Of a stretch of DNA of 64,000 bases, positions 1 to 64,000 are shown in pieces. The position numbers were made by a program, and so were the translations under genes. How positions within the stretch are numbered: the first letter of the stretch is position 1; every line of letters starts with the position of its first letter. The DNA lies in NCBI RefSeq assembly GCF_041911175.1, contig NZ_JAYRPN010000071.1, positions 5,854 to 69,853 of the forward strand, read 5' to 3'. The DNA comes from Tabrizicola sp. Lineage in GTDB: Bacteria > Pseudomonadota > Alphaproteobacteria > Rhodobacterales > Rhodobacteraceae. The notes under the pieces are model-generated. The model was not told where the DNA came from. It saw only the letters and a program-made list of their open reading frames with translations, and did no database searches.

Positions 1-389
<389 letters not shown>

Positions 390-394
390 TCACA

Positions 395-1315
395 ATGCAG
401 CGCGACCGGATGGACGATCTCGTCACCTTTGCCGTGGTCGCGCGCGAACGCAGCTTCACCCGCGCCGCAGCGCAGCTCGGGGTCTCGGCCTCGGCCCTCA
501 GCCAGACCCTGCGCAAGCTGGAGGATCGGCTGGGCATCCGGCTGCTCACACGCACGACGCGCAGCGTGTCACCCACCGAAGCCGGGCAGCGTCTCTTGGC
601 GACGATCCTGCCGCGGTTTGATGAAATCCGAACCGAGCTTGATCGCCTTTCGATCTACCGTGACACGCCTGCCGGTACGATCCGCATCACCGCCAGCGAA
701 TATGCCGCCGAAAGGGTCCTCTGGCCGCGGCTCGCTCCGGTGCTGCGCGCCAATCCCGACATCACGCTGGAGATCTCCATCGACCACGGCTTTCGTGACA
801 TCGTGGCCGACGGCTTCGATGCCGGGGTCCGGCTGGGCGAAAGCGTGGAAAGGGACATGATCGCGGTCAGGATCGGCCCCGATGCGCGTCTGGTGGCCGT
901 GGCGACGCCCGCCTATTTCGCGACCGTCCCGCCGCCGGTGACGCCGAACGACCTGACCGCCCACCGCTGCATCAACCTGCGTTTCGTCTCCACGAGCGCG
1001 CTCTATGCGTGGGAGTTCCGGAAGGGCGACCAGACGCTGCGGGCCAGGGTCAGCGGACAGATCATCTCGAACTCGATCAACGCCTGTCTCACCGCCACTC
1101 TCGACGGCTTCGGCATCGGCTTCCTGCCCGAGGATCTGGTGGCCCCTGCCATCGCCACCGGCGCGCTGGTTCAGGTGCTCGACGACTGGTCCCCGACCTT
1201 TCCCGGCCTGCACCTCTACTATCCCAGCCGCCGCCAGACCTCTCCCGCGTTCCGGCTGGTCCTCGACGCCCTGCGCTACCCGAAAGGCGCTTCGCCAAAC
1301 CTTACCAAATCCTGA
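395..1315 (+). CDS. LysR-family transcriptional regulator (CrgA/PgrR-like)
   Basis: N-terminal HTH (SFTRAAAQLGVSASALSQ..LE.RLG.RLL.RTTRSVSPTEAG) plus substrate-binding domain. Confidence 0.92.
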   Translation: MQRDRMDDLVTFAVVARERSFTRAAAQLGVSASALSQTLRKLEDRLGIRLLTRTTRSVSPTEAGQRLLATILPRFDEIRTELDRLSIYRDTPAGTIRITASEYAAERVLWPRLAPVLRANPDITLEISIDHGFRDIVADGFDAGVRLGESVERDMIAVRIGPDARLVAVATPAYFATVPPPVTPNDLTAHRCINLRFVSTSALYAWEFRKGDQTLRARVSGQIISNSINACLTATLDGFGIGFLPEDLVAPAIATGALVQVLDDWSPTFPGLHLYYPSRRQTSPAFRLVLDALRYPKGASPNLTKS

Positions 1316-1372
1316 ACGTCCACACGCAAGTCCTTGATTTTGGCGGCCCCGAATTTATGTCCACCGTGGACA
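1295..1372 (-). repeat. ~80-bp dispersed element, copy 1 (palindrome TGTCCACCGTGGACA at 1358-1372)
   Basis: Aligns by eye with copies at 5246, 29471 and 34333; shares GTGGACGTTCAGGATTTGG with copy 4. Confidence 0.8.
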
Positions 1373-1380
1373 GCTTCGGC

Positions 1381-2160
1381 TCACGCCGCGATCTCCACCC
1401 AGACCGGCACATGGTCGCTCGGCTTCTCGCCCCCCCGGACCGCCTTGTCGATCCCCGCCGCCTCCAGCCGGTCCGCCGCCTGTGGCGACAGCATCACATG
1501 GTCGATCCGGATGCCGTTGTTCCGCTCCCAGGCCCCCGCCTGATAGTCCCAGAAGGTGTAGACCCCGCGCGAGGGGTCGCTCACCCGCACCGCATCGGTC
1601 AGCCCCAGGTTCGCCAGCCGCCGGAACGCCCCCCGGCTCTCCGGCAGGAAGAGGGCATCCCCGACCCAGGCCTCCGGCCTTGCCGCATCCACCGCCTGCG
1701 GGATCACGTTGTAGTCGCCCAGGCAGACGAACGGCTCTTCCGAGGCCAGCAGCTCCCGCACCCGTGCCTCCATCCGCGCCATCCAGGCGAGCTTGTAGTC
1801 ATATTTGGGCCCCGGCGCCGGGTTGCCGTTCGGCAGGTAGAGGCCGCAGACCCGCACCGGCCGCCCCGCATCGACCACCGCCTCGATCCAGCGCGCCTGC
1901 TCGTCGCTGTCATTGCCGGGTAACCCCCGCCGCACATCCGACAAGGGCAGCTTCGACAGGATCGCCACCCCGTTGAACCCCTTCTGCCCCTGCGTCTCGA
2001 CCCGGTAGCCCATCCCCTCGAACAGCTCGCGCGGGAAGGCCTCGTCCACCGACTTGATCTCCTGCAGGCAGACCACGTCCGGCGCCGCCTGCGCCAGCCA
2101 GGCGGGCAGCGCCTCGGCCCTGGCCTTGATCCCGTTGATGTTGAATGTCGCAAGCTTCAT
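1381..2160 (-). CDS. xth: Exodeoxyribonuclease III
   Basis: Motifs ATFNING, CLQEIK, GDYNV, RIDH, SDH of the ExoIII/APE family. Confidence 0.93.
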   Translation of the reverse strand: MKLATFNINGIKARAEALPAWLAQAAPDVVCLQEIKSVDEAFPRELFEGMGYRVETQGQKGFNGVAILSKLPLSDVRRGLPGNDSDEQARWIEAVVDAGRPVRVCGLYLPNGNPAPGPKYDYKLAWMARMEARVRELLASEEPFVCLGDYNVIPQAVDAARPEAWVGDALFLPESRGAFRRLANLGLTDAVRVSDPSRGVYTFWDYQAGAWERNNGIRIDHVMLSPQAADRLEAAGIDKAVRGGEKPSDHVPVWVEIAA

Positions 2161-2206
2161 GGCCCGGCCCTCCGCCCGGCCACCCTAGGCCGCACCCGGC
2201 CCCAGC

Positions 2207-2923
2207 TCAACCCGTCTGCCGCAAGGGCAGCGTCGCCGCCTGCAGCCACAGCGCATCCAGCCGGTCGAGTGCGACAGGATCGAACCGCCCCGGCTCCTCC
2301 CAATAGCGGCCCGAGGGCACCAGGTAGCCAAGCTCCGCCTCCAGCGCCAAGGCCTCCGCCGCAAGCTCCGGGCACCACGCCCCCGGCCGCGCCGAGGCCA
2401 CCGCCTTCCGCGAAACCCGGGGCAGGACCAGCCGCGACGGTCCGAAGGACAGGTTCACCACGGCAGCGCCTTGCATCGCCGCCAGCACCCGCCAGCGCGC
2501 CGACTTTGCCTCCAGCGACCGCAGCGTGATGTCCTCCCGCAAGGGGTCCGCCGACCCGGTGCCGTAGAAATGCGTCGGTCCCGTTGCGGGGTAGTGCATG
2601 TCGCAGCCATAGACCGCGATCACCGAAGGCCGCAGCGCGTGCAGCGCCCAGTACCCCGCCGTGAAGGCCATCGTCGCGCCCGCATAGACGAAACCTCCAC
2701 AGGCATTCTGCGCCGGCACGAACTCGGCCTCGGTCACGATCCGCTGGCCCGGCCCGGCCACCGCCTGCCGCTCCACCGGGAAATCGAAGGGATGGATTGC
2801 CACGTCCCAATCCGGCCTGATCCGCCATGCATTGTTGATCGCCAGCACCAGGTCGAACGGCTCCCGCCGCCAGAGCGCCGCTTCCGCCGCCATCGGCGCC
2901 GAGCCGAGCATCAACACCCGCAT
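2207..2923 (-). CDS. Conserved hypothetical protein, possible glycosyltransferase/MptE-like Rossmann fold
   Basis: Globular-looking ORF starting MRVLMLGSAP with LAINNAW and IAVYGCDMHY motifs. Confidence 0.6.
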   Translation of the reverse strand: MRVLMLGSAPMAAEAALWRREPFDLVLAINNAWRIRPDWDVAIHPFDFPVERQAVAGPGQRIVTEAEFVPAQNACGGFVYAGATMAFTAGYWALHALRPSVIAVYGCDMHYPATGPTHFYGTGSADPLREDITLRSLEAKSARWRVLAAMQGAAVVNLSFGPSRLVLPRVSRKAVASARPGAWCPELAAEALALEAELGYLVPSGRYWEEPGRFDPVALDRLDALWLQAATLPLRQTG

Positions 2924-2980
2924 GATCGCCCTCCCTGTTCCGCGCAAAGCTAGCGCGCCAGGCTGGCACGGCCAGAGGGG

Positions 2981-3313
2981 TCAGAGCGAAAAGCTTGTCC
3001 CGCAGCCGCAGCTGGTCTTGGCGTTGGGGTTTTCCACCACGAACCGCGCGCCGATCAGCTCGTCGGTGAAGTCGATCACGGCGTTCGACAGGAAGGGCAG
3101 GCTGACCTGATCGACCAGCACCTTTTGCCCGTCCTTTTCCAGCACCAGATCATCCGCCGCCGGATCGTCCAGCGTGATCGAATACTGGAAGCCCGAACAG
3201 CCGCCGCCATCCACCGCCACGCGCAAGGGGCGGGCATCGCCGGTCGCTTCGGCAATCTCGGCCAGCCGCGCAAAGGCGCGATCCGTGACTTTCGGCGGCA
3301 GCGTCAGTTCCAT
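2981..3313 (-). CDS. erpA: HesB/IscA-family Fe-S cluster insertion protein
   Basis: GGGCSGFQY and TSCGCGTSF motifs; position between xth and dgt. Confidence 0.9.
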   Translation of the reverse strand: MELTLPPKVTDRAFARLAEIAEATGDARPLRVAVDGGGCSGFQYSITLDDPAADDLVLEKDGQKVLVDQVSLPFLSNAVIDFTDELIGARFVVENPNAKTSCGCGTSFSL

Positions 3314-3384
3314 GACTGTTCCCGTATCCTTCGGCTTGCCCGGCAAATATATGGAACCCGACCCGCCTGAACAAGGACAGCCCG

Positions 3385-4569
3385 ATGCTTCAGCCCTTCG
3401 CCTGCCAACCCGATGCCAGCCGCGGCAGGCTCTGGCCGGAACGGCTGTCCTCCTTCCGCTCGCCCTACCAGCGCGATCGCGACCGGATCATCCATTCCTC
3501 CGCCTTCCGCCGGTTGAAGCACAAGACGCAGGTCTTCGTCGAACATGAAGGCGATTACTACCGCACCCGCCTGACCCATACCATCGAGGTGGCACAGGTC
3601 GCCCGCACCATCGCCGGGGTGCTGGGGCTGAACACCGACCTCGCGGAAGCCGTCGCCCTGGCGCATGACCTTGGCCATACCCCCTTCGGCCATACCGGCG
3701 AAGACGCGATGGAGCGGCTGATGGCGCCCTATGGCGGCTTCGACCACAATGCCCAGGCCTTGCGGATCGTGACCAGGCTGGAACGCCATTACGCCGATTT
3801 CGACGGGTTGAACCTCACCTGGGAAACCCTTGAAGGCATTGCCAAACATAACGGCCCAGTGGCCGGCCCCAACGCCGATGCGAAGCACGACGGCCCGCTG
3901 CCCTATGCGCTGGCCGAAGTGAATGCCCTGTGGGACCTGGAGCTTGACACCCATGCGTCGGCGGAAGCGCAGGTCGCCGCCATCGCCGACGACGTCGCCT
4001 ATTCCCACCATGACCTGCACGACGGCCTGCGCTCCGGCCTCTTCACCGAGGTCGACCTGATGGAGCTGCCCGTCACCGGCCCCGCCTTCGAGGAGGTGGA
4101 CCGTCTCTATCCCGATCTCGACAGGATGCGCCGTCGCCACGAAGCCCTGCGCCGGGTCTTCGGTCGCATGGTCGAGGATGTCATCGCCGTCGCGCAGAAC
4201 CGGCTGGCCAGCGCCCAGCCGAAATCGGTCGACGACATCCGCCACATGGGCACCACGATCATCCGCTTCTCAAAGCCGCTCTATCAGGACCTGAAGGCGG
4301 TGCGCAGCTTCCTGTTCCACCGCATGTACCGCGCGCCTTCGGTCATGGCGGTGCGGGCCGAGGTGACGCGGATGGTCGATGACCTGTTTCCGCTGTTCCT
4401 GCGCCAGCCCGACCTGTTGCCGCCGGAATGGCAGGCCGACGTGGCCGCCGCGCGGGATGAAACCCATCTTGCGAGGGTCGTCGCCGACTATGTCGCGGGG
4501 ATGACCGACCGCTTCGCGATCCAGGAGCACCAGCGGCTGTTCGGCGGAACAATCCCACCCCGGGCCTGA
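3385..4569 (+). CDS. dgt: Deoxyguanosinetriphosphate triphosphohydrolase (HD domain)
   Basis: RDRDRIIHSSAFRRLKHKTQVF, RTRLTHTIEV, AHDLGHTPFGH, YVAGMTDRFA. Confidence 0.93.
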   Translation: MLQPFACQPDASRGRLWPERLSSFRSPYQRDRDRIIHSSAFRRLKHKTQVFVEHEGDYYRTRLTHTIEVAQVARTIAGVLGLNTDLAEAVALAHDLGHTPFGHTGEDAMERLMAPYGGFDHNAQALRIVTRLERHYADFDGLNLTWETLEGIAKHNGPVAGPNADAKHDGPLPYALAEVNALWDLELDTHASAEAQVAAIADDVAYSHHDLHDGLRSGLFTEVDLMELPVTGPAFEEVDRLYPDLDRMRRRHEALRRVFGRMVEDVIAVAQNRLASAQPKSVDDIRHMGTTIIRFSKPLYQDLKAVRSFLFHRMYRAPSVMAVRAEVTRMVDDLFPLFLRQPDLLPPEWQADVAAARDETHLARVVADYVAGMTDRFAIQEHQRLFGGTIPPRA

Positions 4570-4616
4570 GCTGCGGCCTCTGCGGATGAAGCGAGGTCCC
4601 GGGTCAGGCCCGGGAC
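4558..4616. repeat. REP-like degenerate inverted repeat pair; includes hairpin GTCCCGGG-tcagg-CCCGGGAC (4596-4616)
   Basis: cccgggcctgagctgcggcctc is an imperfect inverted copy of gaggtcccgggtcaggcccggg; lies between convergent dgt and dsbB and carries the dgt stop codon. Confidence 0.6.
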
Positions 4617-4627
4617 GGGGTCTTTCT

Positions 4628-5098
4628 TCAGGCAGCCCGCGCCGCCTTGACCCAGATCCCGGCCAGGACCAGCGAGAGGATCGCGTTCCACCCGGCCATC
4701 GAGATCCCCAGCATCTGCCAGGCGATGGCGTCGCAGCGCACCACGGCCGCCACATCCTTCGACGGGTCAAGAAGGTCGGCAGTCGAGATGCCTTCGATGG
4801 ATCCGGCCGTGCAGCTTGCCAGCCCTTCCCACCATTTCTGCTCGACGCCGACGTGGAAGATGCCGATGCCGGCTGTCACCAGCGCCGCGATCACCCCCAG
4901 CCAGGCCAGCCCGCGCCAGCCGGTGGTCAGCGCCACCACCCCGATCAGGATCGCTGCGGCATGCGGCCAGCGTTGCCAGAGGCACAGCTGGCAGGGCGCC
5001 ATTCCACCGATGTACTGGAAGGCAAAGGCCCCGCCCAGAAGTGCGACCGAGCCAAGGGTTGCCAGAAGGATCAGGGTCGGGCGGGTCAGGGTCATCAT
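4628..5098 (-). CDS. dsbB: Disulfide bond formation protein B
   Basis: Membrane protein with PCQLCLWQRWP and a second periplasmic Cys pair (SCT...VRCD). Confidence 0.88.
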   Translation of the reverse strand: MMTLTRPTLILLATLGSVALLGGAFAFQYIGGMAPCQLCLWQRWPHAAAILIGVVALTTGWRGLAWLGVIAALVTAGIGIFHVGVEQKWWEGLASCTAGSIEGISTADLLDPSKDVAAVVRCDAIAWQMLGISMAGWNAILSLVLAGIWVKAARAA

Positions 5099-5245
5099 CG
5101 GCTCTTCGCTGCTTGGAAATTGCGTCGCGACCATAGGCCGGGCGCTGCGGAAGGGGAAGGGGATGCAGGCGGCGCTCCCGCTTTCGTGCATTCGCGCTTC
5201 CGAAGCGACGGGGCAGCGGATAGGATTTCGCGGAAAGGGTCTGCG

Positions 5246-5324
5246 GCACGGGTTAAGGATTCGTGAACGCCCGCGACCAAGGTATTGATTTTGCAAGAGT
5301 ATGGTCGCTTGTCCACTGTGGACA
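5246..5324 (-). repeat. ~80-bp dispersed element, copy 2 (palindrome TGTCCACTGTGGACA at 5310-5324), most divergent copy
   Basis: Same block order and spacing as copies 1, 3 and 4 (AAAATCAA block, then GCGGGCGTTCA 50 bp from the palindrome start). Confidence 0.65.
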
Positions 5325-5351
5325 GGGACGGACCGGGGGAAGGGTGAAGGC

Positions 5352-6209
5352 ATGCAGTGGCGCGGTCGCAGGGAAAGTTCCAACATCGAGGACCGCCGCA
5401 GCATGGGCGGCGGAGCGGCCCGGATCGGCGGGATCGGCGGGGCGGGGGCCATCGTCGTCTTCCTGATCGCCATGTTCCTCGGCGTCGATCCCAGCCAGCT
5501 TCTCGGCCCCGGCGGGATGGACCAGGGCACCGGCGGGGCCCCGGTCGAGCTGACCGAGCAGGACAAGGCCGAGGGCCAGTTCGTCTCGGTCGTCCTTGCC
5601 GACACCGAGGAAATCTGGACCCGCGTCTTCAAGGAGCAGCTGAACCGGACCTATACCCCCGCGACGCTGGTCCTCTTCAAGGACGCGACCCCCTCGGCCT
5701 GTGGCGGCGCGTCCGAGGCGACGGGTCCGTTCTACTGCCCGATGGACAAGAAGGTCTACCTCGACACCGGCTTCTTCACGACGCTGCACCAGCGCCTCGG
5801 CGCCAGCGGCGACTTCGCGGCAGCCTACGTCGTCGCCCACGAGATCGGCCACCACGTCCAGGACGAACTTGGCATCCTCTCCAAGGCCAACGAGATCCGG
5901 CAGCAAGTAAGCCAGGAGGAATCGAACGCGATCTCGGTGCAGATCGAGCTGCAGGCCGACTGCCTCTCCGGCATCTGGGCGCGCGAGGCGGCGCAGACCT
6001 TGGGCACCATCGAGCGCGGCGACCTCGAAGAGGCGGTGAACGCCGCCAAGCAGATCGGCGACGACACCCTGCAACGCAACGCCGGCCAGCGCCCGATGCC
6101 GCACACCTTCACCCACGGCACGTCCGAGCAACGCTCGCGCTGGTTCATGATCGGGCTGCAGTCCGGCAAGCTGGCCGATTGCGACACCTTCCAGGCCGAG
6201 AACCTCTGA
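5352..6209 (+). CDS. Neutral zinc metallopeptidase (YpfJ family)
   Basis: MQWRGRRESSNIEDRR start, GPFYCP.D, HEIGHHVQ, ELQADC, FTHGTSEQR. Confidence 0.9.
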   Translation: MQWRGRRESSNIEDRRSMGGGAARIGGIGGAGAIVVFLIAMFLGVDPSQLLGPGGMDQGTGGAPVELTEQDKAEGQFVSVVLADTEEIWTRVFKEQLNRTYTPATLVLFKDATPSACGGASEATGPFYCPMDKKVYLDTGFFTTLHQRLGASGDFAAAYVVAHEIGHHVQDELGILSKANEIRQQVSQEESNAISVQIELQADCLSGIWAREAAQTLGTIERGDLEEAVNAAKQIGDDTLQRNAGQRPMPHTFTHGTSEQRSRWFMIGLQSGKLADCDTFQAENL

Positions 6210-6264
6210 CGGTTGCGGTCCGCATTGACGCGGGCCGCAGCAGGTTCTAAACGGGACCCCGGTG

Positions 6265-6348
6265 GCCCGAGTGGTGGAATGGTAGACGCAGGGGATTCAA
6301 AATCCTCCGCCGCAAGGCTTGCGAGTTCGAGTCTCGCCTCGGGCACCA
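6265..6348 (+). tRNA. tRNA-Leu (anticodon CAA), CCA encoded
   Basis: Acceptor stem GCCCGAG/CTCGGGC+ACCA, D-loop GGAATGGTAGAC, anticodon arm GGGGA-TTCAAAA-TCCTC, long variable arm, T-loop GTTCGAGTC. Confidence 0.96.
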
Positions 6349-6831
6349 CATCCCTCGAATCGTTGGTACTTTGAGCGGCAGGCTGGCCGTTCGATTCGCT
6401 CCCCCCGATCCGAATCCGGGCCAGTCTCAGCGCAAATGGCCGTTTTGGATTCCGGGCAGAAACACTGGCTTTGCCGGCCATCGGCACTGCCGGATTTTCC
6501 ATGTCGTCGGCATAAACAATTCAAAGTTGAGTCATATGCATCAGCTCTCAAATTGTAGGGCGATTGCGGGCACACGCCATGATTGAAAGGCGGGCTAAAG
6601 TAAATGGTTAGGGATGGTCCCTGCGAATTGACTTGAAACAGGGCAAACGTGATGGGCCGTCATGGGCGGCCCGATCAGCGGAAGATTACACGCGTCGGCT
6701 GAATTCCGCTGGTGTTGTCCTTGATTGGAAACGTCTTTTTTACTTTTCTCGCCCTGCGGAACCCGGGTATCCAGAAAGGGTAGTACTCTTGGTGTCGGCA
6801 GCGTCGGCACCGGCATGAAAGTGATAGAGCG

Positions 6832-7482
6832 ATGTCCATTGGTGACGCCATCCCCGCGCCCTGCGTTCCCGTCGACGCCGCCAAGGCGCCACGTTGCACA
6901 CCCTGCTTCACACCCGGGACGCTGATCACCACGCAGCGCGGCGAGATGCCGGTCGAACTGATCTCGGCAGGAGACCGCGTCGTGACCCGCGACAACGGCA
7001 TCCAGACCGTGCGCTGGGTCGGAAAGACCCAGATGTTCCTGCACGATTTCCAGTCCGAGCCGCATCTTCTGCCGGTCTTCATCCAGCAGGGCTCGCTGGG
7101 CAAGGGCCTGCCCGAGCGCGACATGATGGTCTCGCCCAACCACCGCGTGCTGGTCGCCAACACCCGCGCCACGGTGCGCTATACCGACCGCGAAGTCCTG
7201 GTCGCCGCCAAGCACCTGGCGGCCCAGGGGGTGCATACCGTGCAGTCCAGCGGCACGACCTATGTGCATTTCATGTGCGACCGGCACGAGGTCGTGCTGT
7301 CGAACGGCATCTGGACCGAGAGCTTCCACCCCGAGGACACCTCGCTGAAAGGGATCGGCAATGCGCAGCGGCTGGAAATCTTCGAGATTTTCCCCGAGCT
7401 GAAGACCGAGGCCGGGCGTGCCGCCTATGGCCAGAGCCGACGCATTGCCGAAGGGATGCAGCTGGCCGAAGCCATCGCGTGA
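6832..7482 (+). CDS. Stand-alone Hint (BIL type B-like) domain protein
   Basis: CFTPGTLITT..G...VE.I..GDRVVTRDNG.Q.VRWVG; SPNHRVL; YVHFMCDRHEVV..NGIWTESF. Confidence 0.9.
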   Translation: MSIGDAIPAPCVPVDAAKAPRCTPCFTPGTLITTQRGEMPVELISAGDRVVTRDNGIQTVRWVGKTQMFLHDFQSEPHLLPVFIQQGSLGKGLPERDMMVSPNHRVLVANTRATVRYTDREVLVAAKHLAAQGVHTVQSSGTTYVHFMCDRHEVVLSNGIWTESFHPEDTSLKGIGNAQRLEIFEIFPELKTEAGRAAYGQSRRIAEGMQLAEAIA

Positions 7483-7670
7483 CCCCTGAATTTCGTAGCG
7501 ACTTTGTTAACAGATTGTGCAATAGCGTTACTTGGACGGCTATCCGAAAGGTAGCCTGAAGAACGCGACCGGATCCGACGTCAATATAATGGCGCAAAGC
7601 TTTCCGTGTTTGGTCATGGATCAGACATGAAGGCTGACTATCCGGAAGCCGCGAACAGGGGCAGAACAGA

Positions 7671-10600
7671 ATGGCGACAGTTGTAGGCACAACCGGGAAC
7701 GAGACCCTTCTCGGGAATGATACCGTAGCCGACTCGATCTGGGGCAATAGCGGCACCGACATCATTTATGGCGGCACAGCGGCTGGAACCGGCGGCGGCA
7801 ATGACTTGCTCGACGGTGGTGCCGGGGCTGACGTCATTTATGGCGGCGACGGCAACGACACGCTGATCGGCGGCAACGACACCCTCAACGATACCCTGTT
7901 CGGCGGCGCCGGTACCGACACTGCAGACTACAGCCGCTACCTCACAGCGCTTAGCTCAGGGAGCAGCACGTTTGCGACCAACTCGACCGCCGTCAACGTG
8001 AACCTTGCCACCGGCATTGCAACCGGGCTGGGCACTGACAGTCTTTCCGGGATCGAGAACGTCATCGGCGGCTCGGGCGCCGACACCATCACGGGCGACA
8101 CCCTTGCCAACCGTCTCGACGGCGGCGCCGGGGCCGACCTTATCGACGGTGGCGCAGGGGCCGACTCGCTTTTCGGCGGCACCGGGAATGACACGCTGAT
8201 CGGCGGTGCCGGCAGTGACAGCCTGGACGGCGGGGCCGACTTCGACATTGCCAGCTATGCCACGTCCACCGCCAACATGACCATCACCCTGGGCGGCACC
8301 GCTACGGGTGACGGATCAACGGATACGCTGACTTCCATCGAAGGGGTCATCGGTGGTTCGGGGAACGACACCATCACGGGCGATAGCAGTGCCAACCGTC
8401 TTGAAGGCGGCGACGGCAATGACATCATCGATGGTGCTGGTGGAAGCGACACGCTCTACGGTGACGCCGGGGACGACACGGTTTATGGCGGCACCACAAA
8501 CGCTGCCGATTTCATCTATGGCGGCAACGGAAACGATCTGCTGTTCGGATATGGCGGGGCCGACAGCGTCTATGGCGACGCCGGAAATGACACCCTGTTC
8601 GGCGGCAGTGGCGGCGACCGATTGGACGGCGGCGCGGATTTCGACTTCGTCAACTATTCCGACGTCAGCTCGGACATGACGATCAACCTGACAAGCGGGT
8701 CTGTGTCCGGTGATGGAGCGGATACCCTTGTCAGCATCGAAGGCGTCATCGGCGGCACGGGCGACGACACCATCACCGGCGACGGTGTTGCCAACGTGCT
8801 TGACGGTGGTGCGGGGGCGGACTCCCTCTCGGGCGCCGCCGGGAACGACACCCTTTATGGCGCTGCCGGAAACGACACGATCTATGGCGGCGCGGACGCT
8901 GACCTTGTGTATGGCGGGGACGATCAGGACCGGCTCTATGGCAATGACGGTCTGGACACGCTTTATGGCGGTCTGGCGAACGACACGCTGGATGGCGGGG
9001 CAGGCGACGATACCCTGGTCGGAGGGGCAGGCGCAGATTCGCTGATTGGCGGGACTGGGACCGATACGGCGGATTACAGCGCGTCGGGCTCTGCCGTTAA
9101 CGTCAACATGAGCGACACACTGGCCGAGAGCGGCGGCGACGCGGCGGGCGACACCCTGTCCGGGATCGAGAATCTGACCGGCAGCAACCTGAACGACACG
9201 CTGACAGGTGACAACGGCGGGAACGTGATCGATGGCGGGGCGAACAGTGACCTTGTCCACGGCGGGGCGGGCAACGACACGCTGATTGGCGGCGCTGGCA
9301 ACGACACCATTGATGGTGGGGTAGACAGTGACACAATATTTGGCGGATCTGGCGACGACCTGCTTTACGGCGGCACCGCTGCACCTGTCGGTACGACATA
9401 CATCATAAACGGCAATTTCGACTCCGGCAGTTCCAACTGGTCGGGCACCGATATCGAGGTCAACCCAGAATCTTCATACCTTTCGCCGGGTACGGCTGGC
9501 AACGTCGCGGAGATTGATGGGAATAGCGGCCAGATCACGGTGATGAAGCAAAGCTTCGTTATCGACGGCGCGTTGACGGCGCAATTGACTTTCAAAGGCA
9601 TCGTTCGGACCGCGGGCACCGTAAATACGGATGGATACCGGGTTGACGTCCTGGATGCGTCTGGTGCCGTGATCGCGACCATGAACGTGCTACCGGGGTC
9701 CAAGACCGTTTGGGCGGATTACACTCTCGGCATAAACTTCCCCGCAGCCGGTACCTACACCCTGCAATTTACCGAACTCGGCAACAACGACAGCACCGGC
9801 GCGTTGGTCGATGACATACAGATCACCTCGACGGCAGTTCTTCAGAACGACCTGGGCGACGCGCTGTATGGCGAGGCAGGGAATGACACGCTCTACGGCG
9901 AGGCTGGGGCCGACATTGTCTCCGGCGGCGACAATGCGGACCTCGCCTATGGCGGGACCGAGGCCGACACGATCTACGGCGACGCCGGGAACGATACGCT
10001 CTACGGCGATGCCGGCGATGACCGGCTTTTCGGCGGTGACAACAGCGACCTGGCTTATGGCGGCGTTGGTCTGGATACCTTGTATGGTGATGCCGGATCC
10101 GACACGCTTTACGGTGGCGACAATGCGGACCTCGCCTATGGCGGAACCGAGGCCGACGCGATCTACGGCGACGCCGGGAACGATACGCTCTACGGCGATG
10201 CTGGTGACGACACGCTCTATGGCGGAGCGGGCAACGACAGCCTGGAGGCCGGGGTCGGGAACGATGTCACCTATGGCGACGACGGCGACGACACGATCCG
10301 CTACGGCTCGGGCGATGACACCGTCTATGGCGGGGCGGGCAACGACAACATCGACGATGAGTCCGGGACCACCCATGCCGGAGCGAACCTGCTTTATGGC
10401 GGCGCAGGGAACGATACGATCTGGGCTGGCGAAAATGACGATACGCTTCATGGCGACGCGGGCAACGATACCCTGTACGGCGAGAACGGGAACGACCGGT
10501 TTTACGGCGGAGCCAATGATGATCTTCTGATCGGCGGAACCGGCAACGACACGCTTTATGGCGGTGCGGGGCTGGACGACATCTACGCTGGCGATGATCG

Positions 10601-11465
10601 CGACCTGATCCACGTCACCTTTACCAAGCCCGGCGATGAATCTGTCGCGGGCGATGCCGTCGCGAACGATATCCTTGGCAACGAGTCGGTCGACGGTGGC
10701 AGTGGCCCCGGAACGACCGCGGACAACGACACGCTGACGGTCGACATCACGGGCATGGGTTGGACCCGGATGGACCTGGTCTATACCTCGGCCAACCATG
10801 AAAACGGGATCATCACCTTCTTCAACGGGGCCGGTGTCCAGGTTGGCACGCTGACCTTCACCGATATCGAGAACCTGGTGATCGTCTGCTTTACCGCAGG
10901 CACGCAGATCATGACCGAGCGTGGCGGGGTTGCGGTCGAGACGCTGGTGCCGGGTGACCTGGTTGTCACGCGCGACAACGGGTTGCAGCCGCTGCGCTGG
11001 GTCGGCTCGCGGCACTTGTCCCGGGCGGAATTGCAGGCGCGGCCCGCGTTGCAGCCGGTGCGCATTTCCGCCGGGGCGCTTCCTGAAGGGCCGGATCGGT
11101 CGATGCTCGTCTCGCCACAGCACCGCGTCCTGATCGAAGGTATGCGGGCCGAGATGTACTTTGGCGAAAGCGAAGTGCTGGTTCCGGCCAAGCACCTGAC
11201 CGGGCTGGCGGAAATCACCCGCGCCTTGCCAGCCGAAGGGGTGACCTACGTCCATATCCTGTTCGACCGGCATGAGATCGTGCAATCCGACGGGATCTGG
11301 ACCGAAAGCTTCCAGCCGGCCGAGCGGACGCTGAACGCGCTGGACGAGGCTGCGCGGATCGAGGTGCTGGAGCTGTTCCCGGAACTGGCCGCCGATGCCA
11401 CCGGGTTCCCGGCTGCGCGGCTGTCGCTCAAGGCGCATGAGGCGAAGGTGCTGGTATCAGGCTGA
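7671..11465 (+). CDS. RTX Ca-binding repeat protein with a central lectin-like domain and a C-terminal Hint domain (1264 aa)
   Basis: Dozens of GGxGxDxLx nonapeptides; CFTAGTQIMT Hint start near 10887; SPQHRVL; YVHILFDRHEIV.SDGIWTESF. Confidence 0.93.
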   Translation: MATVVGTTGNETLLGNDTVADSIWGNSGTDIIYGGTAAGTGGGNDLLDGGAGADVIYGGDGNDTLIGGNDTLNDTLFGGAGTDTADYSRYLTALSSGSSTFATNSTAVNVNLATGIATGLGTDSLSGIENVIGGSGADTITGDTLANRLDGGAGADLIDGGAGADSLFGGTGNDTLIGGAGSDSLDGGADFDIASYATSTANMTITLGGTATGDGSTDTLTSIEGVIGGSGNDTITGDSSANRLEGGDGNDIIDGAGGSDTLYGDAGDDTVYGGTTNAADFIYGGNGNDLLFGYGGADSVYGDAGNDTLFGGSGGDRLDGGADFDFVNYSDVSSDMTINLTSGSVSGDGADTLVSIEGVIGGTGDDTITGDGVANVLDGGAGADSLSGAAGNDTLYGAAGNDTIYGGADADLVYGGDDQDRLYGNDGLDTLYGGLANDTLDGGAGDDTLVGGAGADSLIGGTGTDTADYSASGSAVNVNMSDTLAESGGDAAGDTLSGIENLTGSNLNDTLTGDNGGNVIDGGANSDLVHGGAGNDTLIGGAGNDTIDGGVDSDTIFGGSGDDLLYGGTAAPVGTTYIINGNFDSGSSNWSGTDIEVNPESSYLSPGTAGNVAEIDGNSGQITVMKQSFVIDGALTAQLTFKGIVRTAGTVNTDGYRVDVLDASGAVIATMNVLPGSKTVWADYTLGINFPAAGTYTLQFTELGNNDSTGALVDDIQITSTAVLQNDLGDALYGEAGNDTLYGEAGADIVSGGDNADLAYGGTEADTIYGDAGNDTLYGDAGDDRLFGGDNSDLAYGGVGLDTLYGDAGSDTLYGGDNADLAYGGTEADAIYGDAGNDTLYGDAGDDTLYGGAGNDSLEAGVGNDVTYGDDGDDTIRYGSGDDTVYGGAGNDNIDDESGTTHAGANLLYGGAGNDTIWAGENDDTLHGDAGNDTLYGENGNDRFYGGANDDLLIGGTGNDTLYGGAGLDDIYAGDDRDLIHVTFTKPGDESVAGDAVANDILGNESVDGGSGPGTTADNDTLTVDITGMGWTRMDLVYTSANHENGIITFFNGAGVQVGTLTFTDIENLVIVCFTAGTQIMTERGGVAVETLVPGDLVVTRDNGLQPLRWVGSRHLSRAELQARPALQPVRISAGALPEGPDRSMLVSPQHRVLIEGMRAEMYFGESEVLVPAKHLTGLAEITRALPAEGVTYVHILFDRHEIVQSDGIWTESFQPAERTLNALDEAARIEVLELFPELAADATGFPAARLSLKAHEAKVLVSG
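9927..10203 (+). repeat. Intragenic near-identical duplication with a 189-bp period (7 RTX nonapeptides)
   Basis: ggcgacaatgcggacctcgcctatggcgg..accgaggccgac..gatctacggcgacgccgggaacgatacgctctacggcgatgc occurs at 9927 and 10116. Confidence 0.85.
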
Positions 11466-12077
11466 TGGGCCGGGGCGGCCGAGGTAGGCCGCCCAATCCT
11501 CGGGGGTGTCGAGATCAAGCACCGCCATCCGGCCGGGAAGGGGCACGGTCCTGACCCGGTCGGCGTGGCGCTTCAGGACGGACCGCCCGCCTTCGTCACC
11601 CGTCACCGCCTGAAGATCGGCCCAGAGGTCACGCGGAAAGAGGGCCGGATGGCCCGGCGTGCCGTCGGTGGTGCCTCCGCGCCAGATCAGTTCGGGCTCG
11701 GCGCGAAAACGCGAAATCAGGTCGGCCAGCGCCTTGGCGGAAAATCCCGGCATGTCGGCGGGCAGGATCATCACCCCGTCTTCGGGCCCGGGGTCAGCGG
11801 CTGCAACCGTGGCGACGCCCCGCACGATGGACCGCGACATGCCCAACGCGGCATCCGGGACGGCCACGATGGTCACTGGGCTGTCGGCCAGAACCTTGTG
11901 CCGAGCCTCGGCGGCAGGGGGAAGCGTGACATAAACCTTCGCCCCGGTTGCCAGGGCGAGGTCGCTGACCAGGCGCAGGATCGGCTTGCCCTTGACCGGC
12001 TGCAGCAGCTTGTCACGCCCCCGCATCCGCGACGACGCGCCCGCAGCTAGGACAAGGATGTGCACATCCGGACGCAT
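11457..12077 (-). CDS. Nucleotidyltransferase family protein (MocA/MobA-like)
   Basis: ILVLAAGASSRMRGRDKLL, ADMP, GHPALF, GDEGGR, DLDTPED. Confidence 0.88.
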   Translation of the reverse strand: MRPDVHILVLAAGASSRMRGRDKLLQPVKGKPILRLVSDLALATGAKVYVTLPPAAEARHKVLADSPVTIVAVPDAALGMSRSIVRGVATVAAADPGPEDGVMILPADMPGFSAKALADLISRFRAEPELIWRGGTTDGTPGHPALFPRDLWADLQAVTGDEGGRSVLKRHADRVRTVPLPGRMAVLDLDTPEDWAAYLGRPGPSA

Positions 12078-12123
12078 GCGGAAATGGTCCGCCCGCTGGG
12101 CTATCCTGTCAAGCGGTCCGTTG

Positions 12124-14544
12124 TCAGGTCCGCATCCGCCCGCCATCGTCCCAGAGCGGTGCCAGATGCACCCGCGCCGGGCGGCGTTCGCCGAGGATCT
12201 CGACCTCCAGTGCAAGGCCGTCCTGCACCCGGTCGGCGGGAATGAAGCCCTGCGCCACCGATTTGCCGGTCCAGTGGCTGTAGCCGCCGGAGGTGCACCA
12301 GCCGACGACCGCGCCGTCCAGCCAGATCGGCTCCCAGGCCACGACATCGGCGTCGGTGGCGTCGACGATGATCGATACCAGCTTGCGCTTCGGACCCTCG
12401 GCCTTTTCCTTCAGCGCGGCGGTTTTGCCGATCCAGTCGGCGGGCTTGTTCCAGGCGATGAAACGGTCAAGGCCGGTCTCGGCCGGGGTATAGTCGGGGC
12501 TGAACTCGCGACCCCAGGACCCGAACCATTTGTCCAGCCGCAGCGACATCATCGCCCGCATCCCGAAGGGGCGCAGGCCAAGGTCCTTGCCCGCAGCGGA
12601 CAGCACGTCCCACAGATGCCGCACCGACATTTGGTCGGTGAAGATCTCGTAGCCGAGGTCGGCGGTGTAGCTCACGCGCTGGACGATGCAGTTCGCCATG
12701 CCCACGGTCATGCGGCGAACGTCCATGAACTTGAACGCCTGAGCCGAGACATCCGACCGGGTGACACGCGCCAGAAGTTCGTGCGCTTTCGGCCCGGCGA
12801 TCTGGAAGCCGGAGCGGGAGTCTGAGACATTCTCGATGGTTACGCCGGGTTCTGCATGTTGCTCGAACCAGCGCTGGTGCCAGCCCTGCGCGCCGTAGCT
12901 GGCGGTCAACTGGAATTCGGTCTCGCTGAGGCAAGAGACGGTAAAATCGCCGATGATCTTGCCGCTTTCGGCCAGCATCGGGGTCAGCGACAGCCGCCCC
13001 GGTTGCGGGATGCGGCCCGCCATGATCCGGTCCAGCCAGGCGCGGGCGCCCGGTCCCTTGACCAGGTACTTGCCGAAGTTCTGCACCTCGTTGATGCCGA
13101 CGCCTTCGCGCACCGCCATCACCTCTTGCCGCGTGGCCTCCCAGGAATTCGAACGCTTGAAGGTCGGCGTTTCATAGCGCGGCTCGCCCGGCAAGGCGTG
13201 ATAGTTCACCACTTCCAGCCCGTATTGCTGGCCCCAGACCGCGTTCATCTGGTCGAAGACCTGATACATCGGCGTGGTGCGGAAGGGGCGGGCGGCGGGG
13301 CGCTCCTCGTTCGGATAGGACACGCTGAAGCGCATCTGGTAGTTCTCGATCACCTTCGGCACCGTGTAGCCGGGCGAGGTCCAGGTCCCGAAGCGCGCCA
13401 CGTCGAAGCCGCGCGGGTCACGCTCGACCTCGCCGTGGATCATCCATTGCGCGAGGCTAAGCCCCATGCCGCCGCCCTGGGAGAAGCCCGCCATCACCGC
13501 GCAGGCCGACCAGTAGTTTTTCAGCCCCGGCACCGGCCCGATCAGCGGGTTGCCGTCCGGCGCGAAGGTGAAGGGCCCGTGGATCACCCGCTTGACACCG
13601 GACCGTTCCAGCACCGGGAAGCGGCGATAGGCGAAGTTGACCGAGTCCTCGATCTTGTCGAACTGTTCGTTCAACAGCTCGTGCCCGAAGTCCCAGGGCG
13701 TGCCGTCGACCGACCAGGGCTCGCAGGGCTTCTCATAGAAACCGATACAGAGGCCGCGGCCCTCCTGCCGCAGATAGCTTTCGCCGCCGGGGTCCATCAC
13801 ATGCGGGAATTCGCGGCCGGATTTCAGGATATCCATGATCTCCGGGATGTCATCGGTCACCAGATACTGGTGCGCCATCGGCAGAAGCGGCAGGTAAACC
13901 CCCGCCATCGCCCCGATCTCGCGCGCCCAGAGGCCACCGGCGTTGACCAGATGCTCGCAGTGGACGGTGCCCTTTTCGGTCACGACTTCCCAGCCGTCCT
14001 TGGTCGGGTTCGTCTCCAGCACCCGGTTGTGCAGCACGATCTCGGCGCCGCCCATCCGCGCGGCCTTGGCATAGGCATGGGTGGTGCCCGAAGGGTCGAG
14101 GTGGCCGTCGAGTGGATCGTAGAGGCCCCCCAGGATACCGTCGACGTTCACCAGCCCGTCGGTCAGCTTGCTGATCTCGGCAGGCGACAGGATTTCGGTA
14201 TCCAGCCCCATGTAGCGATGCTTGGCGCGTTCCGCCTTCAGCATCTCGAAGCGCGCCTCGTTGTCGGCCAAAGTCACCCCGCCGACATGGTGGAGGCCAC
14301 AGGACATGCCGGTGATCGCCTCCAGCTCCTTGTAGAGCCGGATGGTATAGCCTTGCAGGGCGGCCATGTTGGTGTCGCCGTTGATGGTGTGGAACCCGCC
14401 CGCCGCGTGCCAGGTGGAACCTGAAGTCAGGTCCGACCGCTCGATCAGCATGACGTCGGACCAGCCAAGCTTGGTCAGGTGATAGAGCACCGAGCAGCCG
14501 ACGACGCCGCCGCCGATCACCACCACGCGCGCATGGGTCTTCAT
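12124..14544 (-). CDS. GcvT-family FAD-dependent oxidoreductase (dimethylglycine dehydrogenase-like)
   Basis: VVIGGGVVG FAD motif, SGSTWHAAG, HQYLVT, FTFAPDGNP, C-terminal aminomethyltransferase folate-binding domain. Confidence 0.92.
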   Translation of the reverse strand: MKTHARVVVIGGGVVGCSVLYHLTKLGWSDVMLIERSDLTSGSTWHAAGGFHTINGDTNMAALQGYTIRLYKELEAITGMSCGLHHVGGVTLADNEARFEMLKAERAKHRYMGLDTEILSPAEISKLTDGLVNVDGILGGLYDPLDGHLDPSGTTHAYAKAARMGGAEIVLHNRVLETNPTKDGWEVVTEKGTVHCEHLVNAGGLWAREIGAMAGVYLPLLPMAHQYLVTDDIPEIMDILKSGREFPHVMDPGGESYLRQEGRGLCIGFYEKPCEPWSVDGTPWDFGHELLNEQFDKIEDSVNFAYRRFPVLERSGVKRVIHGPFTFAPDGNPLIGPVPGLKNYWSACAVMAGFSQGGGMGLSLAQWMIHGEVERDPRGFDVARFGTWTSPGYTVPKVIENYQMRFSVSYPNEERPAARPFRTTPMYQVFDQMNAVWGQQYGLEVVNYHALPGEPRYETPTFKRSNSWEATRQEVMAVREGVGINEVQNFGKYLVKGPGARAWLDRIMAGRIPQPGRLSLTPMLAESGKIIGDFTVSCLSETEFQLTASYGAQGWHQRWFEQHAEPGVTIENVSDSRSGFQIAGPKAHELLARVTRSDVSAQAFKFMDVRRMTVGMANCIVQRVSYTADLGYEIFTDQMSVRHLWDVLSAAGKDLGLRPFGMRAMMSLRLDKWFGSWGREFSPDYTPAETGLDRFIAWNKPADWIGKTAALKEKAEGPKRKLVSIIVDATDADVVAWEPIWLDGAVVGWCTSGGYSHWTGKSVAQGFIPADRVQDGLALEVEILGERRPARVHLAPLWDDGGRMRT

Positions 14545-14614
14545 TGCAAGTCTCCCCGCCATATCCGGTTTTCACGCAACATGACGGGGCGGGGCCGGGA
14601 AGGCATGAGGATTT

Positions 14615-14631
14615 GCGACAAAGAATGTCGC
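14615..14631. promoter_or_regulatory. Inverted repeat GCGACA-N5-TGTCGC upstream of the dehydrogenase; candidate GlxA/AraC operator
   Basis: Perfect 6-bp inverted repeat; related GCGAC/TGTCG motifs at 22293, 22449, 23540 and 53922. Confidence 0.4.
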
Positions 14632-14663
14632 GGCCAGACAGTGATGCCGGGCCGCGAAGGGGG

Positions 14664-15968
14664 CTACTTCTCGGGGATCAGACCCTTTGGCGCAAAACGC
14701 ATGACGACCAGCAGCACGACGCCCAGGGTCAGAAGGCGCATATGGGCGGCGGTGTCCTGGAGATGGTTCTTCAGGTCGCCTGCGGGCAGGAAGCTGGTGA
14801 TGTGTTCCATCATCTGCGGCCCCAGGAATTCGACCGCGAGGTAAAGCCAGCCGATCAGCAGCCCACCCAGGATCGAGCCCCAGTTGTTGCCCGATCCGCC
14901 AACGATCACCATCACCCAGATCAGGAAAGTAAACCGCAGCGGCAGGTAGGAGGGCGGGGTCAGCTGGCCCTCCATCGAGGTCATCATCGCGCCAGCCAGG
15001 CCAACCACCGCCGAGCCGATGATGAAGATCTGCAGGTGGCGGAACTTCACGTCCTTGCCCATCGCCGCCGAGGAGATCTCGTTGTCGCGAATGGCGCGGA
15101 CCATGCGGCCCCAGGGGCTGTTCAGCGCCCGTTCGCAGCCCCAGACCAGGATCATCAGCACCAGGCCGAACATGGCGGCGTACAGCAGTTTGACGAAGAT
15201 GGTCGAGGCGGTGACGGGGTCGAGACCCATTGCCTGTACCGGTTCCAGGAAGGCCGGGTTCAGCTGCAGGGCGACTTCCTGCGGCACCGGCCAGGGGCGG
15301 GGCAGGCCGGTCAGGTTCTTCACCCCGCGCGCCAGCCAGTCCTCGTTGCGCATCACCGTGACGATGATCTCGGCGATGCCGAGGGTGGCGATGGCCAGGT
15401 AATCCTCGCGCAGGCCAAGGGCGATCTTGCCGATGATCCAGGCGGCAGCCGCCGCCATCAGCGCGCCGACCGGCCAGGCGATCAGCGAATTCAGCCCGAG
15501 CCCGCCGATGTTCCCGGCCTGGGCCGGGTTGTTCGCCTCGACCGCAATCACGCCGGGGTCGAGGATCGCGCGGTAGATGAAGAAGATCACCACCAGATAC
15601 AGCGCCAACGCCAGCGCCCGCCTGGTGCCGGGTTTCAGCAGACGGTAAAGCCAGACCGCCAGCCCGATCGCCACGGCGGCAAAGAGAAGCGCTCCAAGGA
15701 TGCGGGGACCGCCTGCGGCCCAGCCCTCGGGCACGGGTTTCGCGGATATCAGCGCGACCGCCAGCCCGCCAAGCGCGACCGAACCGACGATCCCGGTGGA
15801 GAAGAGGCCGGCATAGCCCCACTGGATATTCACCCCGATCGCCATGATGCAGGACAGAAGCGCGAGGTTCAGGATGTTCAGCGACAGGTTCCAGCTTTGC
15901 AGCACCCCGGTCAGGAGGAACAGCAGCGCCACGCCCGCGAAGAGAAGCAGGTTGCGATAGGGTCCCAT
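14664..15968 (-). CDS. Branched-chain amino acid-type ABC transporter permease (LivM-like)
   Basis: GVNIQWGYAGLFSTG, LREDYLAIATLG, SPWGRMVRAIRDNE, IVGGSGN. Confidence 0.92.
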   Translation of the reverse strand: MGPYRNLLLFAGVALLFLLTGVLQSWNLSLNILNLALLSCIMAIGVNIQWGYAGLFSTGIVGSVALGGLAVALISAKPVPEGWAAGGPRILGALLFAAVAIGLAVWLYRLLKPGTRRALALALYLVVIFFIYRAILDPGVIAVEANNPAQAGNIGGLGLNSLIAWPVGALMAAAAAWIIGKIALGLREDYLAIATLGIAEIIVTVMRNEDWLARGVKNLTGLPRPWPVPQEVALQLNPAFLEPVQAMGLDPVTASTIFVKLLYAAMFGLVLMILVWGCERALNSPWGRMVRAIRDNEISSAAMGKDVKFRHLQIFIIGSAVVGLAGAMMTSMEGQLTPPSYLPLRFTFLIWVMVIVGGSGNNWGSILGGLLIGWLYLAVEFLGPQMMEHITSFLPAGDLKNHLQDTAAHMRLLTLGVVLLVVMRFAPKGLIPEK

Positions 15969-15969
15969 G

Positions 15970-16974
15970 TCACTTGCCTCCGAAGATGCCCTGCGGGCGG
16001 AACAATAGGACCATGATCAGGATGGTGAAGCTGACCGCCACCTTGTAGTCGGTCGACAGCGCCTGGTAGAGTCCGTCGCCCAGCCAGTCCGCCGGGACCA
16101 GGTAGCCCAGCACCTTCTTCCAGGCGCTGGTGATGACCAGTTCCGAGAAGGCGACGATGAAGCTGCCGATCACCGCGCCCAGGGGCGAGCCGAGGCCCCC
16201 CACCACGGCGGCGGCGAACATCGGCATCAGGAGGCTGAAGTAGACGATCCCGCGATAGGATTTGTCGAGTCCGTAGAGCGTCCCCGCGATGCAGGCCAGC
16301 GCGCCCGCGATGATCCAGGTGATCGTGACCACACGTTCCGGGTTGATGCCGGACAAGAGTGCGAGGTCCTCGTTGTCGGAATAGGCCCGCATCGACTTGC
16401 CGGTCCGGGTCTTCTGCAGGAACCAGAAGAGAAGCGCGCAGCAAAGCAGCGCCGCGATGACGGAAATCGCCTGCGTGGTCTTGATCGCCAGCGGCTCGAC
16501 CAACCCCGTCCAGGCCTTGAAATCCTGCGGGTTGAGCATCATCCGCGCGCCATCGGAGAAGTTCTGTTCCGACGTGCCGATGATCATGCGAACAAGGCCG
16601 TTCATCACGAACATCACCCCGGTCGAGACGATGACCACGATGATCGGCTTCGCCCTTTGCTTGCGGTAGAAGCGATAGACCGCCCGGTCGGTCGCCAGGA
16701 CCATCGCGATGGTGACGAGGATCCCGAAGGGCAGGGCGAGGAGCGCGGTGGGCAGCGGGCCCGCCGTGATCCCCATCGACTGGAACCACCAGGTGAAGAG
16801 GATCACGAAAGCCGTCCCGAAGGCCATCGTGTCGCCATGCGCGAAGTTGGAAAAGCGCAGCACGCTGAAGATCAGCGTGATGCCAAGCGCCCCCAGCGCC
16901 AGCTGGCTGCCATAGGCAAGGCCCGGCACGACGATGAAGTTCAGGAAGGCGACAAGGGCGTTGAGAATGTCCAT
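15970..16974 (-). CDS. Branched-chain amino acid-type ABC transporter permease (LivH-like)
   Basis: ALGALGITLIF...NFAHGD, TRTGKSMRA..DN..LA.LSGI, AAVVGGLGS, RPQGIFG. Confidence 0.92.
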   Translation of the reverse strand: MDILNALVAFLNFIVVPGLAYGSQLALGALGITLIFSVLRFSNFAHGDTMAFGTAFVILFTWWFQSMGITAGPLPTALLALPFGILVTIAMVLATDRAVYRFYRKQRAKPIIVVIVSTGVMFVMNGLVRMIIGTSEQNFSDGARMMLNPQDFKAWTGLVEPLAIKTTQAISVIAALLCCALLFWFLQKTRTGKSMRAYSDNEDLALLSGINPERVVTITWIIAGALACIAGTLYGLDKSYRGIVYFSLLMPMFAAAVVGGLGSPLGAVIGSFIVAFSELVITSAWKKVLGYLVPADWLGDGLYQALSTDYKVAVSFTILIMVLLFRPQGIFGGK

Positions 16975-17007
16975 CGGGTCACGGGTCCAAGGTGTCGGGG
17001 GGCAGGC

Positions 17008-17367
17008 TCAGCCGCCGGTGGCGACGCAGGCACCCTCGCCGCTGATGGCGACCGGGCCTGCGGCATGGGCGGTGAAGAGGAACTTGCCGTCCTGGAAGAT
17101 GCTGACCATGCCCGACATCCCCGCTTGCGGCGGCATGACCAGCACCAGCTCGCCCGTGTCGTCGATGTGGCCTGCGTCGAAAGCCTGCCAGGTCTGCCCG
17201 CCCGAGGCCACCGACCAGGTGTCGCCGGTCTGTTCGATCACGAAGGGACCGCCTGCATAGGCCTCGCAGGCGCCGCCGCCGCACTGGCGGTCGACCTTGC
17301 ATTCAAAACCGGCAAGGGCCGGGGCGGGAAGAAGGGCCAGCAGGGCCAGGACAGTGCGTTTCATCAT
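17008..17367 (-). CDS. Small secreted hypothetical protein (three Cys pairs possible)
   Basis: Signal peptide MMKRTVLALLALLPAPALA; start overlaps the stop of the upstream ATPase gene. Confidence 0.7.
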   Translation of the reverse strand: MMKRTVLALLALLPAPALAGFECKVDRQCGGGACEAYAGGPFVIEQTGDTWSVASGGQTWQAFDAGHIDDTGELVLVMPPQAGMSGMVSIFQDGKFLFTAHAAGPVAISGEGACVATGG

Positions 17368-18080
17368 CAGCCTCCAAGGAAAGATTTGCGGACCTCCGGG
17401 TCGGCCAAAAGGGCCGCTCCGGTGTCGGTGTAGCGGTTGCGGCCCTGGACCAGCACGAAACCCTTGTCCGCGATCTCCAGCGCCTGCCGCGCGTTCTGTT
17501 CCACCATCAGGATGGAAATCCCGCTGCGGGCGATCTCGATGATGCGGTCGAACAGCTCGTCCATCACGATGGGGCTGACGCCTGCCGTGGGTTCGTCCAG
17601 CATCAGGACGCGCGGTTGCGTCATCAGCGCGCGACCGACCGCGACCTGCTGGCGCTGGCCACCCGAAAGCTCCCCCGCTTTCTGGAAGCGCTTCTGCTTC
17701 AGGATCGGGAAGAGGCCGTAGATCTGCTCCATCGTGTCGCGGATCCTGTCGTCCTCGCGGATGAAGGCGCCCATCTCCAGGTTTTCCTCCACCGTCATGC
17801 CGGTGAAGATGTTGTGGGTCTGCGGCACGAAGCCCATGCCCTTGCGCACGCGGGCCTGCGGGGACAGGCCGGTGATGTCCTCGCCATTCAGTTTCACGCT
17901 GCCCTGGCGCAGGTTCAGCATCCCGAAGACCGCCTTCATCGCGGTGGATTTCCCCGCGCCGTTCGGGCCGACGATGACCGCGATCTCGCCCGGCTCCACC
18001 GCCAGGGTGCAGGAATGCAGGATGTCGACCGCGCCGTAGCCGCCGGTCATGTTCTCGCCGATCAGGAAGGGTGCGCTCAT
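17367..18080 (-). CDS. ABC transporter ATP-binding protein (LivF-like)
   Basis: Walker A GPNGAGKS, LSGGQRQ, LMLDEPTAG. Confidence 0.93.
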   Translation of the reverse strand: MSAPFLIGENMTGGYGAVDILHSCTLAVEPGEIAVIVGPNGAGKSTAMKAVFGMLNLRQGSVKLNGEDITGLSPQARVRKGMGFVPQTHNIFTGMTVEENLEMGAFIREDDRIRDTMEQIYGLFPILKQKRFQKAGELSGGQRQQVAVGRALMTQPRVLMLDEPTAGVSPIVMDELFDRIIEIARSGISILMVEQNARQALEIADKGFVLVQGRNRYTDTGAALLADPEVRKSFLGG

Positions 18081-18147
18081 TCGGGTTGGTCCAGTTGCAG
18101 GGCGGCCAGCAGGCCGACATGGACTTGCTGATGGGGGACGATAGTCG

Positions 18148-18753
18148 TCATTCGGCAAGCTTCGTGTTGGTCAGGAGATCGGCCTGATACCCCGCGTGCT
18201 GCGGTGTGTATTCGTTGCCGATGGCATAGGTCATGATCTGCATGACCCGCTTCGGCTCGACGAAGACCGCGTTGGCGAAGACCACGTCGACCCCGTTGAG
18301 TGCGACCTTGTAGATCACGGTGTCGCCGGTCAGCCTCCCCAGCTTCGCCGGTTGCACGTCGACGACTTCGGCGGTGTTGCCAGTCGCCATCTTCGCATTG
18401 TCCAGTACGACCTGACGCATGAAGTCGGCGGTGATCCCGTCATCGCTGCCCAGGTCCTCGATCAGGTATTGCGCATAGTGGCGGGCGTCGATCCGGTAGG
18501 CGGCGTTGATCTCGGGGCTGGCTTCGGGCGAGGGCTTCCAGCCTAGCGAGCCGTTGCAGAACTGCACCCCGGGGGTGATGTCCGTGCAGCCCACCGTCGC
18601 GGCACTGCTGGTCACATCCGCGTATTTCCAGGTGCCGTCGTCGAAGAGCGTTACGGTCTTGCCGTCAACCACGGCTTTCCCGACCGCCGATTGGGCCAGC
18701 ACCGGGATCGGGGCAGCAAGGCACCCTGCCAGCAGAAGGATGGTCAGCCTCAC
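18148..18753 (-). CDS. Secreted hypothetical protein (DUF3157-like N-terminal motif)
   Basis: GTG start overlapping the upstream stop (GTGA); signal peptide; DGKTVTLFDDGTWKY motif. Confidence 0.7.
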   Translation of the reverse strand: MRLTILLLAGCLAAPIPVLAQSAVGKAVVDGKTVTLFDDGTWKYADVTSSAATVGCTDITPGVQFCNGSLGWKPSPEASPEINAAYRIDARHYAQYLIEDLGSDDGITADFMRQVVLDNAKMATGNTAEVVDVQPAKLGRLTGDTVIYKVALNGVDVVFANAVFVEPKRVMQIMTYAIGNEYTPQHAGYQADLLTNTKLAE

Positions 18754-19535
18754 GCCGCGCCCTCCTTCAGCTTGTTCTTCAATCCGCGACCGAGATAGGC
18801 CTCGATCACCCGTTCGTCGTTCTTGACCTGGTCGACCGAGCCTTCGGCCAGCACCTTGCCCTCGGCCATCACGATCACCGGGTCGCAGAGGCGGGCGATG
18901 AAATCCATGTCGTGCTCGATCACGCAGAAGGTATAGCCGCGTTCCTTGTTCAGCCGCACGATGGCATCGCCGATGGTGTTGAGAAGCGTCCGGTTCACCC
19001 CTGCGCCGACTTCGTCCAGGAAGACGATCTTGGCGTCCACCATCATCGTGCGGCCCAGTTCCACCAGCTTCTTCTGCCCGCCCGAGATCATCCCGGCCTT
19101 CTGGTCGGCGATATGGCTGATGGTCAGGAACTCCAGCACCTCGTCGGCCTTCGCCCGGATGCGCTCCTCTTCCTCGGCAACCGCCCCGCGCGAGAAAAGC
19201 GCGTTCCACAGCTTCTCGCCGGTCTGGCGCGGCGGGACCATCATCAGGTTCTCGCGAACGGTCATGCTGCTGAATTCATGGGCGATCTGGAAGGTGCGCA
19301 AGAGCCCCTTGTCGAACAGCTTGTGCGGCGGCAGGCCGGTGATGTCCTCGCCGTCCATGAAGACCTGGCCGCTCGTCGCGTCATAGCGCCCGGCGATCAC
19401 GTTGAAAAGCGTGGTCTTCCCCGCGCCGTTCGGGCCGATCAGCCCGGTGATCGAGCCGGTCCTGATCTCCAGCGACGCGCCGTCGACGGCGTGAAAACCG
19501 CCGAAATGCTTGTGCAGATTCTCGACCCTGATCAT
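18750..19535 (-). CDS. ABC transporter ATP-binding protein (LivG-like)
   Basis: GPNGAGKTT, ISGGQKK, FLDEVGAG, IEHDMDF, VIEAYLG. Confidence 0.93.
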   Translation of the reverse strand: MIRVENLHKHFGGFHAVDGASLEIRTGSITGLIGPNGAGKTTLFNVIAGRYDATSGQVFMDGEDITGLPPHKLFDKGLLRTFQIAHEFSSMTVRENLMMVPPRQTGEKLWNALFSRGAVAEEEERIRAKADEVLEFLTISHIADQKAGMISGGQKKLVELGRTMMVDAKIVFLDEVGAGVNRTLLNTIGDAIVRLNKERGYTFCVIEHDMDFIARLCDPVIVMAEGKVLAEGSVDQVKNDERVIEAYLGRGLKNKLKEGAA

Positions 19536-19604
19536 GTACTTCCCCCGGACGACCTGCCGCTTCCGCTTCCCCGCGTGCGTGGCCTTTTCTGGATCTTCTA
19601 GTCG

Positions 19605-19630
19605 TCGGCCCGAGGTTTCCCCCGGGCCGA
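19605..19630 (-). terminator. GC-rich hairpin after the second binding-protein gene (terminator or mRNA-stabilising stem)
   Basis: tcggcccgagg-tttc-ccccgggccga; no clear U tract. Confidence 0.45.
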
Positions 19631-19646
19631 TGTCGTCATTCCCGGA

Positions 19647-20849
19647 TCAGCGGTAGCCCACCGAGACCCACTTGCCGTCCTTGATCTCGTCTTCCGAGAA
19701 CGTGCCCGAGGCATCGCCGCCGTCCAGCAGCGTCACGCCGGTCGCGCCGTCATAGTCGATGGCGGTGCCCGCAGCGATCAGCTCCAGCGCCTTGCCAAGC
19801 TCACCAGCCTTGATCTTGGTGCCCGACCCGTCCGCCGGACCGTTGGCGATTTCCATCACCTTGTCCTTGTAGACCTTCGGGTCGGTGGAATTCGCCGCCT
19901 GCATCGCCAGCATGATCAGCGCCGCCGCGTCGTAGGAGTTGGCAGAGAAGTTGGTCGAGCCGTCGAAGGACGGATCGGCCGCCTTGGCCAGGTCCAGGAA
20001 GGCGGTATAGCCATCCGAGGCCGACGAGGCATGCTGTCCGAACGAGCCGTTCAGCGGCGCGCCGATGGCGGCGATCAGGCTTTCGCCATACATCCCGCCG
20101 GGCAGACCGAAGGTGGTGAAGGCGCCACTGTCGACTGCCGCCTGGATGATGCCCTTGCCGCCCTGGTCGATGTAGCCCGCCACGACCAGCACGTCACCGC
20201 CCGCCGCCGCGAGCGCACCGACTTCTGCCGAATAGTCGGCCTTGCCGTCGTCATGGCTGGCGTTGATCGTCACGGTGCCGCCCTTGGCGGTGAAGGCATT
20301 GGCGATGGCTTCCGCCAGGCCCTTGCCGTAGTCGCTGTTGGAATAGGTCAGCGCGATCGACTTGACGCCGCGCGCTTCCAGGATATCGGCCATCACCACG
20401 CCTTCGCGGGCGTCGGACGGCACGGTGCGGAAGAAGAGCCCGTCGTCGGGGTCGGTGGTCAGCGCGGGCGAGGTGGCCGAGGGCGAGACCATCACCATGC
20501 CGTTCGGCATCGCGAGGTTGGTCAGCACCGCGCGGGTCACGCCCGAGCAGTCGCCGCCGACGATGCCCTTCACGCCTTCGACGGTGATCAGGCGCTCGGC
20601 CGCAGCCGTCGCCGCCGCTGCGTCGATGCAGGTGGAATCGGCGCGGATCGACTGGAATACCCAGCCATTCGCCGCCTTGCCGGAATCGTTGACCTCCTTG
20701 ATCGCGAGGTCGACCGCCGCGAACATGTTCGGTGCGATGCTCTCGATCGGGCCGGTGATGCCCAGAAGCGTGCCGATCTTGACGTCTTCCGCGACCGCAG
20801 CGCCTGCGATCAGCGAGATGGCCGAAGCGGCCAGTAGCAGTTTCTTCAT
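19647..20849 (-). CDS. ABC transporter substrate-binding protein (Leu/Ile/Val-binding fold), paralog A
   Basis: Signal peptide MKKLLLAASA; DSTC, SPSATSPALT, FFRTVPSD, YDAAALIMLA. Confidence 0.93.
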   Translation of the reverse strand: MKKLLLAASAISLIAGAAVAEDVKIGTLLGITGPIESIAPNMFAAVDLAIKEVNDSGKAANGWVFQSIRADSTCIDAAAATAAAERLITVEGVKGIVGGDCSGVTRAVLTNLAMPNGMVMVSPSATSPALTTDPDDGLFFRTVPSDAREGVVMADILEARGVKSIALTYSNSDYGKGLAEAIANAFTAKGGTVTINASHDDGKADYSAEVGALAAAGGDVLVVAGYIDQGGKGIIQAAVDSGAFTTFGLPGGMYGESLIAAIGAPLNGSFGQHASSASDGYTAFLDLAKAADPSFDGSTNFSANSYDAAALIMLAMQAANSTDPKVYKDKVMEIANGPADGSGTKIKAGELGKALELIAAGTAIDYDGATGVTLLDGGDASGTFSEDEIKDGKWVSVGYR

Positions 20850-20970
20850 AACAGCCTTCCTTTTTGGAACAAGTCCGCTGGCCACCCTATTCTTGGGCGC
20901 AACAGAAGAAAAGGGTCCGCCCGATCAAGGCAGAGCACTGCAAACCCTGGGACTTGCACGGTCTTGGCGA

Positions 20971-20996
20971 CCTTGCCCCGTTGTGACGGGGCAAGG
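20971..20996. terminator. Perfect 11-bp hairpin between the two binding-protein genes
   Basis: ccttgccccgt-tgtg-acggggcaagg. Confidence 0.5.
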
Positions 20997-21022
20997 CCGG
21001 GATCAGGCGCCGTGACGCCGGA

Positions 21023-22219
21023 TCAGCGGAACTGGACGGTCTCGTACTTGCCGTCCTTGACCACGAACTCCTTGTAGCGGCCAGCCGATTCCCCCGGTCC
21101 GATCAGGGTCACGCCCGAAGCGCCGTCGTAGTCGATGGCGGTGCCGGCTGCGATCAGCTCCAGCGCCTTGCCCAGCTCGCCCGGAAGGATCTTGACGCCG
21201 GAACCGTCAGCCGGCCCGTTGGCGATCTCCATGATCTTTTCCTTGTAGACGTTCGAGTCGGTCGAGCCCGAAGCCTCCATCGCCAGCATGATCAGCGCGG
21301 CGGCGTCATAGCTTTCCATCGTGTAGGGCGAGGTGGCGTCATAGGCCGGATCGTTCTTCTTGCCCATTTCCGCCAGGATCGCCGCGCCGGGGCTGTCGGA
21401 CTGCGCCACCTGGCCGTAGGAGCCGTCGAGCGCCGGGCCGATCGCTGCGGGCAGCGAATCGCCGACCATGCCGCCCGGCAGGCCGAAGGTGGTGAAGGCG
21501 CCCGAGTCGAGCGAGGCCTGGATGATGCCCTTGCCGCCCTGGTCCAGATAGCCTGCGACGACAAGGATATCGCCCCCCGCCGCGGCCAGCGCCGCGACTT
21601 CCGCCGAATAGTCGGCCTTGCCGTCGTCATGGGCAGCGTTGATCGTCACGGTGCCGCCCTGGGCGGTGAAACCGGCGGCGATCGCTTCGGCCAGTCCCTT
21701 GCCGTAGTCCGAGTTGGAATAGGTCAGCGCGATGGACTTCACGCCTTTTTCCTTCAGGATCTCGCCCATGACTTCACCTTCGCGCGCGTCCGAGGGCGCG
21801 GTGCGGAAGAAGAGGCCATTGTCCGGGTCGGCAGTCAGAGCGGGCGAGGTCGCCGAGGGCGAGACCATCACGATGCCGTTCGGCATGGCGACGTTGGTCA
21901 GCATCGCGCGGGTGACGCCCGAGCAGTCGCCGCCGATGATGCCCTTGACGCCTTCCGCGGTGATCGCGCGTTCAGCGGCAGCGGTCGCGGCAGCGGCGTC
22001 GGTGCAGGTGTCATCGCCACGCACCGAGGAGTAGGTGTTCTTCGCCTTGCCCGAAGCGTTCACTTCGGCCATCGCGGCTTCGGCCGCGTTCGCCATGTGC
22101 CCGGTCAAGGATTCGATGGGGCCGGTGAAGCCGATGAGGATGCCGATCTTGACGTCCTCGGCGGACACGGCACCAGCCATCAGCGCGCAGGCCGAAGCGG
22201 CCAGCAGAAGTTTCTTCAT
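21023..22219 (-). CDS. ABC transporter substrate-binding protein, paralog B
   Basis: Same family and closely similar to 19647-20849. Confidence 0.93.
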   Translation of the reverse strand: MKKLLLAASACALMAGAVSAEDVKIGILIGFTGPIESLTGHMANAAEAAMAEVNASGKAKNTYSSVRGDDTCTDAAAATAAAERAITAEGVKGIIGGDCSGVTRAMLTNVAMPNGIVMVSPSATSPALTADPDNGLFFRTAPSDAREGEVMGEILKEKGVKSIALTYSNSDYGKGLAEAIAAGFTAQGGTVTINAAHDDGKADYSAEVAALAAAGGDILVVAGYLDQGGKGIIQASLDSGAFTTFGLPGGMVGDSLPAAIGPALDGSYGQVAQSDSPGAAILAEMGKKNDPAYDATSPYTMESYDAAALIMLAMEASGSTDSNVYKEKIMEIANGPADGSGVKILPGELGKALELIAAGTAIDYDGASGVTLIGPGESAGRYKEFVVKDGKYETVQFR

Positions 22220-22515
22220 TTATTGTATCTCCCTGTTTGGATCGAAATCCTGTGCCGACCGTAGTGGGATGCGTTCCAAAAGGGAAGCCATATTTTGTCG
22301 ACATCCTGTCGACGCAAAAATGACCCGCCAGTCGACATGGCATGCGGCAGCGCCACATTTCAGGGTTGTGCGCTCCGTCCGCCGGGGCAGAAACCATACC
22401 GTCCAGGGAAGGGAACGAAATCAGCGCTCTGCCACCGGGGCAGGGGATGCGACACGCAAAAGTGGGCGCCTGTCCCTGCCATTGCGGGGGGCATCCGGAT
22501 GAGCCCCGGCAAGGG

Positions 22516-23535
22516 TCAGATCGACAACCGCACCGGCACGACGCTGGGCATGCCTTGCGTCCCGCGTTCACGGTAGGGCGTGGTGCTGTAGTGGCTGCGG
22601 TAGCATTTCGAGAAATGCGAGGGCGAGGCAAAGCCGCAGGCCAGCGCCACGTTGATCACGCTCATGTCGGTCTGCATCAGAAGGTTGCGCGCCTTCTGCA
22701 GCCGCAGTTCCATGTAGTAGCGCTTGGGTGAGCGGTTCAGGTAGCGGCGGAACAGCCGCTCCAGCTGGCGGGTGGACATGCCCACCTCCTCGGCCAGGTC
22801 GGCGGGCGACATCGGGTCCTCGATGTTGCCCTCCATCATCTGGATGACCTGGCTGAGTTTCGGATGCCGCACCCCGATCCGGGTCGGGATCGACAGGCGC
22901 TGGGTGTCCTGGTCGGTGCGGATGGTGGAATAGATCAGCTGGTCGGCCACCGTGTTCGCCAGGTCCTCGCCATGATCCGCAGCGATGATCTTCAGCATCA
23001 GGTCCAGCGAGGAAATCCCCCCCGCCGTGGTCCAGCGGTTGCCGTCCATGACGTAGACCGACTTCGTCAGCTTCACATCCTCGAATTCTTCCGAGAATCC
23101 GTCCTGGTTTTCCCAGTGGATCGTCGCCTTCTTCCCGTCCAAGAGCCCCGCCTTCGCCAGCGCATGCCCGCCGGTGCAGATGCCCGCGATGGTCACCCCG
23201 CGCCGGGCTTCGCGCCGCAGCCAGCTGACGATGCCCTTGGTCGTGGTGCGCTGCACGTCGATGCCGCCGCAGACCAGAACCGTGTCCTCGCGGTCCATCT
23301 CCTCCAGCCCCATGTCCAGCCGGAAGGTCGCGCCGTTCGAACAGGACTTCTCGCTGCCCTCGCCGCAGAGAACCCAGGAATAGAGCGGCTCGCCCGACAC
23401 GCGGTTGGCAATCCGCAGGGGTTCGATCGCACCGGCGAAGGAGATCATCGTGAACTTGTCGAGAAGCACGAAGACGAAGCGCCGGGTCGTCGTGGTCTTC
23501 TGCGTCTGGGTAGCCTTGCGGGGGGCAAGCGTCAT
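22516..23535 (-). CDS. GlxA-family (DJ-1-like plus AraC) transcriptional regulator
   Basis: [29 protein letters not shown]-terminal double HTH ([25 protein letters not shown]; [10 protein letters not shown]). Confidence 0.93.
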
Positions 23536-23690
23536 GTCTGCGACCTGAGAATGTCGTTTGCGGGCTATGGAACCTCAAATTCCGCCCCTCCGCAAGGGCC
23601 GAAACCACCTGTTTTCGCCCAATCGCCCTTTGCAAAGGCGGAAACCGGGGCGTATACCGCAGGCCGATTGCACGGGACCGGAGTGGTACG

Positions 23691-25061
23691 ATGACCAAGG
23701 GATGGACGAAAACGGCATGGCGCGCGAAACCGCGGATCCAGATGCCGGATTATCCCGACCAGAAGGCGCTGAACGTGGTCGAGGCGCAGTTGGCGAAATA
23801 TCCCCCGCTGGTCTTCGCGGGCGAGGCGCGGCGGCTGAAGAAGCAGCTGGCACTGGCTGCCGAAGGCAAGGCCTTCCTCTTGCAGGGCGGCGACTGTGCC
23901 GAGAGCTTTGCCGAGTTCAGCGCCGACAACATCCGCGATACCTTCCGCGTCATGCTGCAGATGGCGGTGGTGCTGACCTATGCCGCCAAGGTGCCGGTCA
24001 TCAAGGTCGGCCGCATGGCCGGCCAGTTCGCCAAGCCGCGCAGCGCGCCGACCGAGATGGTGGGCGGCGTGGAAATGCCGTCCTACAAGGGCGACATCAT
24101 CAACGGTTTCGAGCCGACGCCCGAGGCCCGCATCCCCGATCCGAACCGGATGCTGCAGGCCTATACCCAGGCCGCCGCCTCGCTGAACCTTCTGCGCGCC
24201 TTCTCCACCGGCGGTTTCGCCGACATCCATCGGGTGCATAGCTGGACGCTGGGCTTCGCCGAGCATGACAAGGCCGAGCGTTACCGCGAGATGGCGAACC
24301 GCATTTCCGACGCGCTCGACTTCATGAACGCGGCCGGAGTCAACAGCGACACCGCGAACGAACTTTCGCGCGTCGACTTCTACACCAGCCACGAAGCGCT
24401 GCTGCTGGAATACGAGGAGGCGCTCTGCCGGGTCGACTCGATCACCGGGCAGAACGTTGCAGGCTCCGGCCACATGATCTGGATCGGCGACCGCACCCGC
24501 CAGCCGGACGGCGCGCATGTCGAATTCGCGCGCGGGGTGTTGAACCCGATCGGGCTGAAATGCGGGCCTTCCACCACCGCCGACGACCTCAAGGTCCTGA
24601 TGGCCAAGCTGAACCCGGAAAACGAGCCGGGCCGCCTGACCCTGATCGCCCGCTTCGGCGCGGGCAAGGTGGGTGAACACCTGCCGCGCCTGATCAAGAC
24701 GGTGCAGTCCGAAGGCGCCAACGTGGTCTGGTCCTGCGACCCGATGCATGGCAACACGATCAAGGCCGCCTCGGGCTACAAGACCCGGCCCTTCGATTCC
24801 GTCCTGCGCGAAGTCCGCGAGTTCTTCGCGATCCACAAGGCCGAGGGCACCGTCCCCGGCGGCGTGCATTTCGAGATGACGGGTCAGGATGTGACCGAAT
24901 GCACCGGCGGGTTGCGCGCCGTCAGTGACGAGAACCTCGCCGACCGCTACCACACCGCCTGCGACCCGCGGCTCAATGCCTCGCAGTCGCTGGAGCTGGC
25001 CTTCCTGGTGGCGGAAGAGCTGTCCTCGCAACGCGAAGCCGCCCGGCGCGTCGCGCTGTAA
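23691..25061 (+). CDS. 3-deoxy-7-phosphoheptulonate (DAHP) synthase, class II
   Basis: [46 protein letters not shown]. Confidence 0.95.
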
Positions 25062-25110
25062 GCTTCCGGTTGGTCGAACGGATCAGGCGGTGGGGAAACC
25101 CGCCGCCTTG

Positions 25111-25743
25111 TCATTCGGTGCTGTGAACCAGCGCCAGATGACCATAGCGGCGGATCGGCTTCGGCGGCGGCGCCTCAACCGTCAAGGCAGCGGGAGGCGG
25201 CATTGTCTCCTCGCGCCGCGCCCGGATCTGGAACTTGCAGCGCACGGCCCCGGCGATGAAACTGATGGCCCCAAGCAGCAGCTTCCGATCCGACACGTCG
25301 GCCAGCGGCAAGAGAAGCAGGCGTGCGATCACCGTCTCGCCCCCCAGCCGGTCGGACCCAAGGTCAAGCTCTACTGCGGCGGGGCCCGAGAAGACGCTTT
25401 CGACGCATTGGGCGAGGAGCGGCCGCGAGTCCGCGGCGAAGAGGCAGGACAGCGGCAATCCGCGCACATCCATTCCGGCGAAATCGCCCAGCCCGGACCC
25501 CGCGACGCGCAGTTGCACCAGCCCCCGGCCGATGCGTTCGGCCAGGAAGACGCGGTCCAGCACCCCGCCCAGCCCGCGCGGATCAAGCGCCGAGCGCTGC
25601 GGCAGGCCGTCCTCGCTGCGCAACCCCTCCCAATAGGCGCGGACCTGGGCAAGTCCGTCGAAGACCGGCAGGGGCGGCTGGTCGCGGCGTGTGCGGAACC
25701 GGTCAAGAAAGCTCAGCGTCATCTTTGTCACCACCTCCCGCAT
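25111..25743 (-). CDS. PAS-domain protein (PAS_5/DUF1457-like); start uncertain
   Basis: VRAYWEGLR...LPQRSALDPRGL..VL..VFLAE...RVAG pattern. Confidence 0.75.
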   Translation of the reverse strand: MREVVTKMTLSFLDRFRTRRDQPPLPVFDGLAQVRAYWEGLRSEDGLPQRSALDPRGLGGVLDRVFLAERIGRGLVQLRVAGSGLGDFAGMDVRGLPLSCLFAADSRPLLAQCVESVFSGPAAVELDLGSDRLGGETVIARLLLLPLADVSDRKLLLGAISFIAGAVRCKFQIRARREETMPPPAALTVEAPPPKPIRRYGHLALVHSTE

Positions 25744-25865
25744 CCCGGCCCTTGCGGGGGGCCCGCCCGTCGCGCCATGAAGGGAAAATACCCCGGACCG
25801 GCAGGATTCGGGCGAAAATCTAATCAAATGGTAAATACCGCACTCGGCGGTTGAATGAGGGCCCC

Positions 25866-26759
25866 ATGATCTCGATGACAGGTTTCGCGGCCCGGCGTGG
25901 CGCGGGCGCGGGCTACACCTGGGTCTGGGACCTGCGGTCGGTCAACGGCAAGGGGCTGGACCTGCGGCTCCGGGTGCCGGACTGGGTCGACGGGCTGGAA
26001 CCGACGATCCGGGCCGAGCTGCAAAAGGCGGCGACGCGCGGAAACCTCAGCCTGACGCTGAAGGTCACCCAGGATGAGACACGCGACGCAAGCAGCTACC
26101 GGCTGAACGAAGCGGCGCTGGCAGCCGCCTTGTCGGCCCTGTCCCGGGTCGAAGGCGCCGCGATGGATGCGGGCGTAACCCTGCGCCAGCCAACTGCGGC
26201 GGATGTGCTCACTCTGCGCGGCGTGATCGACGCGGCGACGCAGGAAACCGATACCGCGCCCCTGCGCGCGGCCCTGCTCGCCGACCTGCCGGGCCTGCTG
26301 GCCGACTTCGCCGCGATGCGGGCCGCCGAGGGCCGCGCTCTGGCGACGGTGCTGGGGGGGCAGCTTGACCGCATCGCCACACTGACCGCCGAGGCAGGCC
26401 GCGAAACCGCCGCCCGCGCCGCGACCCAGGCCGACAGCCTGCGCGACGGGCTGGCGCGCATCCTGGCGGCAACCGATGCCGTCGACCCGTCACGCCTTGC
26501 CCAGGAGCTTGCGCTGCTGGCGGTCAAGACCGACGTGACCGAAGAGCTTGACCGCCTCTCCGCCCATGTCACCGCCGCCCGTGTCCTTGTCGCCGACCCG
26601 GCCCCGGCGGGCCGCAAGCTGGATTTCCTGATGCAGGAATTCATGCGTGAGGCGAATACCCTGTGCTCCAAGGCGCAGTCGCTGGCGCTGACCCGGATCG
26701 GCCTTGACCTGAAAACCGTGATAGACCAGATGCGCGAGCAGGTTCAGAATGTGGAATGA
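25866..26759 (+). CDS. yicC: YicC/YloC-family endoribonuclease
   Basis: MISMTGFA, RSVNGKGLDL, GRKLDFLMQEFMREANTLCSKA, QMREQVQNVE. Confidence 0.93.
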   Translation: MISMTGFAARRGAGAGYTWVWDLRSVNGKGLDLRLRVPDWVDGLEPTIRAELQKAATRGNLSLTLKVTQDETRDASSYRLNEAALAAALSALSRVEGAAMDAGVTLRQPTAADVLTLRGVIDAATQETDTAPLRAALLADLPGLLADFAAMRAAEGRALATVLGGQLDRIATLTAEAGRETAARAATQADSLRDGLARILAATDAVDPSRLAQELALLAVKTDVTEELDRLSAHVTAARVLVADPAPAGRKLDFLMQEFMREANTLCSKAQSLALTRIGLDLKTVIDQMREQVQNVE

Positions 26760-26762
26760 CGC

Positions 26763-27395
26763 ATGACCCGGCGCGGGCTTCTTCTCATCCTTTCTTCGCC
26801 TTCGGGCGCCGGAAAATCGACCTTGTCCCGGATGCTGATGGCCTGGGACCCGACGATGCGCTTCTCGGTTTCTGCCACCACGCGGAGACCCCGACCGGGA
26901 GAAGAGGACGGGCGCGAATACTATTTCCGCTCGCGGGGTGAGTTCGAGGCCCTGGTCGCGCAAGGCGAGATGCTGGAACATGCCGAGGTTTTCGGCAATT
27001 TCTACGGCTCGCCCCGCGCCCCGGTCGAAGCGGCCATGCTGGCGGGCAGCGACACCGTCTTCGACATCGACTGGCAGGGTGGCCAGCAGGTGAAACATGC
27101 GATGCGCGGCGACGTGGTCTCGATCTTCATCCTGCCGCCCTCCATCGCCGAGCTGGATCGCCGCCTTCGCTCGCGCGCGCAGGACAGTGATGAGGTGATA
27201 GCCGGTCGCATGGCGAAAAGCCGCGACGAGATCAGCCACTGGGCGGAATATGACTATGTGCTGGTGAATGACGATCTTGAGGTAACCTTCGACCGGCTCA
27301 AGACCATCCTTACCGCCGAACGGCTGAAACGCGACCGCCAGCCGCAGCTTTCCGCCTTCGTCCGTGAGCTATACGAGGAGTTCGAAGCCCGATGA
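26763..27395 (+). CDS. gmk: Guanylate kinase
   Basis: [35 protein letters not shown]. Confidence 0.96.
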
Positions 27396-27910
27396 TTTAC
27401 GCCCTCGACGGTATCGCCCCCAGCATCGCCCCCTCCGCCTGGGTTGCCGATGAAGCCACGCTGATCGGCAAGGTGATCGTGGAAGCCGATGCCTCCATCT
27501 GGTTCGGCGCGGTGATCCGCGGCGACAATGAGGAGATCCGGGTCGGCGCCGGAACCAACGTGCAGGAGAACGCAGTCCTGCACACCGACATGGGCTATCC
27601 CCTGACCATCGGCGCCAACTGCACCATCGGCCACAAGGCCATGCTGCACGGCTGCACCATCGGCGAGGGCACGCTGATCGGCATGGGGGCGACCGTCCTG
27701 AACGGCGCGAAGATCGGCAAGGGCTGCCTGATCGGCGCTTGCGCACTGATCACCGAGGGGAAGGAGATCCCGGACGGCGCGCTGGTGATGGGGTCACCCG
27801 GCAAGGTTGTGCGACAGCTGGACGAGACCGCGCGGGCGAAGCTCTTCGCCTCTGCCGCCGGCTACCAGGCCAATGCCCGGCGCTTCAAGGCCGGCCTAAG
27901 CCCCGCCTGA
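27392..27910 (+). CDS. Gamma carbonic anhydrase-family protein
   Basis: Hexapeptide repeats, IRGDNE, NVQE..VLHTD, IGH.AMLHGC. Confidence 0.92.
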
Positions 27911-28246
27911 CTCGGGCGGGCCTTCCTCGATCAGCTCGATGGTGATGCCCTGACGCGCCGCATGGCTGCGAAGCTCCCGCAGGACGATCTGCCGGTTCGG
28001 CAGCTTGGGCGCCACCACGCGCAACAGCTTGCGATAGTCCTGCGCCCCCAGGCGTTCGATAATTTCCAGCGCATCGAAGGTCTTGCAGAACAAGGGTGTC
28101 ACGACCAGTTCCAGCCCGGCGGGCAGCGGAAGAAAGCCGTCGAAATCGCCAAGCTCGATCGAGGCGAACTCCTCCGGACGCAGACTGCCCTCGGCCGCCT
28201 TCGCCTCCGGAATACCGATGACCAGACACCTGAGCTTTTGCGACAT
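27896..28246 (-). CDS. Hypothetical protein
   Basis: ORF with a SD-like GAGG before MSQKLRC; [19 protein letters not shown]...LRVV pattern. Confidence 0.65.
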
Positions 28247-28428
28247 CTCTCCACCTCTCATCAAGTGAGGCGCCGCCAAATCGTCTGTCTTCAGGACTCG
28301 CGTCGGGGCCGACCATTGCTCCGGTCAAAGGCCGGCACCGCACCGCGTTACATGTACAACCGGGAATTTACTGGTATTCCCGCGCAAGACAAGGCCTGCT
28401 TCCACAATCATGGGGAGAAGTCGCGCGA

Positions 28429-29445
28429 ATGACCGAGCCTGAGCTTCAGCGCCTGTTGTCCGGCCTGCCGCTGCCCGCGATGCTGGTCCGGCATGACGAT
28501 CAGGTCCTGGCCGTGAACGCCCCCGGCCACGCGCTTCTGGGCGACGGCATCACTGGCCGCCACCCCGCGATGGCCGTCCGCGCGCCTGCGGTGCTGGAGG
28601 CGATGGCGGCAGTGGCCCGCGATGGTGGCGTGCAGGAGAGCCGGATGGTGCTCCGCCGCGACGGGCAGGAGGCGGTGCTGCAGGTCACCCTCTCCGACCA
28701 GGGCGAGGGGTTGGTGCTGGCCGTCTTCCGCGACGCGACCGAGGAGGAGCGGGCGGGCGAGATGCGGCGGGATTTCGTGGCCAACGTCTCCCATGAACTG
28801 CGCACGCCCCTGACCGCGCTGATGGGCTTCATCGAGACGCTGAAGAATGCCGCGAAGGACGACCCCGCCGCGCGGCAGCGGTTCCTCGGGATCATGGAGG
28901 CCGAGGCGGGGCGGATGAACCGGCTGGTGCGCGACCTTCTCCAGCTTTCCCGGGTGGAGGCGGAGGAGCGGGTGCGCCCGAAGGAGGCGGTGGACCTGCG
29001 GGGGCTGCTGGAGGGTGTGATCTCCGCGCTGAAGGGGGTGGCGGAGCGTAAGGGGGACCGGGTGGAGCTGGTGGGGGAGGCGGTGACGGTGCCGGGGGAT
29101 CATGACCAGCTGGTGCAGGTTTTCACCAACCTGATCGAGAACGCGCTGAAATACGGGGGCGCGGGGCAGGTGGTGCGGGTCTCGCTTGCCCCGGAGGAGA
29201 CGGTGCGCGGCCCGGCGGTGCGGGTCGAGGTCGTGGACGAGGGGGAGGGGATCGATCCGGTCCACCTGCCGCGGCTGACCGAGCGGTTCTACCGGGTCGA
29301 TTCCCATCGATCCCGCGAGATGGGGGGGACGGGGCTGGGGCTGGCCATCGTGAAGCACATCGTGAGCCGCCACCGGGGCTGGCTGCGGGTGGAGAGCGTG
29401 GTGGACGAGGGGAGCCGGTTCTCGGTGGTGCTGCCGGTGGGGTGA
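28429..29445 (+). CDS. phoR: PhoR-like cytoplasmic sensor histidine kinase (PAS-HisKA-HATPase)
   Basis: RRDFVANVSHELRTPLT H-box, NLIENALKY, RLTERFYRVD..RSR..GGTGLGLAIVKH; no TM segments. Confidence 0.85.
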   Translation: MTEPELQRLLSGLPLPAMLVRHDDQVLAVNAPGHALLGDGITGRHPAMAVRAPAVLEAMAAVARDGGVQESRMVLRRDGQEAVLQVTLSDQGEGLVLAVFRDATEEERAGEMRRDFVANVSHELRTPLTALMGFIETLKNAAKDDPAARQRFLGIMEAEAGRMNRLVRDLLQLSRVEAEERVRPKEAVDLRGLLEGVISALKGVAERKGDRVELVGEAVTVPGDHDQLVQVFTNLIENALKYGGAGQVVRVSLAPEETVRGPAVRVEVVDEGEGIDPVHLPRLTERFYRVDSHRSREMGGTGLGLAIVKHIVSRHRGWLRVESVVDEGSRFSVVLPVG

Positions 29446-29470
29446 GGTGGGGGCCGCAAAGGACTCCGGC

Positions 29471-29550
29471 TGTCCACGGTGGACATTTTCGGATTATGGT
29501 TTGCAAGCAATGGGTTGCGCGTGGGCGATAGGGGTTTATTAAGGGGGTGG
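29471..29550 (+). repeat. ~80-bp dispersed element, copy 3 (palindrome TGTCCACGGTGGACA at 29471-29485)
   Basis: Block order and spacing match the other copies; lies between phoR and the low-GC TIR gene. Confidence 0.75.
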
Positions 29551-29652
29551 TTAATGAAGTCAATATTGCGGAGATTCGGCTTTCAGCACCATCTCTGAAG
29601 TAAACTCAAGAAAGTTCTGCGCGTTTTGAACGTCGAAGCCAAGATTGGTCCT

Positions 29653-32211
29653 CTAGTTTCGTCGAACGCGAGCAATAATCTGACCGAGTTCTCCAGACGC
29701 TTGGAGTTCCGGTGCAAACCCGTTCGCCAAGGCAACGGGCTGGCCGCTTGACAGCAAGGCACGCACATACGTCTCCGTCAGCGCGTTTACGTAAGACGGC
29801 CATATCGCTTCGTTGGAGGGCTGGCCCCGTGCTTCGTCAAGCTCTCTGACGGCCTGAGCTGCGGCCACCGACTCGCCGAAACTTGCCATCATCCGCCAAC
29901 GTTCGGCCTTAAGTTGAAACCGCTCTGGATCAAGTCTGATCGCTTGGTCCATACTCTCGATGGCAGCCGGAAAGTCTCCCGTGAACTCCGCTTCCTTTGC
30001 ATAGATTTCGAATGGCGCCGCATCCGCGCCGGGATGACGTTCTAAGTCGCCAAGTGCATTCTCGAATAGGCTGTCGATATTGTCCGGCACGGGGTCGTTC
30101 GATTTATCGCGACGAAACTTCCACTCCAGGTACACATTGGCGAGAGCACTCAAGCTGAAAACCGTGCGCTTCAAACCAACGTAAATTTTGGCGTAGCGCT
30201 CTGCCTTCTCGAAATCCGGTTTCCAGCTGGCCAGAATACACCTAACAAGCGGTCTATAAATGTACTCCAATCGTCGATTTTTGTCACGATTCAGAGAAAT
30301 CGCTCGCTCGTATGCCTTGATCGCTTCGGGGAAGTTGCGCTGATACTCGTGCAGATCGGCAGCCAGAAATGCAGCGATGGGTTTGCTCCGGTGGTCTGCT
30401 TCCAGCCTTGTGATGCAAGCTTCTGCTTCAGAGTATTTTCGCATTCTTGTCGCTGTCAAGCAAAAATAGCGATCAATCTCAACTTTAGACGCGTCGCGAA
30501 ACTCGGCACGACTGTCATGTGCTTTCTTGAGAAGCCGATAGGCAGGTTGCCATTTCCGTGCATGATAGAGCCTGATTCCGGCCTGAAACCAATGCGCTGC
30601 CGAAACAAAGGCGCCCAAGCTGTTCGGCAGACTGTCAACGCCGGATAGTAGCGCGGCGTTCACCCTTGCTTCGAGCCGGATGTACTCATGATTTCCCTCG
30701 TCCGAAACCGTTGTCATCTCAAAGGGACTCGCTGCGAATGCTTTCTGCGCCCCTGCGGCCCACTGCACAAGTTCTGGACGAATTAGTTGACGGTTCAAAC
30801 GACTAGCCAGCAAGGGAGTCAGTCGGTAGATGTCATCGGTTTCTCTTTCGACCAAGCCAAGATTCAGCAACCGGCTGAGCACGCGAATTATTGAGACTGA
30901 AGGTGTAACCGCCTTCTCTATGTCGACGATATGACACGGTGTGACATCATTCAGAAAGAGAAGCGTCTTCTGTGCATTCAGGTCATCGCGAAGCTGTGCA
31001 AAAGCCCACCGTACAAATGCAGTGATGCTCTCCGCCATCCGGTCGCCACGCTGTGCCAACATTGCCTCGACGTTGTCGAAACTGTCGATCCGGGCGGCGG
31101 ACCGGACGATACCCACAAGAAACCCGACGGTGCCGTTCGCTGCCAGCGCGACGCGCTTTACATCTTCGTCGCTCCAGCGAGACGGGTTTGTGTCAAAGTA
31201 GCCCACAAGTTCATAGCAAAAGTTTGTCATCTCCTCTTCACCCATGGTGGGCACTCGGAAGGCGACCATCTTCTCCGAGCATTTGATCAGCCTGGTGCCC
31301 GACAGAGGTTGCTGAGACAATACGAACAGTTTTGGTCTCGTAGCTGGAGAAAGTGCCAGCGAAACATCGTCCAACCACTCGGGAAGCTCAACCTCCTCTT
31401 GGATGATCCGACCGTGTCGAAGAATCAGATAATTTCCGGCCTGATATATACGTTCAATCGCTGTTGCTACTGCGGCGGTATCGCCTTCTGCAGTCCCTTG
31501 AAGTATGGCCTGCAATGTTTCCAGGTTCGCACCAAAAGCCTCGCTTTCTATCCTAAGCAGAAGCTGTCGAGGCAACGTTGCTTCATTGATCTCGATCACA
31601 ATGGCCGCACCGTTCGGGGTCAGATTGCGATTAAGGTCCGACACCAACCCTTCGCGGCCAACGCCATTGAATCCCGAAACCCAGCAGGCCGGTTGCAGGG
31701 TGAACCTGTCACGCTGGAGACTTTTGCGCAACGCACGAACAAGAGTGTCTCGCTGCATGCGGGGATGGTCTGACTGGAGGAGCGGCTCGGCTACGGAAGA
31801 GATGAGTGAAACTGCTTTTTGGACTGATGCATTCGCCTCGGAGGCTCGATAGTCAGCTAGGGGCCTGAGTGCTTCGAAAACTGGCTTCAAAGCTTCGTCC
31901 ATTCCGTCGCGCCAGGAAATCGGGTAATCGTCGAGGCGGGCGATCACCGGCTTCACCAAACCAAGTCGGTACAGTGAAGCTGCCTGTTCGATTTCGCGAA
32001 CGCAGCCGACGCTGCTTGGGTAGTTCCGCGACCAAAAGACTACAAATACTCGTGCTTTTGGCAGTTCTTGAAGCCCAATTTCATCCCACATATTGGCGCC
32101 GAGACGGCCAGTTTTTGAGTATAGGTAGACCCAATCTGACGGGAACGCCTCCCAGGCGCTCTCGGCAAATTCAATATCTTTTCCTGAGACTGAATAGAAC
32201 AATGGGTACAT
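29653..32211 (-). CDS. TIR - STAND-like NTPase (degenerate) - winged helix - TPR protein; NLR-like anti-phage candidate
   Basis: TIR pattern LFYSVSGKD...VFVVFWSRNY.SS.GCVREIEQA; Walker A-like GFNGVGRE; wHTH LSRLLNLGLVER...YRLTPLL; helical TPR-like C-terminus; spot-count GC about 40-60% vs ~68% in flanks. Confidence 0.75.
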   Translation of the reverse strand: MYPLFYSVSGKDIEFAESAWEAFPSDWVYLYSKTGRLGANMWDEIGLQELPKARVFVVFWSRNYPSSVGCVREIEQAASLYRLGLVKPVIARLDDYPISWRDGMDEALKPVFEALRPLADYRASEANASVQKAVSLISSVAEPLLQSDHPRMQRDTLVRALRKSLQRDRFTLQPACWVSGFNGVGREGLVSDLNRNLTPNGAAIVIEINEATLPRQLLLRIESEAFGANLETLQAILQGTAEGDTAAVATAIERIYQAGNYLILRHGRIIQEEVELPEWLDDVSLALSPATRPKLFVLSQQPLSGTRLIKCSEKMVAFRVPTMGEEEMTNFCYELVGYFDTNPSRWSDEDVKRVALAANGTVGFLVGIVRSAARIDSFDNVEAMLAQRGDRMAESITAFVRWAFAQLRDDLNAQKTLLFLNDVTPCHIVDIEKAVTPSVSIIRVLSRLLNLGLVERETDDIYRLTPLLASRLNRQLIRPELVQWAAGAQKAFAASPFEMTTVSDEGNHEYIRLEARVNAALLSGVDSLPNSLGAFVSAAHWFQAGIRLYHARKWQPAYRLLKKAHDSRAEFRDASKVEIDRYFCLTATRMRKYSEAEACITRLEADHRSKPIAAFLAADLHEYQRNFPEAIKAYERAISLNRDKNRRLEYIYRPLVRCILASWKPDFEKAERYAKIYVGLKRTVFSLSALANVYLEWKFRRDKSNDPVPDNIDSLFENALGDLERHPGADAAPFEIYAKEAEFTGDFPAAIESMDQAIRLDPERFQLKAERWRMMASFGESVAAAQAVRELDEARGQPSNEAIWPSYVNALTETYVRALLSSGQPVALANGFAPELQASGELGQIIARVRRN

Positions 32212-32278
32212 AGCTTCGGTGCTCCAACGCCAAGCGCCAGAGCAAAGCTATCGTGACCAGATCCGTTTGGGAAGTCCC

Positions 32279-33211
32279 TCACAACCTCCCCAACCGCTCC
32301 GTCAGGAGCCGGTAGAACCCCTCCCGGTCCACGCCGCCCATGAACATCGCGTTGGGCTCGCGACCCGTCACCCGCCACCAGTCGGCGACGGTCATGCCGA
32401 GGGTCAGCTCCGATCCCGTCTCGATCTCCACGTTGATGTGGCGGCCGTGGAAGAGGGCGGGCTCCAGGAGGTAGGCGATCACGCAGGGGTCGTGCAGGGG
32501 GGCGCCTTCGCTGCCATACTTGGCGGTGTCGAAGCGTTCGAAGAAGTCGGTCCAGCTGGCGACGGCCTGGCCGACGGGGGTGCCTAAGCTGCGCATCTCC
32601 TCCACCCACGCCCGCGAGGTCAGGGCCTTGTGGGTCACGTCCAAGGGCATGACCACAAGGAGAACGCCGGATTTGAACACGATGTCAGCGGCTTCCGGGT
32701 CGACATAGATGTTGAATTCGGCCGCCGGGGTGATGTTGCCGCCCTCGAAATAGCCACCGCCCATCAGGACGATCTCGGCCACCTTCGGCACGATGTCGGG
32801 GGCGCGGCGGAAGGCGGTGGCGATGTTGGTGAGCGGTCCGAGCGGGCAGAGGGTGATGCTGCCGGAAGGATGGGCGCGCAGCGTATCGATCAGGTAGTCG
32901 ACGGCGTGGCCGGGCTGCAGGGGATGGGTCGGCTCGGGCAGGGGAACGCCGTCCAGCCCGGTCTTGCCGTGGACATGCTCGGCGGTGACGAGCTTGCGGG
33001 TCATCGGCGCGTCGCAGCCGGCGTAGACCGGGGTGTCGCGACGGGCGAGTTCCACGATGACGCGGGCGTTCTTCTGGGTGAGGGGGAGCGGCACGTTGCC
33101 CGCGACGGCGGTGAGGGCGAGGACCTCAAGCTCCGGGCTGGCCAGCGCGAGGAGGATGGCGACGGCGTCGTCCTGGCCGGGGTCGGTGTCGATGATGATC
33201 TTGCGCGGCAT
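32279..33211 (-). CDS. Inosine/uridine-preferring nucleoside hydrolase
   Basis: IIIDTDPGQDDA, GNITPAAEFNIYVDPEAA, PLHDP. Confidence 0.94.
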   Translation of the reverse strand: MPRKIIIDTDPGQDDAVAILLALASPELEVLALTAVAGNVPLPLTQKNARVIVELARRDTPVYAGCDAPMTRKLVTAEHVHGKTGLDGVPLPEPTHPLQPGHAVDYLIDTLRAHPSGSITLCPLGPLTNIATAFRRAPDIVPKVAEIVLMGGGYFEGGNITPAAEFNIYVDPEAADIVFKSGVLLVVMPLDVTHKALTSRAWVEEMRSLGTPVGQAVASWTDFFERFDTAKYGSEGAPLHDPCVIAYLLEPALFHGRHINVEIETGSELTLGMTVADWWRVTGREPNAMFMGGVDREGFYRLLTERLGRL

Positions 33212-33302
33212 TGGGGTCTCCTTTCCGGGAAGGAGAGGGCGGCGAAGGGGATTTGTCCAGAGGGCGGCTTGTGGCAGGCTGGGGAAAACGGGGGGTGCCG
33301 CG

Positions 33303-34331
33303 ATGGAGATACTGGTCGGGACGACGAAGGGGCTGTTCGTGCTGGAGGACGGTCGGGTCGAGGGGCCGTTCTGCGAGGGCTGGCCGATCAACCACGCCAT
33401 CGGGCGCGGGGGCGAGATTTTCGCGGCGGGGGGCTCGGGCTGGCTCGGGGCCGGGGTGTGGCGGCGGGTCGGGGGCGAGTGGGCGGTGTCGAAGGGGCCG
33501 TTCGAGGGGGCGGAGCAGCTCTGGTCGCTGTGTCTGGATCGCGACCGGCTGCTGGCGGGGTCGAAGCCGGCCTATCTGTATGAGAGCCTCGATGGGGGCG
33601 GGACCTGGCGGCGGCTGGAGGCGCTGACCGACCAGCCGGGGGCGGACCAGTGGATGCCGGGGGCGGCGGGGCTGACGCTGCACACGATCCTTGCCGATCA
33701 GAAGGGGGGCCTCTGGGTGGGCATCTCGGCGGCGGGGGTGTTCGAGTCGCGCGACGGCGGCGCGAGTTGGGCGATGCGGAACCGGCGGGGGAACCGGGCG
33801 GGGCCGGCGGGGGCGCTCGCGCGGGACTGGGGGGACGGGGTGGAGTTCCGGCAGGAGGACGAGATTTTCTCCTGCGTCCACAACCTGGCCTTCGGGGCGG
33901 CGGAGGGGCTGATCTACATGCAGAACCACCAGGGGGTCTATCGGTCGCGCGACGGGGGCGCCGTCTGGGAGGAGGTGACGGAAGGGTTGCCCTCGACTTT
34001 CGGCTTCCCGGTGGCGGCGCATCCGTCGAAGCCCGGGGTGGCCTGGGTGTTCCCGCTGAACGGGGATTCGATCGGGCGCTATCCGGTGGAGGGGCGGGCG
34101 CTGGTCTGGAAGACGGAGGATGGCGGGGAAAGCTGGGCGGGGAAGGGCAAGGGACTGCCGGAGCGGGACTGCTTCTTCACGGTGCTGCGGCAGGGGATGG
34201 CCTCGACCGACGGCGGGGTGGCCTTCGGGACGAATTCGGGGTCGGTCTACCTCAGCCGGGACGAGGGGGAGAGCTGGGAGGAGGTCGCCAGGCATCTGCC
34301 GACGGTGTTGTCGGTGGAGTTCATGGGGTAG
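33303..34331 (+). CDS. BNR/Asp-box beta-propeller protein (WD40/YVTN/BNR-like, sialidase-like fold)
   Basis: ILVGTTKGLF start; repeated S.DGG.TW / SRDGG.SW / SRDEGESW Asp boxes. Confidence 0.85.
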   Translation: MEILVGTTKGLFVLEDGRVEGPFCEGWPINHAIGRGGEIFAAGGSGWLGAGVWRRVGGEWAVSKGPFEGAEQLWSLCLDRDRLLAGSKPAYLYESLDGGGTWRRLEALTDQPGADQWMPGAAGLTLHTILADQKGGLWVGISAAGVFESRDGGASWAMRNRRGNRAGPAGALARDWGDGVEFRQEDEIFSCVHNLAFGAAEGLIYMQNHQGVYRSRDGGAVWEEVTEGLPSTFGFPVAAHPSKPGVAWVFPLNGDSIGRYPVEGRALVWKTEDGGESWAGKGKGLPERDCFFTVLRQGMASTDGGVAFGTNSGSVYLSRDEGESWEEVARHLPTVLSVEFMG

Positions 34332-34332
34332 G

Positions 34333-34410
34333 TGTCCACGGTGGACAGAATTTTCGACGTAACGAAAACAATGCGTTATCCGTGGACGTTCAGGATTTGG
34401 AAAGGTTTCG
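34333..34410 (+). repeat. ~80-bp dispersed element, copy 4 (palindrome TGTCCACGGTGGACA at 34333-34347)
   Basis: Begins 2 nt after the BNR gene stop; shares 19 identical nt GTGGACGTTCAGGATTTGG with copy 1 at the same 49-bp offset. Confidence 0.8.
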
Positions 34411-34488
34411 AGGGCAGGGATTTCCGACCTGTTCCCCTGCGGTCGATGCGCTAGGGTCCCGCGCAGCCGGGTTTGCAGGGGGATCTTC

Positions 34489-34890
34489 ATGCATCTGCTT
34501 TTGTCGATTGCCCTTGTCGTCGGCGCCGCTTTCGGCAGCGCGTGGCTGGTGGACGGCTGGCTGGGCGAAGCGCGGCGCTTCTGGGTCGGGGTGGTGGGCG
34601 TCGGGCTGATGGTCGGCGGCGGAGCGCTGGTGCAGGCGAGCGGGATCGCGGAATTGACCCGTGTCTTGCGCAACGCGGTGGTCAGGGCCGGGATCGGCGC
34701 GGCGCAAGCCCGCGCCGGAGTGCGGCTGGGCTGGCTGCGGCGCGGGCTGCGCCGGGTGGGCGTGGAGACCGGGGCGACAGCGGAAGACGTGCCAGTGGTG
34801 TCGCGGTTTGGCGGCTGGCTGCTGACCCTGGGCTGGGCCGGGTCGCTGGTCGGGCTGGGGATGGTCTGGACGGGGATGTGCGGGGGGTGA
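34489..34890 (+). CDS. Hypothetical membrane protein (~3 TM)
   Basis: Hydrophobic segments and a SD-like GGGGGA before the ATG; no family recognised. Confidence 0.55.
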   Translation: MHLLLSIALVVGAAFGSAWLVDGWLGEARRFWVGVVGVGLMVGGGALVQASGIAELTRVLRNAVVRAGIGAAQARAGVRLGWLRRGLRRVGVETGATAEDVPVVSRFGGWLLTLGWAGSLVGLGMVWTGMCGG

Positions 34891-34995
34891 TCCGAACCGG
34901 CGGACCGGGAAAAACCCGAAGCCTTCCACAATCGTGCCCATTTGGCCTGATCTGGTCCGGGATATGCCACTGGCTCTGCCACCAGGAGAAACGAC

Positions 34996-36429
34996 GTGCG
35001 CGCGCTGATCCTTGTCCTGCTTCTGGTCCTGCCCAGCGGGCCGCTGTCGGCCTATACCGCCGAGGAACTGGGTCAGGAATTCGACGCCCGCCAGCTGACC
35101 GAGCAGGAGAAGCGCTTCCTGCAGGTCGGGCTGGCCTTTGGCAGCTTTTATAACGGCATGATCGACGGGGCCTGGGGTCAGGCCAGCCAGCGGGCGCTGG
35201 AGCGCTACACGCTGGCCAATGGCGGCACATCAATCGTGACCAACGCGGATGCGCTCTTCGCGGCGCTCGACGCCTATGAGGCGCTTGATGCGGAAGGCTG
35301 GGAGCGGCAGTACAACTCGGCGCTGGACATGTCGTTCCTGGTTCCGACCGCCGCCCTGATCGACGGCACGCCGTCAGATGTCTTCGTCAACTTGAACGTG
35401 CGGGGCCGGTCGATTGGCTATTCGATGACCATCGACAATGGCCGCGCGGCACAAGGGTATCACGAATACACGGCGGGCAGGGCCATCGGAGAGGTCTACA
35501 CGCTGCGCCGCCCGCTGTTGTGGATCACCTCGGCGCGGACCTCGGGCGGGATCAGCCTTTACACCAGATCGGATTACCGGGGCGGCAGCTGGTCGACACT
35601 GATGATCGCCGGAGCCGACAGCGATTCCGGGGCCTTTGCCGCCATCACCGGAAGCATCGCGCCGGGCTATGCCCCGGCCATCGGAGTTTCTTCCGGACGA
35701 CTGGCCACCGGGATCGAGACATTGGCCCGGATCATGGACGAGCGGGACAGGCCGGACCCGACGCCTTCGGCACGCGCTCCCGACACGGGCGGGGAAACGG
35801 TGGCGGCCTCCGGCCCCCATGCGGCGGGGTTCGGGACCGGGTTCATCGTGTCCGAGGACGGCTATCTGCTGACGAACCAGCATGTCGTCTCGGGCTGCGC
35901 CAGCTTGTCGGTGGATGGCGAACCGGCCAGCGTGGTGGCGGAAGATGCGGTCTTCGACCTGGCCCTGTTGCGGGTGCCTGCCCTGTCGCACGCCAAACCG
36001 GCCAGCTTTGCCGCCGATCCGGCGCGGCTGAATTCGGACGTCACGGTGGCGGGCTATCCGCTGCCCGACCTGCTCGGCGGCCTGAACGTGACCCGCGGGT
36101 CGGTCACCAGCCTGAAGGGGATGGGCGGCGACGGCATCAACATGCAGATCTCGGCCCCGGTCCAGCCGGGCAATTCGGGCGGGCCGGTGCTGAATGCGGC
36201 GGGTCAGGTTGTCGGGGTGGTGGTGGCCAAGCTGGATATCGCCTATGCGCTCAAGGCTTACGATGACATTCCGCAGAACGTGAACTTCGCGATACGCGGC
36301 GAGATCGCCAAGCTGTTCCTGGCGCAAAACGGGGTCGATCCGGTGATCGGCGGGGCAGGGCCGGGGATGGCGCCGGAGACGCTTGCCGATCTGGCCGCAG
36401 GCTTCACGCGGTTGATTGCCTGCAATTGA
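34996..36429 (+). CDS. Secreted trypsin-like serine protease with an N-terminal peptidoglycan-binding-like domain
   Basis: Signal peptide; FLQ..L...Y.G.IDG.WG..S..AL motif; triad TNQHVV / DLALL / PGNSGGP. Confidence 0.88.
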   Translation: MRALILVLLLVLPSGPLSAYTAEELGQEFDARQLTEQEKRFLQVGLAFGSFYNGMIDGAWGQASQRALERYTLANGGTSIVTNADALFAALDAYEALDAEGWERQYNSALDMSFLVPTAALIDGTPSDVFVNLNVRGRSIGYSMTIDNGRAAQGYHEYTAGRAIGEVYTLRRPLLWITSARTSGGISLYTRSDYRGGSWSTLMIAGADSDSGAFAAITGSIAPGYAPAIGVSSGRLATGIETLARIMDERDRPDPTPSARAPDTGGETVAASGPHAAGFGTGFIVSEDGYLLTNQHVVSGCASLSVDGEPASVVAEDAVFDLALLRVPALSHAKPASFAADPARLNSDVTVAGYPLPDLLGGLNVTRGSVTSLKGMGGDGINMQISAPVQPGNSGGPVLNAAGQVVGVVVAKLDIAYALKAYDDIPQNVNFAIRGEIAKLFLAQNGVDPVIGGAGPGMAPETLADLAAGFTRLIACN

Positions 36430-36457
36430 AAAGAGCGCGCCCTGGGGCGCGCTCTTT
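36430..36457. terminator. Bidirectional intrinsic terminator
   Basis: aaagagcgcgccc-tg-gggcgcgctcttt between convergent genes. Confidence 0.8.
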
Positions 36458-36462
36458 CTGGA

Positions 36463-36484
36463 GTCGGGCTGAAGCCCGACCTAC
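36463..36484 (-). repeat. GTAG-type REP (GTAGGTCGGGCTTCAGCCCGAC)
   Basis: GTAG tetranucleotide followed by a GC-rich palindrome, the canonical REP architecture. Confidence 0.75.
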
Positions 36485-36492
36485 GGGTGGGA

Positions 36493-37491
36493 TCACCCGT
36501 CGAAGTCGACCGTTTCCATGATCTTCAGCGCCGCGGCGCGGGCCTTGGCGATGTCGGCGAGCGGCGTGGTGTCGGCGGTGAACTCGCCCCAGCTCTTCAC
36601 CAGAGCGGAGCGTTCGACCCCGGCCTTGACCGGGAATTCGTAGTTCGTCTCGGCATAGATCTTCTGCGCCTCGTCCGAAGTCAGCCATTCCATGAATTTC
36701 AGCGCGTTTTCCTTGTTCGGGGCGGATTTGGTCATCGCCACGCCCGAGATGTTCAGGTGCGTGCCGCCGCCCTCGAAGGTCGGGAAGATGATCGAGACCT
36801 GCTCGGCGGCGTCCTTCTCCTCGGGGTTCGCGAGCATCTGGCCGATGTAGTAGGTGTTCCCCAGCGCGATGTCGCATTCGCCCGCCGCGATGGCCTTGGC
36901 CTGGTCGCGGTCGCCGCCGTCGGGCTTGCGGGCGAGGTTGGCCTTCAGGCCCTCGGCCCATTTCGTCGCATAGGCCTCGTCATGGTGGACGATCATCGCC
37001 CCCAGAAGCGCGATGTTGTAGTCGGCCAGTCCCGACCGGGTGCAGAGCCGCCCCTTCCACTTGTCCGAGGCGAGGTCCTCGTAGGTGGTCACTTCGCCGG
37101 GCTTCACGCGGTCCTTCGAGGCATAGACGACGCGGGCGCGCGAGGTGAGGCCGAACCAGTGGTCCTCGGGGTCGCGCAGTTCGGCGGGGATGTTGGCTTC
37201 CAGCACGTCGGACTGGACGGCTTGCGTGACGCCCGCGTCGACGATCTGCATCAGTCGCGCGATGTCGACGGTGAGGACGAGATCGGCGGGGGAACGGTCG
37301 CCCTCGGCTTGCAGGCGCTCGGCCATGCCCTTGTCGACGAAAGCCACGTTGACGGTGATGCCGGTGTCCTTGGTGAAGGCGTCGACAAGCGGCTGGATCA
37401 GCTCGGGCTGGCGGTGGGAATAGACGTTGATTTCCTGCGCGAAGGCCGGAACCGAGGCGGCGAGGAGAGCAAGGGTCGAGAGGCGCAGCAT
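36493..37491 (-). CDS. Fe(III) ABC transporter substrate-binding protein (FutA/FbpA-like)
   Basis: INVYSHRQ, EGDRSPADL, WFGLTSRAR, GNTYY, HLNISG, NYEFPV. Confidence 0.92.
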   Translation of the reverse strand: MLRLSTLALLAASVPAFAQEINVYSHRQPELIQPLVDAFTKDTGITVNVAFVDKGMAERLQAEGDRSPADLVLTVDIARLMQIVDAGVTQAVQSDVLEANIPAELRDPEDHWFGLTSRARVVYASKDRVKPGEVTTYEDLASDKWKGRLCTRSGLADYNIALLGAMIVHHDEAYATKWAEGLKANLARKPDGGDRDQAKAIAAGECDIALGNTYYIGQMLANPEEKDAAEQVSIIFPTFEGGGTHLNISGVAMTKSAPNKENALKFMEWLTSDEAQKIYAETNYEFPVKAGVERSALVKSWGEFTADTTPLADIAKARAAALKIMETVDFDG

Positions 37492-37664
37492 TGGCTGACT
37501 CCTTTTGTCGGGTTTATGCGGCGCTTAAACCTGAGTCTTTCACTTTGGTCAACCGGGAAACTGTCGCGGTGGTTGCCCGATGGCAACCATCGGTCGATTT
37601 CCGCAGGCGCGGGATTGACCCGTTGCCTTCGACCGGCCAGGTAGGATCGGCGAGGCCACGTCCT

Positions 37665-37718
37665 CCCCCTTTGGCAGGGTCGATGTCCGGGACGGCCCGG
37701 CGGTTCGACAGAAGGGGG
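37665..37718 (+). promoter_or_regulatory. Candidate guanidine-II (mini-ykkC)-like leader: ACGG tetraloop hairpin inside an RBS-sequestering stem
   Basis: CCGGG-ACGG-CCCGG at 37687-37700; GTCGA/TCGAC and CCCCCTT/AAGGGGG outer stems cover the RBS of a Gdx-type SMR gene. Confidence 0.45.
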
Positions 37719-37723
37719 CTGCA

Positions 37724-38038
37724 ATGGCCTGGGTTTCGCTGTTTTTCGCCGGAGTGTTCGAGATCGTCTGGGCCTGGGCCATGAAGGCCTCGGACGGGTT
37801 CACCAGGCCCTGGGCGGTGGTGCTGATGCTGGTGACGATGGGCCTGAGCTTCGCGCTGCTGGCCCATGCGATGCGGGTGCTGCCGCTGGGGACGGCCTAT
37901 GCGATCTGGACCGGGATCGGGGCGCTGGGGGCGTTCGGCGTGGGGATCGTGGTGCTGGGCGAACCGGCGACGGCGCTGCGGATGCTGGCGGCGGGGCTGA
38001 TCCTGTCGGGGATCGTGCTGATGAAGCTCGCGACCTAG
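37724..38038 (+). CDS. sugE: SMR-family exporter, Gdx/SugE subtype
   Basis: AGVFEIVWAWAMKASDGFT and LPLGTAYAIWTGIG signatures. Confidence 0.88.
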   Translation: MAWVSLFFAGVFEIVWAWAMKASDGFTRPWAVVLMLVTMGLSFALLAHAMRVLPLGTAYAIWTGIGALGAFGVGIVVLGEPATALRMLAAGLILSGIVLMKLAT

Positions 38039-38832
38039 CGCGACTTGTCCTCGGCCTTGGCGCGGTTCCAGAGGGTGTCCATTTCGGCAAGATCGCTGTC
38101 GGCCGGTTTGCGGCCGGTTTCCGCGAGCCAGTCCTCGATCCGGGCGAAGCGGCGGGTGAACTTCTGGTTGGCGGCGCGCAGGGCCGCTTCGGGATCGACC
38201 TTCAGGTGGCGGGCGAGGTTGGCCACGACGAAGAGGAGGTCGCCGATTTCCTCGGTCAGGGCGGCGTGGGACAGGGTATCGCGGGCCTCGACCACCTCGC
38301 GGGCCTCTTCGACCAGTTTGTCCAGCACCTCGCCGGTCGAGGGCCAGTCGAAGCCGACGCGGGCGGCGCGGTTCTGCAGTTTCAACGCGCGGGTGAGGGC
38401 GGGGAGCGACTGCGCGATGCCGTCGAGGGTGCGGGCGGCCCCGCGTTCGGCGGCCTTCTGCGCCTCCCAGTCGCGGGTCTGCTGTTCGGCGGTCTTGTCG
38501 CGGGAGTGGTCGCCGAAGACATGCGGGTGGCGGGCGACCATCTTGTCGGAAATGGTTTCGACCACATCGGCGAAGGCGAAATGCCCGGCCTCCTCGGCCA
38601 TCCGGGCGTGGTAGACGGTCTGGAACAGGAGGTCGCCAAGCTCCCCTTTCAGCTCTGGCCAGGCCTGGCGGTCGATGGCATCGGCGACCTCGAAGGCTTC
38701 CTCCAGCGTGTAGGGCGCGATGCTGGCGAAGTTTTGCTCGATATCCCAGGGGCAGCCGGTTTCCGGGTCGCGCAGGCGGGCCATGATGGCGAGGAGGCGG
38801 TCGATGCCGGAGGGGGGGAGGGGGGGCGACAT
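38035..38832 (-). CDS. mazG: Nucleoside triphosphate pyrophosphohydrolase
   Basis: LRDPETGCPWDIEQ, EEAFEV.DAI, ELGDLLFQ, RHPHVF, EEIGDLLF. Confidence 0.95.
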   Translation of the reverse strand: MSPPLPPSGIDRLLAIMARLRDPETGCPWDIEQNFASIAPYTLEEAFEVADAIDRQAWPELKGELGDLLFQTVYHARMAEEAGHFAFADVVETISDKMVARHPHVFGDHSRDKTAEQQTRDWEAQKAAERGAARTLDGIAQSLPALTRALKLQNRAARVGFDWPSTGEVLDKLVEEAREVVEARDTLSHAALTEEIGDLLFVVANLARHLKVDPEAALRAANQKFTRRFARIEDWLAETGRKPADSDLAEMDTLWNRAKAEDKSR

Positions 38833-38905
38833 GGGGCCTCGCGATCAGGTGCGGGGCCAGCTTAAGGGGGGCGCGGGGGCGAAGGCCAGCCCCCGCGCGC
38901 AGGGA

Positions 38906-39529
38906 TCAGAAGGACAGGCCGACGCGAAGCGAAACCGTGTCGAGATCGATGTTCACTTCCTGGCCCAAGCCGTTGGGATTGTCACCGTTCAGATCGCGGG
39001 CAAGGTATTCCAGACCGATGTTCAGGCGCTGGGTCGCACGGAAATCCACGCCGAGCCCATAGGAAAGACCAGAGGGATCCCAGTTCCCGGAACCTTCGTC
39101 ATAGCTCGACATCGAATAGCCGAGCACGCCATAGAATAGCACCCGGTTCGCAGCCATGCCAACGCGGCCCTTGAGGTCGATGCTCCGATCAACTTCGCAG
39201 CAGGTGAACCCCGTCACGAAATTGTCCTTCAAGCGGGTGTAGGCGAGTTCGCCGCCATACACGAGATTGTTCCGCTGCCAAAGGTAGCCGAGATACAGTG
39301 CCGTGGCGTTGCCGCTGTCGAGACTTTGCGCGGGCACCGGATCGAAATCCAGATCGCCCGAGCTTCTGCCGTAGCTGAGCCCGGCGTACAAGCCGGACCA
39401 GTCGGTGGTTGCAGCCGGTTCGGGCATGACGGTGGGGACGGGATCGGGCTCGACGATGGTCGGTCCGCCGGCCAGTGCGGGACTGGCCAGAGCAAGCAAC
39501 GCCGCAGCTGACAATGTGGTTCTTTTCAT
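38906..39529 (-). CDS. Outer-membrane beta-barrel protein (Omp25/RopB-like)
   Basis: Signal peptide, DWSGLYAGLSYG, alternating strands, C-terminal RVGLSF. Confidence 0.85.
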   Translation of the reverse strand: MKRTTLSAAALLALASPALAGGPTIVEPDPVPTVMPEPAATTDWSGLYAGLSYGRSSGDLDFDPVPAQSLDSGNATALYLGYLWQRNNLVYGGELAYTRLKDNFVTGFTCCEVDRSIDLKGRVGMAANRVLFYGVLGYSMSSYDEGSGNWDPSGLSYGLGVDFRATQRLNIGLEYLARDLNGDNPNGLGQEVNIDLDTVSLRVGLSF

Positions 39530-39767
39530 TTTCCAACCCAGGAACAAGGCAATCGCATGAGCAAAGACTACCATACCAGCCAAGCAAGCGCGGCGCGGTT
39601 TGGATTCGCTTTCTCACTTTCGAGGTGAACTGGTGCCGAGTTGCATCGGTCCGGGCGGGGCGGGTCAGGCAGTCGTTACCTTCGCGGGGCAGCAGGGTCA
39701 TTGCGGTCGGCCCGGTTTTCGGATGTGATCAAAGGCTGACAAGTCACACCGCCAAGGAACCTACGTC

Positions 39768-40931
39768 ATGCCCGTTCTGAACCGTATCGCCTCTTATGCC
39801 GAGGAAATGAAGGGCTGGCGGCGGTATCTGCACCAGCACCCGGAACTGGCCTTCGACTGCCATGATACGGCGGCCTGGATCACCGAGCGGCTGCGCGAGA
39901 TCGGGGTGGACGAGATTCATCCGGGAATCGCGAAGACCGGGATCGTGGCGCTGATAAGGGGGCGGGGGGAAGGGCCGGTGATTGGCCTCCGCGCCGACAT
40001 GGACGCGCTGCCGATCGAGGAGCTGACGGGCGCGCCTTACGCCAGCACGGTGAAGGGGAAGATGCATGCCTGCGGCCATGACGGGCATGTGACGATGCTT
40101 CTGGGCGCGGCGAAATACCTGGCGGAGACGCGGAATTTCGCAGGCACCGTGGCGCTGATCTTCCAGCCGGCCGAAGAGGATGGCGGCGGGGGGCAGGTCA
40201 TGGTGCAGGAGGGCATCATGGACCGCTTCGGGATCGGCCAGGTCTACGGCATCCACAACGCGCCGAACGTGCCCTTCGGGCATTTCCAGACCACGCCGGG
40301 GCCGCTGATGGCGAGCGTGGATACGGCGGTGGTGAAGGTCACGGGGAAGGGCGGGCATGGGGCGACACCGCATGAATGCGTCGATCCGGTGGTGGCCATC
40401 GTCGGCATGGTGCAGGCCCTGCAGACGATCATCCCGCGCAACGTCTATGCGCTGGACGAGGCGGTGATCTCGGTCACGATGATCCATACCGGGTCGGCCT
40501 CGAACATCATCCCGGAGGACGGGAGCTTTGCCGCGACGATCCGCTGCTTCAAGCCGGATGTGCGGGCGCTCTTGAAGAAGCGGTTCTTCGAGATCGTCGA
40601 GGGGCACGCGGCGGCCTACGGCGTCACGGCCTCCATCGACTACGACTGGGGCTATCCGGCGACGATCAACCACGAGGAGGAGGCGGATTTCGCCGCCGAA
40701 GTGGCGCGCGAGGTCTCGGGGGAGGAAGCGGTGGATGCGCGGGCCGGGCGCGAGATGGGGTCGGAGGATTTCAGCTATATGCTGGAGGCGCGGCCGGGGG
40801 CCTATCTCTTCCTCGGCACCGGGCCGGGGGCGGGGTTGCACCATCCGGCCTTCGACTTCAACGACGAGGCGGCGCCGGTGGGTGCCAGCTTCTTCGCCCG
40901 GCTGGTGGAGCGGGCTCAGCCGCTGGGCTGA
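39768..40931 (+). CDS. M20D amidohydrolase (hippurate hydrolase-like)
   Basis: LHQHPEL, RADMDALP, MHACGHDGH, FQPAEE, GSEDFSY, LHHPAFDFND. Confidence 0.93.
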   Translation: MPVLNRIASYAEEMKGWRRYLHQHPELAFDCHDTAAWITERLREIGVDEIHPGIAKTGIVALIRGRGEGPVIGLRADMDALPIEELTGAPYASTVKGKMHACGHDGHVTMLLGAAKYLAETRNFAGTVALIFQPAEEDGGGGQVMVQEGIMDRFGIGQVYGIHNAPNVPFGHFQTTPGPLMASVDTAVVKVTGKGGHGATPHECVDPVVAIVGMVQALQTIIPRNVYALDEAVISVTMIHTGSASNIIPEDGSFAATIRCFKPDVRALLKKRFFEIVEGHAAAYGVTASIDYDWGYPATINHEEEADFAAEVAREVSGEEAVDARAGREMGSEDFSYMLEARPGAYLFLGTGPGAGLHHPAFDFNDEAAPVGASFFARLVERAQPLG

Positions 40932-41287
40932 CGGACGAGCGGGATCAGGCCGAAGCCGATCTGCCCGGCCAGCCCAAGCGCGCCGGGCGGGGTGGTCATT
41001 GCCGACAGGAATTGCCCCGGCGTCTGGCCGAAAGCCAGCGCGGCGGCGAGTTCCAGGAGCATCAGGATCAGGAGGCTGGCGAGCCCCATGCCAAGGCGCG
41101 GGGTCCGGGGCCAGCGGCGCAGCACCCGGCCCGCGACGGCCCAGGACAGGGCGAGGACCAGCGGCAATTCCAGCGCCACGGCGAGGAGGGGGCCGGTCCT
41201 TGGCGCGATCAGGCCAACGCGCAGCGCGCCAAGCGCGAAGGCGGTGACGAAGACCGGGAGGACATAGGCGAGGGCGGGTTTGAGCAT
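40916..41287 (-). CDS. Hypothetical membrane protein
   Basis: MLKPALAYVLPVFVTAFALG.LR...IAPR.G...AV.LELP pattern, four hydrophobic segments. Confidence 0.7.
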   Translation of the reverse strand: MLKPALAYVLPVFVTAFALGALRVGLIAPRTGPLLAVALELPLVLALSWAVAGRVLRRWPRTPRLGMGLASLLILMLLELAAALAFGQTPGQFLSAMTTPPGALGLAGQIGFGLIPLVRQPSG

Positions 41288-41365
41288 CGGGATGTCTGAC
41301 TGGCCGGGCAATGATCCTGCCGCTAGACTGCTGCCATCGACCCTTTTCAGGAAGAGGATTCTGCC

Positions 41366-41773
41366 GTGAAGGCCATTGCACTTGCCATCCTGACCCTCGC
41401 TGCATCCCCCGCGCTTGCCGACGACTATTTCGGTTTCCGCTCGCCCACCGGGAACATCCACTGCGCGATGTATACCATCGATGGCCGGACCGAGGCGCGC
41501 TGCGACCTGCGGTCCTATACCCCCACCTACACCAAACGCCCGGCGGGCTGCGAGCAGGACTGGGGCATGGCCTTCGGTGTCGCCGCTTCCGGCAAGGGGG
41601 AACTCCTCTGCGTCGGCGACACGGTGCAGGACCCCGGCAACCCGGTGCTGCCCTATGGCGAGGCGGTGTCGCTGGGCGGCATCTCCTGCGTCTCGTCCAA
41701 GACGGGGATGACCTGCACCAATGCCGAAGGGCACGGGTTCAGCGTGGCGAAGGCGAAGCAGAAGCTGTTCTGA
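41366..41773 (+). CDS. Secreted Cys-rich protein (DUF6636-like)
   Basis: Signal peptide; FRSPTGNIHC, VLPYG, ISC.S..TGMTC.N..GHGF. Confidence 0.8.
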   Translation: MKAIALAILTLAASPALADDYFGFRSPTGNIHCAMYTIDGRTEARCDLRSYTPTYTKRPAGCEQDWGMAFGVAASGKGELLCVGDTVQDPGNPVLPYGEAVSLGGISCVSSKTGMTCTNAEGHGFSVAKAKQKLF

Positions 41774-41801
41774 GGCCGCGCCCCGGCGGTGAGCGGCAGT
41801 T

Positions 41802-41834
41802 GCCTCCGGCGGGGATATTTGGGCCAGTATGAAA
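41802..41834 (+). repeat. 33-bp intergenic repeat, copy 1 (GCCTCCGGCGGGGATATTTGGGCCA...GAAA)
   Basis: First 25 nt identical to 45087-45111. Confidence 0.75.
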
Positions 41835-41974
41835 CTGCCGAATCGGCTTTGGCGGCTGTCGGCGGCGGGGCAGGGGTCCTGATGGGGCCTCATCAACCTT
41901 TGGACACCATATCTTGCCCTGACCCAACCTTTGGAGCAATCAGGGGGCTGGCCGTGTTTTGATCAAACTGCTAC

Positions 41975-41992
41975 ACTGACTGCGCAGTCAGT
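41975..41992. promoter_or_regulatory. Perfect 18-bp palindrome ACTGACTGCGCAGTCAGT, TetR-type operator candidate
   Basis: Located 14 nt upstream of the aminotransferase start codon. Confidence 0.6.
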
Positions 41993-42006
41993 CACCGGAG
42001 AGAGTC

Positions 42007-43410
42007 ATGACCCTCGATCTGCCGAACAGCCCGTCGCCCCATGACCTGTGGGAGATGGACCGGGCGCATTCCTTGCATCCCTGGACCAATTTCGGGTCGT
42101 TCGAGAAGGACGGCTCGCTGGTCATCGCGCGGGGCGAGGGCTGTTATCTCTGGGATGCCGAGGGGCGGCGCTATCTGGATGCGGTGGGGGGCATGTGGTG
42201 CACCAACATCGGGCTGGGGCGCCGCGACATGGCGCAGGCGATTGCTGACCAGGTGGAGCGGCTGGCCTTTGCCAACAGCTTCGTCGACGTGACGAACGAG
42301 CCCTCGGCGCGGCTGTCGGCGAAGCTGGCGGCGCTGGCGCCGGGCGACCTGAACCGGGTGCATCTGACCACGGGCGGGTCGACGGCGGTGGACACCGCTG
42401 TCCGCATGGTCTGGTACTACCAGTCCTGCATGGGGCGGCCGGAAAAGACCGACATCGTCGCGCGGGATCATTCCTATCACGGCTCGACTTACCTCACGCA
42501 ATCGGTGGGCAAGCGGCCGGGCGACCGGGTGGCCGAGTTCCGCTACAAGGAGGACGGCATCCACCACCTGACCCCGCCGAACCCCTATCGCCGCCCGGAG
42601 GGGATGAGCGAGGCCGCGTTCTGCGACTTTCTGGTGGCCGAGTTCGAGGCGCTGATCGCGCGGGTGGGGGCCGACCGGATCGGCGGCTTCATCGCCGAAC
42701 CGATCCAGGCCTCGGGCGGGGTGATCGTGCCGCCGGAGGGCTATCTGCGCCGGATGTGGGACGTGTGCCGGCGCCACGATATCCTCTTCATCGCCGACGA
42801 GGTGGTGACGGCCTTCGGTCGGCTGGGGCACTGGTTCGCCAGCGAGGCGGAATTCGGCGTGGTGCCGGACATGATCACCTGCGCCAAGGGGCTGACTTCG
42901 GGCTACCTGCCTTTGGGCGCGCTGGTCTTCTCCGACCGGATCTGGGAGGCGATGGCGGCGAAGGGGGAGCGTTGGTTCACCACCGGCTTTACCTATTCCG
43001 GGCATCCGGTCAGCTGTGCGGCGGCGCTGAAATCCATTGAGATCATCGAGAGTGAGGGGCTCTTGGAGAATGCGGCGGTTGTCGGGGACTATTTCCTCGA
43101 CCGGCTGAAGGGGCTGGAGGGCCTGCCGCTGGTTGGTCAGGTGCGCGGGCGGCGGCTGATGGTCTGCGTGGAGAATGTGGCCTCGAAAGCGACCAAGGAG
43201 CCGCTGCCGGACGGGGTGAATGAATCGAAGCGGATCAGCGACGCCGCCGAGGCGATGGGACTGATGGTGCGGCCCATCGGGCATCTGAACGTGATGTCGC
43301 CGCCCCTCACGATCACCAAGGGGCAGGTGGATTTCGTGGTGGAGACACTGGGACGCGCGATCGGCAAGGTCACCGACGAGCTGGTGCGGGAGGGCCACCG
43401 GATCGGGTGA
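42007..43410 (+). CDS. Class III (omega-amino/polyamine) aminotransferase
   Basis: [50 protein letters not shown]. Confidence 0.93.
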
Positions 43411-43551
43411 GCGCCCGGAGCCTTGGAAGGCTCCGATGCGATTTCTTCGAAGAAATCGCCCGCTTGACAGGGGCGCGCGGGGTGGATCAACTGCCGGGAC
43501 CGGATCCGCGCGTCTCCGCTGAACGACTGCGCCGAAAGACCCGAGATTCTC

Positions 43552-44517
43552 ATGGCACTTGAAGACGCGAAGACGCAGGTCGACACTGCGTTCACCCGGA
43601 AATCCAACCGGGGCTATGCCTTTGAAAACGCCTTCGGCGGGGCGACCTCTTTCCTGCGCCGGACCTACACCAAGGACCTGACCGGGGTCGATCTGGCGAT
43701 CACCGGGGTTCCCTTCGACCAGGCGGTCACGCACCGGACCGGTACCCGCTTCGGGCCCCGCGCGATCCGCGAGGCATCAAGCCTGCAACCCTACGATCCG
43801 CCCTATGGCTGGCCGACGAACCCCTTGGAGGAGCTGTCGATCGTCGACTACGGCGACTGTGCCTTCGACTATGCCAAGGTTTCCGACTTCCCCGACACGC
43901 TGACGGCGCATATCCGCGCCATCCTGGCGGCAGGGGCGGGGACGGTGACGCTGGGGGGCGACCATTACATCACCTATCCGATCCTGAAGGCCTATGCGGA
44001 AAAGTTCGGGCCGCTGGGGGTGATCCATTTCGATGCGCATTCCGACCTCTGGCCCGATGACGACCTGAGCCGGATCGACCACGGGACGATGCTTTACAAG
44101 GCGGTGAAGACGGGGCTGGTCGATCCGAAACGGTCGGTGCAGATCGGCATCCGCACCACGACCGAGGATTACCTGGGCGTGACCGTGATCGACGCGCGCG
44201 AGGTGCATGAGAAGGGCGTCGCGCATGTGGTGGCGAAGGCGAAAGACATCGTCGGCGACGGCGCGACCTATGTGACCTTCGACATCGACTGCCTCGATCC
44301 CTCCGCCGCGCCGGGGACGGGGACGCCGGTCTGGGGCGGGCTGCATTCGTGGCAGGCGGCGGCTGCCTTGCGCGATCTGGCGGGGATCAACATGGTCGGG
44401 GGCGACATCGTCGAGGTCTCGCCGCCCTATGACACCACCGGGGCCACGGCGATTGCCGGGGCGCATGTCGCCTATGAGCTGATCTGCCTCTACCACTGGG
44501 CGCGGACGCAAAGATGA
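43552..44517 (+). CDS. speB: Agmatinase (ureohydrolase family)
   Basis: GGDHYIT, DAHSD, HGT, TFDIDCLDP..APGTGTP, VEVSP. Confidence 0.9.
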   Translation: MALEDAKTQVDTAFTRKSNRGYAFENAFGGATSFLRRTYTKDLTGVDLAITGVPFDQAVTHRTGTRFGPRAIREASSLQPYDPPYGWPTNPLEELSIVDYGDCAFDYAKVSDFPDTLTAHIRAILAAGAGTVTLGGDHYITYPILKAYAEKFGPLGVIHFDAHSDLWPDDDLSRIDHGTMLYKAVKTGLVDPKRSVQIGIRTTTEDYLGVTVIDAREVHEKGVAHVVAKAKDIVGDGATYVTFDIDCLDPSAAPGTGTPVWGGLHSWQAAAALRDLAGINMVGGDIVEVSPPYDTTGATAIAGAHVAYELICLYHWARTQR

Positions 44518-44993
44518 GGGTCCGGGCGAAGGCTGGGCCGGGGCTGGCCTTCGCCGTCATCGCCTTCCTGGGGGCGCTGGCCTTCATCCGGCTGGCGCCG
44601 TCCGACCCGGCAGTGTGGAACGTGGACCTGGCTGCGGGGGATTTGCCGAGCAATGCCCATGTGTTCTGCATCCGGCCCGATACCCGCTATGGTCCGATCA
44701 CCGGCGACCCGAACGCTCTGCTCGCCCGGCTGGACGCGATTGCGATGGCCACCCCGCGCACCGAGCGGCTGGCAGGGTCGGCGGCGGAGGGGCGGATCAC
44801 CTGGATCACCCGCAGCCTGCTGATGGGATACCCCGATTACACCACCGCCGAGGTGATGGACGGCCCGTCGCTGTGCATCGCCGGGCGGCAAAGGTTCGGA
44901 TCGGGCGACATGGGCGTCAATGCGGCGCGGATCGGGGCCTGGGCGCAGGCGCTGCTGGGTTTGCAGGAAGCGCCGGAGATGACCGGGCTGTGA
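44514..44993 (+). CDS. DUF1499-family protein
   Basis: RLAPSDPAVW, TWITRS.LMGYPDY.T, RFG.GDMGVN.AR..W. Confidence 0.8.
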   Translation: MRVRAKAGPGLAFAVIAFLGALAFIRLAPSDPAVWNVDLAAGDLPSNAHVFCIRPDTRYGPITGDPNALLARLDAIAMATPRTERLAGSAAEGRITWITRSLLMGYPDYTTAEVMDGPSLCIAGRQRFGSGDMGVNAARIGAWAQALLGLQEAPEMTGL

Positions 44994-45086
44994 TGCGGGT
45001 CGGGGCGCCTGCCGTATTGAGCGCCTTGCGGCGCGAAGACTCCTTGTCTCGCGGTCTTGCGTGAAGGACGCAAGACCGCTCGGGAT

Positions 45087-45119
45087 GCCTCCGGCGGGGA
45101 TATTTGGGCCAATGTGAAA
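45087..45119 (+). repeat. 33-bp intergenic repeat, copy 2
   Basis: Matches 41802-41834. Confidence 0.75.
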
Positions 45120-45172
45120 GGGCCGGGGGCTGCCCCTTGACGCTTGCGGGGTTCCGGGCCAAACCCCGGCGC

Positions 45173-46228
45173 ATGGTTCCGCTCGACAAGCTTGCCCAGA
45201 TCACCGAACGCTTCGAGTTCATCGAGGCGCAACTGAACGCGGGAGCGGCCCCGGCCGAGATCGCGCGGATCAGCCGGGAATACACCGACCTGAAGCCGGT
45301 GGTGGAGGAAATCCGCGCCTATCGGCAGTCGCTCGACGATCTGGCCGAGGCCGAGGCGATGCTGGCGGACCCCGAGATGAAGGCGCTGGCCGAGGAGGAG
45401 CTGCCCCGGCTCAAGGCCCGCATCCCCGAGATGGAGCAGGCGCTGCGGCTGGCGCTTCTGCCGAAGGATGCCGCCGACACGAGGCCGGCGATCATCGAGA
45501 TCCGGCCCGGCACCGGGGGCGACGAGGCGGCCTTGTTCGCGGGCGACCTCGCGCGGATGTACCAGCGCTATGCCGAACGCATGGGCTGGACCTTCGAGGT
45601 GATCAGCGAACAGGCGGGCGAGGTCGGGGGTTTGAAGGAATTCTCGGCCCATATCCAGGGCGAGGGGGTCTATGCCCGGATGAAGTTCGAATCCGGCGTG
45701 CATCGGGTGCAGCGGGTGCCGGAAACCGAAGCGCAGGGCCGCATCCATACTTCTGCGGCGACGGTGGCGGTGCTGCCGGAGGCGGAGGAGGTGGATATCG
45801 ACATCCCGGCCTCGGACATCCGCATCGATACCATGCGGTCCTCTGGGGCGGGCGGGCAGCATGTGAACACCACCGACTCGGCAGTCAGGATCACTCACCT
45901 GCCCAGCGGGATCGTGGTGACATCGTCGGAGAAATCGCAGCACAGGAACCGCGAGATCGCGATGCAGGTGCTGCGGGCGCGGCTTTACGAGGCGGAGCGG
46001 GAGCGGCTGCATTCCGAACGCGCGGCGGACCGGAAGTCGCAGGTCGGCTCGGGGGATCGGAGCGAGCGGATCAGGACCTACAACTTCCCGCAAGGCCGGA
46101 TGACCGATCACCGGATCAACCTGACGCTCTATGCCCTGCCGCAGATCATGGGCGGCGACCTGGCCGAAGTGATCGACGCGCTGGTGGCGCATGACCAGGC
46201 GGCGCGGCTGGCGGAGATGGAGGGGTGA
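45173..46228 (+). CDS. prfA: Peptide chain release factor 1
   Basis: [25 protein letters not shown] (PxT), [22 protein letters not shown]. Confidence 0.97.
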
Positions 46229-47079
46229 AGGCCGAGGCGGCGCTGCGGCTGGCCATTCCCCGGCTGGAGGCGGCGGGGGTCGAGGGCGCGGGCCGCGATG
46301 CGCGGGTGCTCTTGGCCTTTGCGCTGGGTGTGACGCCGGACCGGCTGACGCTGCACCTGCCCGACGAGATGACCGGGGCGCAGGCGGCTGCCTTCGAGGC
46401 GGCGGTGGTTGCCCGCGAGGCCCGGCAGCCGGTGGCACAGATCACCGGGCGGCGGCTGTTCTGGGGCCAATGGTTCCGGGTGACGCGCGATACGCTCGAC
46501 CCACGCCCGGACACCGAGGCGCTGGTGGCCGAGGCCTTGGCGGAGCCGTTCCTGAAGGTCTTGGACCTTGGCACCGGGACCGGCTGCATCCTCTTGTCCT
46601 GCCTGAAGGGCATGCCGATGGCGCGGGGGGTGGGCGTCGATATTTCTGAGGCGGCGCTTGCGGTTGCGGGCGACAATTCATCCGACCTCGGGCTTCGGGA
46701 CCGGGCGCGGTTCCTGCACTCGGACTGGTTCGGGGCCGTCACCGGCGCTTACGACCTGATCGTCGCGAACCCGCCCTACATCGCCGCCGAGGAGATGGCG
46801 GGACTTGCCCCCGAAGTGCGCGACTGGGAGCCGCATCTGGCGCTGACCCCCGGCGGCGACGGGCTGGAGCCCTACCGGATCATCGCGCGGGGTGCACCGG
46901 CCCGCATGATGCCGGGCGGGCGGCTTCTGGTGGAGATCGGGCCGTCGCAGGGCGAGGCGGTCAGCGCGCTGTTCCGGGCGGAGGGGTTGGAGGGCATCCG
47001 CATCCTGCCCGACATGGACGGGCGCGACCGGGTGGTGGCGGCGCGGAAGCCCGGCGGCGACAGTTGCGGTTGTGCCTGA
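46225..47079 (+). CDS. prmC: Release factor glutamine methyltransferase
   Basis: [22 protein letters not shown]; coupled to prfA. Confidence 0.95.
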
Positions 47080-47260
47080 ACCCCGCCGATTCCACCGCAA
47101 ACCCACAGAAATCCCTTGTCAGGTTCCCTTCCCTGTGATTAGTGACCCCTGTCGGGCGCGGGTTTTCACCTGCCCTGGCAAGCTACCCAGGCCCTGCTGA
47201 CCTTGATTTTGCTGCCCATGAGGGGCGGCGGTTGCAGGCCAAAGCCATCGTAAGGAAAAG

Positions 47261-48025
47261 ATGCGCTCCTCCAAGAAACGCTCGCGTTCCAACCAGAACC
47301 GCCCGCGCACCCTCGGCAACATCATCAACCGCGTCTTTGACAGCTCGGGTCCCGAGGGCAAGGTGCGCGGCACGCCGCAGCAGATCATCGAGAAATACCA
47401 GATGCTCGCCCGCGATGCGCAGCTCTCGAACGACCGTGTGGCGGCCGAGAATTTCCTGCAGCACGCCGAGCACTATACGCGCATGCTCGCCGAGGCGACG
47501 AAGGAAATGGCGGCCGAACAGGAAGCGCGGCAGCAACAATACCAGCAGAACGGCGGCCAGCAGGGCCAGAATGGCCAGAACGGCGGCCCGCAGGGCCAGC
47601 CGCGCGGCGACCGGCCCGAGGGCGAGGGTCGGCGCGACCGCGACAACCGGGGCGATCGCGACAACCGCGAGAATCGCGAGAACCGGGGCGACCGCGACAA
47701 CCGGGGCGAACGGCAGGACCGGGGCGAGCGTCGGCAGGAGTTCAGCCGCGACTACCGCGAGGAGCGCAGCTTCCCCGCCGAAGAGCAGCCGATGGCCAGC
47801 GACGTGATCGACCTCGACGCGGGCGACGATACCGGGTTGATCGAGACGCCGGAATCCGCACCGCGCGCCCGGCCCGCACCCGAGCCCGCCCCTGCGCCCG
47901 AAGCGGCAGCGGCGGCAGAGGAAGCCGCCCCGAAGGAAGAGCGCGCGCCCCGGCGCCCGCGCGGGCCGCGCAAGCCCAAAGGCGACAAGCCCGATGGCGA
48001 GCCGCCGAAGGAAGCCGCAGAATAG
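47261..48025 (+). CDS. DUF4167-domain protein with a low-complexity charged tail
   Basis: NRVFDSSGPEGKVRG..QQIIEKY..LARDA..S.DRV.AEN..QHAEHY.R. Confidence 0.88.
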   Translation: MRSSKKRSRSNQNRPRTLGNIINRVFDSSGPEGKVRGTPQQIIEKYQMLARDAQLSNDRVAAENFLQHAEHYTRMLAEATKEMAAEQEARQQQYQQNGGQQGQNGQNGGPQGQPRGDRPEGEGRRDRDNRGDRDNRENRENRGDRDNRGERQDRGERRQEFSRDYREERSFPAEEQPMASDVIDLDAGDDTGLIETPESAPRARPAPEPAPAPEAAAAAEEAAPKEERAPRRPRGPRKPKGDKPDGEPPKEAAE

Positions 48026-48028
48026 GAA

Positions 48029-48053
48029 AAAGGCCGCCCCGAGGGCGGCCTTT
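48029..48053. terminator. Bidirectional intrinsic terminator
   Basis: aaaggccgccc-cga-gggcggccttt between convergent genes. Confidence 0.8.
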
Positions 48054-48057
48054 CGCG

Positions 48058-49725
48058 TCACGGCGTGGCGAGGGCCAGTTCGTTGCGCTCGCCCGCCTTG
48101 ACCGCCAGCGGCGTCTCGGACGTCTTGTCGCCCTTGCTGACCCGGACGATGTAGTCGCCCGCTGGCAGCGCGGACTGCCAGGCCGGGCCGTAGCCATAGG
48201 CGATCGAGGCGCGATTGCCGTTGATGTCGGGTTTGGCGGCCAGGATCTCGATGAACTCGTCGCCCGGCGAGGTGAAGGCCGCGACGCCGGCGTTCAGGGG
48301 CGCGATGATGTCGGTCCGCTCGCCGACCTTGACGGTGAAGGGCACCTCGGACTTGGCCGCGCCCAGCGTGACGACCGCGACATAGTCGCCCGCCGGAAGG
48401 TCGAACTTCGCGCCCGCGCCATAGGTGTAGCCGACCGACTTGCGGTTGCCTTCGATGTCCTTCTTCGCCCCGAAGATTTCGACGAACTGGTCATCGCCCT
48501 CGACCGTCATGCCCTCGGCATAGGTGGCATCGACCACGGCAAGGCCGACGCCCAGCACCAGGTCGAGGTCGGTCATCTTGCCCGCCTCGATCACCACCGA
48601 CTGGCTGGTTTCCGCCGCGCCGAGCTTGGCGTTCAGGCCGTATTCGCCCGCCGGGAAAACGCGCTGCGCCTGCCCGTAGCCGGTGTCGCTGACCTCGTTC
48701 GGGCCGTGCATCTCCCAGAAGGCATCCGGGTCCGGGTCGGCACCGGGCGAAGGGCGGAGCGTCAGCTTCAGGATACCGGCGTCCATCACGGCCAGCGGTT
48801 GCGACAGCTCGGTCGCCGGGGCGATCTCGACCTCCTCTGTCACCACCGCTTCGTCCAGCGTCGTGACCATGCGGTACTTGCCGGGCGGCAGGGCGCCCTT
48901 GCTCGCACCATAGATGGTGGCCGTCGTGTCTGCAGCGACGCTGCCATCGGCGGCGATGGCGTAGAAGTAGAAATAGGCGTCGTCCAGAATGTCTGCCTCC
49001 GGTTCCGGTCCGCCTTCGGCAAGGTAGAGGACCGGATCGACGTTGTTCTCCAGCGCTGCCGGGGCGGGGGCGGGTTCGGGGACAGGTACGGGCTCCGGCT
49101 CGGCCACCGCAACCGTGGTCTTCAGCGCCTCGACCAGACTACCCGCGTCCCTGGCCTGGATATACTTGCCGCCGGTGTTCTCGGCCAGGCAGGCGACCGT
49201 CGCGCCTTCCTCGGCGGTCAGGCCGAAGCCCACGACATGCGCGGTGAAGTCGACGCCCGAGGCTTCAAGCTCGGCCCCCAGCGCGCAAGGGTCGGCCTCG
49301 CAGGTCTCGATCCCGTCGGTGATCAGGATGACGGTGGCCTTCTCCTCGGTCGATTTCAGCTCGGCGGCGGCGCGGCGGACGGCTTCGGTGAGCGGCGTCT
49401 TGCCCAGGAATTTCATCTGATTGGCGGCATCGGTGATGGCCTGAGCGGTCCCGGCGGCGGGCGGCACGACCAGTTCGATATCCTGACAGCTGCCCTTTTC
49501 GCGGTGGCCATAGGCCATCAGGCCGATCTCGGTGGCGGGGTCGAGGCCCGACAGCACCGAGGCCAGCGCCTCGCGCGCGATTTCCAGCTTGGGACGCCCG
49601 TCGATCTGGCCCCACATGGACCCCGAGGCGTCAAGGACGATGATCGACTTGCCCTCGGCCAGAAGCGGCGCGGCCAGAAGGGACGGGGCCAGCAGGGCGG
49701 CAAAGAAGGTCCGTGAAATGCGCAT
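48058..49725 (-). CDS. Secreted vWA-domain protein with C-terminal beta-sandwich repeats
   Basis: Signal peptide; MIDAS LDASGSM, G.TPL, LITDGIETC; repeated LP.G.Y..V motifs. Confidence 0.88.
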   Translation of the reverse strand: MRISRTFFAALLAPSLLAAPLLAEGKSIIVLDASGSMWGQIDGRPKLEIAREALASVLSGLDPATEIGLMAYGHREKGSCQDIELVVPPAAGTAQAITDAANQMKFLGKTPLTEAVRRAAAELKSTEEKATVILITDGIETCEADPCALGAELEASGVDFTAHVVGFGLTAEEGATVACLAENTGGKYIQARDAGSLVEALKTTVAVAEPEPVPVPEPAPAPAALENNVDPVLYLAEGGPEPEADILDDAYFYFYAIAADGSVAADTTATIYGASKGALPPGKYRMVTTLDEAVVTEEVEIAPATELSQPLAVMDAGILKLTLRPSPGADPDPDAFWEMHGPNEVSDTGYGQAQRVFPAGEYGLNAKLGAAETSQSVVIEAGKMTDLDLVLGVGLAVVDATYAEGMTVEGDDQFVEIFGAKKDIEGNRKSVGYTYGAGAKFDLPAGDYVAVVTLGAAKSEVPFTVKVGERTDIIAPLNAGVAAFTSPGDEFIEILAAKPDINGNRASIAYGYGPAWQSALPAGDYIVRVSKGDKTSETPLAVKAGERNELALATP

Positions 49726-49927
49726 GTCGGGACTCCAAGGCAACAATTATCGGGCAAGCCTAGGGCAGCGCCTTCACTGCGGTCAACCTTCGCAACGAAA
49801 ATGGTCTTCGGACCATGCCCGAAGACCCGACCCATGCCGAAGGCGGGAAGAAGGGGACCTTGCAGCGCCCGCGGCACCGGGTCCGGGACCGGGGATGAGG
49901 GATCACCCCGCGGCCCGATGCCCAGGG

Positions 49928-50473
49928 TTACATCGCGGGCAGAAGCACGGTGTCGATCACATGGATGACGCCGTTTTTCTGCTTGACATCGGCGATGGTG
50001 ACATTGGCGACATTGCCCTGGCCGTCCTCGATCATCAGCTTGCCGTCCTTCTCCATCGCGGTGAATTCGCAGCCGCCGACGGTCTTGATGGTGTGCTTGC
50101 CGCCGTCGTCCATCACCATCTTGCCGATGTCCGCCGACATCGCATTGGCCGCGACGACGTGGCAGGTCAGGATCTTGACCAGCTGGTCCTTGTTTTCCGG
50201 CTTCAGCAGGGTTTCGACCGTCCCGGCGGGCAGCTTGGCGAAGGCCTCGTTCGTCGGCGCGAAGACGGTGAAGGGGCCGTCGCCCTGCAGCGTCTCGACC
50301 AGGCCCGCGGCCTGCACGGCGGCGACGAGGGTGGTGTGGTCGGCCGAGTTGACCGCGTTCTCGACGATGTTCTTGTCCTCATACATCGCCGCGCCGCCGA
50401 CCATCGGGTTTTCCGCCAGCGCCATGCCGGTGGTCAGGGCCAGGATCGCAACGCCAAGTTTCAGGGATTTCAT
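49928..50473 (-). CDS. Fasciclin (FAS1) domain protein
   Basis: TTLVAAVQAAGLVETL.G.GPFTVFAPTNEAF, NGVIHVIDTVLLP. Confidence 0.95.
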   Translation of the reverse strand: MKSLKLGVAILALTTGMALAENPMVGGAAMYEDKNIVENAVNSADHTTLVAAVQAAGLVETLQGDGPFTVFAPTNEAFAKLPAGTVETLLKPENKDQLVKILTCHVVAANAMSADIGKMVMDDGGKHTIKTVGGCEFTAMEKDGKLMIEDGQGNVANVTIADVKQKNGVIHVIDTVLLPAM

Positions 50474-50523
50474 CTGTAGTTTCCTCCGGTTTCGGGCGGG
50501 GTCATTCCCGCCTCACAGCCGAA

Positions 50524-50551
50524 GGAACGGAGGCTTTCCGGCGAAGTTTCA
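50524..50551 (-). promoter_or_regulatory. Candidate ECF-sigma promoter of the fasciclin gene (TGAAAC-N16-CGTTCC)
   Basis: ECF-type -35/-10 pattern about 50 nt upstream of the fasciclin start, next to the ECF sigma gene. Confidence 0.45.
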
Positions 50552-50579
50552 GCCGGGTTTCCGGCTCACGCTTCTGTGA

Positions 50580-51233
50580 TCAGGCAGCGCCGAGCGTCGC
50601 GGTCAGGATCACCGGGCCGGTCGGCTGGCCGGTGGGCGAACCGCCCTCGGGCTCGATCGACACCGCGAAGGTGAAGCCGGCGGGCGGCGTTTCATGGGTG
50701 ATGAGCAGGGGCCGGTCCTGCAGAAGACCCAGCGAGACCGGGGCGGCACCGGGCGCGATGAGCCACAGCTCATGCACCTGTCCCGGCACGGCGGGGACGC
50801 CCGCGACGCGGGTGATCTGCATCGTCGCGCCAAAGCGGGTGATCGCATAGGCAAGCCGGTGGTCGGCGGTGGCCAGCGTCGCGACCAGTTCGGGGCGCGG
50901 CGGGGCGAAGGTGGCGATGGAGGCCAGCGCCAGCACTGCCGCGACGCCGGCACCGGCCAGCCAGCCCAGCAGCCCGCGCCGTGCGGGCACCGGTGGCTTC
51001 GGGAAGAGCCGCGCCTCGATCCTTGGCAAGAGGTCCGGGGCAGGGGCGGGCGCGAACCCGTCGTTCAGGCCCGACAGGCGGCTTTCCCAATCCGTGACAA
51101 GGGCCGCGAAGACCGGGTCGCGCCTGACCCGCGCCTCGGCCTCGGCCCGCTCGGCAAGGGGCAGCACGCCCAGCACATATTCGGCGGCGAGCGCCTCGCC
51201 TTCCTCGTGCGGGGTGAGGGGAGCGTCGGTCAT
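50580..51233 (-). CDS. Anti-sigma factor (RskA-like)
   Basis: LAAEYVLGVL...E, single TM, ELWLI, FAVSIEPEGGSPTGQPTGPV. Confidence 0.9.
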   Translation of the reverse strand: MTDAPLTPHEEGEALAAEYVLGVLPLAERAEAEARVRRDPVFAALVTDWESRLSGLNDGFAPAPAPDLLPRIEARLFPKPPVPARRGLLGWLAGAGVAAVLALASIATFAPPRPELVATLATADHRLAYAITRFGATMQITRVAGVPAVPGQVHELWLIAPGAAPVSLGLLQDRPLLITHETPPAGFTFAVSIEPEGGSPTGQPTGPVILTATLGAA

Positions 51234-51763
51234 GTTTCCAGACACTCCTTCAGCTTCAACAGGCTCCGCCTGAGCCATGTGCGCATGGTGTTCAAGGGCA
51301 CCGCATGGCGCGCGGCCAGGTCGACATAGGACAGGCCGTTCAGATAGGCGCCCTTGACCGCATCGGCCCGGTCCGGGTCGAGCGTCGCGAAGCAGTCCGC
51401 CATCCTCTGCGCCTCGCCTAGTGCCACCAGCCGGGTTTCGGCGCGCGGCGCGGTGTCGGGCACGCTGTCCAGCCCGTCGTCGGACGGGCGGTCGGGCCGG
51501 GCGCGCAGCCGGTCGATGGCCAGGTTCCGGGCCACGGCGATCAGCCAGGTCATGCCCCGGCCCTTCGCCGGATCGTAGCGACCGGCGCGCAACCAGACCC
51601 TGGTGTAGACCTCCTGCAAGGCATCCTCCGCCTCGGCGCGTTCCCTCAGCATACGCAGAAGGACGCCCATGAGTTTCGCGGAGGTGTCGCGATAGAGCGC
51701 ACGGAACGCCGCACGGTCAGAAGCCGCGCATTTCGCGATCAGGGCGGCGACAGGATCGTCCAT
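51230..51763 (-). CDS. ECF RNA polymerase sigma factor (SigK/ECF26-like)
   Basis: AEDALQEVY.RVW.RA..YD...G....WL..VARNLAID; TMRTWLRRSL. Confidence 0.92.
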   Translation of the reverse strand: MDDPVAALIAKCAASDRAAFRALYRDTSAKLMGVLLRMLRERAEAEDALQEVYTRVWLRAGRYDPAKGRGMTWLIAVARNLAIDRLRARPDRPSDDGLDSVPDTAPRAETRLVALGEAQRMADCFATLDPDRADAVKGAYLNGLSYVDLAARHAVPLNTMRTWLRRSLLKLKECLET

Positions 51764-51816
51764 GACCCCGACGCTACGGATTTTTGCCCGTAGCGCAAGG
51801 ATTTCGGTGGGAAAGC

Positions 51817-53856
51817 TTATCCCCGCCGCCGCCTGCGCCCGCCCTCGTCACCGGCGGTCTTCGGGTTGAAACTGACCGCGGGAAGGGAAACGATCTGGTG
51901 CAGGTTCGGGAACGGATCAACGGCATGCGGGATGGCGTTGGCGTTTACGAAATGCTCCTGGAAGCGCGGCTCTATCGCGGTCTCGACCTTGTGGATCTCG
52001 TGGACCGTGGCCTCGATCTGGTTGCGCGCGCCCACGTTGCAGAGCGCGATCCGCGCCCCGGTTCCGGCGGCGTTCCCGGCACTTGTCACCTTCTCCAGCG
52101 GCACGTCGGGGATCATCCCCAGCACCATCGCGTGCTTCGGGCTGATATGGGCACCGAAGGCCCCCGCCAGCGTCACCCGGTCCACCGTGTCGACGCCCAT
52201 CTCGTCCATCAACAGCCGCGCACCCGCGTAGAGCGCCGATTTCGCCAGCTGGATCGCGCGGATGTCGCCTTGCAGCACGGCGATCCGCGGCCCGCCCTCG
52301 GCGCTGCCGTCATAGAGAAGATAGCCGAAGGTCCGGCCATGCGGCTCGCAGCGCGGCGAGCCGGTCTGCTCCGGCCCGCCGATCAGCCCGCCCGGATCGA
52401 CCAGCCCCGCCAGCCGCATCTCGGCCACCGCCTCGATGATGCCCGAGCCGCAGATGCCGGTGACGCCGGTGGTCTTCGTCGCCTTGGCAAAGCCCGGGTC
52501 GTCCGACCAGAGGTCCGATCCGATCACCCGGAAGCGCGGTTCTTTCGTCACCGGGTCGATCTCCACCCGTTCGATGGCGCCGGGGGCGGCGCGCTGGCCG
52601 GAGGAGATCTGCGCCCCCTCGAAGGCCGGGCCGGTCGGCGAGGAACAGGCAAGGACACGGGTTTCGTTGCCCAGCAGGATCTCGGCATTGGTGCCGACAT
52701 CGACGATCAGCACCATGTCCTTGGATTTGTTCGGCTCTTCCGACAGGGCGACCGCGGCGCAATCCGCGCCCACATGGCCCGCGATGCAGGGCAGCACATA
52801 GACCCGGGCCGAGCGGTTGAGGTTCGTCAGGTCCAGGTCGCCGGCATCCAGCGAAAGCGAGCTGGACACTGCCAGCGCGAAGGGCGCCTGGCCCAGTTCC
52901 ACCGGATCGACGCCAAGGAACAGGTGGTGCATCACCGGGTTGCAGACGATGACCATCTCGTAGATCGCGGCCGGGTCGACCTTGACGTCCGCCGCGATGA
53001 CGGCGGCCAGCGAGTTGATCGCCTCGCGCACCGCCTTCGTCATCTCCACGTCGCCGCCGGGGTTCATCATCGCGTAGCTCACCCGGCTCATCAGGTCCTC
53101 GCCGAAGCGGATCTGCGGGTTCATCAGCCCCGAGGAGGCCAGCACCTTGCCATCGGTCAGGTCGCACAGATGCGCCGCGATGGTGGTGGAGCCAAGGTCG
53201 ACCGCCAGACCCAGAAGCGGGCCTTCGTGGAAGCCGGGGAAGATGTCCAGCACGCGGGTGGTGCTGTCGTGGTTGCCCTTGTGCAGCACGACCGTGACCT
53301 TCCACTCGCCCTTGCGCAGCACCGGCTGCAACCGGCGCATCACGGACAGGTCGGCCTCGATCCCCTCGACCTGCCATTGCGCGGCAAGGGCGCGGGCGAG
53401 GCGCTCGAAATCGCCCGTGGGTTCGTGCATGTCGGGTTCCTGCACCTCGACGTAGACCGCGCGGGTGGCGGGGTCCATCTCGATATGCCGCTCGGTCGCC
53501 GACTTGCGGATCACCTGCTTGTGGACCTGGGATTCGGGCGGCACGTCGATGACCACGTCGCCCATCACCTTGGCCTGGCAGCCCAGGCGACGCCCCGGAG
53601 GCAGGCCGCGGATGCGCTTGTAGCGGTCCTCGACCGCGTTCCATTCCGACAGGGCGTCCTCGTCCACCGTGACGCCGTGCTTGGGGAATTCGCCGTAGCC
53701 GGGGGTGATCTGGCACTTGGAGCAGATGCCGCGCCCGCCGCAGACCGAATCGAGGTCGACGCCAAGCTGGCGCGCGGCGGTCAGGACCGGCGTGCCAAGG
53801 GCGAACCGCCCCCGCTTGCCCGAGGGGGTGAAGATCACGAGTGCATCGTCGGTCAT
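51817..53856 (-). CDS. ASKHA-domain reductive activator of corrinoid proteins (RACo/RamA-like; 2Fe-2S plus DUF4445)
   Basis: CGGRGICSKC...RLGCQ ferredoxin; AVDLGSTT; DVGTNAE; GPAFEG; GICGSG; GNAAG.GA. Confidence 0.92.
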   Translation of the reverse strand: MTDDALVIFTPSGKRGRFALGTPVLTAARQLGVDLDSVCGGRGICSKCQITPGYGEFPKHGVTVDEDALSEWNAVEDRYKRIRGLPPGRRLGCQAKVMGDVVIDVPPESQVHKQVIRKSATERHIEMDPATRAVYVEVQEPDMHEPTGDFERLARALAAQWQVEGIEADLSVMRRLQPVLRKGEWKVTVVLHKGNHDSTTRVLDIFPGFHEGPLLGLAVDLGSTTIAAHLCDLTDGKVLASSGLMNPQIRFGEDLMSRVSYAMMNPGGDVEMTKAVREAINSLAAVIAADVKVDPAAIYEMVIVCNPVMHHLFLGVDPVELGQAPFALAVSSSLSLDAGDLDLTNLNRSARVYVLPCIAGHVGADCAAVALSEEPNKSKDMVLIVDVGTNAEILLGNETRVLACSSPTGPAFEGAQISSGQRAAPGAIERVEIDPVTKEPRFRVIGSDLWSDDPGFAKATKTTGVTGICGSGIIEAVAEMRLAGLVDPGGLIGGPEQTGSPRCEPHGRTFGYLLYDGSAEGGPRIAVLQGDIRAIQLAKSALYAGARLLMDEMGVDTVDRVTLAGAFGAHISPKHAMVLGMIPDVPLEKVTSAGNAAGTGARIALCNVGARNQIEATVHEIHKVETAIEPRFQEHFVNANAIPHAVDPFPNLHQIVSLPAVSFNPKTAGDEGGRRRRRG

Positions 53857-53932
53857 GGCATTCTCCTGCGCGCGCCCCTCTACCTAACGCGGCGGGGGCC
53901 TTTCGCAAGCGCCCGGAAGCGGCGTGTCGCGG

Positions 53933-55099
53933 TCAGCTTGCGCCCTTATCCCCGCCCGGATGCGGGGCGCGCCAGTTGACCAGCACCACGGACAGGATCG
54001 CATAGGCCCAGATCGGCAGGCCGAGGAAGCTGCCGACCGCGAAGACCGCCGCCATCACCGGCAGCGCCAGGTTCAGCCGCGCGGGCAGGCGATGGGCCCG
54101 GTCGCGCACCAGCCAGAGCGTCGCGAAAAGCAGCGCCAGCGCCAGCCCCAGCCAGCGCGAGACCTCGCCTGCCGTCGCCGCGCCGTGATGGGTGACGACG
54201 TCGACCCAGGCGGCAATCGCCGCACCCAGCATGGCGGTGGCAAGGTAGATCAGCACATGGCCATAGCCCCAGATCAATGCTGGCAGCATCGCGGTCGTGG
54301 TCAGGTGCTCTTCCTCGCAGAAATAGATCCACCAGATCGAGAAGACGAGCACCAGCCCCGACACGGCCACCAGCGCCGCCTCAAGCGAGGGATGATCCGA
54401 GAAGAGCGCGCCGAACCCGTGCGACACCGAAAGCATGATCTCGCCCAGCGAGATGATCATCAGAAGGCCGTAGCGTTCGATGATATGGTGGCGGTGGAAG
54501 GGCGTCGCGCGCGCGCTTTCGGCGAAAGCGGGGACACCAAGTTCCACGACATAGATCAGGATGGCCGCGACGAAGAAGGCGGTCGAGCCGGGGGCGGTCC
54601 CGACATAGATCAGGATCCAGAGGGCTTGCGCGATCAGGATGCCGATGGCGTAGCGGATGCAGGTCCGGTGCCAGTCGGGGTTGCCCCGCGCCGCCCGCAG
54701 CCATAGCCCCGCCATCCCCAGCCGCATGATCACCCAGCCGAGAAGGCCGAATCGCATGTCGAGCGTTTCGAAGATATAGCCCGCGCCGCCCGCGAAGATC
54801 AGCTCGCCGCACATGATGACCATGACCAGGAAGCGGTAGAGCGCATCGTCGTTGTCGAAGGCCGAGGCGAACCAGGTGAAGTTCATCCAGCACCACCAGA
54901 CACCGACGAAGAGGAACAGGAAGCGCGGCAGCATCTCCAACCCGTGCCCGGCGGAGATGCCGTGGTGCAGGCCTGCGGTGACGGCGGCGATGGCGATGAC
55001 GGTGATCAGGTCGAAGAACAGCTCCAGCGTGGTCGAGACGCGGTGATGTTCCGAGGGGTCGCGCGGGCGCAGCGGGCGGATGGACTGGGACACGGGCAC
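53933..55099 (-). CDS. Low temperature requirement protein A (LtrA)-family membrane protein
   Basis: TLELFFDL..VIAI, WW.WMNFTWFAS.FDNDD, HIIERYGLL.II.LGE, YGH. Confidence 0.9.
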   Translation of the reverse strand: MPVSQSIRPLRPRDPSEHHRVSTTLELFFDLITVIAIAAVTAGLHHGISAGHGLEMLPRFLFLFVGVWWCWMNFTWFASAFDNDDALYRFLVMVIMCGELIFAGGAGYIFETLDMRFGLLGWVIMRLGMAGLWLRAARGNPDWHRTCIRYAIGILIAQALWILIYVGTAPGSTAFFVAAILIYVVELGVPAFAESARATPFHRHHIIERYGLLMIISLGEIMLSVSHGFGALFSDHPSLEAALVAVSGLVLVFSIWWIYFCEEEHLTTTAMLPALIWGYGHVLIYLATAMLGAAIAAWVDVVTHHGAATAGEVSRWLGLALALLFATLWLVRDRAHRLPARLNLALPVMAAVFAVGSFLGLPIWAYAILSVVLVNWRAPHPGGDKGAS

Positions 55100-55142
55100 T
55101 CCTTGACAGATGCGGCAAGGAAGCCGGAAAGAGGCCGTGTTT

Positions 55143-56300
55143 TCAAGGCCCGCGTGACGGATCGTCCAGCCAGGCCAGGATCGCCGCCCGGTCGCCGTCC
55201 AGCCGCGGGGCAGGGGGGAGGGAGGAAGGTTCCGGCAGGGTGGACATCTTGATCGGATTGCCCGGCGCGGTGAAGGCCGGGCCGCCGGGCTGCGGCGTGA
55301 CCGGCAGCACCATGTTCCGCGCGCGAAGCTGCGGGTCGGCCAGCACCTCGATCATGTCCTGCACCCGCGCCGTGGGCAGGCCTGCCGCGTCCAGCACGGC
55401 CAGCCAATGCGCGACGGAATGGCCCAGCGTCACCGTCTCGATCAGGCGTTTCAGAAGCGCGTGGTTCTCGCATCGGGCCGCGTTGGTGGCAAAGCGGGGG
55501 TCGGCGGCGATCTCCAGCCCCAGCACGGCGCAGAGCCTGCCGAACATCGCATCGTTCCCGGCGGCGATCACCACGAAGCCATCCGCCGCGCGGAAGGTCG
55601 CGAAGGGCGTGATCGTCGGATGCCGCGCACCCGTCGGCCCCGGCGCCACCCCGGTCGCCGAGGCGATGGCCAGCGCGTGTTCCTGGATCGCAAGCTGTGC
55701 GTCCAGCATCGCCACGTCGATGAAGGCGCCTTCGCCGGTCTTCTCGCGCTGATACAGCGCCGCCAGAACGCCTTGCGCCAGATACATCCCGGCAACGATG
55801 TCGCCGATCGACGCGCCCACCCGCACCGGCGGCCCGCCGCTTTCCCCCGTGATCGACATCACCCCGCCGCGTGCCTGCACCACCATGTCATAGGCGGGCT
55901 TTTCCGCATCCGGCCCGGTCTGCCCGAAACCCGACACGGCGGCATAGACGAGGCGCGGGTGGCGGGCATGCAGCACCTCCCAGCCGAAGCCCAGCCGCGC
56001 CATCACGCCGGGGCGGTAGTTCTCCACCAGCACATCCGCCCGCGCCACCAGCCGCTCGAAGATCGCCCGGTCCTCCGCCGCCTTCAGGTCCAGCGCGATG
56101 GACTGCTTGCCCGCGTTCAGCGTGGCGAAATAGGCGCTTTCCCCGGCCAGGAAGGGTGGAAAGGCCCGGGTGTCGTCGCCCGTCCCCGGCCGTTCGACCT
56201 TGATCACCTTTGCGCCCAGGTCCTGCAGGCTCTGCGTGCAGAAAGGTCCCGCCAGCACATGCGTCAGGTCGAGGATGAGGATGCCGTCCAGGGGTGCCAT
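55143..56300 (-). CDS. CaiB/BaiF (family III) CoA transferase
   Basis: LDLTHVLAGPFCT..L.DLGA.VIKVE, LNAGKQSIALDLK, DVLVENYRPG, PAYD. Confidence 0.92.
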   Translation of the reverse strand: MAPLDGILILDLTHVLAGPFCTQSLQDLGAKVIKVERPGTGDDTRAFPPFLAGESAYFATLNAGKQSIALDLKAAEDRAIFERLVARADVLVENYRPGVMARLGFGWEVLHARHPRLVYAAVSGFGQTGPDAEKPAYDMVVQARGGVMSITGESGGPPVRVGASIGDIVAGMYLAQGVLAALYQREKTGEGAFIDVAMLDAQLAIQEHALAIASATGVAPGPTGARHPTITPFATFRAADGFVVIAAGNDAMFGRLCAVLGLEIAADPRFATNAARCENHALLKRLIETVTLGHSVAHWLAVLDAAGLPTARVQDMIEVLADPQLRARNMVLPVTPQPGGPAFTAPGNPIKMSTLPEPSSLPPAPRLDGDRAAILAWLDDPSRGP

Positions 56301-56383
56301 GCGAGCCTCCATTTGCCCCATCCCTGCCACAGGACCGACGCCCGGACGTTGACGCCGGTCAAATCCCCCTCTACCTCGCGCGC

Positions 56384-58189
56384 ATGGCACGCGCACCCCT
56401 TCTCCAGCTTTCCGGCATCTCGCTCACCTTCGGCGGCAACCCGGTGTTCGACGACCTCTCGCTCACCGTCCAGCCCGGCGACCGCATCGCGCTGGTCGGG
56501 CGGAACGGGTCAGGCAAGTCGACGCTGATGAAGGTGATGGCCGGGCTGGCGGAACCCGACCGGGGCCTGCGCACTGTGCCCCCCGGCGTGACCGTGGGCT
56601 ACATGGAGCAGGAGCCGGACCTCACCCGCTTCGCCACGCTTGGCGATTTCGCGGCGTCGGCGCTGCCGGAGGGGCAGGACTACCGCCTTGCCGTGGTGGC
56701 CGAGGGCCTGAAATTCGACCCTGCCACCCCTGTCGCCACCGCGTCAGGGGGTGAACGCCGCCGCGCCGCGCTGGCCAAGCTTCTGGCCGAGGCGCCGGAG
56801 CTGATGCTCCTGGACGAGCCGACCAACCATCTCGACATCCAGGCCATCGAATGGCTGGAGCGCGAGCTTTCCGAAACCCGCGCCGCCTTCGTCCTCATCT
56901 CCCACGACCGCGCCTTCCTGCGGGCCTTGTCGAAGGCGACGCTCTGGATCGACCGGGGCGAGGTGCGCCGCCGCGAGGCTGGCTTCGAAGGCTTCGAGGA
57001 CTGGCGCGAAACCGTCTGGGCCGAAGAGGACGAGGCCCGCCACAAGCTCGACCGCAAGATCAGGCACGAGGCGAAATGGGCGGTGGAAGGCATTTCAGCG
57101 CGCCGCAAGCGCAACATGGGTCGGGTCCGGGCCTTGCAGGCGCTGCGGGCCGAACGCAGCGCGCAGATAAGGCGGCAGGGGACGGCGGCCTTCGCGCTGG
57201 ACGCAGGCCCGACCTCCGGCAAGAAGGTCATTGAGGCACAGGGCCTGACCAAGGCCTATGGCGACAAGACCATCGTCAAGGGCTTCGACCTGCGCGTGTT
57301 GCGCGGCGACCGGGTGGCCTTCGTCGGGCCGAACGGCGTCGGGAAAACCACGCTTCTCAAGATGTTGACCGGCGAAGTTCAACCGGATGCCGGGGCCGTG
57401 ACCCTTGGCACCAACCTGGAGATCGCGGTCTTCGACCAGACCCGCACAAGGCTCGACCTTGACGCCAGCCTCTGGGACAACCTGACCGTCGATCCGTTGA
57501 TGCGGGTCTCGGGCAGTTCCGATCAGGTGATGGTGCGCGGCACGCCGAAGCATGTGGTGGCCTATCTCAAGGATTTTCTCTTCGCCGAAGCCCAGGCCCG
57601 CGCCCCGGTGCGCAGCCTGTCGGGCGGCGAACGGGCGCGGCTTCTGCTGGCCAAGCTGATGGCGCAGCCCTCGAACCTGCTGATCCTGGACGAACCGACC
57701 AACGACCTCGACGTCGAGACGCTGGACCTGTTGCAGGACATCCTTGGCGAATACGACGGCACCGTCCTTGTCGTCAGCCACGACCGCGACTTCATCGACC
57801 GGATCGCCACCACAACCGTGGCGATGGAGGGCGAGGGCAGGGTGCAGGCCTATCCCGGCGGCTGGTCGGACTATGCCGCGCAGCGTCCCGATCCGGTGGA
57901 CGACACGAAACCCGTGGCGAAAACCGTTGCCGCACCCGCCGCGAAGCCGGAACCGGCCCAGAAGGCAACCGGACTGTCCTTCACCGAGAAGAAGCGGCTG
58001 GATGACCTGCCCGACCTGATCGCCCGGCTGGAATCCGAGATCGGCAAGCTTGGCGCACTTCTTGCAGACCCCGAGTTGTTCACCCGCGAGCCGGTAAAAT
58101 TCCGCAAGGCGTCCGAGGCTTTGGCAGAACGGCAAAGCGCCCTTGAGACCGCCGAAACCGAATGGCTGGATCTGGCCGACCGCGCCTGA
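56384..58189 (+). CDS. ABC-F family ATPase (Uup-like)
   Basis: Two ABC cassettes (GRNGSGKST/SGGE/LDEPTNHLD; GPNGVGKTT/SGGE/LDEPTNDLD), coiled-coil tail ending EWLDLA. Confidence 0.93.
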   Translation: MARAPLLQLSGISLTFGGNPVFDDLSLTVQPGDRIALVGRNGSGKSTLMKVMAGLAEPDRGLRTVPPGVTVGYMEQEPDLTRFATLGDFAASALPEGQDYRLAVVAEGLKFDPATPVATASGGERRRAALAKLLAEAPELMLLDEPTNHLDIQAIEWLERELSETRAAFVLISHDRAFLRALSKATLWIDRGEVRRREAGFEGFEDWRETVWAEEDEARHKLDRKIRHEAKWAVEGISARRKRNMGRVRALQALRAERSAQIRRQGTAAFALDAGPTSGKKVIEAQGLTKAYGDKTIVKGFDLRVLRGDRVAFVGPNGVGKTTLLKMLTGEVQPDAGAVTLGTNLEIAVFDQTRTRLDLDASLWDNLTVDPLMRVSGSSDQVMVRGTPKHVVAYLKDFLFAEAQARAPVRSLSGGERARLLLAKLMAQPSNLLILDEPTNDLDVETLDLLQDILGEYDGTVLVVSHDRDFIDRIATTTVAMEGEGRVQAYPGGWSDYAAQRPDPVDDTKPVAKTVAAPAAKPEPAQKATGLSFTEKKRLDDLPDLIARLESEIGKLGALLADPELFTREPVKFRKASEALAERQSALETAETEWLDLADRA

Positions 58190-58385
58190 GCTGCGGGAAC
58201 CGGCGAAGCCCGGCCCAAACTGCCCCGGTTCCTCGGCACATCTCCGCCAGTTGACCTCACCCCTCATCAACGGGCCGTGAGGTGCCATTGTTCCCGACCG
58301 CCACACTCCCCATTCCCTTGGACGAGCCGACCGGAACCGTTCCGAGTCTACGAAGGTTGTGGTCGGCCAGAACAAGGAGACAGAA

Positions 58386-58985
58386 ATGAAAACTATCGCA
58401 GCATTGATTGCCACCGCCGCCCTGACCGCCCCGGCTTTCGCCGGTGGCCCGATTGCCGTCGCCGAGGAACCGGCAGTGGTTCCGGCCGCCGAACCCTATG
58501 TCGCGCCCGGCGTGGACTGGTCGGGTGCCTATGTGGGCGGTCAGCTTGGCTATGGCGATGTCGATTCGAACGGCGCCGGACTCGATGGTCACGGCTGGCT
58601 GGGCGGTGTGCATGCCGGCTACCGCTGGGACATGGGCAACTGGGTCGCCGGGACCGAACTTTCCTGGGACAAGACCTCGATCGACCTCGGGGCCACGGCG
58701 GGCGACCAGCTTGACAGCATCGCCGCGCTGAAGCTGATGGCCGGTCGCGAAATCGGCAACAGCCTGGTCTATGGCACGCTGGGCGCTGCCCATGCCAATG
58801 CCAGCATCGGCGGGGCCGATCTCAGCGACAGCGGCCTGGTCTACGGTCTGGGCTTCGACTACGCGGTGAACGACCGTTGGAGCGTGGGCGGCGAAGTGCT
58901 GCAGCACAACTTCGACAACTTCGACGGGACGACCAACGATTTCGACGCCACCACGATCAAGGCCAAGGTCGGACTCCGGTTCTGA
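58386..58985 (+). CDS. Outer-membrane beta-barrel protein (Omp25/RopB-like), paralog of 38906-39529
   Basis: Signal peptide, DWSGAYVGGQLGYG, C-terminal KVGLRF. Confidence 0.87.
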   Translation: MKTIAALIATAALTAPAFAGGPIAVAEEPAVVPAAEPYVAPGVDWSGAYVGGQLGYGDVDSNGAGLDGHGWLGGVHAGYRWDMGNWVAGTELSWDKTSIDLGATAGDQLDSIAALKLMAGREIGNSLVYGTLGAAHANASIGGADLSDSGLVYGLGFDYAVNDRWSVGGEVLQHNFDNFDGTTNDFDATTIKAKVGLRF

Positions 58986-59027
58986 TCCTGACCTTCAGCG
59001 GCGCGGCTTCCCCCCCGCGCCGCACCC

Positions 59028-59507
59028 TCAGCGACAGGCGACCGGCTGCAGCAGGAAGCTGCGGTCGTCGCCTGAACTGCGTTCCAGCGTCGCGAACCCG
59101 GTATCGTTCTCGAAGGACATGCCATAGCTGGATACGGTGACCAGGATGCCGCCCTTCTTGGCGGGCGTGACCTGGAAGCCCCCGGCATCCCCCTCCATCC
59201 CGCAGTAGAGCGTATCTCCGCCCTCGTTCTCGCAATAGCCGTAACCCTCGAAGGCGCCGCCCGGCACGCCGCGCAGGCGAAGCTCGACATGCAGGCCCAG
59301 CATCGGGTCGGCGATGGTGAAATCCGGGCTGACGGTGATCTGGGTCACACGTTGCGCAGGGTGACTGGCCAGGTGGTCGGCGCTGTAGCTGCGGGCATAG
59401 CAACTGTCAGGGCCGGGAAACATCTGCTCTTGCGGGCTTTTCGCCAGGACGGCGTTGCCGGTGGCGAGGATAAGGATCGACGCGCAAGTTGCAGGACGGA
59501 CTACCAT
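59028..59507 (-). CDS. Secreted hypothetical protein
   Basis: Signal-like N-terminus; CYARSYSADHLASHPAQRV, LYCGMEGDAGGF. Confidence 0.7.
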   Translation of the reverse strand: MVVRPATCASILILATGNAVLAKSPQEQMFPGPDSCYARSYSADHLASHPAQRVTQITVSPDFTIADPMLGLHVELRLRGVPGGAFEGYGYCENEGGDTLYCGMEGDAGGFQVTPAKKGGILVTVSSYGMSFENDTGFATLERSSGDDRSFLLQPVACR

Positions 59508-60400
59508 TTTCCCGTTGCCCCGCCGCCGGACGACCTGCCGCCGCCATAGCCTCCACCACCCCCGTTGCCGCCCCGGTCGCGGTTCTGGCTGCCGACGTTC
59601 TTGTCCCGGCGGCTGTCGCGGCTGCCGAAGCTGACGGGATAGGACCTGTGGTCGGAGAATCCGCAGGCCGAGCAGGTCAGGTGCTGCATCCCGAGCCCGG
59701 ACTCGTAGCGCGTCGGTTGCTGGATCACCTCGCGGCTCCGCTCCAGCGTCAGGGCGCCGCAGTTCGGGCAGGTCCGGTTGGCGCGGCGGCTGCGCCAGAT
59801 GCCGAATCCCGCCAGCCCGGCCACCGCGCCGAAGCCCAGGCCGACCGTGCGCAGGCCCACACCGCCGCCCTCGTCCTCGAATCCGTCCGTGACCGAAACG
59901 GGCTGGCCTGCCAGGAAGGGCGTGATCAACCTGTCGCGGGCCGAGGCGATCCCGGCCTCGATCCCCACCGCGATCTTGCCCTCGCGCAGGGGCGGCAGCA
60001 CGGCGGTCGACAGCACCCGCGCCGCGCGCCCGTCGTAAACCGGGTCGTAGCCGGCGCCGAGCGCGATCCGCGCCTCGCGCGACTGGGTGTCGAGCAGGAG
60101 AAGGATGCCGTCATTGCGGTCCTTCCCGCCGACGCCCCATTCGTTGAAGAGCGCCTTGCCATAATCCTCGATCTTCAGTCCCGCGCCACCCTCGGCGGCA
60201 AGGCCCGGCACGGTGACCACCACCATCTGCACGCCCGTCGCCGCGCGCGTGTCGGTCAGGAGGCGGGTGATCCGCCCCTCTTCCGTGGCGTCCAGCACAT
60301 CGGCGAAATCGGACAGCGTGTCGCTTTGCGGAGAGGGGAGGCCTTGGGAAAACGCGGGCGTGGCAAGGGTCAGCGCGACGGCAACGAATCTGAGGAACAT
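59501..60400 (-). CDS. TPM-domain protein with a C-terminal Zn-ribbon and Gly-rich tail
   Basis: IEDYGKALFNEWGVG.KDRNDGILLL, RI.LG.GY; CPNC...CSAC. Confidence 0.88.
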   Translation of the reverse strand: MFLRFVAVALTLATPAFSQGLPSPQSDTLSDFADVLDATEEGRITRLLTDTRAATGVQMVVVTVPGLAAEGGAGLKIEDYGKALFNEWGVGGKDRNDGILLLLDTQSREARIALGAGYDPVYDGRAARVLSTAVLPPLREGKIAVGIEAGIASARDRLITPFLAGQPVSVTDGFEDEGGGVGLRTVGLGFGAVAGLAGFGIWRSRRANRTCPNCGALTLERSREVIQQPTRYESGLGMQHLTCSACGFSDHRSYPVSFGSRDSRRDKNVGSQNRDRGGNGGGGGYGGGRSSGGGATGKW

Positions 60401-61782
60401 GATGCAAGCATTTCTTGAACTGTCTTTGCGATCAGCATGACATCTTCCTCGCAACAGTCAAACGATCCGACCTGCACCCGGATCGCAAACCGCCCGTCCA
60501 CCCTGGTCTGGGTCAGATAGATTCGCCCATCGTCATTGATCCGCTGCAAAAGCGCCTCGGTCGCCGCATCTGTTTCCAAAGCGAAGCTGAAGAGCGAGAG
60601 CCGCGGCTCGGTCACGATCTCCACCCCCGGCAGCGCGGCAAGCTGGTCGCGCGATGTCAGCGCCCAGGCGATGTGGTTGCGAATCCGCCCCCGCAGCCCC
60701 TCCAGCCCGTAGGCGCGCAGCACGAACCACAGCTTCAGCGCCCGGAACCGGCGGCCGAGCGGCACCGTCCATTCGTTGAAGTTGACGATCTCCTCCCGCC
60801 CCGCCGTCTCCAGATAGGTCGGCCGCAGGCCCAGGGTGCGCACCTGTGCTCCCGGATCCTTCAGGAACTGGATCGAACAGTCGAACTGCGCGCCCAGCCA
60901 TTTGTGCGGGTTGAAAACGATGGACTCCGCCCCTTCGACCCCGGCCCACAACGCGCGGAACTCCGGGCAGATCATCGCCGACCCCGCCCAGGCCGCATCG
61001 ACATGCACCGGCACGCCCTCGGCCTTGGCCACCGCGATGCACTCGGCGATCCGGTCGAAGGCCCCGACGCTGGTGCCCCCCGCGCACAGGATCACGCCCG
61101 CAGGCTGCATCCCCGCCGCCCGGTCCGCCCGGATCGCCGCGCGCAGGGCGTCCCCGGTCATCGCCCGGTCGGCATCCGTCGCCACTTTCACCAGGTTGCG
61201 CTGCCCGATCCCCGCGACCCGGATCGCCTTGTCGACCGAGGAATGCGTCTCGGCGCTGGCGTAGAACCGCAGCACCGGCGCGCCCGACAGTCCCTCCTCC
61301 AGCCCGCGATACCCCAGCGCCTGCTCGCGCATCGTCAGCACCGCCGACAGCGTCGCATTCGTTGCCGAATCGTGGATCGTGCCGACAAACCCCTCCGGCA
61401 GTCCGACGGCCTGGCGCAGCCAGTCGACCATCACCTGCTCCACCTCGGTCGCGGCGGGAGAGGTCTGCCAGATCAGCGCGTTGCAGGCCATCGCATTGAC
61501 CAGCTGTTCCGCCAGCATCGAGGCAGGCGCAGCATTCGCCGGGAAATAGGCAAAGAAGCGCGGATGCTGCCAATGGGTCATGCCATCCGGCACGATCCGC
61601 TCGAAATCGGCCCAGATCGCCTCCATCGCCTCGGCGGCCTCGGGCGGGCCGGGGGGCAGCTGCCGTGCCACGGCGCCCGGCACCAGGGGCGCCCGCACCG
61701 GGCGGTTGCGCAAGCCCGCGTGGTAGTCCGCCGCCCAGTCCGCCGCCCGCTTCGACCAAAGCCGCAATCCCTCGTGGTCCAT
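60370..61782 (-). CDS. Group II PLP-dependent decarboxylase (aromatic-L-amino-acid decarboxylase-like)
   Basis: THWQHPRFFAYFPAN, TSPAATEVE, HSSVDKA, HVDAAWAG, SIVFNPHKW (PLP Lys), LGRRFRALKLWF. Confidence 0.92.
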   Translation of the reverse strand: MDHEGLRLWSKRAADWAADYHAGLRNRPVRAPLVPGAVARQLPPGPPEAAEAMEAIWADFERIVPDGMTHWQHPRFFAYFPANAAPASMLAEQLVNAMACNALIWQTSPAATEVEQVMVDWLRQAVGLPEGFVGTIHDSATNATLSAVLTMREQALGYRGLEEGLSGAPVLRFYASAETHSSVDKAIRVAGIGQRNLVKVATDADRAMTGDALRAAIRADRAAGMQPAGVILCAGGTSVGAFDRIAECIAVAKAEGVPVHVDAAWAGSAMICPEFRALWAGVEGAESIVFNPHKWLGAQFDCSIQFLKDPGAQVRTLGLRPTYLETAGREEIVNFNEWTVPLGRRFRALKLWFVLRAYGLEGLRGRIRNHIAWALTSRDQLAALPGVEIVTEPRLSLFSFALETDAATEALLQRINDDGRIYLTQTRVDGRFAIRVQVGSFDCCEEDVMLIAKTVQEMLASCSSDSLPSR

Positions 61783-61939
61783 CCTTGCCCCCTTTTAGTT
61801 AACGTGTTAATTATTATGTTCCTGCGTGGTTTGGCAAGCTTCCACCGGATTGCCGCCACGCAAGTTCCTTTTTCCCGCCATGCGATCTGGTTAAGGCTAT
61901 GCTCGGCAAAACCCAAGTTCCGATCCTGCGAGAGAACCC

Positions 61940-62560
61940 ATGACACTGACCCGCCGTTCCACCCTTCTTGGCCTGTCGGCCCTGCTCATGTCTGCCTGCG
62001 TCGGGGGCGGCGGCAAGTTCGAGACCGACTACACGCCGGTCCCCGCCGACCTGGCAAAGTCCTGGCGCCTGGCGGAAGTGCGGGTTTCAGTGCCGCAGAC
62101 GCTGGTGGTCTCCGAGGCGAAGACGCTTCTGCCCCGGGCCGATATCGTCTGGCGCGAAGACCCGCTCGGCGACCGCCATGCCCAGGTCGGCAAGATCATC
62201 CAGGCCGCCGTCCTGCGCGGCGCGCAAGGATTGCGCGGATCGCGCCCGGTGATCATCGACATCACGGTGACCCGATTCCACGCCCTGACCTTCGAGGCCG
62301 AGATGTCGAACCACGATTGGGGCGTGCACAACATCGACCTCATCGCCCAGGTTGTCGATGCCCGCTCCGGCGCGGTGCTGTTGCCGGCGACCAAGATCCG
62401 CGCCGAAACCCCGGCCTGGTCGGGCGAACGGATGAAGGCCGCCCGCCGCAAGGGCATCACCCAGAAGTCGATGATCACCAACCACGTTGCGGCCACCATC
62501 GCGGGCTGGCTCGGCCTTGGCCCGGACAACCGTGGCAGCTTCACCCGTCAGGGCGACTGA
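61940..62560 (+). CDS. Lipoprotein (DUF6778-like)
   Basis: Lipobox LLMSAC; VSEA...P.ADIVWREDP.GDR..QV; RFHALT. Confidence 0.8.
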   Translation: MTLTRRSTLLGLSALLMSACVGGGGKFETDYTPVPADLAKSWRLAEVRVSVPQTLVVSEAKTLLPRADIVWREDPLGDRHAQVGKIIQAAVLRGAQGLRGSRPVIIDITVTRFHALTFEAEMSNHDWGVHNIDLIAQVVDARSGAVLLPATKIRAETPAWSGERMKAARRKGITQKSMITNHVAATIAGWLGLGPDNRGSFTRQGD

Positions 62561-62609
62561 GGCCTGACAGGCTTGCGCGGGGCCGCGGCCCCGTGCTACG
62601 CCCGGGGTC

Positions 62610-62654
62610 ATGACGACGTTGCGCAATATCCGCATCTGCTGCATTACCCGCTGA
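62610..62654 (+). CDS. Putative cysS leader peptide MTTLRNIRICCITR
   Basis: ATG...TGC TGC...TGA uORF ending 82 nt before cysS; tandem Cys codons at 62637-62642. Confidence 0.7.
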   Translation: MTTLRNIRICCITR

Positions 62655-62729
62655 CCTCCGGGCGCGGGCGCTTCGTCATTCCCACGAATGAAAAGCCGGT
62701 CCCGCGCAGGGCTGCTGCGTGCTTGGGAC
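62647..62729 (+). promoter_or_regulatory. Putative translational attenuator of cysS (mutually exclusive helices)
   Basis: GCGCGGG(62662-68):CCCGCGC(62701-07) competes with GTCCC-GCGCAG(62699-709):CTGCGT-GCTT-GGGAC(62715-29), which covers the RBS. Confidence 0.6.
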
Positions 62730-62736
62730 GACTGAC

Positions 62737-64000
62737 ATGGTGACGATCCGCCTGACCAATTCGAAGACCCGGAAGAAGGAGGACTTCGTCCCCATCGACC
62801 CGGAAAACGTGCGGATGTATGTCTGCGGCCCCACCGTCTATGACCGCGCGCATCTGGGGAACGCACGCCCCGTGGTGGTGTTCGACACGCTGTTCCGTTT
62901 GTTGCGCCACGTCTACGGGCCGGGCCAGGTGACCTATGTCCGGAACTTCACCGACGTCGACGACAAGATCAACGCCGAGGCGCTGCGGCGGCAGAAGGCC
63001 GGGTCTCCGGGGACGCTGGAGGAACTGATCCACCAGCGCACCGAGGAGACCATCGCCTGGTACCACGCCGACATGGACGCCCTTGGCGCGCTGCGGCCCA
63101 GCATGGAACCCCGCGCGACGGAGTTCATCGGCCAGATGATCGCGATGACCGAGGGGTTGATCGCCTCGGGCCACGCCTATGCGGTGGAGGGGCACGTCCT
63201 GTTCCGGGTCCGGTCCTACAAGGATTACGGCAAGCTCTCGGGCCGCTCGGTGGACGACATGATCGCGGGCGCGCGGGTCGAGGTCGCGCCCTTCAAGGAA
63301 GACCCGATGGATTTCGTGCTGTGGAAGCCGTCGTCGGGGCAGGAACCCGGCTGGCCCTCGCCCTGGGGCAAGGGGCGTCCGGGCTGGCACATCGAATGTT
63401 CGGCGATGGCGCATGAGCTGCTGGGGGAAAGCTTCGACATCCACGGCGGCGGGCTGGACCTGCTATTCCCCCACCTCGAGAACGAGATCGCTCAGTCGGC
63501 CTGCGCCCATCCGCAGGGCGATTTCGCGCATTACTGGCTGCACAACGAGATGCTGCAGGTCGAGGGCAAGAAGATGTCCAAGAGCCTCGGCAACTTCTTC
63601 ACGGTGCGCGACCTGCTGGACCAGGGGATCCCGGGCGAGGTGATCCGGTTCGTCCTGTTGATGACGCATTACCGCAGCCCGATGGACTGGACGGCGGAGA
63701 AGGCGCGGCAGGCGGAAGCGACCTTGCGCAAGTGGCGCACGGCAACGGCTTCGGTTGTTGCGTCCGCCCCGCTGGCGGAGGTGGTCGAGGCGTTGGCCGA
63801 CGACCTCAACACCGCCGGGGCCTTGGCCGCGCTGCACGCGGCGGCGGGCGAGGGGGATTGGGCCGGGGTGAAGGCTTCGGCGGCGCTGCTTGGCCTGCTG
63901 GCCGATGGGTTGGGTGGCTGGGCTACGGCCCCGCAGGTCGACCTCAGCATGCAGACCGAACAGCTTGCCTCGCTCCGCGCCGCCGCGATGGCGTCCAAGG
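62737..64000 (+). CDS. cysS: Cysteine--tRNA ligase (3' end beyond the window)
   Basis: [60 protein letters not shown]. Confidence 0.96.

Follow-up and report, generated by a model that had tools for sequence, protein, structure and literature searches.

What is the element that recurs four times in this stretch of Tabrizicola sp. DNA, and what does it do at the ends of genes? The whole stretch of 64,000 nucleotides (64 kb) is referred to here as the window. An initial annotation had described four copies of a modular non-coding element and taken it for a non-autonomous mobile element or a gene-capture hotspot, served by a tyrosine recombinase or an HUH/RAYT nuclease encoded elsewhere.

The four copies in the window

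The palindrome TGTCCACNGTGGACA was found exact at 1358-1372, 5310-5324, 29471-29485 and 34333-34347, that is, four occurrences in the 64-kb window compared to 0.13 expected by chance, a number reached in 0 of 100 shuffles of the window. No additional site appeared in the window when up to two mismatches were allowed, and a profile built from 98 members (nhmmer) returned copies 1-4 alone, with no degenerate family member in the window. With the palindrome exact at all four places and the layout reproduced, the existence of four modular copies of ~80 bp was confirmed. Copies 1 and 2 lie on the minus strand and copies 3 and 4 on the plus strand; their features are given below.

1289..1372, minus: copy 1, whole element (nhmmer E=2e-14), in the convergent spacer between xthA and a LysR gene (Pfam)
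1381-2160, minus, and 395-1315, plus: xthA and the LysR gene, convergent neighbours of copy 1
1358..1372, unstranded: copy 1 palindrome TGTCCACGGTGGACA, with the xthA stop codon 8 nt before it
1327..1339, minus: copy 1 13-mer AATCAAGGACTTG, exact to the IHF consensus WATCAANNNNTTR
1317..1323, minus: copy 1 third half-site GTGGACG
5243..5324, minus: copy 2, whole element (nhmmer E=3e-15), in the divergent spacer between dsbB and a zinc-peptidase gene (Pfam)
4628-5191, minus, and 5352-6209, plus: dsbB and the zinc-peptidase gene, divergent neighbours of copy 2
5310..5324, unstranded: copy 2 palindrome TGTCCACAGTGGACA
5278..5290, minus: copy 2 IHF-consensus 13-mer AATCAATACCTTG, exact
5268..5274, minus: copy 2 third half-site GCGGGCG
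29471..29556, plus: copy 3, whole element (nhmmer E=6e-15), with the subfamily extension GGGGGTGGTTAATG counted in
28429-29445, plus, then 29448-29468: histidine-kinase gene and GC-rich hairpin with a GCAA loop, 5' of copy 3
29471..29485, unstranded: copy 3 palindrome TGTCCACGGTGGACA
29505..29517, plus: copy 3 IHF-like 13-mer AAGCAATGGGTTG, 1 mismatch
29521..29527, plus: copy 3 third half-site GTGGGCG
34333..34416, plus: copy 4, whole element (nhmmer E=1.5e-13)
33156-34331, plus: BNR-repeat gene 5' of copy 4, the element starting 1 nt past its TAG stop
34333..34347, unstranded: copy 4 palindrome TGTCCACGGTGGACA
34366..34378, plus: copy 4 IHF-like 13-mer AAACAATGCGTTA, 1 mismatch
34382..34388, plus: copy 4 third half-site GTGGACG

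Read part by part, the element consists of (i) a 15-bp perfect palindrome, (ii) a free spacer of 16-17 nt, (iii) a 13-nt match to the IHF consensus, (iv) the block GYGGRC, which is a third, direct copy of the right half-site of the palindrome, and (v) an A/T-phased tail of the form TTnn-N7-nnAAC. The layout first noticed, with GYGGRCG at 49-50 nt from the palindrome start and AAG or AAC in the tail, was seen in all four copies, and the 19 identical nt common to copies 1 and 4 (GTGGACGTTCAGGATTTGG) were recovered as described. The suggestion of two alternative folds was borne out in part: the minimum-energy fold of copy 4 does pair the distal GTGGAC, but family-wide GTGGAC stands at that place in only 11 of the 98 members.

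Range, conservation and placement of the family

The genome scan gave at least 112 stretches with the element, nearly all of them from Tabrizicola or Paracoccaceae, and among the matches listed this dispersed repeat family does not extend beyond Tabrizicola and close Paracoccaceae. An independent metagenome scan anchored on blocks iii-v alone found the palindrome 21-22 nt upstream in ~100 matches. Within the 1.41 Mb of loci that were fetched, 23 extra copies were counted, a density of about 1 per 60 kb. Rfam gave no match to the element even at E up to 5, no paper describing it was found, and neither was a plasmid or phage match; the ~80-bp repeat family of these Tabrizicola-like bacteria is regarded as undescribed.

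The copies group into spacer subfamilies, and in T. aquatica a unit of the copy 3 type, ~80% identical, stands 3' of two unrelated genes. In an ancestor of the genus the family expanded through copy-and-paste events, and inheritance since then has been vertical; the subfamilies and paralogous copies bear out the earlier view of a mobile element for the past. Near-identical copies within one genome were not found and the spacer identity of non-orthologous copies is 0.34, so the family has had no recent activity. The same orthologous site is occupied in up to eight organisms, and most copies are stable landmarks. Of the copies in the window, copy 2 has intact orthologs in loci L136 and L149 and degenerate ones in L107 and L131; for copy 3, orthologs occur in L007, L016, L055 and L110, and L029 and L043 carry it at a paralogous site; the ortholog of copy 4 is present in L055 and absent from L110.

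The conserved stretch runs from the palindrome to ~80 nt downstream. The IHF consensus occurs at its fixed place exactly in 27 of 98 copies and with at most one mismatch in 60 of 98, the chance being 2e-5 per place. For ortholog pairs that were not ascertained for the block being measured, identity was 0.94 in the palindrome versus 0.43 in the spacer, and 0.80 at the specified IHF positions versus 0.38 at the N4 positions; between orthologous sites, change in the spacer has reached saturation, while palindrome and specified IHF positions are kept. Conserved spacing around a free spacer would fit several protein-binding sites, and the multi-site binding proposed at the outset gains from the match of the middle block to the IHF consensus, with its specified positions kept and its N4 not. 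Purifying selection maintains the copies at many sites, while at others they decay; some orthologous copies are eroded almost completely, hence selection is not universal.

The copies are extragenic, and 45-53% of the element-bearing spacers are convergent versus a baseline of 14% (3.5-fold enriched), divergent ones amounting to 5% versus 18%. The palindrome begins at a median of 2-3 nt from a stop codon, and within 5 nt in 78 of 110 cases. Such a position would suit an RNA-level role, in which the palindrome forms a 3'UTR hairpin (a terminator, an exonuclease barrier or a ribosome-stalling signal by the stop codon) and the rest serves as a linear RNA motif or as a 3'UTR-derived small RNA. REPs of E. 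coli are known as 3'UTR terminator-stabilisers (bioRxiv 10.64898/2026.03.23.713779), and the outer 5 bp of the hairpin are paired in 93-99% of the copies across length and loop variants. The palindrome measures 15, 16 or 18 nt depending on the lineage; such variation is easier to reconcile with a hairpin than with a rigid dimer site, unless the protein that binds there varies in step. However, the hairpin is one of 6 bp with a triloop (-5.7 kcal/mol), and no copy passed a hairpin-plus-T-run scan, in agreement with the initial statement that the element is not a simple terminator. Covariation is absent (3 double changes, equalled in 57 of 500 shuffles), no consensus structure beyond the hairpin was obtained on either strand, and Rfam was silent at the threshold given above. 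Moreover, co-directional gene pairs carry the element in both orientations (17 versus 20), so that blocks iii-v would be read from both strands; this argues for a role at the DNA level and against a strand-specific one in RNA, and the RNA-level explanation was considered improbable.

Neighbouring genes, recombination and RAYT

The 54 genes found upstream of the element fall into 67 Pfam families, all housekeeping. This bears on the proposal that the element is a hotspot of gene capture, or a recombination site comparable to attC or att, through which a tyrosine recombinase gains and loses neighbour genes. In its favour, the slot beyond the tail of copy 3 is filled differently from genome to genome: the window has a GC-poor gene (GC 0.50-0.57) whose matches are TIR-like, AAA_16 and TPR, L110 has GmrSD_N and HEPN genes, and a T5orf172 gene occupies the position in L055, with homology stopping exactly where the element ends. 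In addition, a small ORF 3' of copy 4 is present in the window only, the copy of L071 adjoins a DNA methylase gene, and an immediate tail-side synteny break was seen in ~8 of ~24 ortholog groups versus roughly one per 7 kb elsewhere; that the breaks differ between left and right is a trivial consequence of the palindrome lying against a stop codon. Accessory-looking genes, thought to border copies 1, 3 and 4, do lie beside copies 3 and 4 but not beside copy 1.

On the other hand, the palindrome arms are 1 bp apart and leave no crossover region of 6-8 bp, the island in the window is not closed by a second or partial copy, and the neighbours that were sampled showed no transposase, integrase, recombinase (tyrosine recombinases included) or cassette array; nor did any clean empty site turn up. 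Both flanks are conserved for most copies, in up to eight organisms, and are syntenic in about two thirds of the ortholog groups. The housekeeping flanks, the shared orthologous sites and the flank synteny indicate that gene capture is not a general property of the element; the hotspot idea retains the slot beside copy 3, with its differing defence-like genes per genome, and its tyrosine recombinase finds no counterpart among the neighbours sampled. As an explanation of the family it was judged improbable.

A third possibility is that the element represents the proliferated upstream end of a RAYT gene unit, with hairpin, IHF site and regulatory tail comparable to an IS200-type left end, mobilised in the past or at present by the RAYT of the clade as a second substrate beside GTAG REPs. 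A RAYT gene occurs in the T. aquatica locus L023 (NCBIfam NF047646, 156.7 bits versus a cutoff of 80) and another in L112. In two distinct genomic settings, GNAT|RAYT (L023, L237) and PG_binding|RAYT (L257, L244), the element immediately precedes RAYT and points the same way. A copy of the copy 3 type lies 3' of the same PG_binding gene in L043 and L029, RAYT being not detected in either locus, and the copy 3 subfamily is ~80% identical to this PG_binding-site copy. RAYT-anchored loci contain 6 copies in 60 kb versus ~1 per 60 kb elsewhere (~6-fold), and in 7 of 8 RAYT loci the conserved sequence GTAAC-N6-TTAAC, 25-45 nt 5' of the RAYT ATG, resembles the tail of the element (L258 is without the GTAAC half).

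Nevertheless, a GTAG-tagged hairpin different from the element, GTAGGGTGGGGTTCAACCCCACCCTAC, is found at or close behind the RAYT stop in 8 of 8 RAYT loci and also upstream of RAYT in L245 and L258; 4 of the 8 loci lack a copy within 3-5 kb, the element bears no GTAG or CGTC tag outside the stem, and the lack of near-identical copies per genome counts against recent activity here as well. The earlier idea of an HUH/RAYT nuclease acting on the element thus keeps the RAYT genes of the clade and the enrichment beside them, but the flanking repeat proper to RAYT is the other, GTAG-type hairpin. We regard this explanation as rather unlikely; the enrichment on the RAYT side hints at an enzyme link that a model of an IHF-bent plug does not require.

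Comparison with known repeats and the preferred reading

According to Boccard & Prentki 1993, as cited in PMC3333891 and PMC3733652, the RIB (RIP) or BIME-1 elements of E. coli are palindromic units around an L linker with an IHF site, and the linker of BIME-1 is long and conserved (PMC3333891). For REPs, positions no more than 20 bp from the 3' end of an ORF are described, as are positions between convergent genes (PMC3733652), where they correlate with higher expression of both genes (bioRxiv 10.64898/2026.03.23.713779). With a probability of about one half, the element studied here is a BIME-1/RIB-like mosaic repeat acting at gene ends as an IHF-bent protein-binding site. In its design and its position in the genome it is a counterpart of BIME-1/RIB, and it resembles the BIME/REP repeats of E. 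coli more than a gene-capture site.

The element shares with BIME-1/RIB the form of a mosaic extragenic repeat of ~80-100 bp, made of a palindrome and a conserved IHF-consensus linker, and the occurrence as single copies at 3' ends of transcription units, tens to ~100 per genome and chromosomal only; its own IHF site is predicted from the consensus match. It differs in having one short perfect 7-1-7 palindrome and an extra half-site instead of two inverted, imperfect REPs of ~35 nt, shows no sequence similarity, adds the TTnn-N7-nnAAC tail, and is not the RAYT-flanking repeat of the clade, with copies conserved across species at orthologous sites.

The REP/REPIN-RAYT systems of the GTAG and CGTC(TGTC) superfamilies are likewise extragenic, enriched between convergent genes and near ORF 3' ends (PMC3733652, PMC2817692, PMC3116915), lineage-specific in sequence and vertically inherited, and their genomes also carry RAYT genes, close to some of the copies. 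In the element studied here, the palindrome starts with TGTC, a listed variant of the CGTC REPs, but these letters belong to the stem, which has 6-7 bp and not 8-9 bp starting with AT, and do not form a 5' tag; a CCA tail is missing, the copies are singletons and not inverted pairs, and the RAYT-flanking repeat is the separate GTAG hairpin. The saturated spacers indicate that there is no master-sequence population, unlike in REPIN-RAYT systems.

Integron attC sites also start a few nt past the stop codon of the gene before them, have a size of 60-140 bp and a variable centre between conserved features, whereas the element has no cassette arrays, integrase or R''/L''-L'/R' symmetry and follows housekeeping genes at fixed chromosomal sites. 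Correia elements of Neisseria are MITEs with an IHF site, 26-bp terminal inverted repeats and TA target duplication; they too are small, dispersed, non-coding and gene-adjacent, with an internal IHF consensus, but no terminal inverted repeats were found on the element.

In the preferred reading, the IHF-bent repeat would most likely work as double-stranded DNA. The sequence of the middle block suggests binding of IHF, which would bend the centre of the element, and a second, hypothetical protein may sit on the palindrome and the third half-site. A compact nucleoprotein plug would thus form right behind stop codons, chiefly between convergent genes, and its putative physiological effect would be to limit read-through or antisense transcription and/or to handle transcription-driven supercoiling, the weak hairpin possibly contributing modestly at the 3' end of the mRNA.

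Several observations run against this reading, namely the single short perfect palindrome in place of two long imperfect REPs, a copy number of tens per genome, which is low for REP/BIME, the palindrome length that varies between lineages, and the near-complete decay of some orthologous copies. The spacing from the stop codon (2-3 nt) is tighter than any of the proposed functions needs.

Architecture of the element and its four copies

The palindrome TGTCCACNGTGGACA occurs in exact form at four places in the window, where 0.13 are expected by chance and no shuffle gives four; further sites with up to two mismatches are absent from the window. The four copies, with their neighbouring genes as checked against Pfam, are the following.

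Palindrome at 1358-1372, minus strand: copy 1, between xthA and a LysR gene, convergent
Palindrome at 5310-5324, minus strand: copy 2, between dsbB and a zinc-peptidase gene, divergent
Palindrome at 29471-29485, plus strand: copy 3, after a histidine-kinase gene
Palindrome at 34333-34347, plus strand: copy 4, one nucleotide after a BNR-repeat gene

The initial annotation had described a layout common to all four, namely the palindrome, an unrelated spacer of 16-17 nt, a AAAATCAAnnnnTTG-type block, GYGGRCG beginning 49-50 nt from the palindrome start, and an AAG/AAC tail, with 19 identical nucleotides common to copies 1 and 4; this description of the element is accurate. Searched with a profile built from 98 relatives, the window yielded the four copies and none that was weaker. 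The conserved stretch starts with the palindrome's first base and peters out about 80 nt further on, the family consensus being TGTCCACGGTGGACA, a spacer of 16 or 17 nt and then gataTCAAtggcTTGgtCGcGGgCGTTagGGatTTgttAAc.

The consensus site of IHF is WATCAANNNNTTR. Compared with it at the level of sequence, the middle block fits exactly in 27 of the 98 copies and with at most one mismatch in 60, at a position which is constant across copies (chance 2e-5 per place). The GYGGRC block is a repeat of the right arm of the palindrome and takes the forms GCGGGC (31 copies of 98), GCGGAC (28), GTGGGC (28) and GTGGAC (11). In the tail, TT and AA are held 12 nt apart and nothing palindromic was found. 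The left end is the palindrome and the right end is TTnn-N7-nnAAC with a faint 'tg.c'; the element is without terminal inverted repeats, in which it differs from a MITE.

The LysR-family gene (395-1315, plus strand) terminates within the tail of copy 1 (1295-1315), so that its last seven or so codons and the TGA are the reverse strand of that copy (..AACCTTACCAAATCCTGA). On L001, a locus from the same organism (JGI 3300009870; identical xthA contig), the gene is called at 1978-2842 as two ORFs, HTH_1 and LysR_substrate, owing either to a frameshift variant or to an error of assembly. At 29448-29468, past the stop codon of the kinase gene and before copy 3, lies a GC-rich hairpin (GGGGGCCGCAAAGGACTCC) whose loop is GCAA. 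It is also found beside a paralogous copy in the relatives' loci L043 and L029 and on the opposite side of the copy in locus L112, and may be a terminator or a small repeat in its own right.

Range, selection and descent of the family

The range of the family was established by two independent scans. The first covered 185,579 species genomes with the pattern palindrome + N34-35 + GYGGRCG, which at least 112 stretches match. About 95 of the matches listed are true elements, almost all from Tabrizicola spp., 'Rhodobacter' sp. SY28-1 or Har01 and Paracoccaceae MAGs, with 6-8 elements per genome among the matches listed; about 15 others of those listed, from Amycolatopsis, Streptomyces and Saccharothrix, are chance matches in coding sequence without the CAA..TT block. 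The second scan, of metagenome contigs, used the non-palindromic blocks only (TCAA-N4-TTG-N2-CGNGGNCGTT-N11-AA), and the palindrome was again present 21-22 nt upstream in about 100 true matches. The exact XthA protein of the window was found on activated-sludge metagenome contigs only, and the DNA runs containing the window region are sludge and wastewater metagenomes; in metatranscriptome RNA runs the organism appears as sparse contigs only, none spanning the element.

The 1.41 Mb of fetched loci contained 23 additional copies caught by chance, mostly imperfect, corresponding to a density of about 1 per 60 kb. The genome-wide search proposed in the initial annotation reveals a dispersed family in Tabrizicola-like genomes; relative to the density in the fetched loci, the four perfect copies of the window are a local excess. 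Nothing similar to the element was found among plasmid and phage sequences, and an autonomous parent on either was rejected for lack of a match. Ten IMG/VR matches (L260-L269) belong to one phage family carrying TGTCCACTGTGGACA and then GCGGACG at the right distance, with the other blocks absent, and are due to chance. The searchable literature returned nothing on the motif or on Rhodobacter-Paracoccus repeats.

Many copies occupy one orthologous site in up to eight organisms, and selection on each block was measured in ortholog pairs whose retrieval had not depended on that block. Identity was 0.94 in the palindrome versus 0.43 in the spacer, 0.80 at the specified IHF positions versus 0.38 at the four unspecified ones (N4), and 0.74-0.83 in the tail. 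These values amount to purifying selection on every block, and the neutral spacer provides an internal control from which selection on each of them can be read directly. Not all copies are maintained by selection: at the ArsC|DUF2177 site, three genomes have an intact copy, three a degenerate one and two an almost erased one, and SY28-1 has a degenerate ortholog of copy 2.

Non-orthologous copies have a mean spacer identity of 0.34, the best pairs reaching about 0.8, so that the many near-identical copies within a genome which characterize REPs and REPINs are absent here. Spacer subfamilies were recognized, for example ATTTCCGGATTAT, AAACGCTGATG and GATTTTTCG, and in T. aquatica a unit of the copy 3 type, which also comprises the GCAA-loop hairpin ahead of the palindrome and, beyond the tail, a GGTGGTTAAT extension, stands behind two unrelated genes with about 80% identity. 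These subfamilies and paralogous units show that the family multiplied by copying in the distant past; its inheritance is now vertical. In the metagenome lineage Ga0209793 the right arm of the palindrome is GCGGGCA in all four sampled copies, and the left arm is TGCCC(A/G)C in three, two of which give the full palindrome TGCCCGCGCGCGGGCA, the fourth keeping TGTCCAC; for two of these four the orthologs are canonical copies, and the blocks that follow the palindrome show no change. The arms of this lineage point to a concerted change of the palindrome.

Placement at gene ends and gene turnover

Gene calls were made with a crude GC3-based caller, checked against Pfam for the genes of the window. 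Of the spacers containing an element, 45-53% are convergent versus a baseline of 14%, 5% are divergent versus 18%, and the rest are co-directional, the bias being reproduced in both independent samples. For genes directed toward the palindrome end, the distance to the stop codon is at most 5 nt in 78 of 110 cases (median 2-3 nt). What these data show at the ends of genes is a DNA element of several conserved blocks. The stop codon is a property of the gene and not of the element, because the relatives' locus L110, which is without copy 4, has the same protein end and the same stop codon, and because copies with a gene start as left neighbour have no TGA there. Within co-directional pairs the two element orientations are equally common (17 versus 20), so that the blocks downstream of the spacer are not tied to the transcribed strand.

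The 54 genes ending at the palindrome represent 67 Pfam families, all of them housekeeping and at conserved chromosomal sites, such as topoisomerase I, acyl-CoA dehydrogenases, MttB, CobO and XthA. Genes starting at copies or lying between two copies are housekeeping too (EF-P with EpmA, UvrD with pyruvate carboxylase, pirin, IspH), and no integrase, regulator or transposase was seen among the neighbours. The diversity of these neighbours rules out a regulon as well as a cassette system; an operator reading was likewise rejected, the adjoining genes being functionally diverse and including no regulator. The element differs from integron attC sites in having neither cassette arrays nor an integrase, and in following housekeeping genes at conserved sites.

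One rival reading is a recombination hotspot; the initial annotation had proposed a non-autonomous mobile element or gene-capture hotspot. The homology between the window and its relatives breaks off precisely where copy 3 ends and is restored at the stop of the nucleoside hydrolase gene; from the copy 3 end begins a GC-poor island of 2.7 kb (29557-32278; GC 0.50-0.57 versus about 0.68) with one gene (29653-32211, minus strand; 852 aa) showing weak TIR_2 (E 7e-4), weak AAA_16 and clear TPR matches, and no PADLOC match. In relatives, the slot holds GmrSD_N and HEPN genes (L110) or a T5orf172 gene (L055), and it looks, from its gene content, like a defence-gene hotspot. Behind copy 4, an extra ORF of 133 aa (34489-34890), hydrophobic by eye and with no Pfam match, precedes a trypsin-like protease gene; it is missing from the orthologous spacer in L055, which measures 179 nt versus 637 nt in the window. 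Tail-side synteny is lost at once in about 8 of about 24 ortholog groups, versus about one break in every 7 kb on the opposite flank, an asymmetry which follows from the palindrome touching the stop codon. One further tail-side slot contains a DNA methylase and the remaining ones ordinary genes. The comparison of filled with empty sites, made to look for target-site duplications, gave no clean empty site: the apparent empties in L043, L029, L244 and L245 are degenerate remnants, and L110 is without the downstream flank of copy 4 as well as the copy. Gene capture thus holds for one or two copies that border variable slots but not for the family, whose neighbours are housekeeping genes; some copies border hotspots, and most are stable.

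In L055 (at 3850-3960), L110 (at about 1790-1900) and L007, two GTAG-type REPs forming an inverted pair (GTAGGGTGTGCTACAGCGCACC ... GGTGCGCTGTAGCGCACCCTAC) directly follow the ortholog of copy 3; the window has the TIR-like island at the corresponding place.

RNA-level readings, RAYT genes and the nature of the element

The reading as an RNA-level hairpin would take the palindrome as the functional part of a transcript. It does form a hairpin of 6 bp with a triloop (-5.7 kcal/mol), and in the block-anchored sample, with variants such as TGTCCACGCRGGACA, TGACCACGCGTGGACA, GCGCCACGCGTGGCGC and TGCCCGCGCGCGGGCA, 93-99% of copies keep the outer five pairs, and 20 of 88 do not form the inner two. 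RNAalifold found no further structure on either strand, formal covariation in the palindrome stem was not significant, and folds of the whole element are not consistently better than shuffles (z-scores -2.2, -2.4, +0.2 and -0.5). With Rfam, only a tRNA passes the gathering threshold in the window, and nothing appears in 29300-34600 at E up to 5. A structured RNA was rejected on these grounds. The initial annotation had also suggested two alternative folds; pairing with the distal GTGGAC is indeed the minimum-energy fold of copy 4, but only 11 of 98 copies carry this sequence.

Other readings were likewise discarded. No terminator-like site, that is, a G+C-rich hairpin with a T run, was found at any of the four copies. 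For a sigma-70 promoter on either strand only copy 2 gave a weak match, with the palindrome as -35 element, and the orientations of the flanking genes are inconsistent with promoter function. The CtrA box consensus is TTAA-N7-TTAA(C); it is exact in the tail in 0 of 98 copies and within one mismatch in 43. A DnaA box, parS and repABC parS, which the half-site may seem to resemble, were set aside for wrong spacing or mismatches at key positions.

A further rival is a RAYT-linked module, in which the element would be, or would once have been, mobilized by RAYT. RAYT genes were found in two element loci by tblastn with E. coli RayT, confirmed with NCBIfam, and homologs are numerous.

L023 5527-6081: RAYT gene, Tabrizicola-like genome
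L112 2-217: RAYT gene, Tabrizicola-like genome
L237-L259: RAYT genes, Tabrizicola-like genomes

They occur in two conserved contexts, SnoaL-GNAT-RAYT-infA and ArsC-DUF2177-(PG_binding)-RAYT. In both, though in some RAYT loci only, the ~80-bp element lies directly upstream of the RAYT gene in the same orientation; 6 copies were counted in 60 kb of RAYT-anchored DNA, and the link between element and RAYT is real. All eight RAYT-anchored loci have a GTAG-tagged hairpin, GTAGGGTGGGGTTCAACCCCACCCTAC, of the GTAGGGTGGGG..CCCCACCCTAC type, abutting or closely following the RAYT stop, often as an inverted pair; the stop TAG is inside the GTAG tag in most loci (L023 and L237 excepted), and in L245 and L258 a hairpin of this type is also present upstream. 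The GTAG hairpin, and not the ~80-bp element, is the cognate REP of RAYT. The co-occurring RAYT anticipated by the initial annotation is thus present, with the element enriched beside it, but its flanking repeat is a different one; a regex search found no GTAG-type REP in the window. In 7 of 8 loci a GTAAC-N6-TTAAC(C) motif precedes the RAYT ATG by 25-45 nt (L023 5480-5500; equivalents in L237, L243, L244, L245, L251 and L257), L258 being without the GTAAC half. The motif resembles the element tail and probably serves the RAYT gene as a regulator site.

To our knowledge, mosaic repeats of the REP/BIME type are well studied in enterobacteria and pseudomonads and hardly in Rhodobacterales/Paracoccaceae. 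The element shares with REPs its extragenic position near the 3' ends of ORFs and its enrichment between convergent genes (compare PMC3733652). A REP is defined as an imperfect palindrome of 20-40 nt that bears a tag, GTAG or CGTC, outside its stem (PMC3733652), whereas here the palindrome is perfect, measures 15 nt, and its TGTC pairs with GACA inside the stem. Unlike in the REP/REPIN-RAYT system, the element is not the repeat flanking the RAYT gene, and inverted pairs are rare, with one tail-to-tail pair among 20 two-copy loci. The best-supported reading, with a RAYT-linked module, a recombination hotspot and an RNA-level hairpin as less likely rivals, is a mosaic extragenic repeat similar to BIME-1/RIB of E. 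coli, with which the element has in common, at the sequence level, a conserved linker fitting the IHF consensus, as well as convergent-spacer enrichment and stop-codon proximity. It differs in that two inverted REPs flank the linker there, and one 15-bp palindrome with a single half-site of 6-7 nt does so here.

On the BIME-1/RIB-like reading, the consensus and the pattern of conservation suggest that IHF bends the centre of the element, and the conservation of a weak hairpin together with the repeated half-site suggests that a second, putative protein occupies the palindrome and the third half-site. Its effect would probably be to block convergent or read-through transcription or to handle supercoils, by analogy with REP/BIME biology (PMC3333891; bioRxiv 10.64898/2026.03.23.713779). 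The earlier notion of a multi-site protein-binding, non-autonomous repeat is right in outline. The very tight stop-codon spacing and the RAYT enrichment are accounted for by no model.

It is tempting to speculate further that the element is a platform for a putative dedicated protein, forming with IHF a three-half-site complex behind stop codons, and that the copies are protein-based transcription or topology barriers under genus-wide selection and not merely selfish; we consider this improbable. Were it true, the recognition sequence would co-evolve with the protein, as the Ga0209793 arms might illustrate, and the position upstream of RAYT could mean insulation or control of that gene.

The element is real, ordinary in kind as an extragenic mosaic repeat, undescribed and unusually informative. 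With tens of copies per genome, many kept at orthologous sites across species, the family is a clean natural experiment which separates three things usually confounded in REP biology: the RAYT's own REP, the IHF-type site and the tight link with stop codons. Should binding to the IHF site and the palindrome occur in vivo, IHF-bent gene-end structures would have arisen independently in alphaproteobacteria, and the idea that repeats of this kind benefit the host would gain support. The profile could be used as a marker in annotating Tabrizicola-like genomes from activated sludge, and flags the defence-gene hotspot after copy 3.

The window contains other repeats and paralogs. Its direct-repeat output is dominated by the RTX repeats of a 1264-aa protein, which follows a Hint_2-only protein.

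6832-7482: 216-aa Hint_2-only protein
7671-11465: 1264-aa protein, C-terminal Hint_2 domain and 25 stretches of RTX nonapeptide repeats
19642-20885 and 21018-22219, minus strand: tandem paralogs (412 and 398 aa), DNA 76-81% identical
47603-47728: at least five tandem 18-nt units (CGCGACAACCGGGGCGAT-like) within ORF 47261-48025, encoding a repeated charged hexapeptide

Follow-up and report, generated by a model that had tools for sequence, protein, structure and literature searches.

The window analysed here, a 64-kb stretch of Tabrizicola sp. DNA taken as a whole, encodes on its minus strand an 852-aa protein in which an N-terminal TIR domain, a central STAND module with a winged helix, and a C-terminal TPR-like solenoid lie on one polypeptide (Table 1). 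On one side of the gene, Pfam identified a histidine kinase, named phoR in the initial annotation, and on the other the nucleoside hydrolase given there; the hydrolase gene is on the same strand, 67 nt upstream. The ATG start of the ORF agrees with the family consensus N-terminus, MxPIFFSVSS.

Table 1 Features of the locus, with positions counted in the 64-kb window
Feature	Position (nt)	Strand	Remarks and basis
Histidine kinase gene, left flank	28429..29445	+	HisKA + HATPase_c; Pfam
Foreign cargo segment	29555..32278	.	~2.7 kb, only the TIR gene inside; borders by blastn
TIR-STAND-winged helix-TPR gene	29653-32211	minus	852 aa, ATG start, intact ORF, stop codon 29653-29655
TPR-like alpha-solenoid, aa 509-852	29656..30687	minus	presumed sensor; Pfam TPR and model
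Helical (ARC-like) domain and winged helix, aa 321-470 (winged helix aa 411-470)	30802..31251	minus	secondary structure of the model
STAND NBD-like core, aa 171-320	31252..31701	minus	Rossmann-like beta/alpha; AF2 model
Sensor-1-equivalent strand F-V-L-S299-Q300-Q301	31309..31326	minus	without Arg; alignment
Walker-B-equivalent strand Y-L-I-L-R265-H266-G-R268	31408..31431	minus	acidic pair replaced by Arg-His; hhalign
Non-canonical P-loop G180-F-N-G-V-G-R186-E187-G188	31648..31674	minus	motif tables
TIR domain, aa 1-146	31774..32211	minus	profile and fold
Glu73 codon, motif G-C-V-R-E	31993..31995	minus	putative catalytic Glu; alignments
Nucleoside hydrolase gene (inosine-uridine-preferring), right flank	32279..33211	minus	Pfam IU_nuc_hydro, 2e-105

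The cargo segment and its neighbours

The TIR gene differs in composition from everything around it. Its GC content is 0.51-0.56, against 0.65-0.72 outside, its GC3 is 0.573, against 0.77-0.93 in eight neighbouring genes, and it is the sole stretch in the window to fall below the mean minus 2 sd. Together with the intact frame, these values agree with the earlier description of a low-GC ORF unlike its flanks. The same was found throughout the family, the GC of the TIR gene being lower than that of its flanks in 19/19 loci. An identical gene sequence was recovered from 20 sludge, wastewater or bioreactor metagenomes, collected between 2019 and 2025 in no fewer than 11 studies, and the gene is therefore not an assembly artefact. 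Metatranscriptome contigs also map within it; these contigs are undirected, and some carry-over of DNA may be included among them. A scan of the intergenic regions for sigma-70 promoters and intrinsic terminators found nothing, and the upstream regions align poorly between loci.

Comparison by blastn with three syntenic relatives (L024, L025 and L026) delimited the segment that carries the gene: homology stops at 29528-29554 and restarts exactly at 32279, and the GC dip coincides with this interval. The flanks themselves are shared, the histidine kinase being 78-81% identical in the syntenic relatives and the nucleoside hydrolase 88% identical in L024. In these relatives, the gap between kinase and hydrolase holds other cargo, either a TacA-GNAT toxin-antitoxin pair (L024) or a DUF262 gene with a HEPN gene, the DUF262 protein matching the PADLOC models NsnA (2e-57) and PD-T4-2_A (5e-28). 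The TIR gene is thus the swapped-in cargo of a defence hotspot, and since the same site holds different cargo in syntenic relatives, the horizontal acquisition that had been proposed for it is demonstrated directly. No direct or inverted repeats above chance and no integrase were found at the borders, and no tRNA lies nearby (the only one in the window is at 6265-6348).

The absence of a partner gene, claimed from the sequence alone, was also found to hold, as the segment contains one gene and the neighbours differ in all 19 family loci. At other loci, the neighbours include a RES toxin-antitoxin pair, HipBA/AbiEii/GmrSD, Zorya-like genes, type IIG restriction-modification genes, PDC-S06, or recombinases and transposases. 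The expected association of homologues with defence islands was seen in part: it was present in at least 7 of the 19 loci, whereas in about 12 of the 19 the 7-10 kb flanks examined hold neither a known defence gene nor a known mobile-element gene. These latter loci, and the toxin-antitoxin pair housed by the same hotspot in L024, would fit a protein that does not act against phages and instead uses STAND signalling for stress- or metabolite-induced growth arrest, for defence against plasmids or mobile elements, or as an addiction module of the island. The several loci with restriction-modification, Zorya-like, AbiE, GmrSD or PDC genes argue against such a role.

Domain architecture and relation to TIR-NLR

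Single-sequence searches were nearly blind to this protein, and family profiles were required. For the TIR domain, Pfam TIR_2 (PF13676) reached 18.9 bits in a single-sequence search, below its gathering cut-off of 28; the same model scores 31-63 bits in 10/10 more distant relatives, and a precomputed PF13676 match is carried by many close homologues. A profile built from the TIR domains of the family (A3) matched dozens of solved TIR domains among the PDB sequences (E values of 1e-5 to 1e-21), including 9m0n (1.4e-21), Cat1 (1.4e-17) and AbTIR (1.5e-9) as well as Roq1, RPP1, RUN1 and SPARTA. The closest solved TIR outside the family in this search is that of Cat1, an NAD+-degrading effector. 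The isolated domain was modelled with a pLDDT of 93.4; all of its top 50 Foldseek matches are TIR domains (TM up to 0.73), and it superposes on the TIRs of RPS4, RPV1, RPP1 and RUN1 with TM values of 0.6-0.73. The model has a flavodoxin-like beta-alpha fold with the Glu on helix C.

This residue, Glu73, is invariant in a 59-sequence alignment of the clade to which the window protein belongs (hereafter the window clade), in a 34-sequence TIR alignment of the superfamily, and in 128/128 members having the domain. Its counterpart in 9m0n and Cat1 is the Glu of their WVxxE motif. Profile, fold and invariance thus uphold the initial reading of the N-terminus as a TIR domain with its Glu in C-V-R-E73, and the domain is a putative NADase with Glu73 as the putative catalytic residue. 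In the window clade, Gly69 stands in place of the Trp of the WxxxE motif, a residue with an influence on product chemistry in other TIRs; the relatives have W-V-x-x-E. Such a change may affect NADase chemistry. It would suit a TIR that, with sensing and assembly as in the mechanism proposed below, produces a cADPR isomer or an ADPR conjugate as a signalling nucleotide for an effector encoded elsewhere, in the manner of Thoeris and without depleting NAD+ itself. The TIRs of the sister clade do match the PADLOC models of Thoeris ThsB (1e-6 to 1e-11). However, no partner is conserved beside the gene in 19 loci, the TIR gene is the only gene of the cargo segment, Cat1 as the nearest solved TIR outside the family degrades NAD+, and the validated TIR-NLR, a homologue of the window protein, needs no other gene to work in a heterologous host (PMC9122126). 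We consider a signalling TIR of this kind unlikely.

The remaining domains were recognised mainly from the AF2 model of the full-length protein (pLDDT 84, pTM 0.77). The best Foldseek matches of this model are the STAND-TPR protein 6mfv (1.7e-9), the plant TIR-NLR RPP1 (4e-8 over 529 columns), NRC2 and Avs3 (1e-6), and SAMD9, Cdc6/ORC, NOD2 and NB-ARC proteins are also among them. Strands and helices alternate at residues 175-319, giving an NBD-like core that resembles NB-ARC, Cdc6/ORC and Avs3 in Foldseek. Pfam AAA_16 is weak in the 852-aa protein (0.016), where it falls below threshold, and exceeds the threshold in the relative P0154. Helices at 325-405 are followed by a winged helix of three helices and a beta-hairpin (H411-422, H428-435, H441-451, E454-458 and E461-464), at a place equivalent to a DprA_WH match in P0154; this is the most conserved domain of the protein. 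The P-loop NTPase-type core, helical domain and winged helix therefore follow one another as in STAND NTPases (Leipe et al. 2004). In the C-terminus, Pfam detected TPR_2 (E 4.5e-9), TPR_16, TPR_1 and TPR_8, the model shows ~17 helices over ~340 aa (helical repeats at residues 509-851) with a pLDDT around 90, and the window-clade profile (A1) matches consensus TPR proteins. Sequence variation is slightly higher in the C-terminal half than in the other domains, and the TPR domain was not hypervariable at the resolution used, so that there is, at this resolution, no sign of diversifying selection there. Profile, Foldseek and AlphaFold-type analyses therefore support all four domains, including the winged-helix motif and the ~350 aa of TPR-like helices that had been read from the sequence, and the order of TIR, STAND and TPR on one polypeptide is that of a TIR-NLR.

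The family is small, with 88 representatives among 1.84 billion and 76 full-length homologues found; 13 window-clade loci occur among 185,579 species genomes. The frame is intact at ~850 aa in more than 60 homologues, down to 41% identity, and 70 columns are invariant across 59 sequences with identities down to the same value, which indicates purifying selection. Carriage by phages or satellites was found neither among IMG/VR viral contigs, nor by tblastn of 9m0n against a phage database, nor by a BFVD fold search.

Searches with the 852-aa protein itself returned nothing significant from NCBIfam, only a spurious BrxC match (0.051) from PADLOC, and only Cat1 (0.086) from phmmer against the PDB; the PADLOC TIR-NLR profile matched neither this protein, at E values up to 1, nor the window-clade members P0019 and P0071. 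Recognition by PADLOC was thus divided, the window protein being missed while its sister-clade relatives were identified as TIR-NLR (1e-10 to 1e-50), as were distant family members over their full length (1e-31 to 1e-50). In the same way, hmmsearch with A1 alone against PDB sequences did not reach 9m0n, and the link therefore needed a bridging clade and hhalign. The window clade aligns with the sister clade (A2) with 100% probability (E 1.8e-42, 755 columns), A2 matches PDB 9m0n over residues 1-819 (E 2.3e-140), and A1 aligns with the 9m0n sequence over 708 collinear columns (90.4% probability, E 1.4e-6). Over the ~160 residues shown, the protein in 9m0n does not differ from the TIR-NLR in Table S2 of Rousset et al. 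On the strength of these profile alignments, the 852-aa protein is a member of a remote alphaproteobacterial clade of the validated single-gene TIR-NLR. It should be noted that its identity to the validated protein is only ~16-20%, so that function could have drifted.

This homology also bears on the non-phage role considered above. STAND-TPR proteins include the regulators MalT and AfsR, which would speak for such a role. However, the 852-aa protein has no DNA-binding output domain, its N-terminal effector is a TIR with an intact catalytic Glu, and full-length homology links it to a protein with demonstrated activity against phages. We therefore regard a non-phage function as improbable.

The altered NTPase site and a proposed mode of action

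The initial annotation had proposed a P-loop-like segment, and this is indeed found at residues 180-187, although without the canonical Lys; the residues expected in Walker B and sensor-1 are gone as well. Neither a canonical Walker A (GxxxxGK[ST]) nor a canonical Walker B (hhhhD[DE]) is present, the protein having GFNGVGRE and LILRHGR instead. In the P-loop, Arg takes the Walker A Lys position and Glu the Ser/Thr position. The Arg is found in ~124/129 superfamily members, including the validated TIR-NLR (GVGRRS). The Walker-B-equivalent strand is paired by hhalign with FILDEGG/IIDDGG of the sister clade, where 9m0n has FFLDDG, and the counterparts of the sensor-1-equivalent strand in the sister clade and 9m0n read VVIQRR, IARR or ASRYR. 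Of these motifs, the window clade shares only the Arg P-loop with the validated protein and departs from it at E187, R265-H266 and S299-Q300. Covariation as a charge swap, implying a salt bridge, between the position after the P-loop Arg (Glu, or Arg/Lys) and Walker B (Arg-His, or Asp/Glu) was tested and rejected, since GRKT occurs together with RH in P0077 and P0080, and GRRT together with R/K in several members of the sister clade.

An eroded NTPase site is a loss-of-function state in canonical NLRs, and the change of the P-loop Lys to Arg is a classic loss-of-function mutation in plant NLRs. The replacement of the Walker A Lys and Ser/Thr, of the Walker B acidic pair and of the sensor-1 Arg could therefore mark the gene as a relic in decay, coding for an inactivated NLR with no remaining function; the departure from canonical NLR behaviour would equally favour a role outside phage defence. 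However, the replacing residues are themselves conserved: over the 59 sequences of the window clade, R186, E187, R265, H266, S299 and Q300 each show complete invariance or a conservation of at least 90%, with S299 invariant and R265, H266, R268 and Q300 each conserved to at least 90%. Decay is further contradicted by the intact frame of the homologues, by the Arg P-loop of a functional TIR-NLR, by the persistence of the identical gene in metagenomes over several years and by the gene fragments found in metatranscriptomes. We judge a relic to be very improbable.

We think it probable that the product of the gene is an NLR-like anti-phage protein of the TIR-NLR family that is sensor and effector in one; the gene was horizontally acquired and forms the sole cargo of a variable defence and toxin-antitoxin hotspot. 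Against this reading count the low identity to the validated protein, the missing Trp of the TIR, the eroded NTPase site, the loci without defence or mobile-element neighbours, the negative searches for viral copies and a TPR domain that is not hypervariable. In an uninfected cell, the monomer would be auto-inhibited. Upon infection, the C-terminal TPR solenoid may bind a phage-derived protein, and this binding would free the STAND/winged-helix module for oligomerisation. The oligomer would gather the N-terminal TIRs so that composite active sites form around Glu73, and the TIRs could then hydrolyse NAD+ until the infected cell is exhausted of it and the infection aborts. The loss of the Walker A Lys/Thr, the Walker B acidic pair and the sensor-1 Arg suggests that activation and assembly do not need NTP hydrolysis; assembly may perhaps be independent of NTP binding too.

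A bolder and more tentative proposal is that the window clade consists of naturally NTPase-dead NLRs, in which all four catalytic positions of the STAND ATPase were swapped for strictly conserved residues and which are kept by strong purifying selection as mobile defence cargo. If functional, such proteins would undergo ligand-induced oligomerisation and TIR activation without hydrolysis, and perhaps without bound nucleotide, and the Arg186/Glu187/Arg265/His266 cluster would fill or re-purpose the nucleotide pocket, possibly for another ligand. If this is true, the clade would provide a minimal model of nucleotide-independent NLR activation.

The TIR-NLR family would, if the window protein is functional, gain a remote alphaproteobacterial clade that is missed by current PADLOC profiles and whose genes are presently labelled 'hypothetical' or 'TPR protein'. 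It would include a compact NLR-like receptor of ~850 aa with a completely eroded yet conserved ATPase site, allowing a direct test of the need for nucleotide in STAND/NLR assembly that is relevant to plant and animal NLRs. The locus would also reveal a small chromosomal hotspot between histidine kinase and nucleoside hydrolase genes, with neither integrase nor tRNA, at which close relatives from sludge swap cargo for defence or of the toxin-antitoxin kind, one or more of the cargo genes being uncharacterised. Bacteria of the host lineage are frequent in wastewater bioreactors, whose community function is shaped by phage predation.

Comparison with known systems

Several known systems share parts of this architecture. 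The iSTAND/iSTAND2 modules are inactive STANDs of MoxR-vWA ternary conflict systems (Kaur et al. 2020, 2021; PMC8195603), and they resemble the window protein in retaining, as sensor or scaffold, a STAND with eroded NTP-binding motifs. A weak match to PF19995 was found in one distant relative, P0099. However, the window gene has no MoxR/vWA neighbours and a different domain context, and as the window protein has no PF19995 match, membership in iSTAND (PF19995) was rejected.

Thoeris has in common with the window protein a bacterial TIR with a catalytic Glu, and the ThsB models match relatives weakly. Unlike in Thoeris, the TIR is here fused to its own STAND-TPR sensor and has no ThsA or other effector as a partner, no ThsA neighbour (SIR2/SLOG or TM) being found in the window or at any of the 19 loci. 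In plant TIR-NLRs such as RPP1 and Roq1, the TIR is likewise followed by an NB-ARC-like module and has an equivalent catalytic Glu, and the first 530 residues of the window protein are structurally most similar to chains of RPP1. The window protein differs from them by its TPRs in place of an LRR, by the lack of a C-JID and by a P-loop without Lys; the relationship is at the level of domains and is not orthology.

Avs/AVAST proteins (Gao et al. 2020, 2022) also combine an N-terminal effector, a STAND and a C-terminal TPR-like sensor on one polypeptide, and Avs3 (PDB 8dgc) is structurally similar to the 852-aa protein, as the Foldseek search indicated. In addition, KpAvs8 shows that a sensor can work with degenerate Walker motifs (PMC13581612). 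No Avs model in PADLOC or NCBIfam matched the 852-aa protein, however, and the effectors of the characterised Avs1-5 are nucleases, proteases or SIR2 domains where the window protein has a TIR; the latter is also much smaller than Avs1-4. TIR-II of E. coli is a single TIR and TPR protein in which mutation of the TIR active site abolishes defence (Nat Commun 2024, PMC11350192). The two are alike, when compared by description, in joining TIR and TPR in one protein, and an ATPase domain is also present in ~30% of TIR-II members (PMC11350192). TIR-II is described as widespread and also occurs in Caudoviricetes, whereas the window clade is rare, with the 13 loci in species genomes mentioned above.

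The system that most resembles the window protein is TIR-NLR itself (DefenseFinder Rst_TIR-NLR; PADLOC PDLC03015), a single gene from a P4-like satellite of Klebsiella pneumoniae SB5442 that makes E. coli resistant to many phages (Rousset et al. 2022, PMC9122126). Its structure is available as PDB 9m0n/9umd; no paper on these entries, or on the mechanism or structure of TIR-NLR, was found in the literature searched. Differences were seen in the low identity, which lets the window clade escape the PADLOC model, in RH at Walker B (DD in 9m0n) and SQQ at sensor-1 (SRYR in 9m0n), in Gly-Cys instead of Trp-Val in the WxxxE motif, and in location, the window clade lying on the chromosomes of Alphaproteobacteria instead of a P4-like satellite and having yielded no viral or satellite copy in the searches. 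On the other hand, both are single genes for ~820-850 aa with the same order of TIR, STAND, winged helix and TPR and collinear full-length homology, both have an invariant TIR Glu and the unusual P-loop GxxGxG-R, and both are swappable cargo of a variable hotspot. Judged by these sequence relationships, the nearest known system is the TIR-NLR of Rousset et al. 2022 rather than Avs1-5 or Thoeris; the kind of system is already known, and the window clade would be a divergent variant of it with a predicted role in defence.

A low-GC TIR gene between kinase and hydrolase genes

The 852-aa open reading frame of the initial annotation was found on the minus strand with an ATG start, which agrees with the family consensus N-terminus MxPIFFSVSS. 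The composition break described for this gene was also observed: GC is 0.51-0.56 across it and 0.65-0.72 on either side, GC3 is 0.573 versus 0.77-0.93 in eight neighbouring genes, and it is the sole segment of the 64-kb window lying under the mean minus 2 sd. In 20 metagenomes of activated sludge, wastewater or bioreactors, from at least 11 studies (2019-2025), 95-100% of the words sampled from this 2.7 kb were recovered; the sequence is not an assembly artefact.

A metagenome scan using the histidine kinase as a query recovered close relatives of the host. In one locus, L024, genes are arranged as in the window and their proteins are 70-90% identical; one side comprises YicC, Gmk, the hexapeptide protein, orf127 and the kinase itself, and the opposite side the hydrolase followed by a BNR protein and a trypsin-like protease. 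What lies between kinase and hydrolase varies from relative to relative. In L024, the gap contains a TacA antitoxin (2.7e-24), a GNAT toxin and a low-GC 342-aa ORF of unknown kind; in L031, a GNAT remnant and a DUF262/GmrSD_N protein (PADLOC NsnA 2e-57, PD-T4-2_A 5e-28), whose gene overlaps that of a RiboL-PSP/MAE_28990 HEPN protein (1e-30); in L026, a GNAT remnant; and in L025, yet another low-GC sequence. The remnant kept in L031 suggests that a toxin-antitoxin pair occupied the site there earlier. DNA homology between the relatives and the window ends at ~29,528-29,554 and restarts exactly at the hydrolase stop codon (32,279), and these points therefore delimit the foreign segment, of which the TIR gene is the only content. 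With other cargo in the same gap of relatives and homology breaking at the cargo borders, the proposed horizontal acquisition was supported, as was the proposal of a single-gene module. No tRNA, integrase or flanking repeat was found around the cargo. Defence and toxin-antitoxin genes are exchanged as cargo at this small hotspot, which supports both horizontal acquisition and the defence reading.

Three other sequences at or near this site were recorded. The 342-aa ORF of L024 (GC 0.46-0.54), beside the TacA-GNAT pair, has a hydrophobic, signal-peptide-like N-terminus and no match in Pfam or PADLOC; it is possibly a defence or cargo gene not yet characterised. The stretch following the kinase stop codon is kept in relatives up to the cargo breakpoint, and 65 nt of it are similar (77% identity) to another intergenic site, in L024, and may be a short repeated element marking a recombination site. 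Lastly, an ORF of 127 aa, placed between the hexapeptide-repeat gene and the kinase, shares 86-88% identity with its counterparts in three relatives and has no Pfam match; it is a conserved protein of unknown function.

Short contigs 100% identical to the TIR gene were present in three metatranscriptomic runs and one RNA-Seq run from sludge or wastewater, with the flanking kinase and hydrolase genes essentially uncovered. This fits transcription of the gene, though weakly, since the contigs are undirected and could include carried-over DNA. There is a GGAG 10 nt ahead of the ATG. A scan of the short intergenic regions for sigma-70 consensus promoters and intrinsic terminators was negative; transcription may continue into the gene from the same-strand hydrolase gene 67 nt upstream or start at a non-consensus promoter. 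The window gene and two homologues 62% identical to it (loci L005 and L023) share a weak motif ahead of their start codons, ATAGC(A/T)(G/T)TTGCT with TTGGAG some bases on, in leaders of differing length. It may be a promoter or ribosome-binding region travelling with the gene.

Coordinates of the features discussed (window positions unless another locus or residues are given)
Feature	Position	Strand	Remark
127-aa ORF	27896-28279	minus	
Histidine kinase, HisKA/HATPase_c	28429-29445	+	Left neighbour of the TIR gene
Stretch after kinase stop codon	29446-29554		~109 bp
Part of that stretch singled out	29471-29533		
Foreign segment	29,555-32,278		
TIR gene	29653-32211	minus	
Contigs from RNA runs	30044-32221		
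Codon of E73	31993-31995		
Codons of residues 69-72	31996-32007		
Region with upstream motif	32212-32278		
Inosine-uridine nucleoside hydrolase	32279-33211	minus	Right neighbour; Pfam E 2e-105
Rossmann-like beta/alpha core	residues 171-320		Full-length model
Helical domain	after Rossmann-like core		Full-length model
Winged helix	residues 411-464		Helix-helix-helix + beta-hairpin; full-length model
TPR-like helices	residues 509-851		~17 helices; full-length model
342-aa ORF	L024:8136-9164	minus	
Second intergenic site	L024:11425-11486		
GNAT remnant	L031:994-1188		
DUF262/GmrSD_N and HEPN proteins	L031:1207-2966		
Homologue P0049 and its neighbours	L008:14592-21656		
Ralstonia relative (example)	CP022795.1:93108-95222		

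Domain architecture and relationship to TIR-NLR

On the window protein, Pfam detected solid TPRs (TPR_2 4.5e-9), and, both sub-threshold, TIR_2 (18.9 bits, cut-off 28) and AAA_16 (E 0.016), and single-sequence searches with PADLOC and NCBIfam returned nothing meaningful. A total of 76 homologues align end to end with it at 41-80% identity, nearly all of them 845-870 aa long, and a 59-sequence family alignment contains 70 invariant columns. When 1.84 billion cluster representatives were scanned exhaustively with HMMER, just 88 relatives were recovered at E <=1e-3, and nearly all of them share this length and architecture. In a superfamily-wide TIR alignment (34 sequences, N-terminal 150 residues), F5, S61 and E73 are the only invariant positions. 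The superfamily TIR profile matches 45 solved TIR-domain sequences, including PDB 9m0n (1.4e-21), Cat1 (1.4e-17) and AbTIR (1.5e-9), as well as TLR1/2/6/10, Roq1, RPP1, RUN1 and SPARTA TIR-APAZ. The isolated TIR domain was modelled with a pLDDT of 93.4, and Foldseek against the PDB gives a TIR domain for every one of its best 50 matches (TM up to 0.73); the N-terminal TIR fold is thus upheld by both profile and model. The full-length model (pLDDT 84, pTM 0.77), in which the TIR domain is followed by the segments listed in the table, matches the STAND-TPR protein 6mfv (1.7e-9) and the plant TIR-NLR RPP1 (4e-8, ~530 columns), and NRC2, Avs3, SAMD9, Cdc6/ORC and NLRP/NOD2 are among its other best PDB matches. 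The TIR-STAND-wHTH-TPR order first proposed is therefore correct.

The PADLOC TIR-NLR model (824 positions) does not match the window protein. It does match the most distant members of its family over their full length (P0150, P0153, P0154, P0158 and P0140; 1e-31 to 1e-50), and further relatives from Pseudomonas aeruginosa, Agrobacterium and Ruegeria. We aligned the close relatives of the window protein (window clade, A1) and these distant ones (sister clade, A2) separately; A1 matches A2 with 100% probability (E 1.8e-42, 755 aligned columns), and the A2 profile matches PDB chain 9m0n_A, an 824-aa protein deposited as 'Tetratricopeptide repeat protein', over residues 1-819 (E 2.3e-140). With the 9m0n sequence alone, A1 still aligns over 708 collinear columns (90% probability, E 1.4e-6). 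Chain 9m0n is identical, over the ~160 residues printed, to the 'TIR-NLR' of Table S2 in Rousset et al. 2022 (pFR90, P4 hotspot, Klebsiella pneumoniae SB5442; PMC9122126), a single gene described as TIR + STAND + TPR that shields E. coli from a broad range of phages, P2-like ones included (PMC9122126). This chain of homology makes the window gene, at ~16-20% identity to the validated TIR-NLR, a remote member of that experimentally validated family, missed by the curated profile. The earlier reading of an NLR-like, one-gene candidate is thereby supported and sharpened. Identity with Avs1-5 or with a Thoeris component was considered and rejected in favour of a clade of the TIR-NLR family.

Functional columns were compared in an alignment of 129 full-length superfamily members. 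Residue 73 of the window protein is indeed Glu, in the context C-V-R-E, and this putative catalytic residue is invariant in the window clade, in the sister clade and in 9m0n. The Walker A Lys is replaced by Arg in ~124 of the 129 members (Arg186 in the window clade, GVGRRS in 9m0n), with Lys in only five proteins; Arg for Lys in the P-loop is thus a family trait, compatible with defence. The remaining pocket substitutions occur in the window clade only: Glu187 at the Walker A Ser/Thr position (Arg or Lys in the sister clade and 9m0n), Arg265-His266 for the Walker B acidic pair (FFLDDG in 9m0n, LDEGG or IDDGG in many sister-clade members), and Ser299-Gln300 for the sensor-1 Arg, which is present in the sister clade and 9m0n (SRYR in the latter). 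Since they are invariant or at least 90% conserved in that clade, they speak for an NTPase pocket that has probably been re-purposed and is not decaying. A charge-swap covariation implying a salt bridge across the pocket found no support in the columns of this alignment. Separately, the window clade has Gly69-Cys70 (GCxxE, Cys70 invariant), four residues before the Glu, in place of the Trp-Val of the TIR 'WxxxE' motif (WVxxE in the sister clade and 9m0n).

Distribution and gene neighbourhoods

Among 185,579 species-representative genomes, just 13 were found to carry the window clade, and these all belong to the Alphaproteobacteria (Breoghania, Peteryoungia, Rhizobium, Devosia, Prosthecomicrobium, Rhodobacter, Elioraea, Sphingomonas and Acetobacteraceae); viral contigs yielded no member. 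At all 19 loci having flanks, GC in the gene is 0.03 to 0.21 below that of the flanks. A low GC, which is consistent with frequent transfer, characterises the family. Flanks of 7-10 kb were surveyed at these 19 loci. Neighbours differ at every locus and there is no recurring partner gene, in agreement with the absence of a partner gene noted initially. An association with defence held in part: defence, toxin-antitoxin or mobile-element genes were found at no fewer than 7 of the 19 loci, and in the remaining ones, as in the window, the gene is a solitary insertion amid housekeeping genes. The former comprise an Xre/RES pair (L001), a serine recombinase with ParB and Toprim (L002), three HipBA pairs with AbiEii and GmrSD (L003), a recombinase, transposases and a Zorya-like cluster (L008), a prophage-like region (L009), and type IIG restriction-modification, alone (L016) or with PDC-S06 (L019).

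At L008, homologue P0049 adjoins a serine recombinase gene, two transposase genes and a four-gene cluster (SNF2 helicase, EH_Signature protein, OmpA-like protein and a long protein with a faint 'Apolipoprotein' match) that looks like a type I Zorya system. Megaplasmids of Ralstonia solanacearum and R. pseudosolanacearum encode relatives with 27% identity over residues 3-696, whose sole annotation is 'hypothetical protein'; an IS5/IS1182 transposase breaks the gene in CP023015.1.

Proposed mechanism and comparison with known systems

The computed basis for a mechanism comprises the domain order, the conserved TIR Glu, a validated single-gene homologue, the lack of a partner gene and a foreign origin in a defence hotspot. 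If the protein behaves as TIR-NLR, Avs and plant TNL receptors do, its TPR solenoid would bind a phage protein, the STAND/winged-helix module would then oligomerise, and the TIR domains would pair and hydrolyse NAD+, aborting the infection. NAD+ depletion is more parsimonious than signal production because no effector partner is present, and the eroded NTPase site suggests that activation does not need NTP hydrolysis. Conservation is fairly even over the domains, with the C-terminal TPR half just slightly more variable, so a conserved target would fit better than a rapidly evolving one.

Eroded STAND motifs have precedents in iSTAND and iSTAND2 of MoxR-vWA systems (Kaur et al., PMC8195603) and in KpAvs8, noted by a 2026 survey (PMC13581612); neither is in the family of the window protein. 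TIR-II of E. coli has been reported as a single-protein TIR+TPR system whose TIR active site is required for defence (PMC11350192). The kind of system described here is already known and has been experimentally validated elsewhere; what is new is a divergent alphaproteobacterial clade, its NTPase pocket, conserved although fully substituted, and the cargo hotspot between kinase and hydrolase.

Follow-up and report, generated by a model that had tools for sequence, protein, structure and literature searches.

The cysS leader in the window analysed here, a stretch of 64,000 nucleotides, carries a short upstream open reading frame (uORF) with two adjacent cysteine codons and a set of RNA helices that compete for the same bases, and judged by its sequence this element almost certainly belongs to the published motif class uORFC-8-2. 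Comparative sequence evidence makes its function as a Cys-sensing leader peptide well supported. On balance, and with some reserve, we favour the reading that it attenuates cysS in response to cysteine by means of the ribosome, with translation as the most likely level of its action in the window. The features on which the argument rests, all on the + strand, are as follows.

62572..62601, + strand: promoter-like boxes, from sequence reading and 73 uATG-anchored leaders.
62610..62654, + strand: leader ORF of 14 codons plus UGA (ATG 62610 to TGA 62652-62654), encoding MTTLRNIRICCITR, from sequence reading.
62637..62642, + strand: codons 10 and 11, a UGC UGC pair for Cys at which the ribosome is proposed to stall.
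62647..62668, + strand: hairpin T, CCCGC (62647-51) with GCGGG (62664-68), the stop codon on the loop side, from folding.
62662..62707, + strand: helix A, the proposed ON-state structure, which would remove the anti-SD, from folding and covariation.
62699..62729, + strand: helix B, the anti-SD, from folding.
62737..64000, + strand: cysS, starting at ATG 62737 and running past the window end, from Pfam.

The gene downstream of the leader encodes cysteinyl-tRNA synthetase (CysRS), its product matching PF01406 (tRNA-synt_1e) at E = 6.4e-111 and sharing 70-89% identity with Paracoccaceae CysS proteins, of which those of Tabrizicola are nearest. The gene 5' of the leader, for a DUF6778 protein, ends at 62560. 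From the stop codon of the uORF to cysS the distance is 82 nt, and the Shine-Dalgarno (SD) sequence of cysS, GGGAC (62725-29), lies 7 nt 5' of the ATG at 62737. The positions given in the initial annotation for the uORF, the Cys pair, helices A and B, the CCCGC segment and the promoter boxes were confirmed base for base, and its core idea, that a Cys-sensing leader peptide controls cysS through two exclusive helices of which one hides the ribosome-binding site (RBS), is supported by what follows.

The conservation of the uORF was examined in a set of relatives obtained by a search with the CysS N-terminus, in which one genome per species was kept and which yielded 80 Paracoccaceae/Rhodobacteraceae loci at 70-89% identity. 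A uORF was found 5' of cysS in 72 of these 80 loci, across many genera and at 53-130 nt from the gene, and the Cys-Cys reading frame singled out in the initial annotation thereby proved to be a family trait. A lack of the uORF or its Cys codons in relatives, named in that annotation as grounds for refutation, was thus not borne out. Among the 80 loci, the element was absent from R. capsulatus, R. viridis, Phaeovulum, Paragemmobacter and a few MAGs; of the eight loci lacking a uORF, one (L024) is uninformative, its sequence ending 20 nt 5' of cysS. Together with the window, the 72 loci gave 73 leader peptides, with lengths of 14 codons in 58, 13 codons in 13 and 15 codons in 2, the differences all being multiples of 3. 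The N-terminal half of the peptide is variable and the C-terminal I-C-C-I-T-[R/C/G] is conserved. Every leader holds at least one Cys (73/73) and 65/73 hold at least two, with Cys at position -5 from the stop in 62/73 and at -4 in 61/73, and Cys accounts for 17.5% of all residues across the 73 leaders. Ile is commoner still, at about 22% of leader residues by a position-table count. Moreover, codon 12 is AUU in 66/69 against a genome preference for AUC, a bias showing that constraints exist at the nucleotide level, and the stop codon stands in a UGA-C context in 65/73 leaders. RNAalifold returned no stem over the Cys codons within the uORF, where the mean z-score was +0.5. Chance occurrence was rejected on the recurrence of the uORF and helix architecture at 72/80 cysS loci and on a covariation score that was reached by 0/500 shuffles; with the Cys content and the covariation of helix A described below, the leader architecture is far beyond chance.

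These observations place the element within a class that has been described before. The uORFC-8-2 motif is known from 145 examples, exclusively 5' of cysS in Rhodobacterales, and is marked by a conserved AUG, by a tandem of Cys codons that are mostly UGC and by a 3' U run; it was proposed, without experiment, as a ribosome-mediated transcription attenuator sensing Cys-tRNA(Cys) (Brewer et al. 2021, RNA Biol 18:2417, PMC8632094). The window element resembles it in standing directly 5' of cysS, with its nearest relatives in Tabrizicola, Fuscovulum and other Paracoccaceae, and in its AUG-initiated uORF with tandem UGC UGC, which is likewise found at the 72 loci. There are also differences: the Cys codons are 10 and 11 of 14 in the window and in the 72 relatives, whereas they are 'usually at positions 14 and 15' in the published description, and the first of the two prominent stems published for the motif holds the Cys codons (PMC8632094), whereas the stems found here are T and A, with none over those codons. 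In addition, the published U run corresponds in the window to a homologous tract that is U-poor (3 U in 8), at least 5 U in 8 being found in 19-28 of the 72 relatives, and the covariation of helix A and the anti-SD pairing reported here are not mentioned in the text of PMC8632094. Rfam 15 has no entry for the motif, and in a literature search its name was used in Brewer et al. 2021 alone. The initial annotation named no Cys attenuator described for cysS in this family; uORFC-8-2 had already been published, the element belongs to a described motif class and the implied novelty was wrong.

The start of the transcript was approached through the 73 leaders anchored at the uATG. A -35 element (T at -35 in 55/73, G at -33 in 49/73) and a -10 element (T at -12 in 52/73, A at -11 in 46/73) are conserved in this set, and the base before the uATG is C in 64/73. 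For the window, the candidate -35 is CTTGCG (62572-77) or TTGCGC (62573-78) and the candidate -10 is GCTACG (62595-600) or CTACGC (62596-601), with a spacer of 17 nt. An SD-like 4-mer stands 5' of the uATG in 7/73 leaders and is lacking in 66/73, and the window uORF is without a Shine-Dalgarno sequence. The conserved -35/-10 spacing, the C-1/A+1 context and the missing SD together argue that the uORF is probably leaderless or nearly leaderless, with a predicted transcript start at about 62607-62610, that is, at the uAUG or within roughly 3 nt of it, which agrees with the weak promoter and nearly leaderless uORF put forward in the initial annotation. A generic promoter and terminator scan of the + strand from 61700 to 63000 called no promoter and no terminator-like site; the promoter would have been missed because the consensus used by the scan is of the E. 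coli type. The RNA-run contigs were low-depth assemblies (depth 2-10), some of which reached into promoter DNA, and they were uninformative on transcript ends.

The first of the three structures downstream of the Cys codons, hairpin T, has a dG of -11.2 kcal/mol for the window sequence, with a mean of -12.2 over 72 loci. Across the relatives, it is formed by the last two codons and UGAC pairing with GUC-R-S-GCGGG, and 93.5% of its cells are paired in alignment A1 of 72 leaders, where its changes are one-sided only (U-G/U-A and C-G/U-G) and no compensatory changes occur. One relative (L068) carries a self-folding 40-nt insertion in the T loop with both T arms kept. Insertions are also carried by relatives L047 and L078. 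The CCCGC:GCGGG pairing had entered the initial annotation as a side remark; the pairing itself was upheld and its minor status was not, since it belongs to this conserved third hairpin, in which the 5' arm of helix A probably lies paired by default.

Helix A consists of an outer stem, GCGCGGG (62662-62668) with CCCGCGC (62701-62707), and of inner parts formed by GCTT (62670-73) with AAGC (62693-96) and by TCATTC (62676-81) and GAATGA (62686-91) around the loop ccac, with an isolated dG of -22.1 kcal/mol in the window. The corresponding segment folds into a two-tier stem-loop of about -20 kcal/mol in every relative, with differing inner sequences. RNAalifold found no pairs on the full gappy alignment and recovered the outer stem alone on the helix A segment, and covariation was therefore counted in alignment columns on the named structures T and A. 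In alignment A1 (72 leaders), the outer stem is 81.8% paired, and its covariation, which comprises 19 double-sided cells and, in 12 sequences, the exchange of C-G for G-C at one pair, gave a score reached by 0/500 shuffles. This result was further strengthened by an unfitted MAFFT alignment restricted to the segment, in which the outer and inner stems together scored 0.179 against 0.147 for shuffles (1/500) and against 0.065-0.12 for controls with slid partners, and in which inner pairs switch between AU17 and GC11 and between CG17 and UA8. With such compensatory changes across the relatives, helix A is a real structure.

Helix B pairs GTCCC (62699-703) and GCGCAG (62704-09) with CTGCGT (62715-20) and GGGAC (62725-29), the last being the SD of cysS, and the segment 62699-62739 folded alone has a dG of -17.8 kcal/mol. 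In many relatives, isolated folding of the stretch that runs from region 3 (CCCGCGC) to the AUG pairs the CCC of that region with the SD's GGG. Of the two helices named in the initial annotation, covariation was thus obtained for A, and helix B is not alignable between genera and is without covariation support; nor can helix B or the anti-SD pairing covary, since other roles place constraints on each side. T and A share GCGGG (62664-68), and A and B share CCCGCGC (62701-07). With the 3' arm of T serving as the 5' arm of A and the 3' arm of A as the 5' arm of B, the leader is a four-segment chain of alternative pairings, in which T and A, and A and B, are mutually exclusive and overlap the end of the leader ORF.

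The consequences of these exclusions for the SD were modelled in two ways. In a forced-state comparison, T or A was imposed on 71 leaders and the unpaired probability was followed by position, and the SD core (-10 to -8) was more open by 0.35 on average with A forced than with T forced, with an increase in 62-72% of loci and a decrease in 4-13% (p = 1e-8 to 1e-10). The difference in accessibility peaks at the SD core and is confined to the SD. In the second approach, only the footprint of the ribosome was masked and no pairs were forced, for a free leader, a ribosome with Cys11 in the A site and a ribosome at the stop codon, with the following modelled values.

Free leader, 71 loci: P(T) 0.56, P(A) 0.13, SD core open 0.32.
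Free leader, window: P(T) 0.98, P(A) 0.001, SD core open 0.04.
Ribosome with Cys11 in the A site, 71 loci: P(T) 0.00, P(A) 0.48, SD open 0.47.
Ribosome with Cys11 in the A site, window: P(T) 0.00, P(A) 0.42, SD open 0.47.
Ribosome at the stop codon, 71 loci: P(T) 0.00, P(A) 0.37, SD open 0.43.
Ribosome at the stop codon, window: P(T) 0.00, P(A) 0.03, SD open 0.06.

The change from the free to the stalled state over all loci is a modest effect (0.32 to 0.47, p = 1.5e-6), and with one representative for each of 34 clusters at 80% identity it is from 0.33 to 0.43 (p = 0.0013, 11 up and 2 down), the p-values overstating independence because the sequences are phylogenetically related. The modelled family trend is therefore the same as that of the window, but weaker. 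Cruder measures of accessibility, namely 5' truncations with a wide span of -15 to -4 and one-sided constraints on the full-length RNA, gave no or a marginal switch signal, which we attribute to spurious long-range pairing with the 5' half of the uORF and with the cysS coding sequence. In the A state predicted for the window, the SD can still be contacted by a CCUCC lying just 3' of the uORF stop. The stalled state of the window reproduces the step by which, in the initial annotation, a ribosome held at Cys-Cys lets helix A form and turns cysS on. Its counterpart, in which a ribosome at the stop codon prevents A and keeps the SD closed, was recovered for the window and not for the family. By these models, the blocking of A from the stop codon is specific to the window lineage, in which about 4 nt of the spacing between the stop codon and region 2 have been lost relative to most relatives.

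For the transcript start, the stalling and the effect on expression, we infer the following course of events. The cysS mRNA would begin at the uAUG or within about 3 nt of it, and its 14-codon leader would be translated by a ribosome without the help of an SD. With ample Cys-tRNA(Cys), ribosomes would clear the leader fast and leave its 3' end usually free, such that the CCCGC tail could pair with GCGGG as hairpin T; with T formed, region 3 would be free to build helix B downstream, where GTCCC would mask the GGGAC of the SD and cysS would be poorly translated. When Cys-tRNA(Cys) is scarce, the ribosome would dwell with one of the two Cys codons (10 or 11) in its A site and cover the 5' arm of T, and the GCGCGGG thereby freed would pair with CCCGCGC as helix A, upon which helix B and its anti-SD would dissolve and more cysS would be translated. 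CysRS is essential, and the OFF state must consequently be leaky. In genera with a U-rich tract 3' of T, control may also have a transcriptional layer, through early termination at this hairpin.

The choice between translational and transcriptional control is the point at which this reading departs from the published one, and for the window we likewise infer the former. In classical transcription attenuation, T and a U-rich run would form an intrinsic terminator, and a ribosome stalled at the Cys codons would cover the 5' arm of T, allowing RNA polymerase to read into cysS. Exactly such attenuation was proposed by Brewer et al. 2021 (PMC8632094) on a consensus with a 3' U run. The GC-rich character of T and its stability of about -12 kcal/mol would suit a terminator, and at least 5 U in 8 nt are found in 19/72 relatives when counting starts 0-2 nt past the stem and in 28/72 when it may start up to 5 nt past it, with the Pseudorhodobacter tail CCUGUUUUCUUUUCG as a U-rich example. 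The geometry of the leader also speaks for it, for E. coli trpL has 14 codons with its regulatory pair at codons 10 and 11. Against this, the tail of T in the window, CGCUUCGUCAUUCC, has 3 U in the 8 nt past the stem and no terminator was called there by the scan, helices A and B of the window are followed by no U run, the Paracoccus tails have 2-4 U in 14, and the U tract begins 2-4 nt past the stem. The pyrimidine-rich tract, moreover, forms the 5' side of helix A's inner stem, which covaries, so that the conservation of the tract is explained without termination. A ribosome at the stop codon would cover T as well, leaving replete and starved cells not obviously distinguished, and neither an upstream antiterminator nor a stem over the Cys codons was found. 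We consider termination at T unlikely to be the principal mode of control, and the window hairpin, being without a U-tract, is better accommodated by translational attenuation.

Other routes were weighed against translational attenuation. Release of the ribosome at a weak UGA-C stop might expose a C/U-rich leader to Rho or to RNase, with stalling or helix A offering protection, and such Rho-dependent termination or mRNA decay would draw on the frequent UGAC stop context, on the pyrimidine-rich tract after T and on the lack of a canonical terminator in the window. The 82-nt leader downstream of the stop, however, is short, rich in G and highly structured and so poorly suited to the loading of Rho, and the CCC:GGG anti-SD geometry would be left unexplained; we judge this route improbable. 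It is more improbable still, to the point of being hard to credit, that the product of the uORF is a small hydrophobic peptide with a function of its own, or that the uORF is conserved as RNA alone, with Cys codons that do not sense Cys-tRNA. The conservation of I-C-C-I-T as amino acids, the abundance of Ile over Cys and the AUU bias at codon 12 might be cited in its favour, but the uORF is associated exclusively with cysS, the N-terminal half varies freely while the frame and the length of 13-15 codons are preserved, the stop codon is embedded in the switching hairpin, and the last codon is R, C or G, as a constraint on RNA pairing predicts and one on the peptide does not. T-box riboswitches, the usual control of cysS in Firmicutes, were rejected as an explanation: no T-box covariance model matched the leader at 62600-62740 with E up to 10, and the Rfam 15 scan of that interval, at the same limit, gave no match to any family.

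Sequestration of an SD that is opened by a stalled ribosome has parallels elsewhere. Leaderless polycysteine sORFs of mycobacteria mediate a validated cysteine-responsive translational attenuation, in which ribosomes stalled at the Cys tract block a structure that would otherwise hide the RBS of the gene that follows (Canestrari et al. 2020, bioRxiv 10.1101/834739). The window system shares with them consecutive Cys codons and an SD opened by the stall (computed as 0.04 to 0.47), would also share a leaderless start if the prediction for its uORF is right, and differs in that the mycobacterial system belongs to an actinobacterial host, controls cysteine-metabolism operons rather than cysS, has no sequence homology to it and has been validated experimentally, whereas the window system is predicted only. 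A 10-aa peptide with two Cys stands at the 5' end of the cysS mRNA of Deinococcus deserti, with a mapped transcription start at the start codon of the peptide, a leaderless arrangement for which transcription attenuation was proposed (de Groot et al. 2014, PMC4007540). It belongs to another phylum and has another peptide and structure. Among classical attenuators, pheST provides the precedent of an aminoacyl-tRNA synthetase operon under leader-peptide attenuation. Like trpL and pheST, the window has a short leader ORF, tandem cognate codons and alternative hairpins that overlap the end of the ORF; unlike them, it has no SD-led leader, no 1:2 pause hairpin and no strong U-tract terminator, and no GC-rich hairpin directly followed by a U-tract was found before its cysS. 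A likeness is also offered by ermC and cat in the four segments of their pairings (1:2 and 3:4 against 2:3) and in the freeing of a downstream SD by a ribosome stalled in the leader, but there the stall comes from an antibiotic and the nascent peptide rather than from a shortage of charged tRNA, and the hosts are Gram-positive.

Overall, the window genome is found to carry the uORFC-8-2 motif, and what is added here to its description is the covariation of helix A, hairpin T, the predicted leaderless geometry and the misfit of the published terminator model in the window lineage. That model fits the window lineage poorly, and RBS sequestration, still a prediction, is the better fit. Extending the proposal tentatively, as one that we find credible while stopping short of expecting it, the cysS leader of Rhodobacterales may be a leaderless four-segment translational switch rather than an intrinsic terminator, analogous in alphaproteobacteria to ermC and to the Cys attenuators of mycobacteria, and in many genera perhaps with a second promoter inside helix A that bypasses the attenuator. 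If true, the element would be an alphaproteobacterial sensor of tRNA charging for an essential synthetase, in the role played by the T-boxes of Firmicutes and the pheST leader of E. coli, and it would offer a compact natural case in which leaderless translation and an RNA switch are coupled.

In the short leader upstream of cysS, the Ile codon 12 lying directly 3' of the Cys-Cys pair (window 62643-62645, with its counterpart in leaders L001-L080) is AUU in 66 of 69 cases, an identity that is accounted for by none of the helices T, A or B. The Ile codons of the window's own cysS are AUC in 14 cases and AUU in none, and the AUU preference at leader codon 12 is a nucleotide-level or decoding-speed constraint. 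The leader stop is similarly uniform, with UGA followed by C in 65/73 leaders (window 62652-62655). UGA-C counts as a weak termination context in E. coli, and its presence here may keep ribosomes longer on the stop codon; alternatively, its conservation may reflect only its place within hairpin T, which the uORF tail forms with the segment downstream of the stop.

Upstream of the leader, the spacer separating the -35 and -10 boxes of its promoter contains a perfect GC palindrome, GGGGCCGCGGCCCC (window 62575-62596), which is predicted to fold into a 9-bp hairpin and is located 15 nt 3' of the stop of the DUF6778 gene. This element could be a U-less terminator of that upstream gene, or it could be an operator overlapping the leader promoter. 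The promoter scan returned a match elsewhere, the sole strong sigma-70-type match in the window's last 20 kb, situated in a divergent intergenic region and directed at a PLP-dependent decarboxylase gene (60370-61782):

61810-61837, minus strand: sigma-70-type promoter match TTGCCA-16-AATAAT, 10/12

Among the related loci, L068 (2371-2420) carries a self-complementary insertion of ~40 nt (GCGTTTCG...CGAAACGC) that separates region 2 from the leader stop. The insertion occupies the hairpin T loop and leaves both arms of the hairpin intact. In Mameliella and Antarctobacter (L047 and L078), ~15 extra nt (CTCCCGGCCAATGG / CCCCCCGGCCAACGG) between the leader stop and helix A part the 3' arm of T from the 5' arm of helix A, so that no nucleotides are common to both, and folding of these leaders is ambiguous as to switch operation. 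Two relatives from MAG records, L059 (CP059262.1, titled Exiguobacterium profundum) and L077 (CALRPT020000022.1, titled Variovorax paradoxus), combine a Paracoccaceae-type cysS (77% identical) with a Rhodobacterales leader and are probably mislabelled or contaminated. In Paragemmobacter straminiformis (L034), four tandem copies of gtgcaagggc(c/t)c stand in place of the uORF ~60-130 nt upstream of cysS, and the 3' half of helix A is retained together with a -10-like box.

This box, TTGnTA(A/G/T)(G/A), is found within helix A in 26 of the 72 leaders compared, is lacking in the window's lineage, and was placed as follows:

Within helix A: -10-like box, for example GTTGCTAGA, GTTGATATG and TTGGTAAG
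Immediately 5' of the CCCGC arm: -10-like box in L025, L028, L031, L033, L054, L066, L071 and others
Further loci listed for the -10-like box: L029, L043, L046, L034, L035 and L021

In sequence the box is similar to the -10 element of the promoter that serves the leader itself, and loci that have lost the uORF still keep it, the R. capsulatus version being TTGCGCTAAT. The box may serve as a second cysS promoter, one that would bypass the attenuator.
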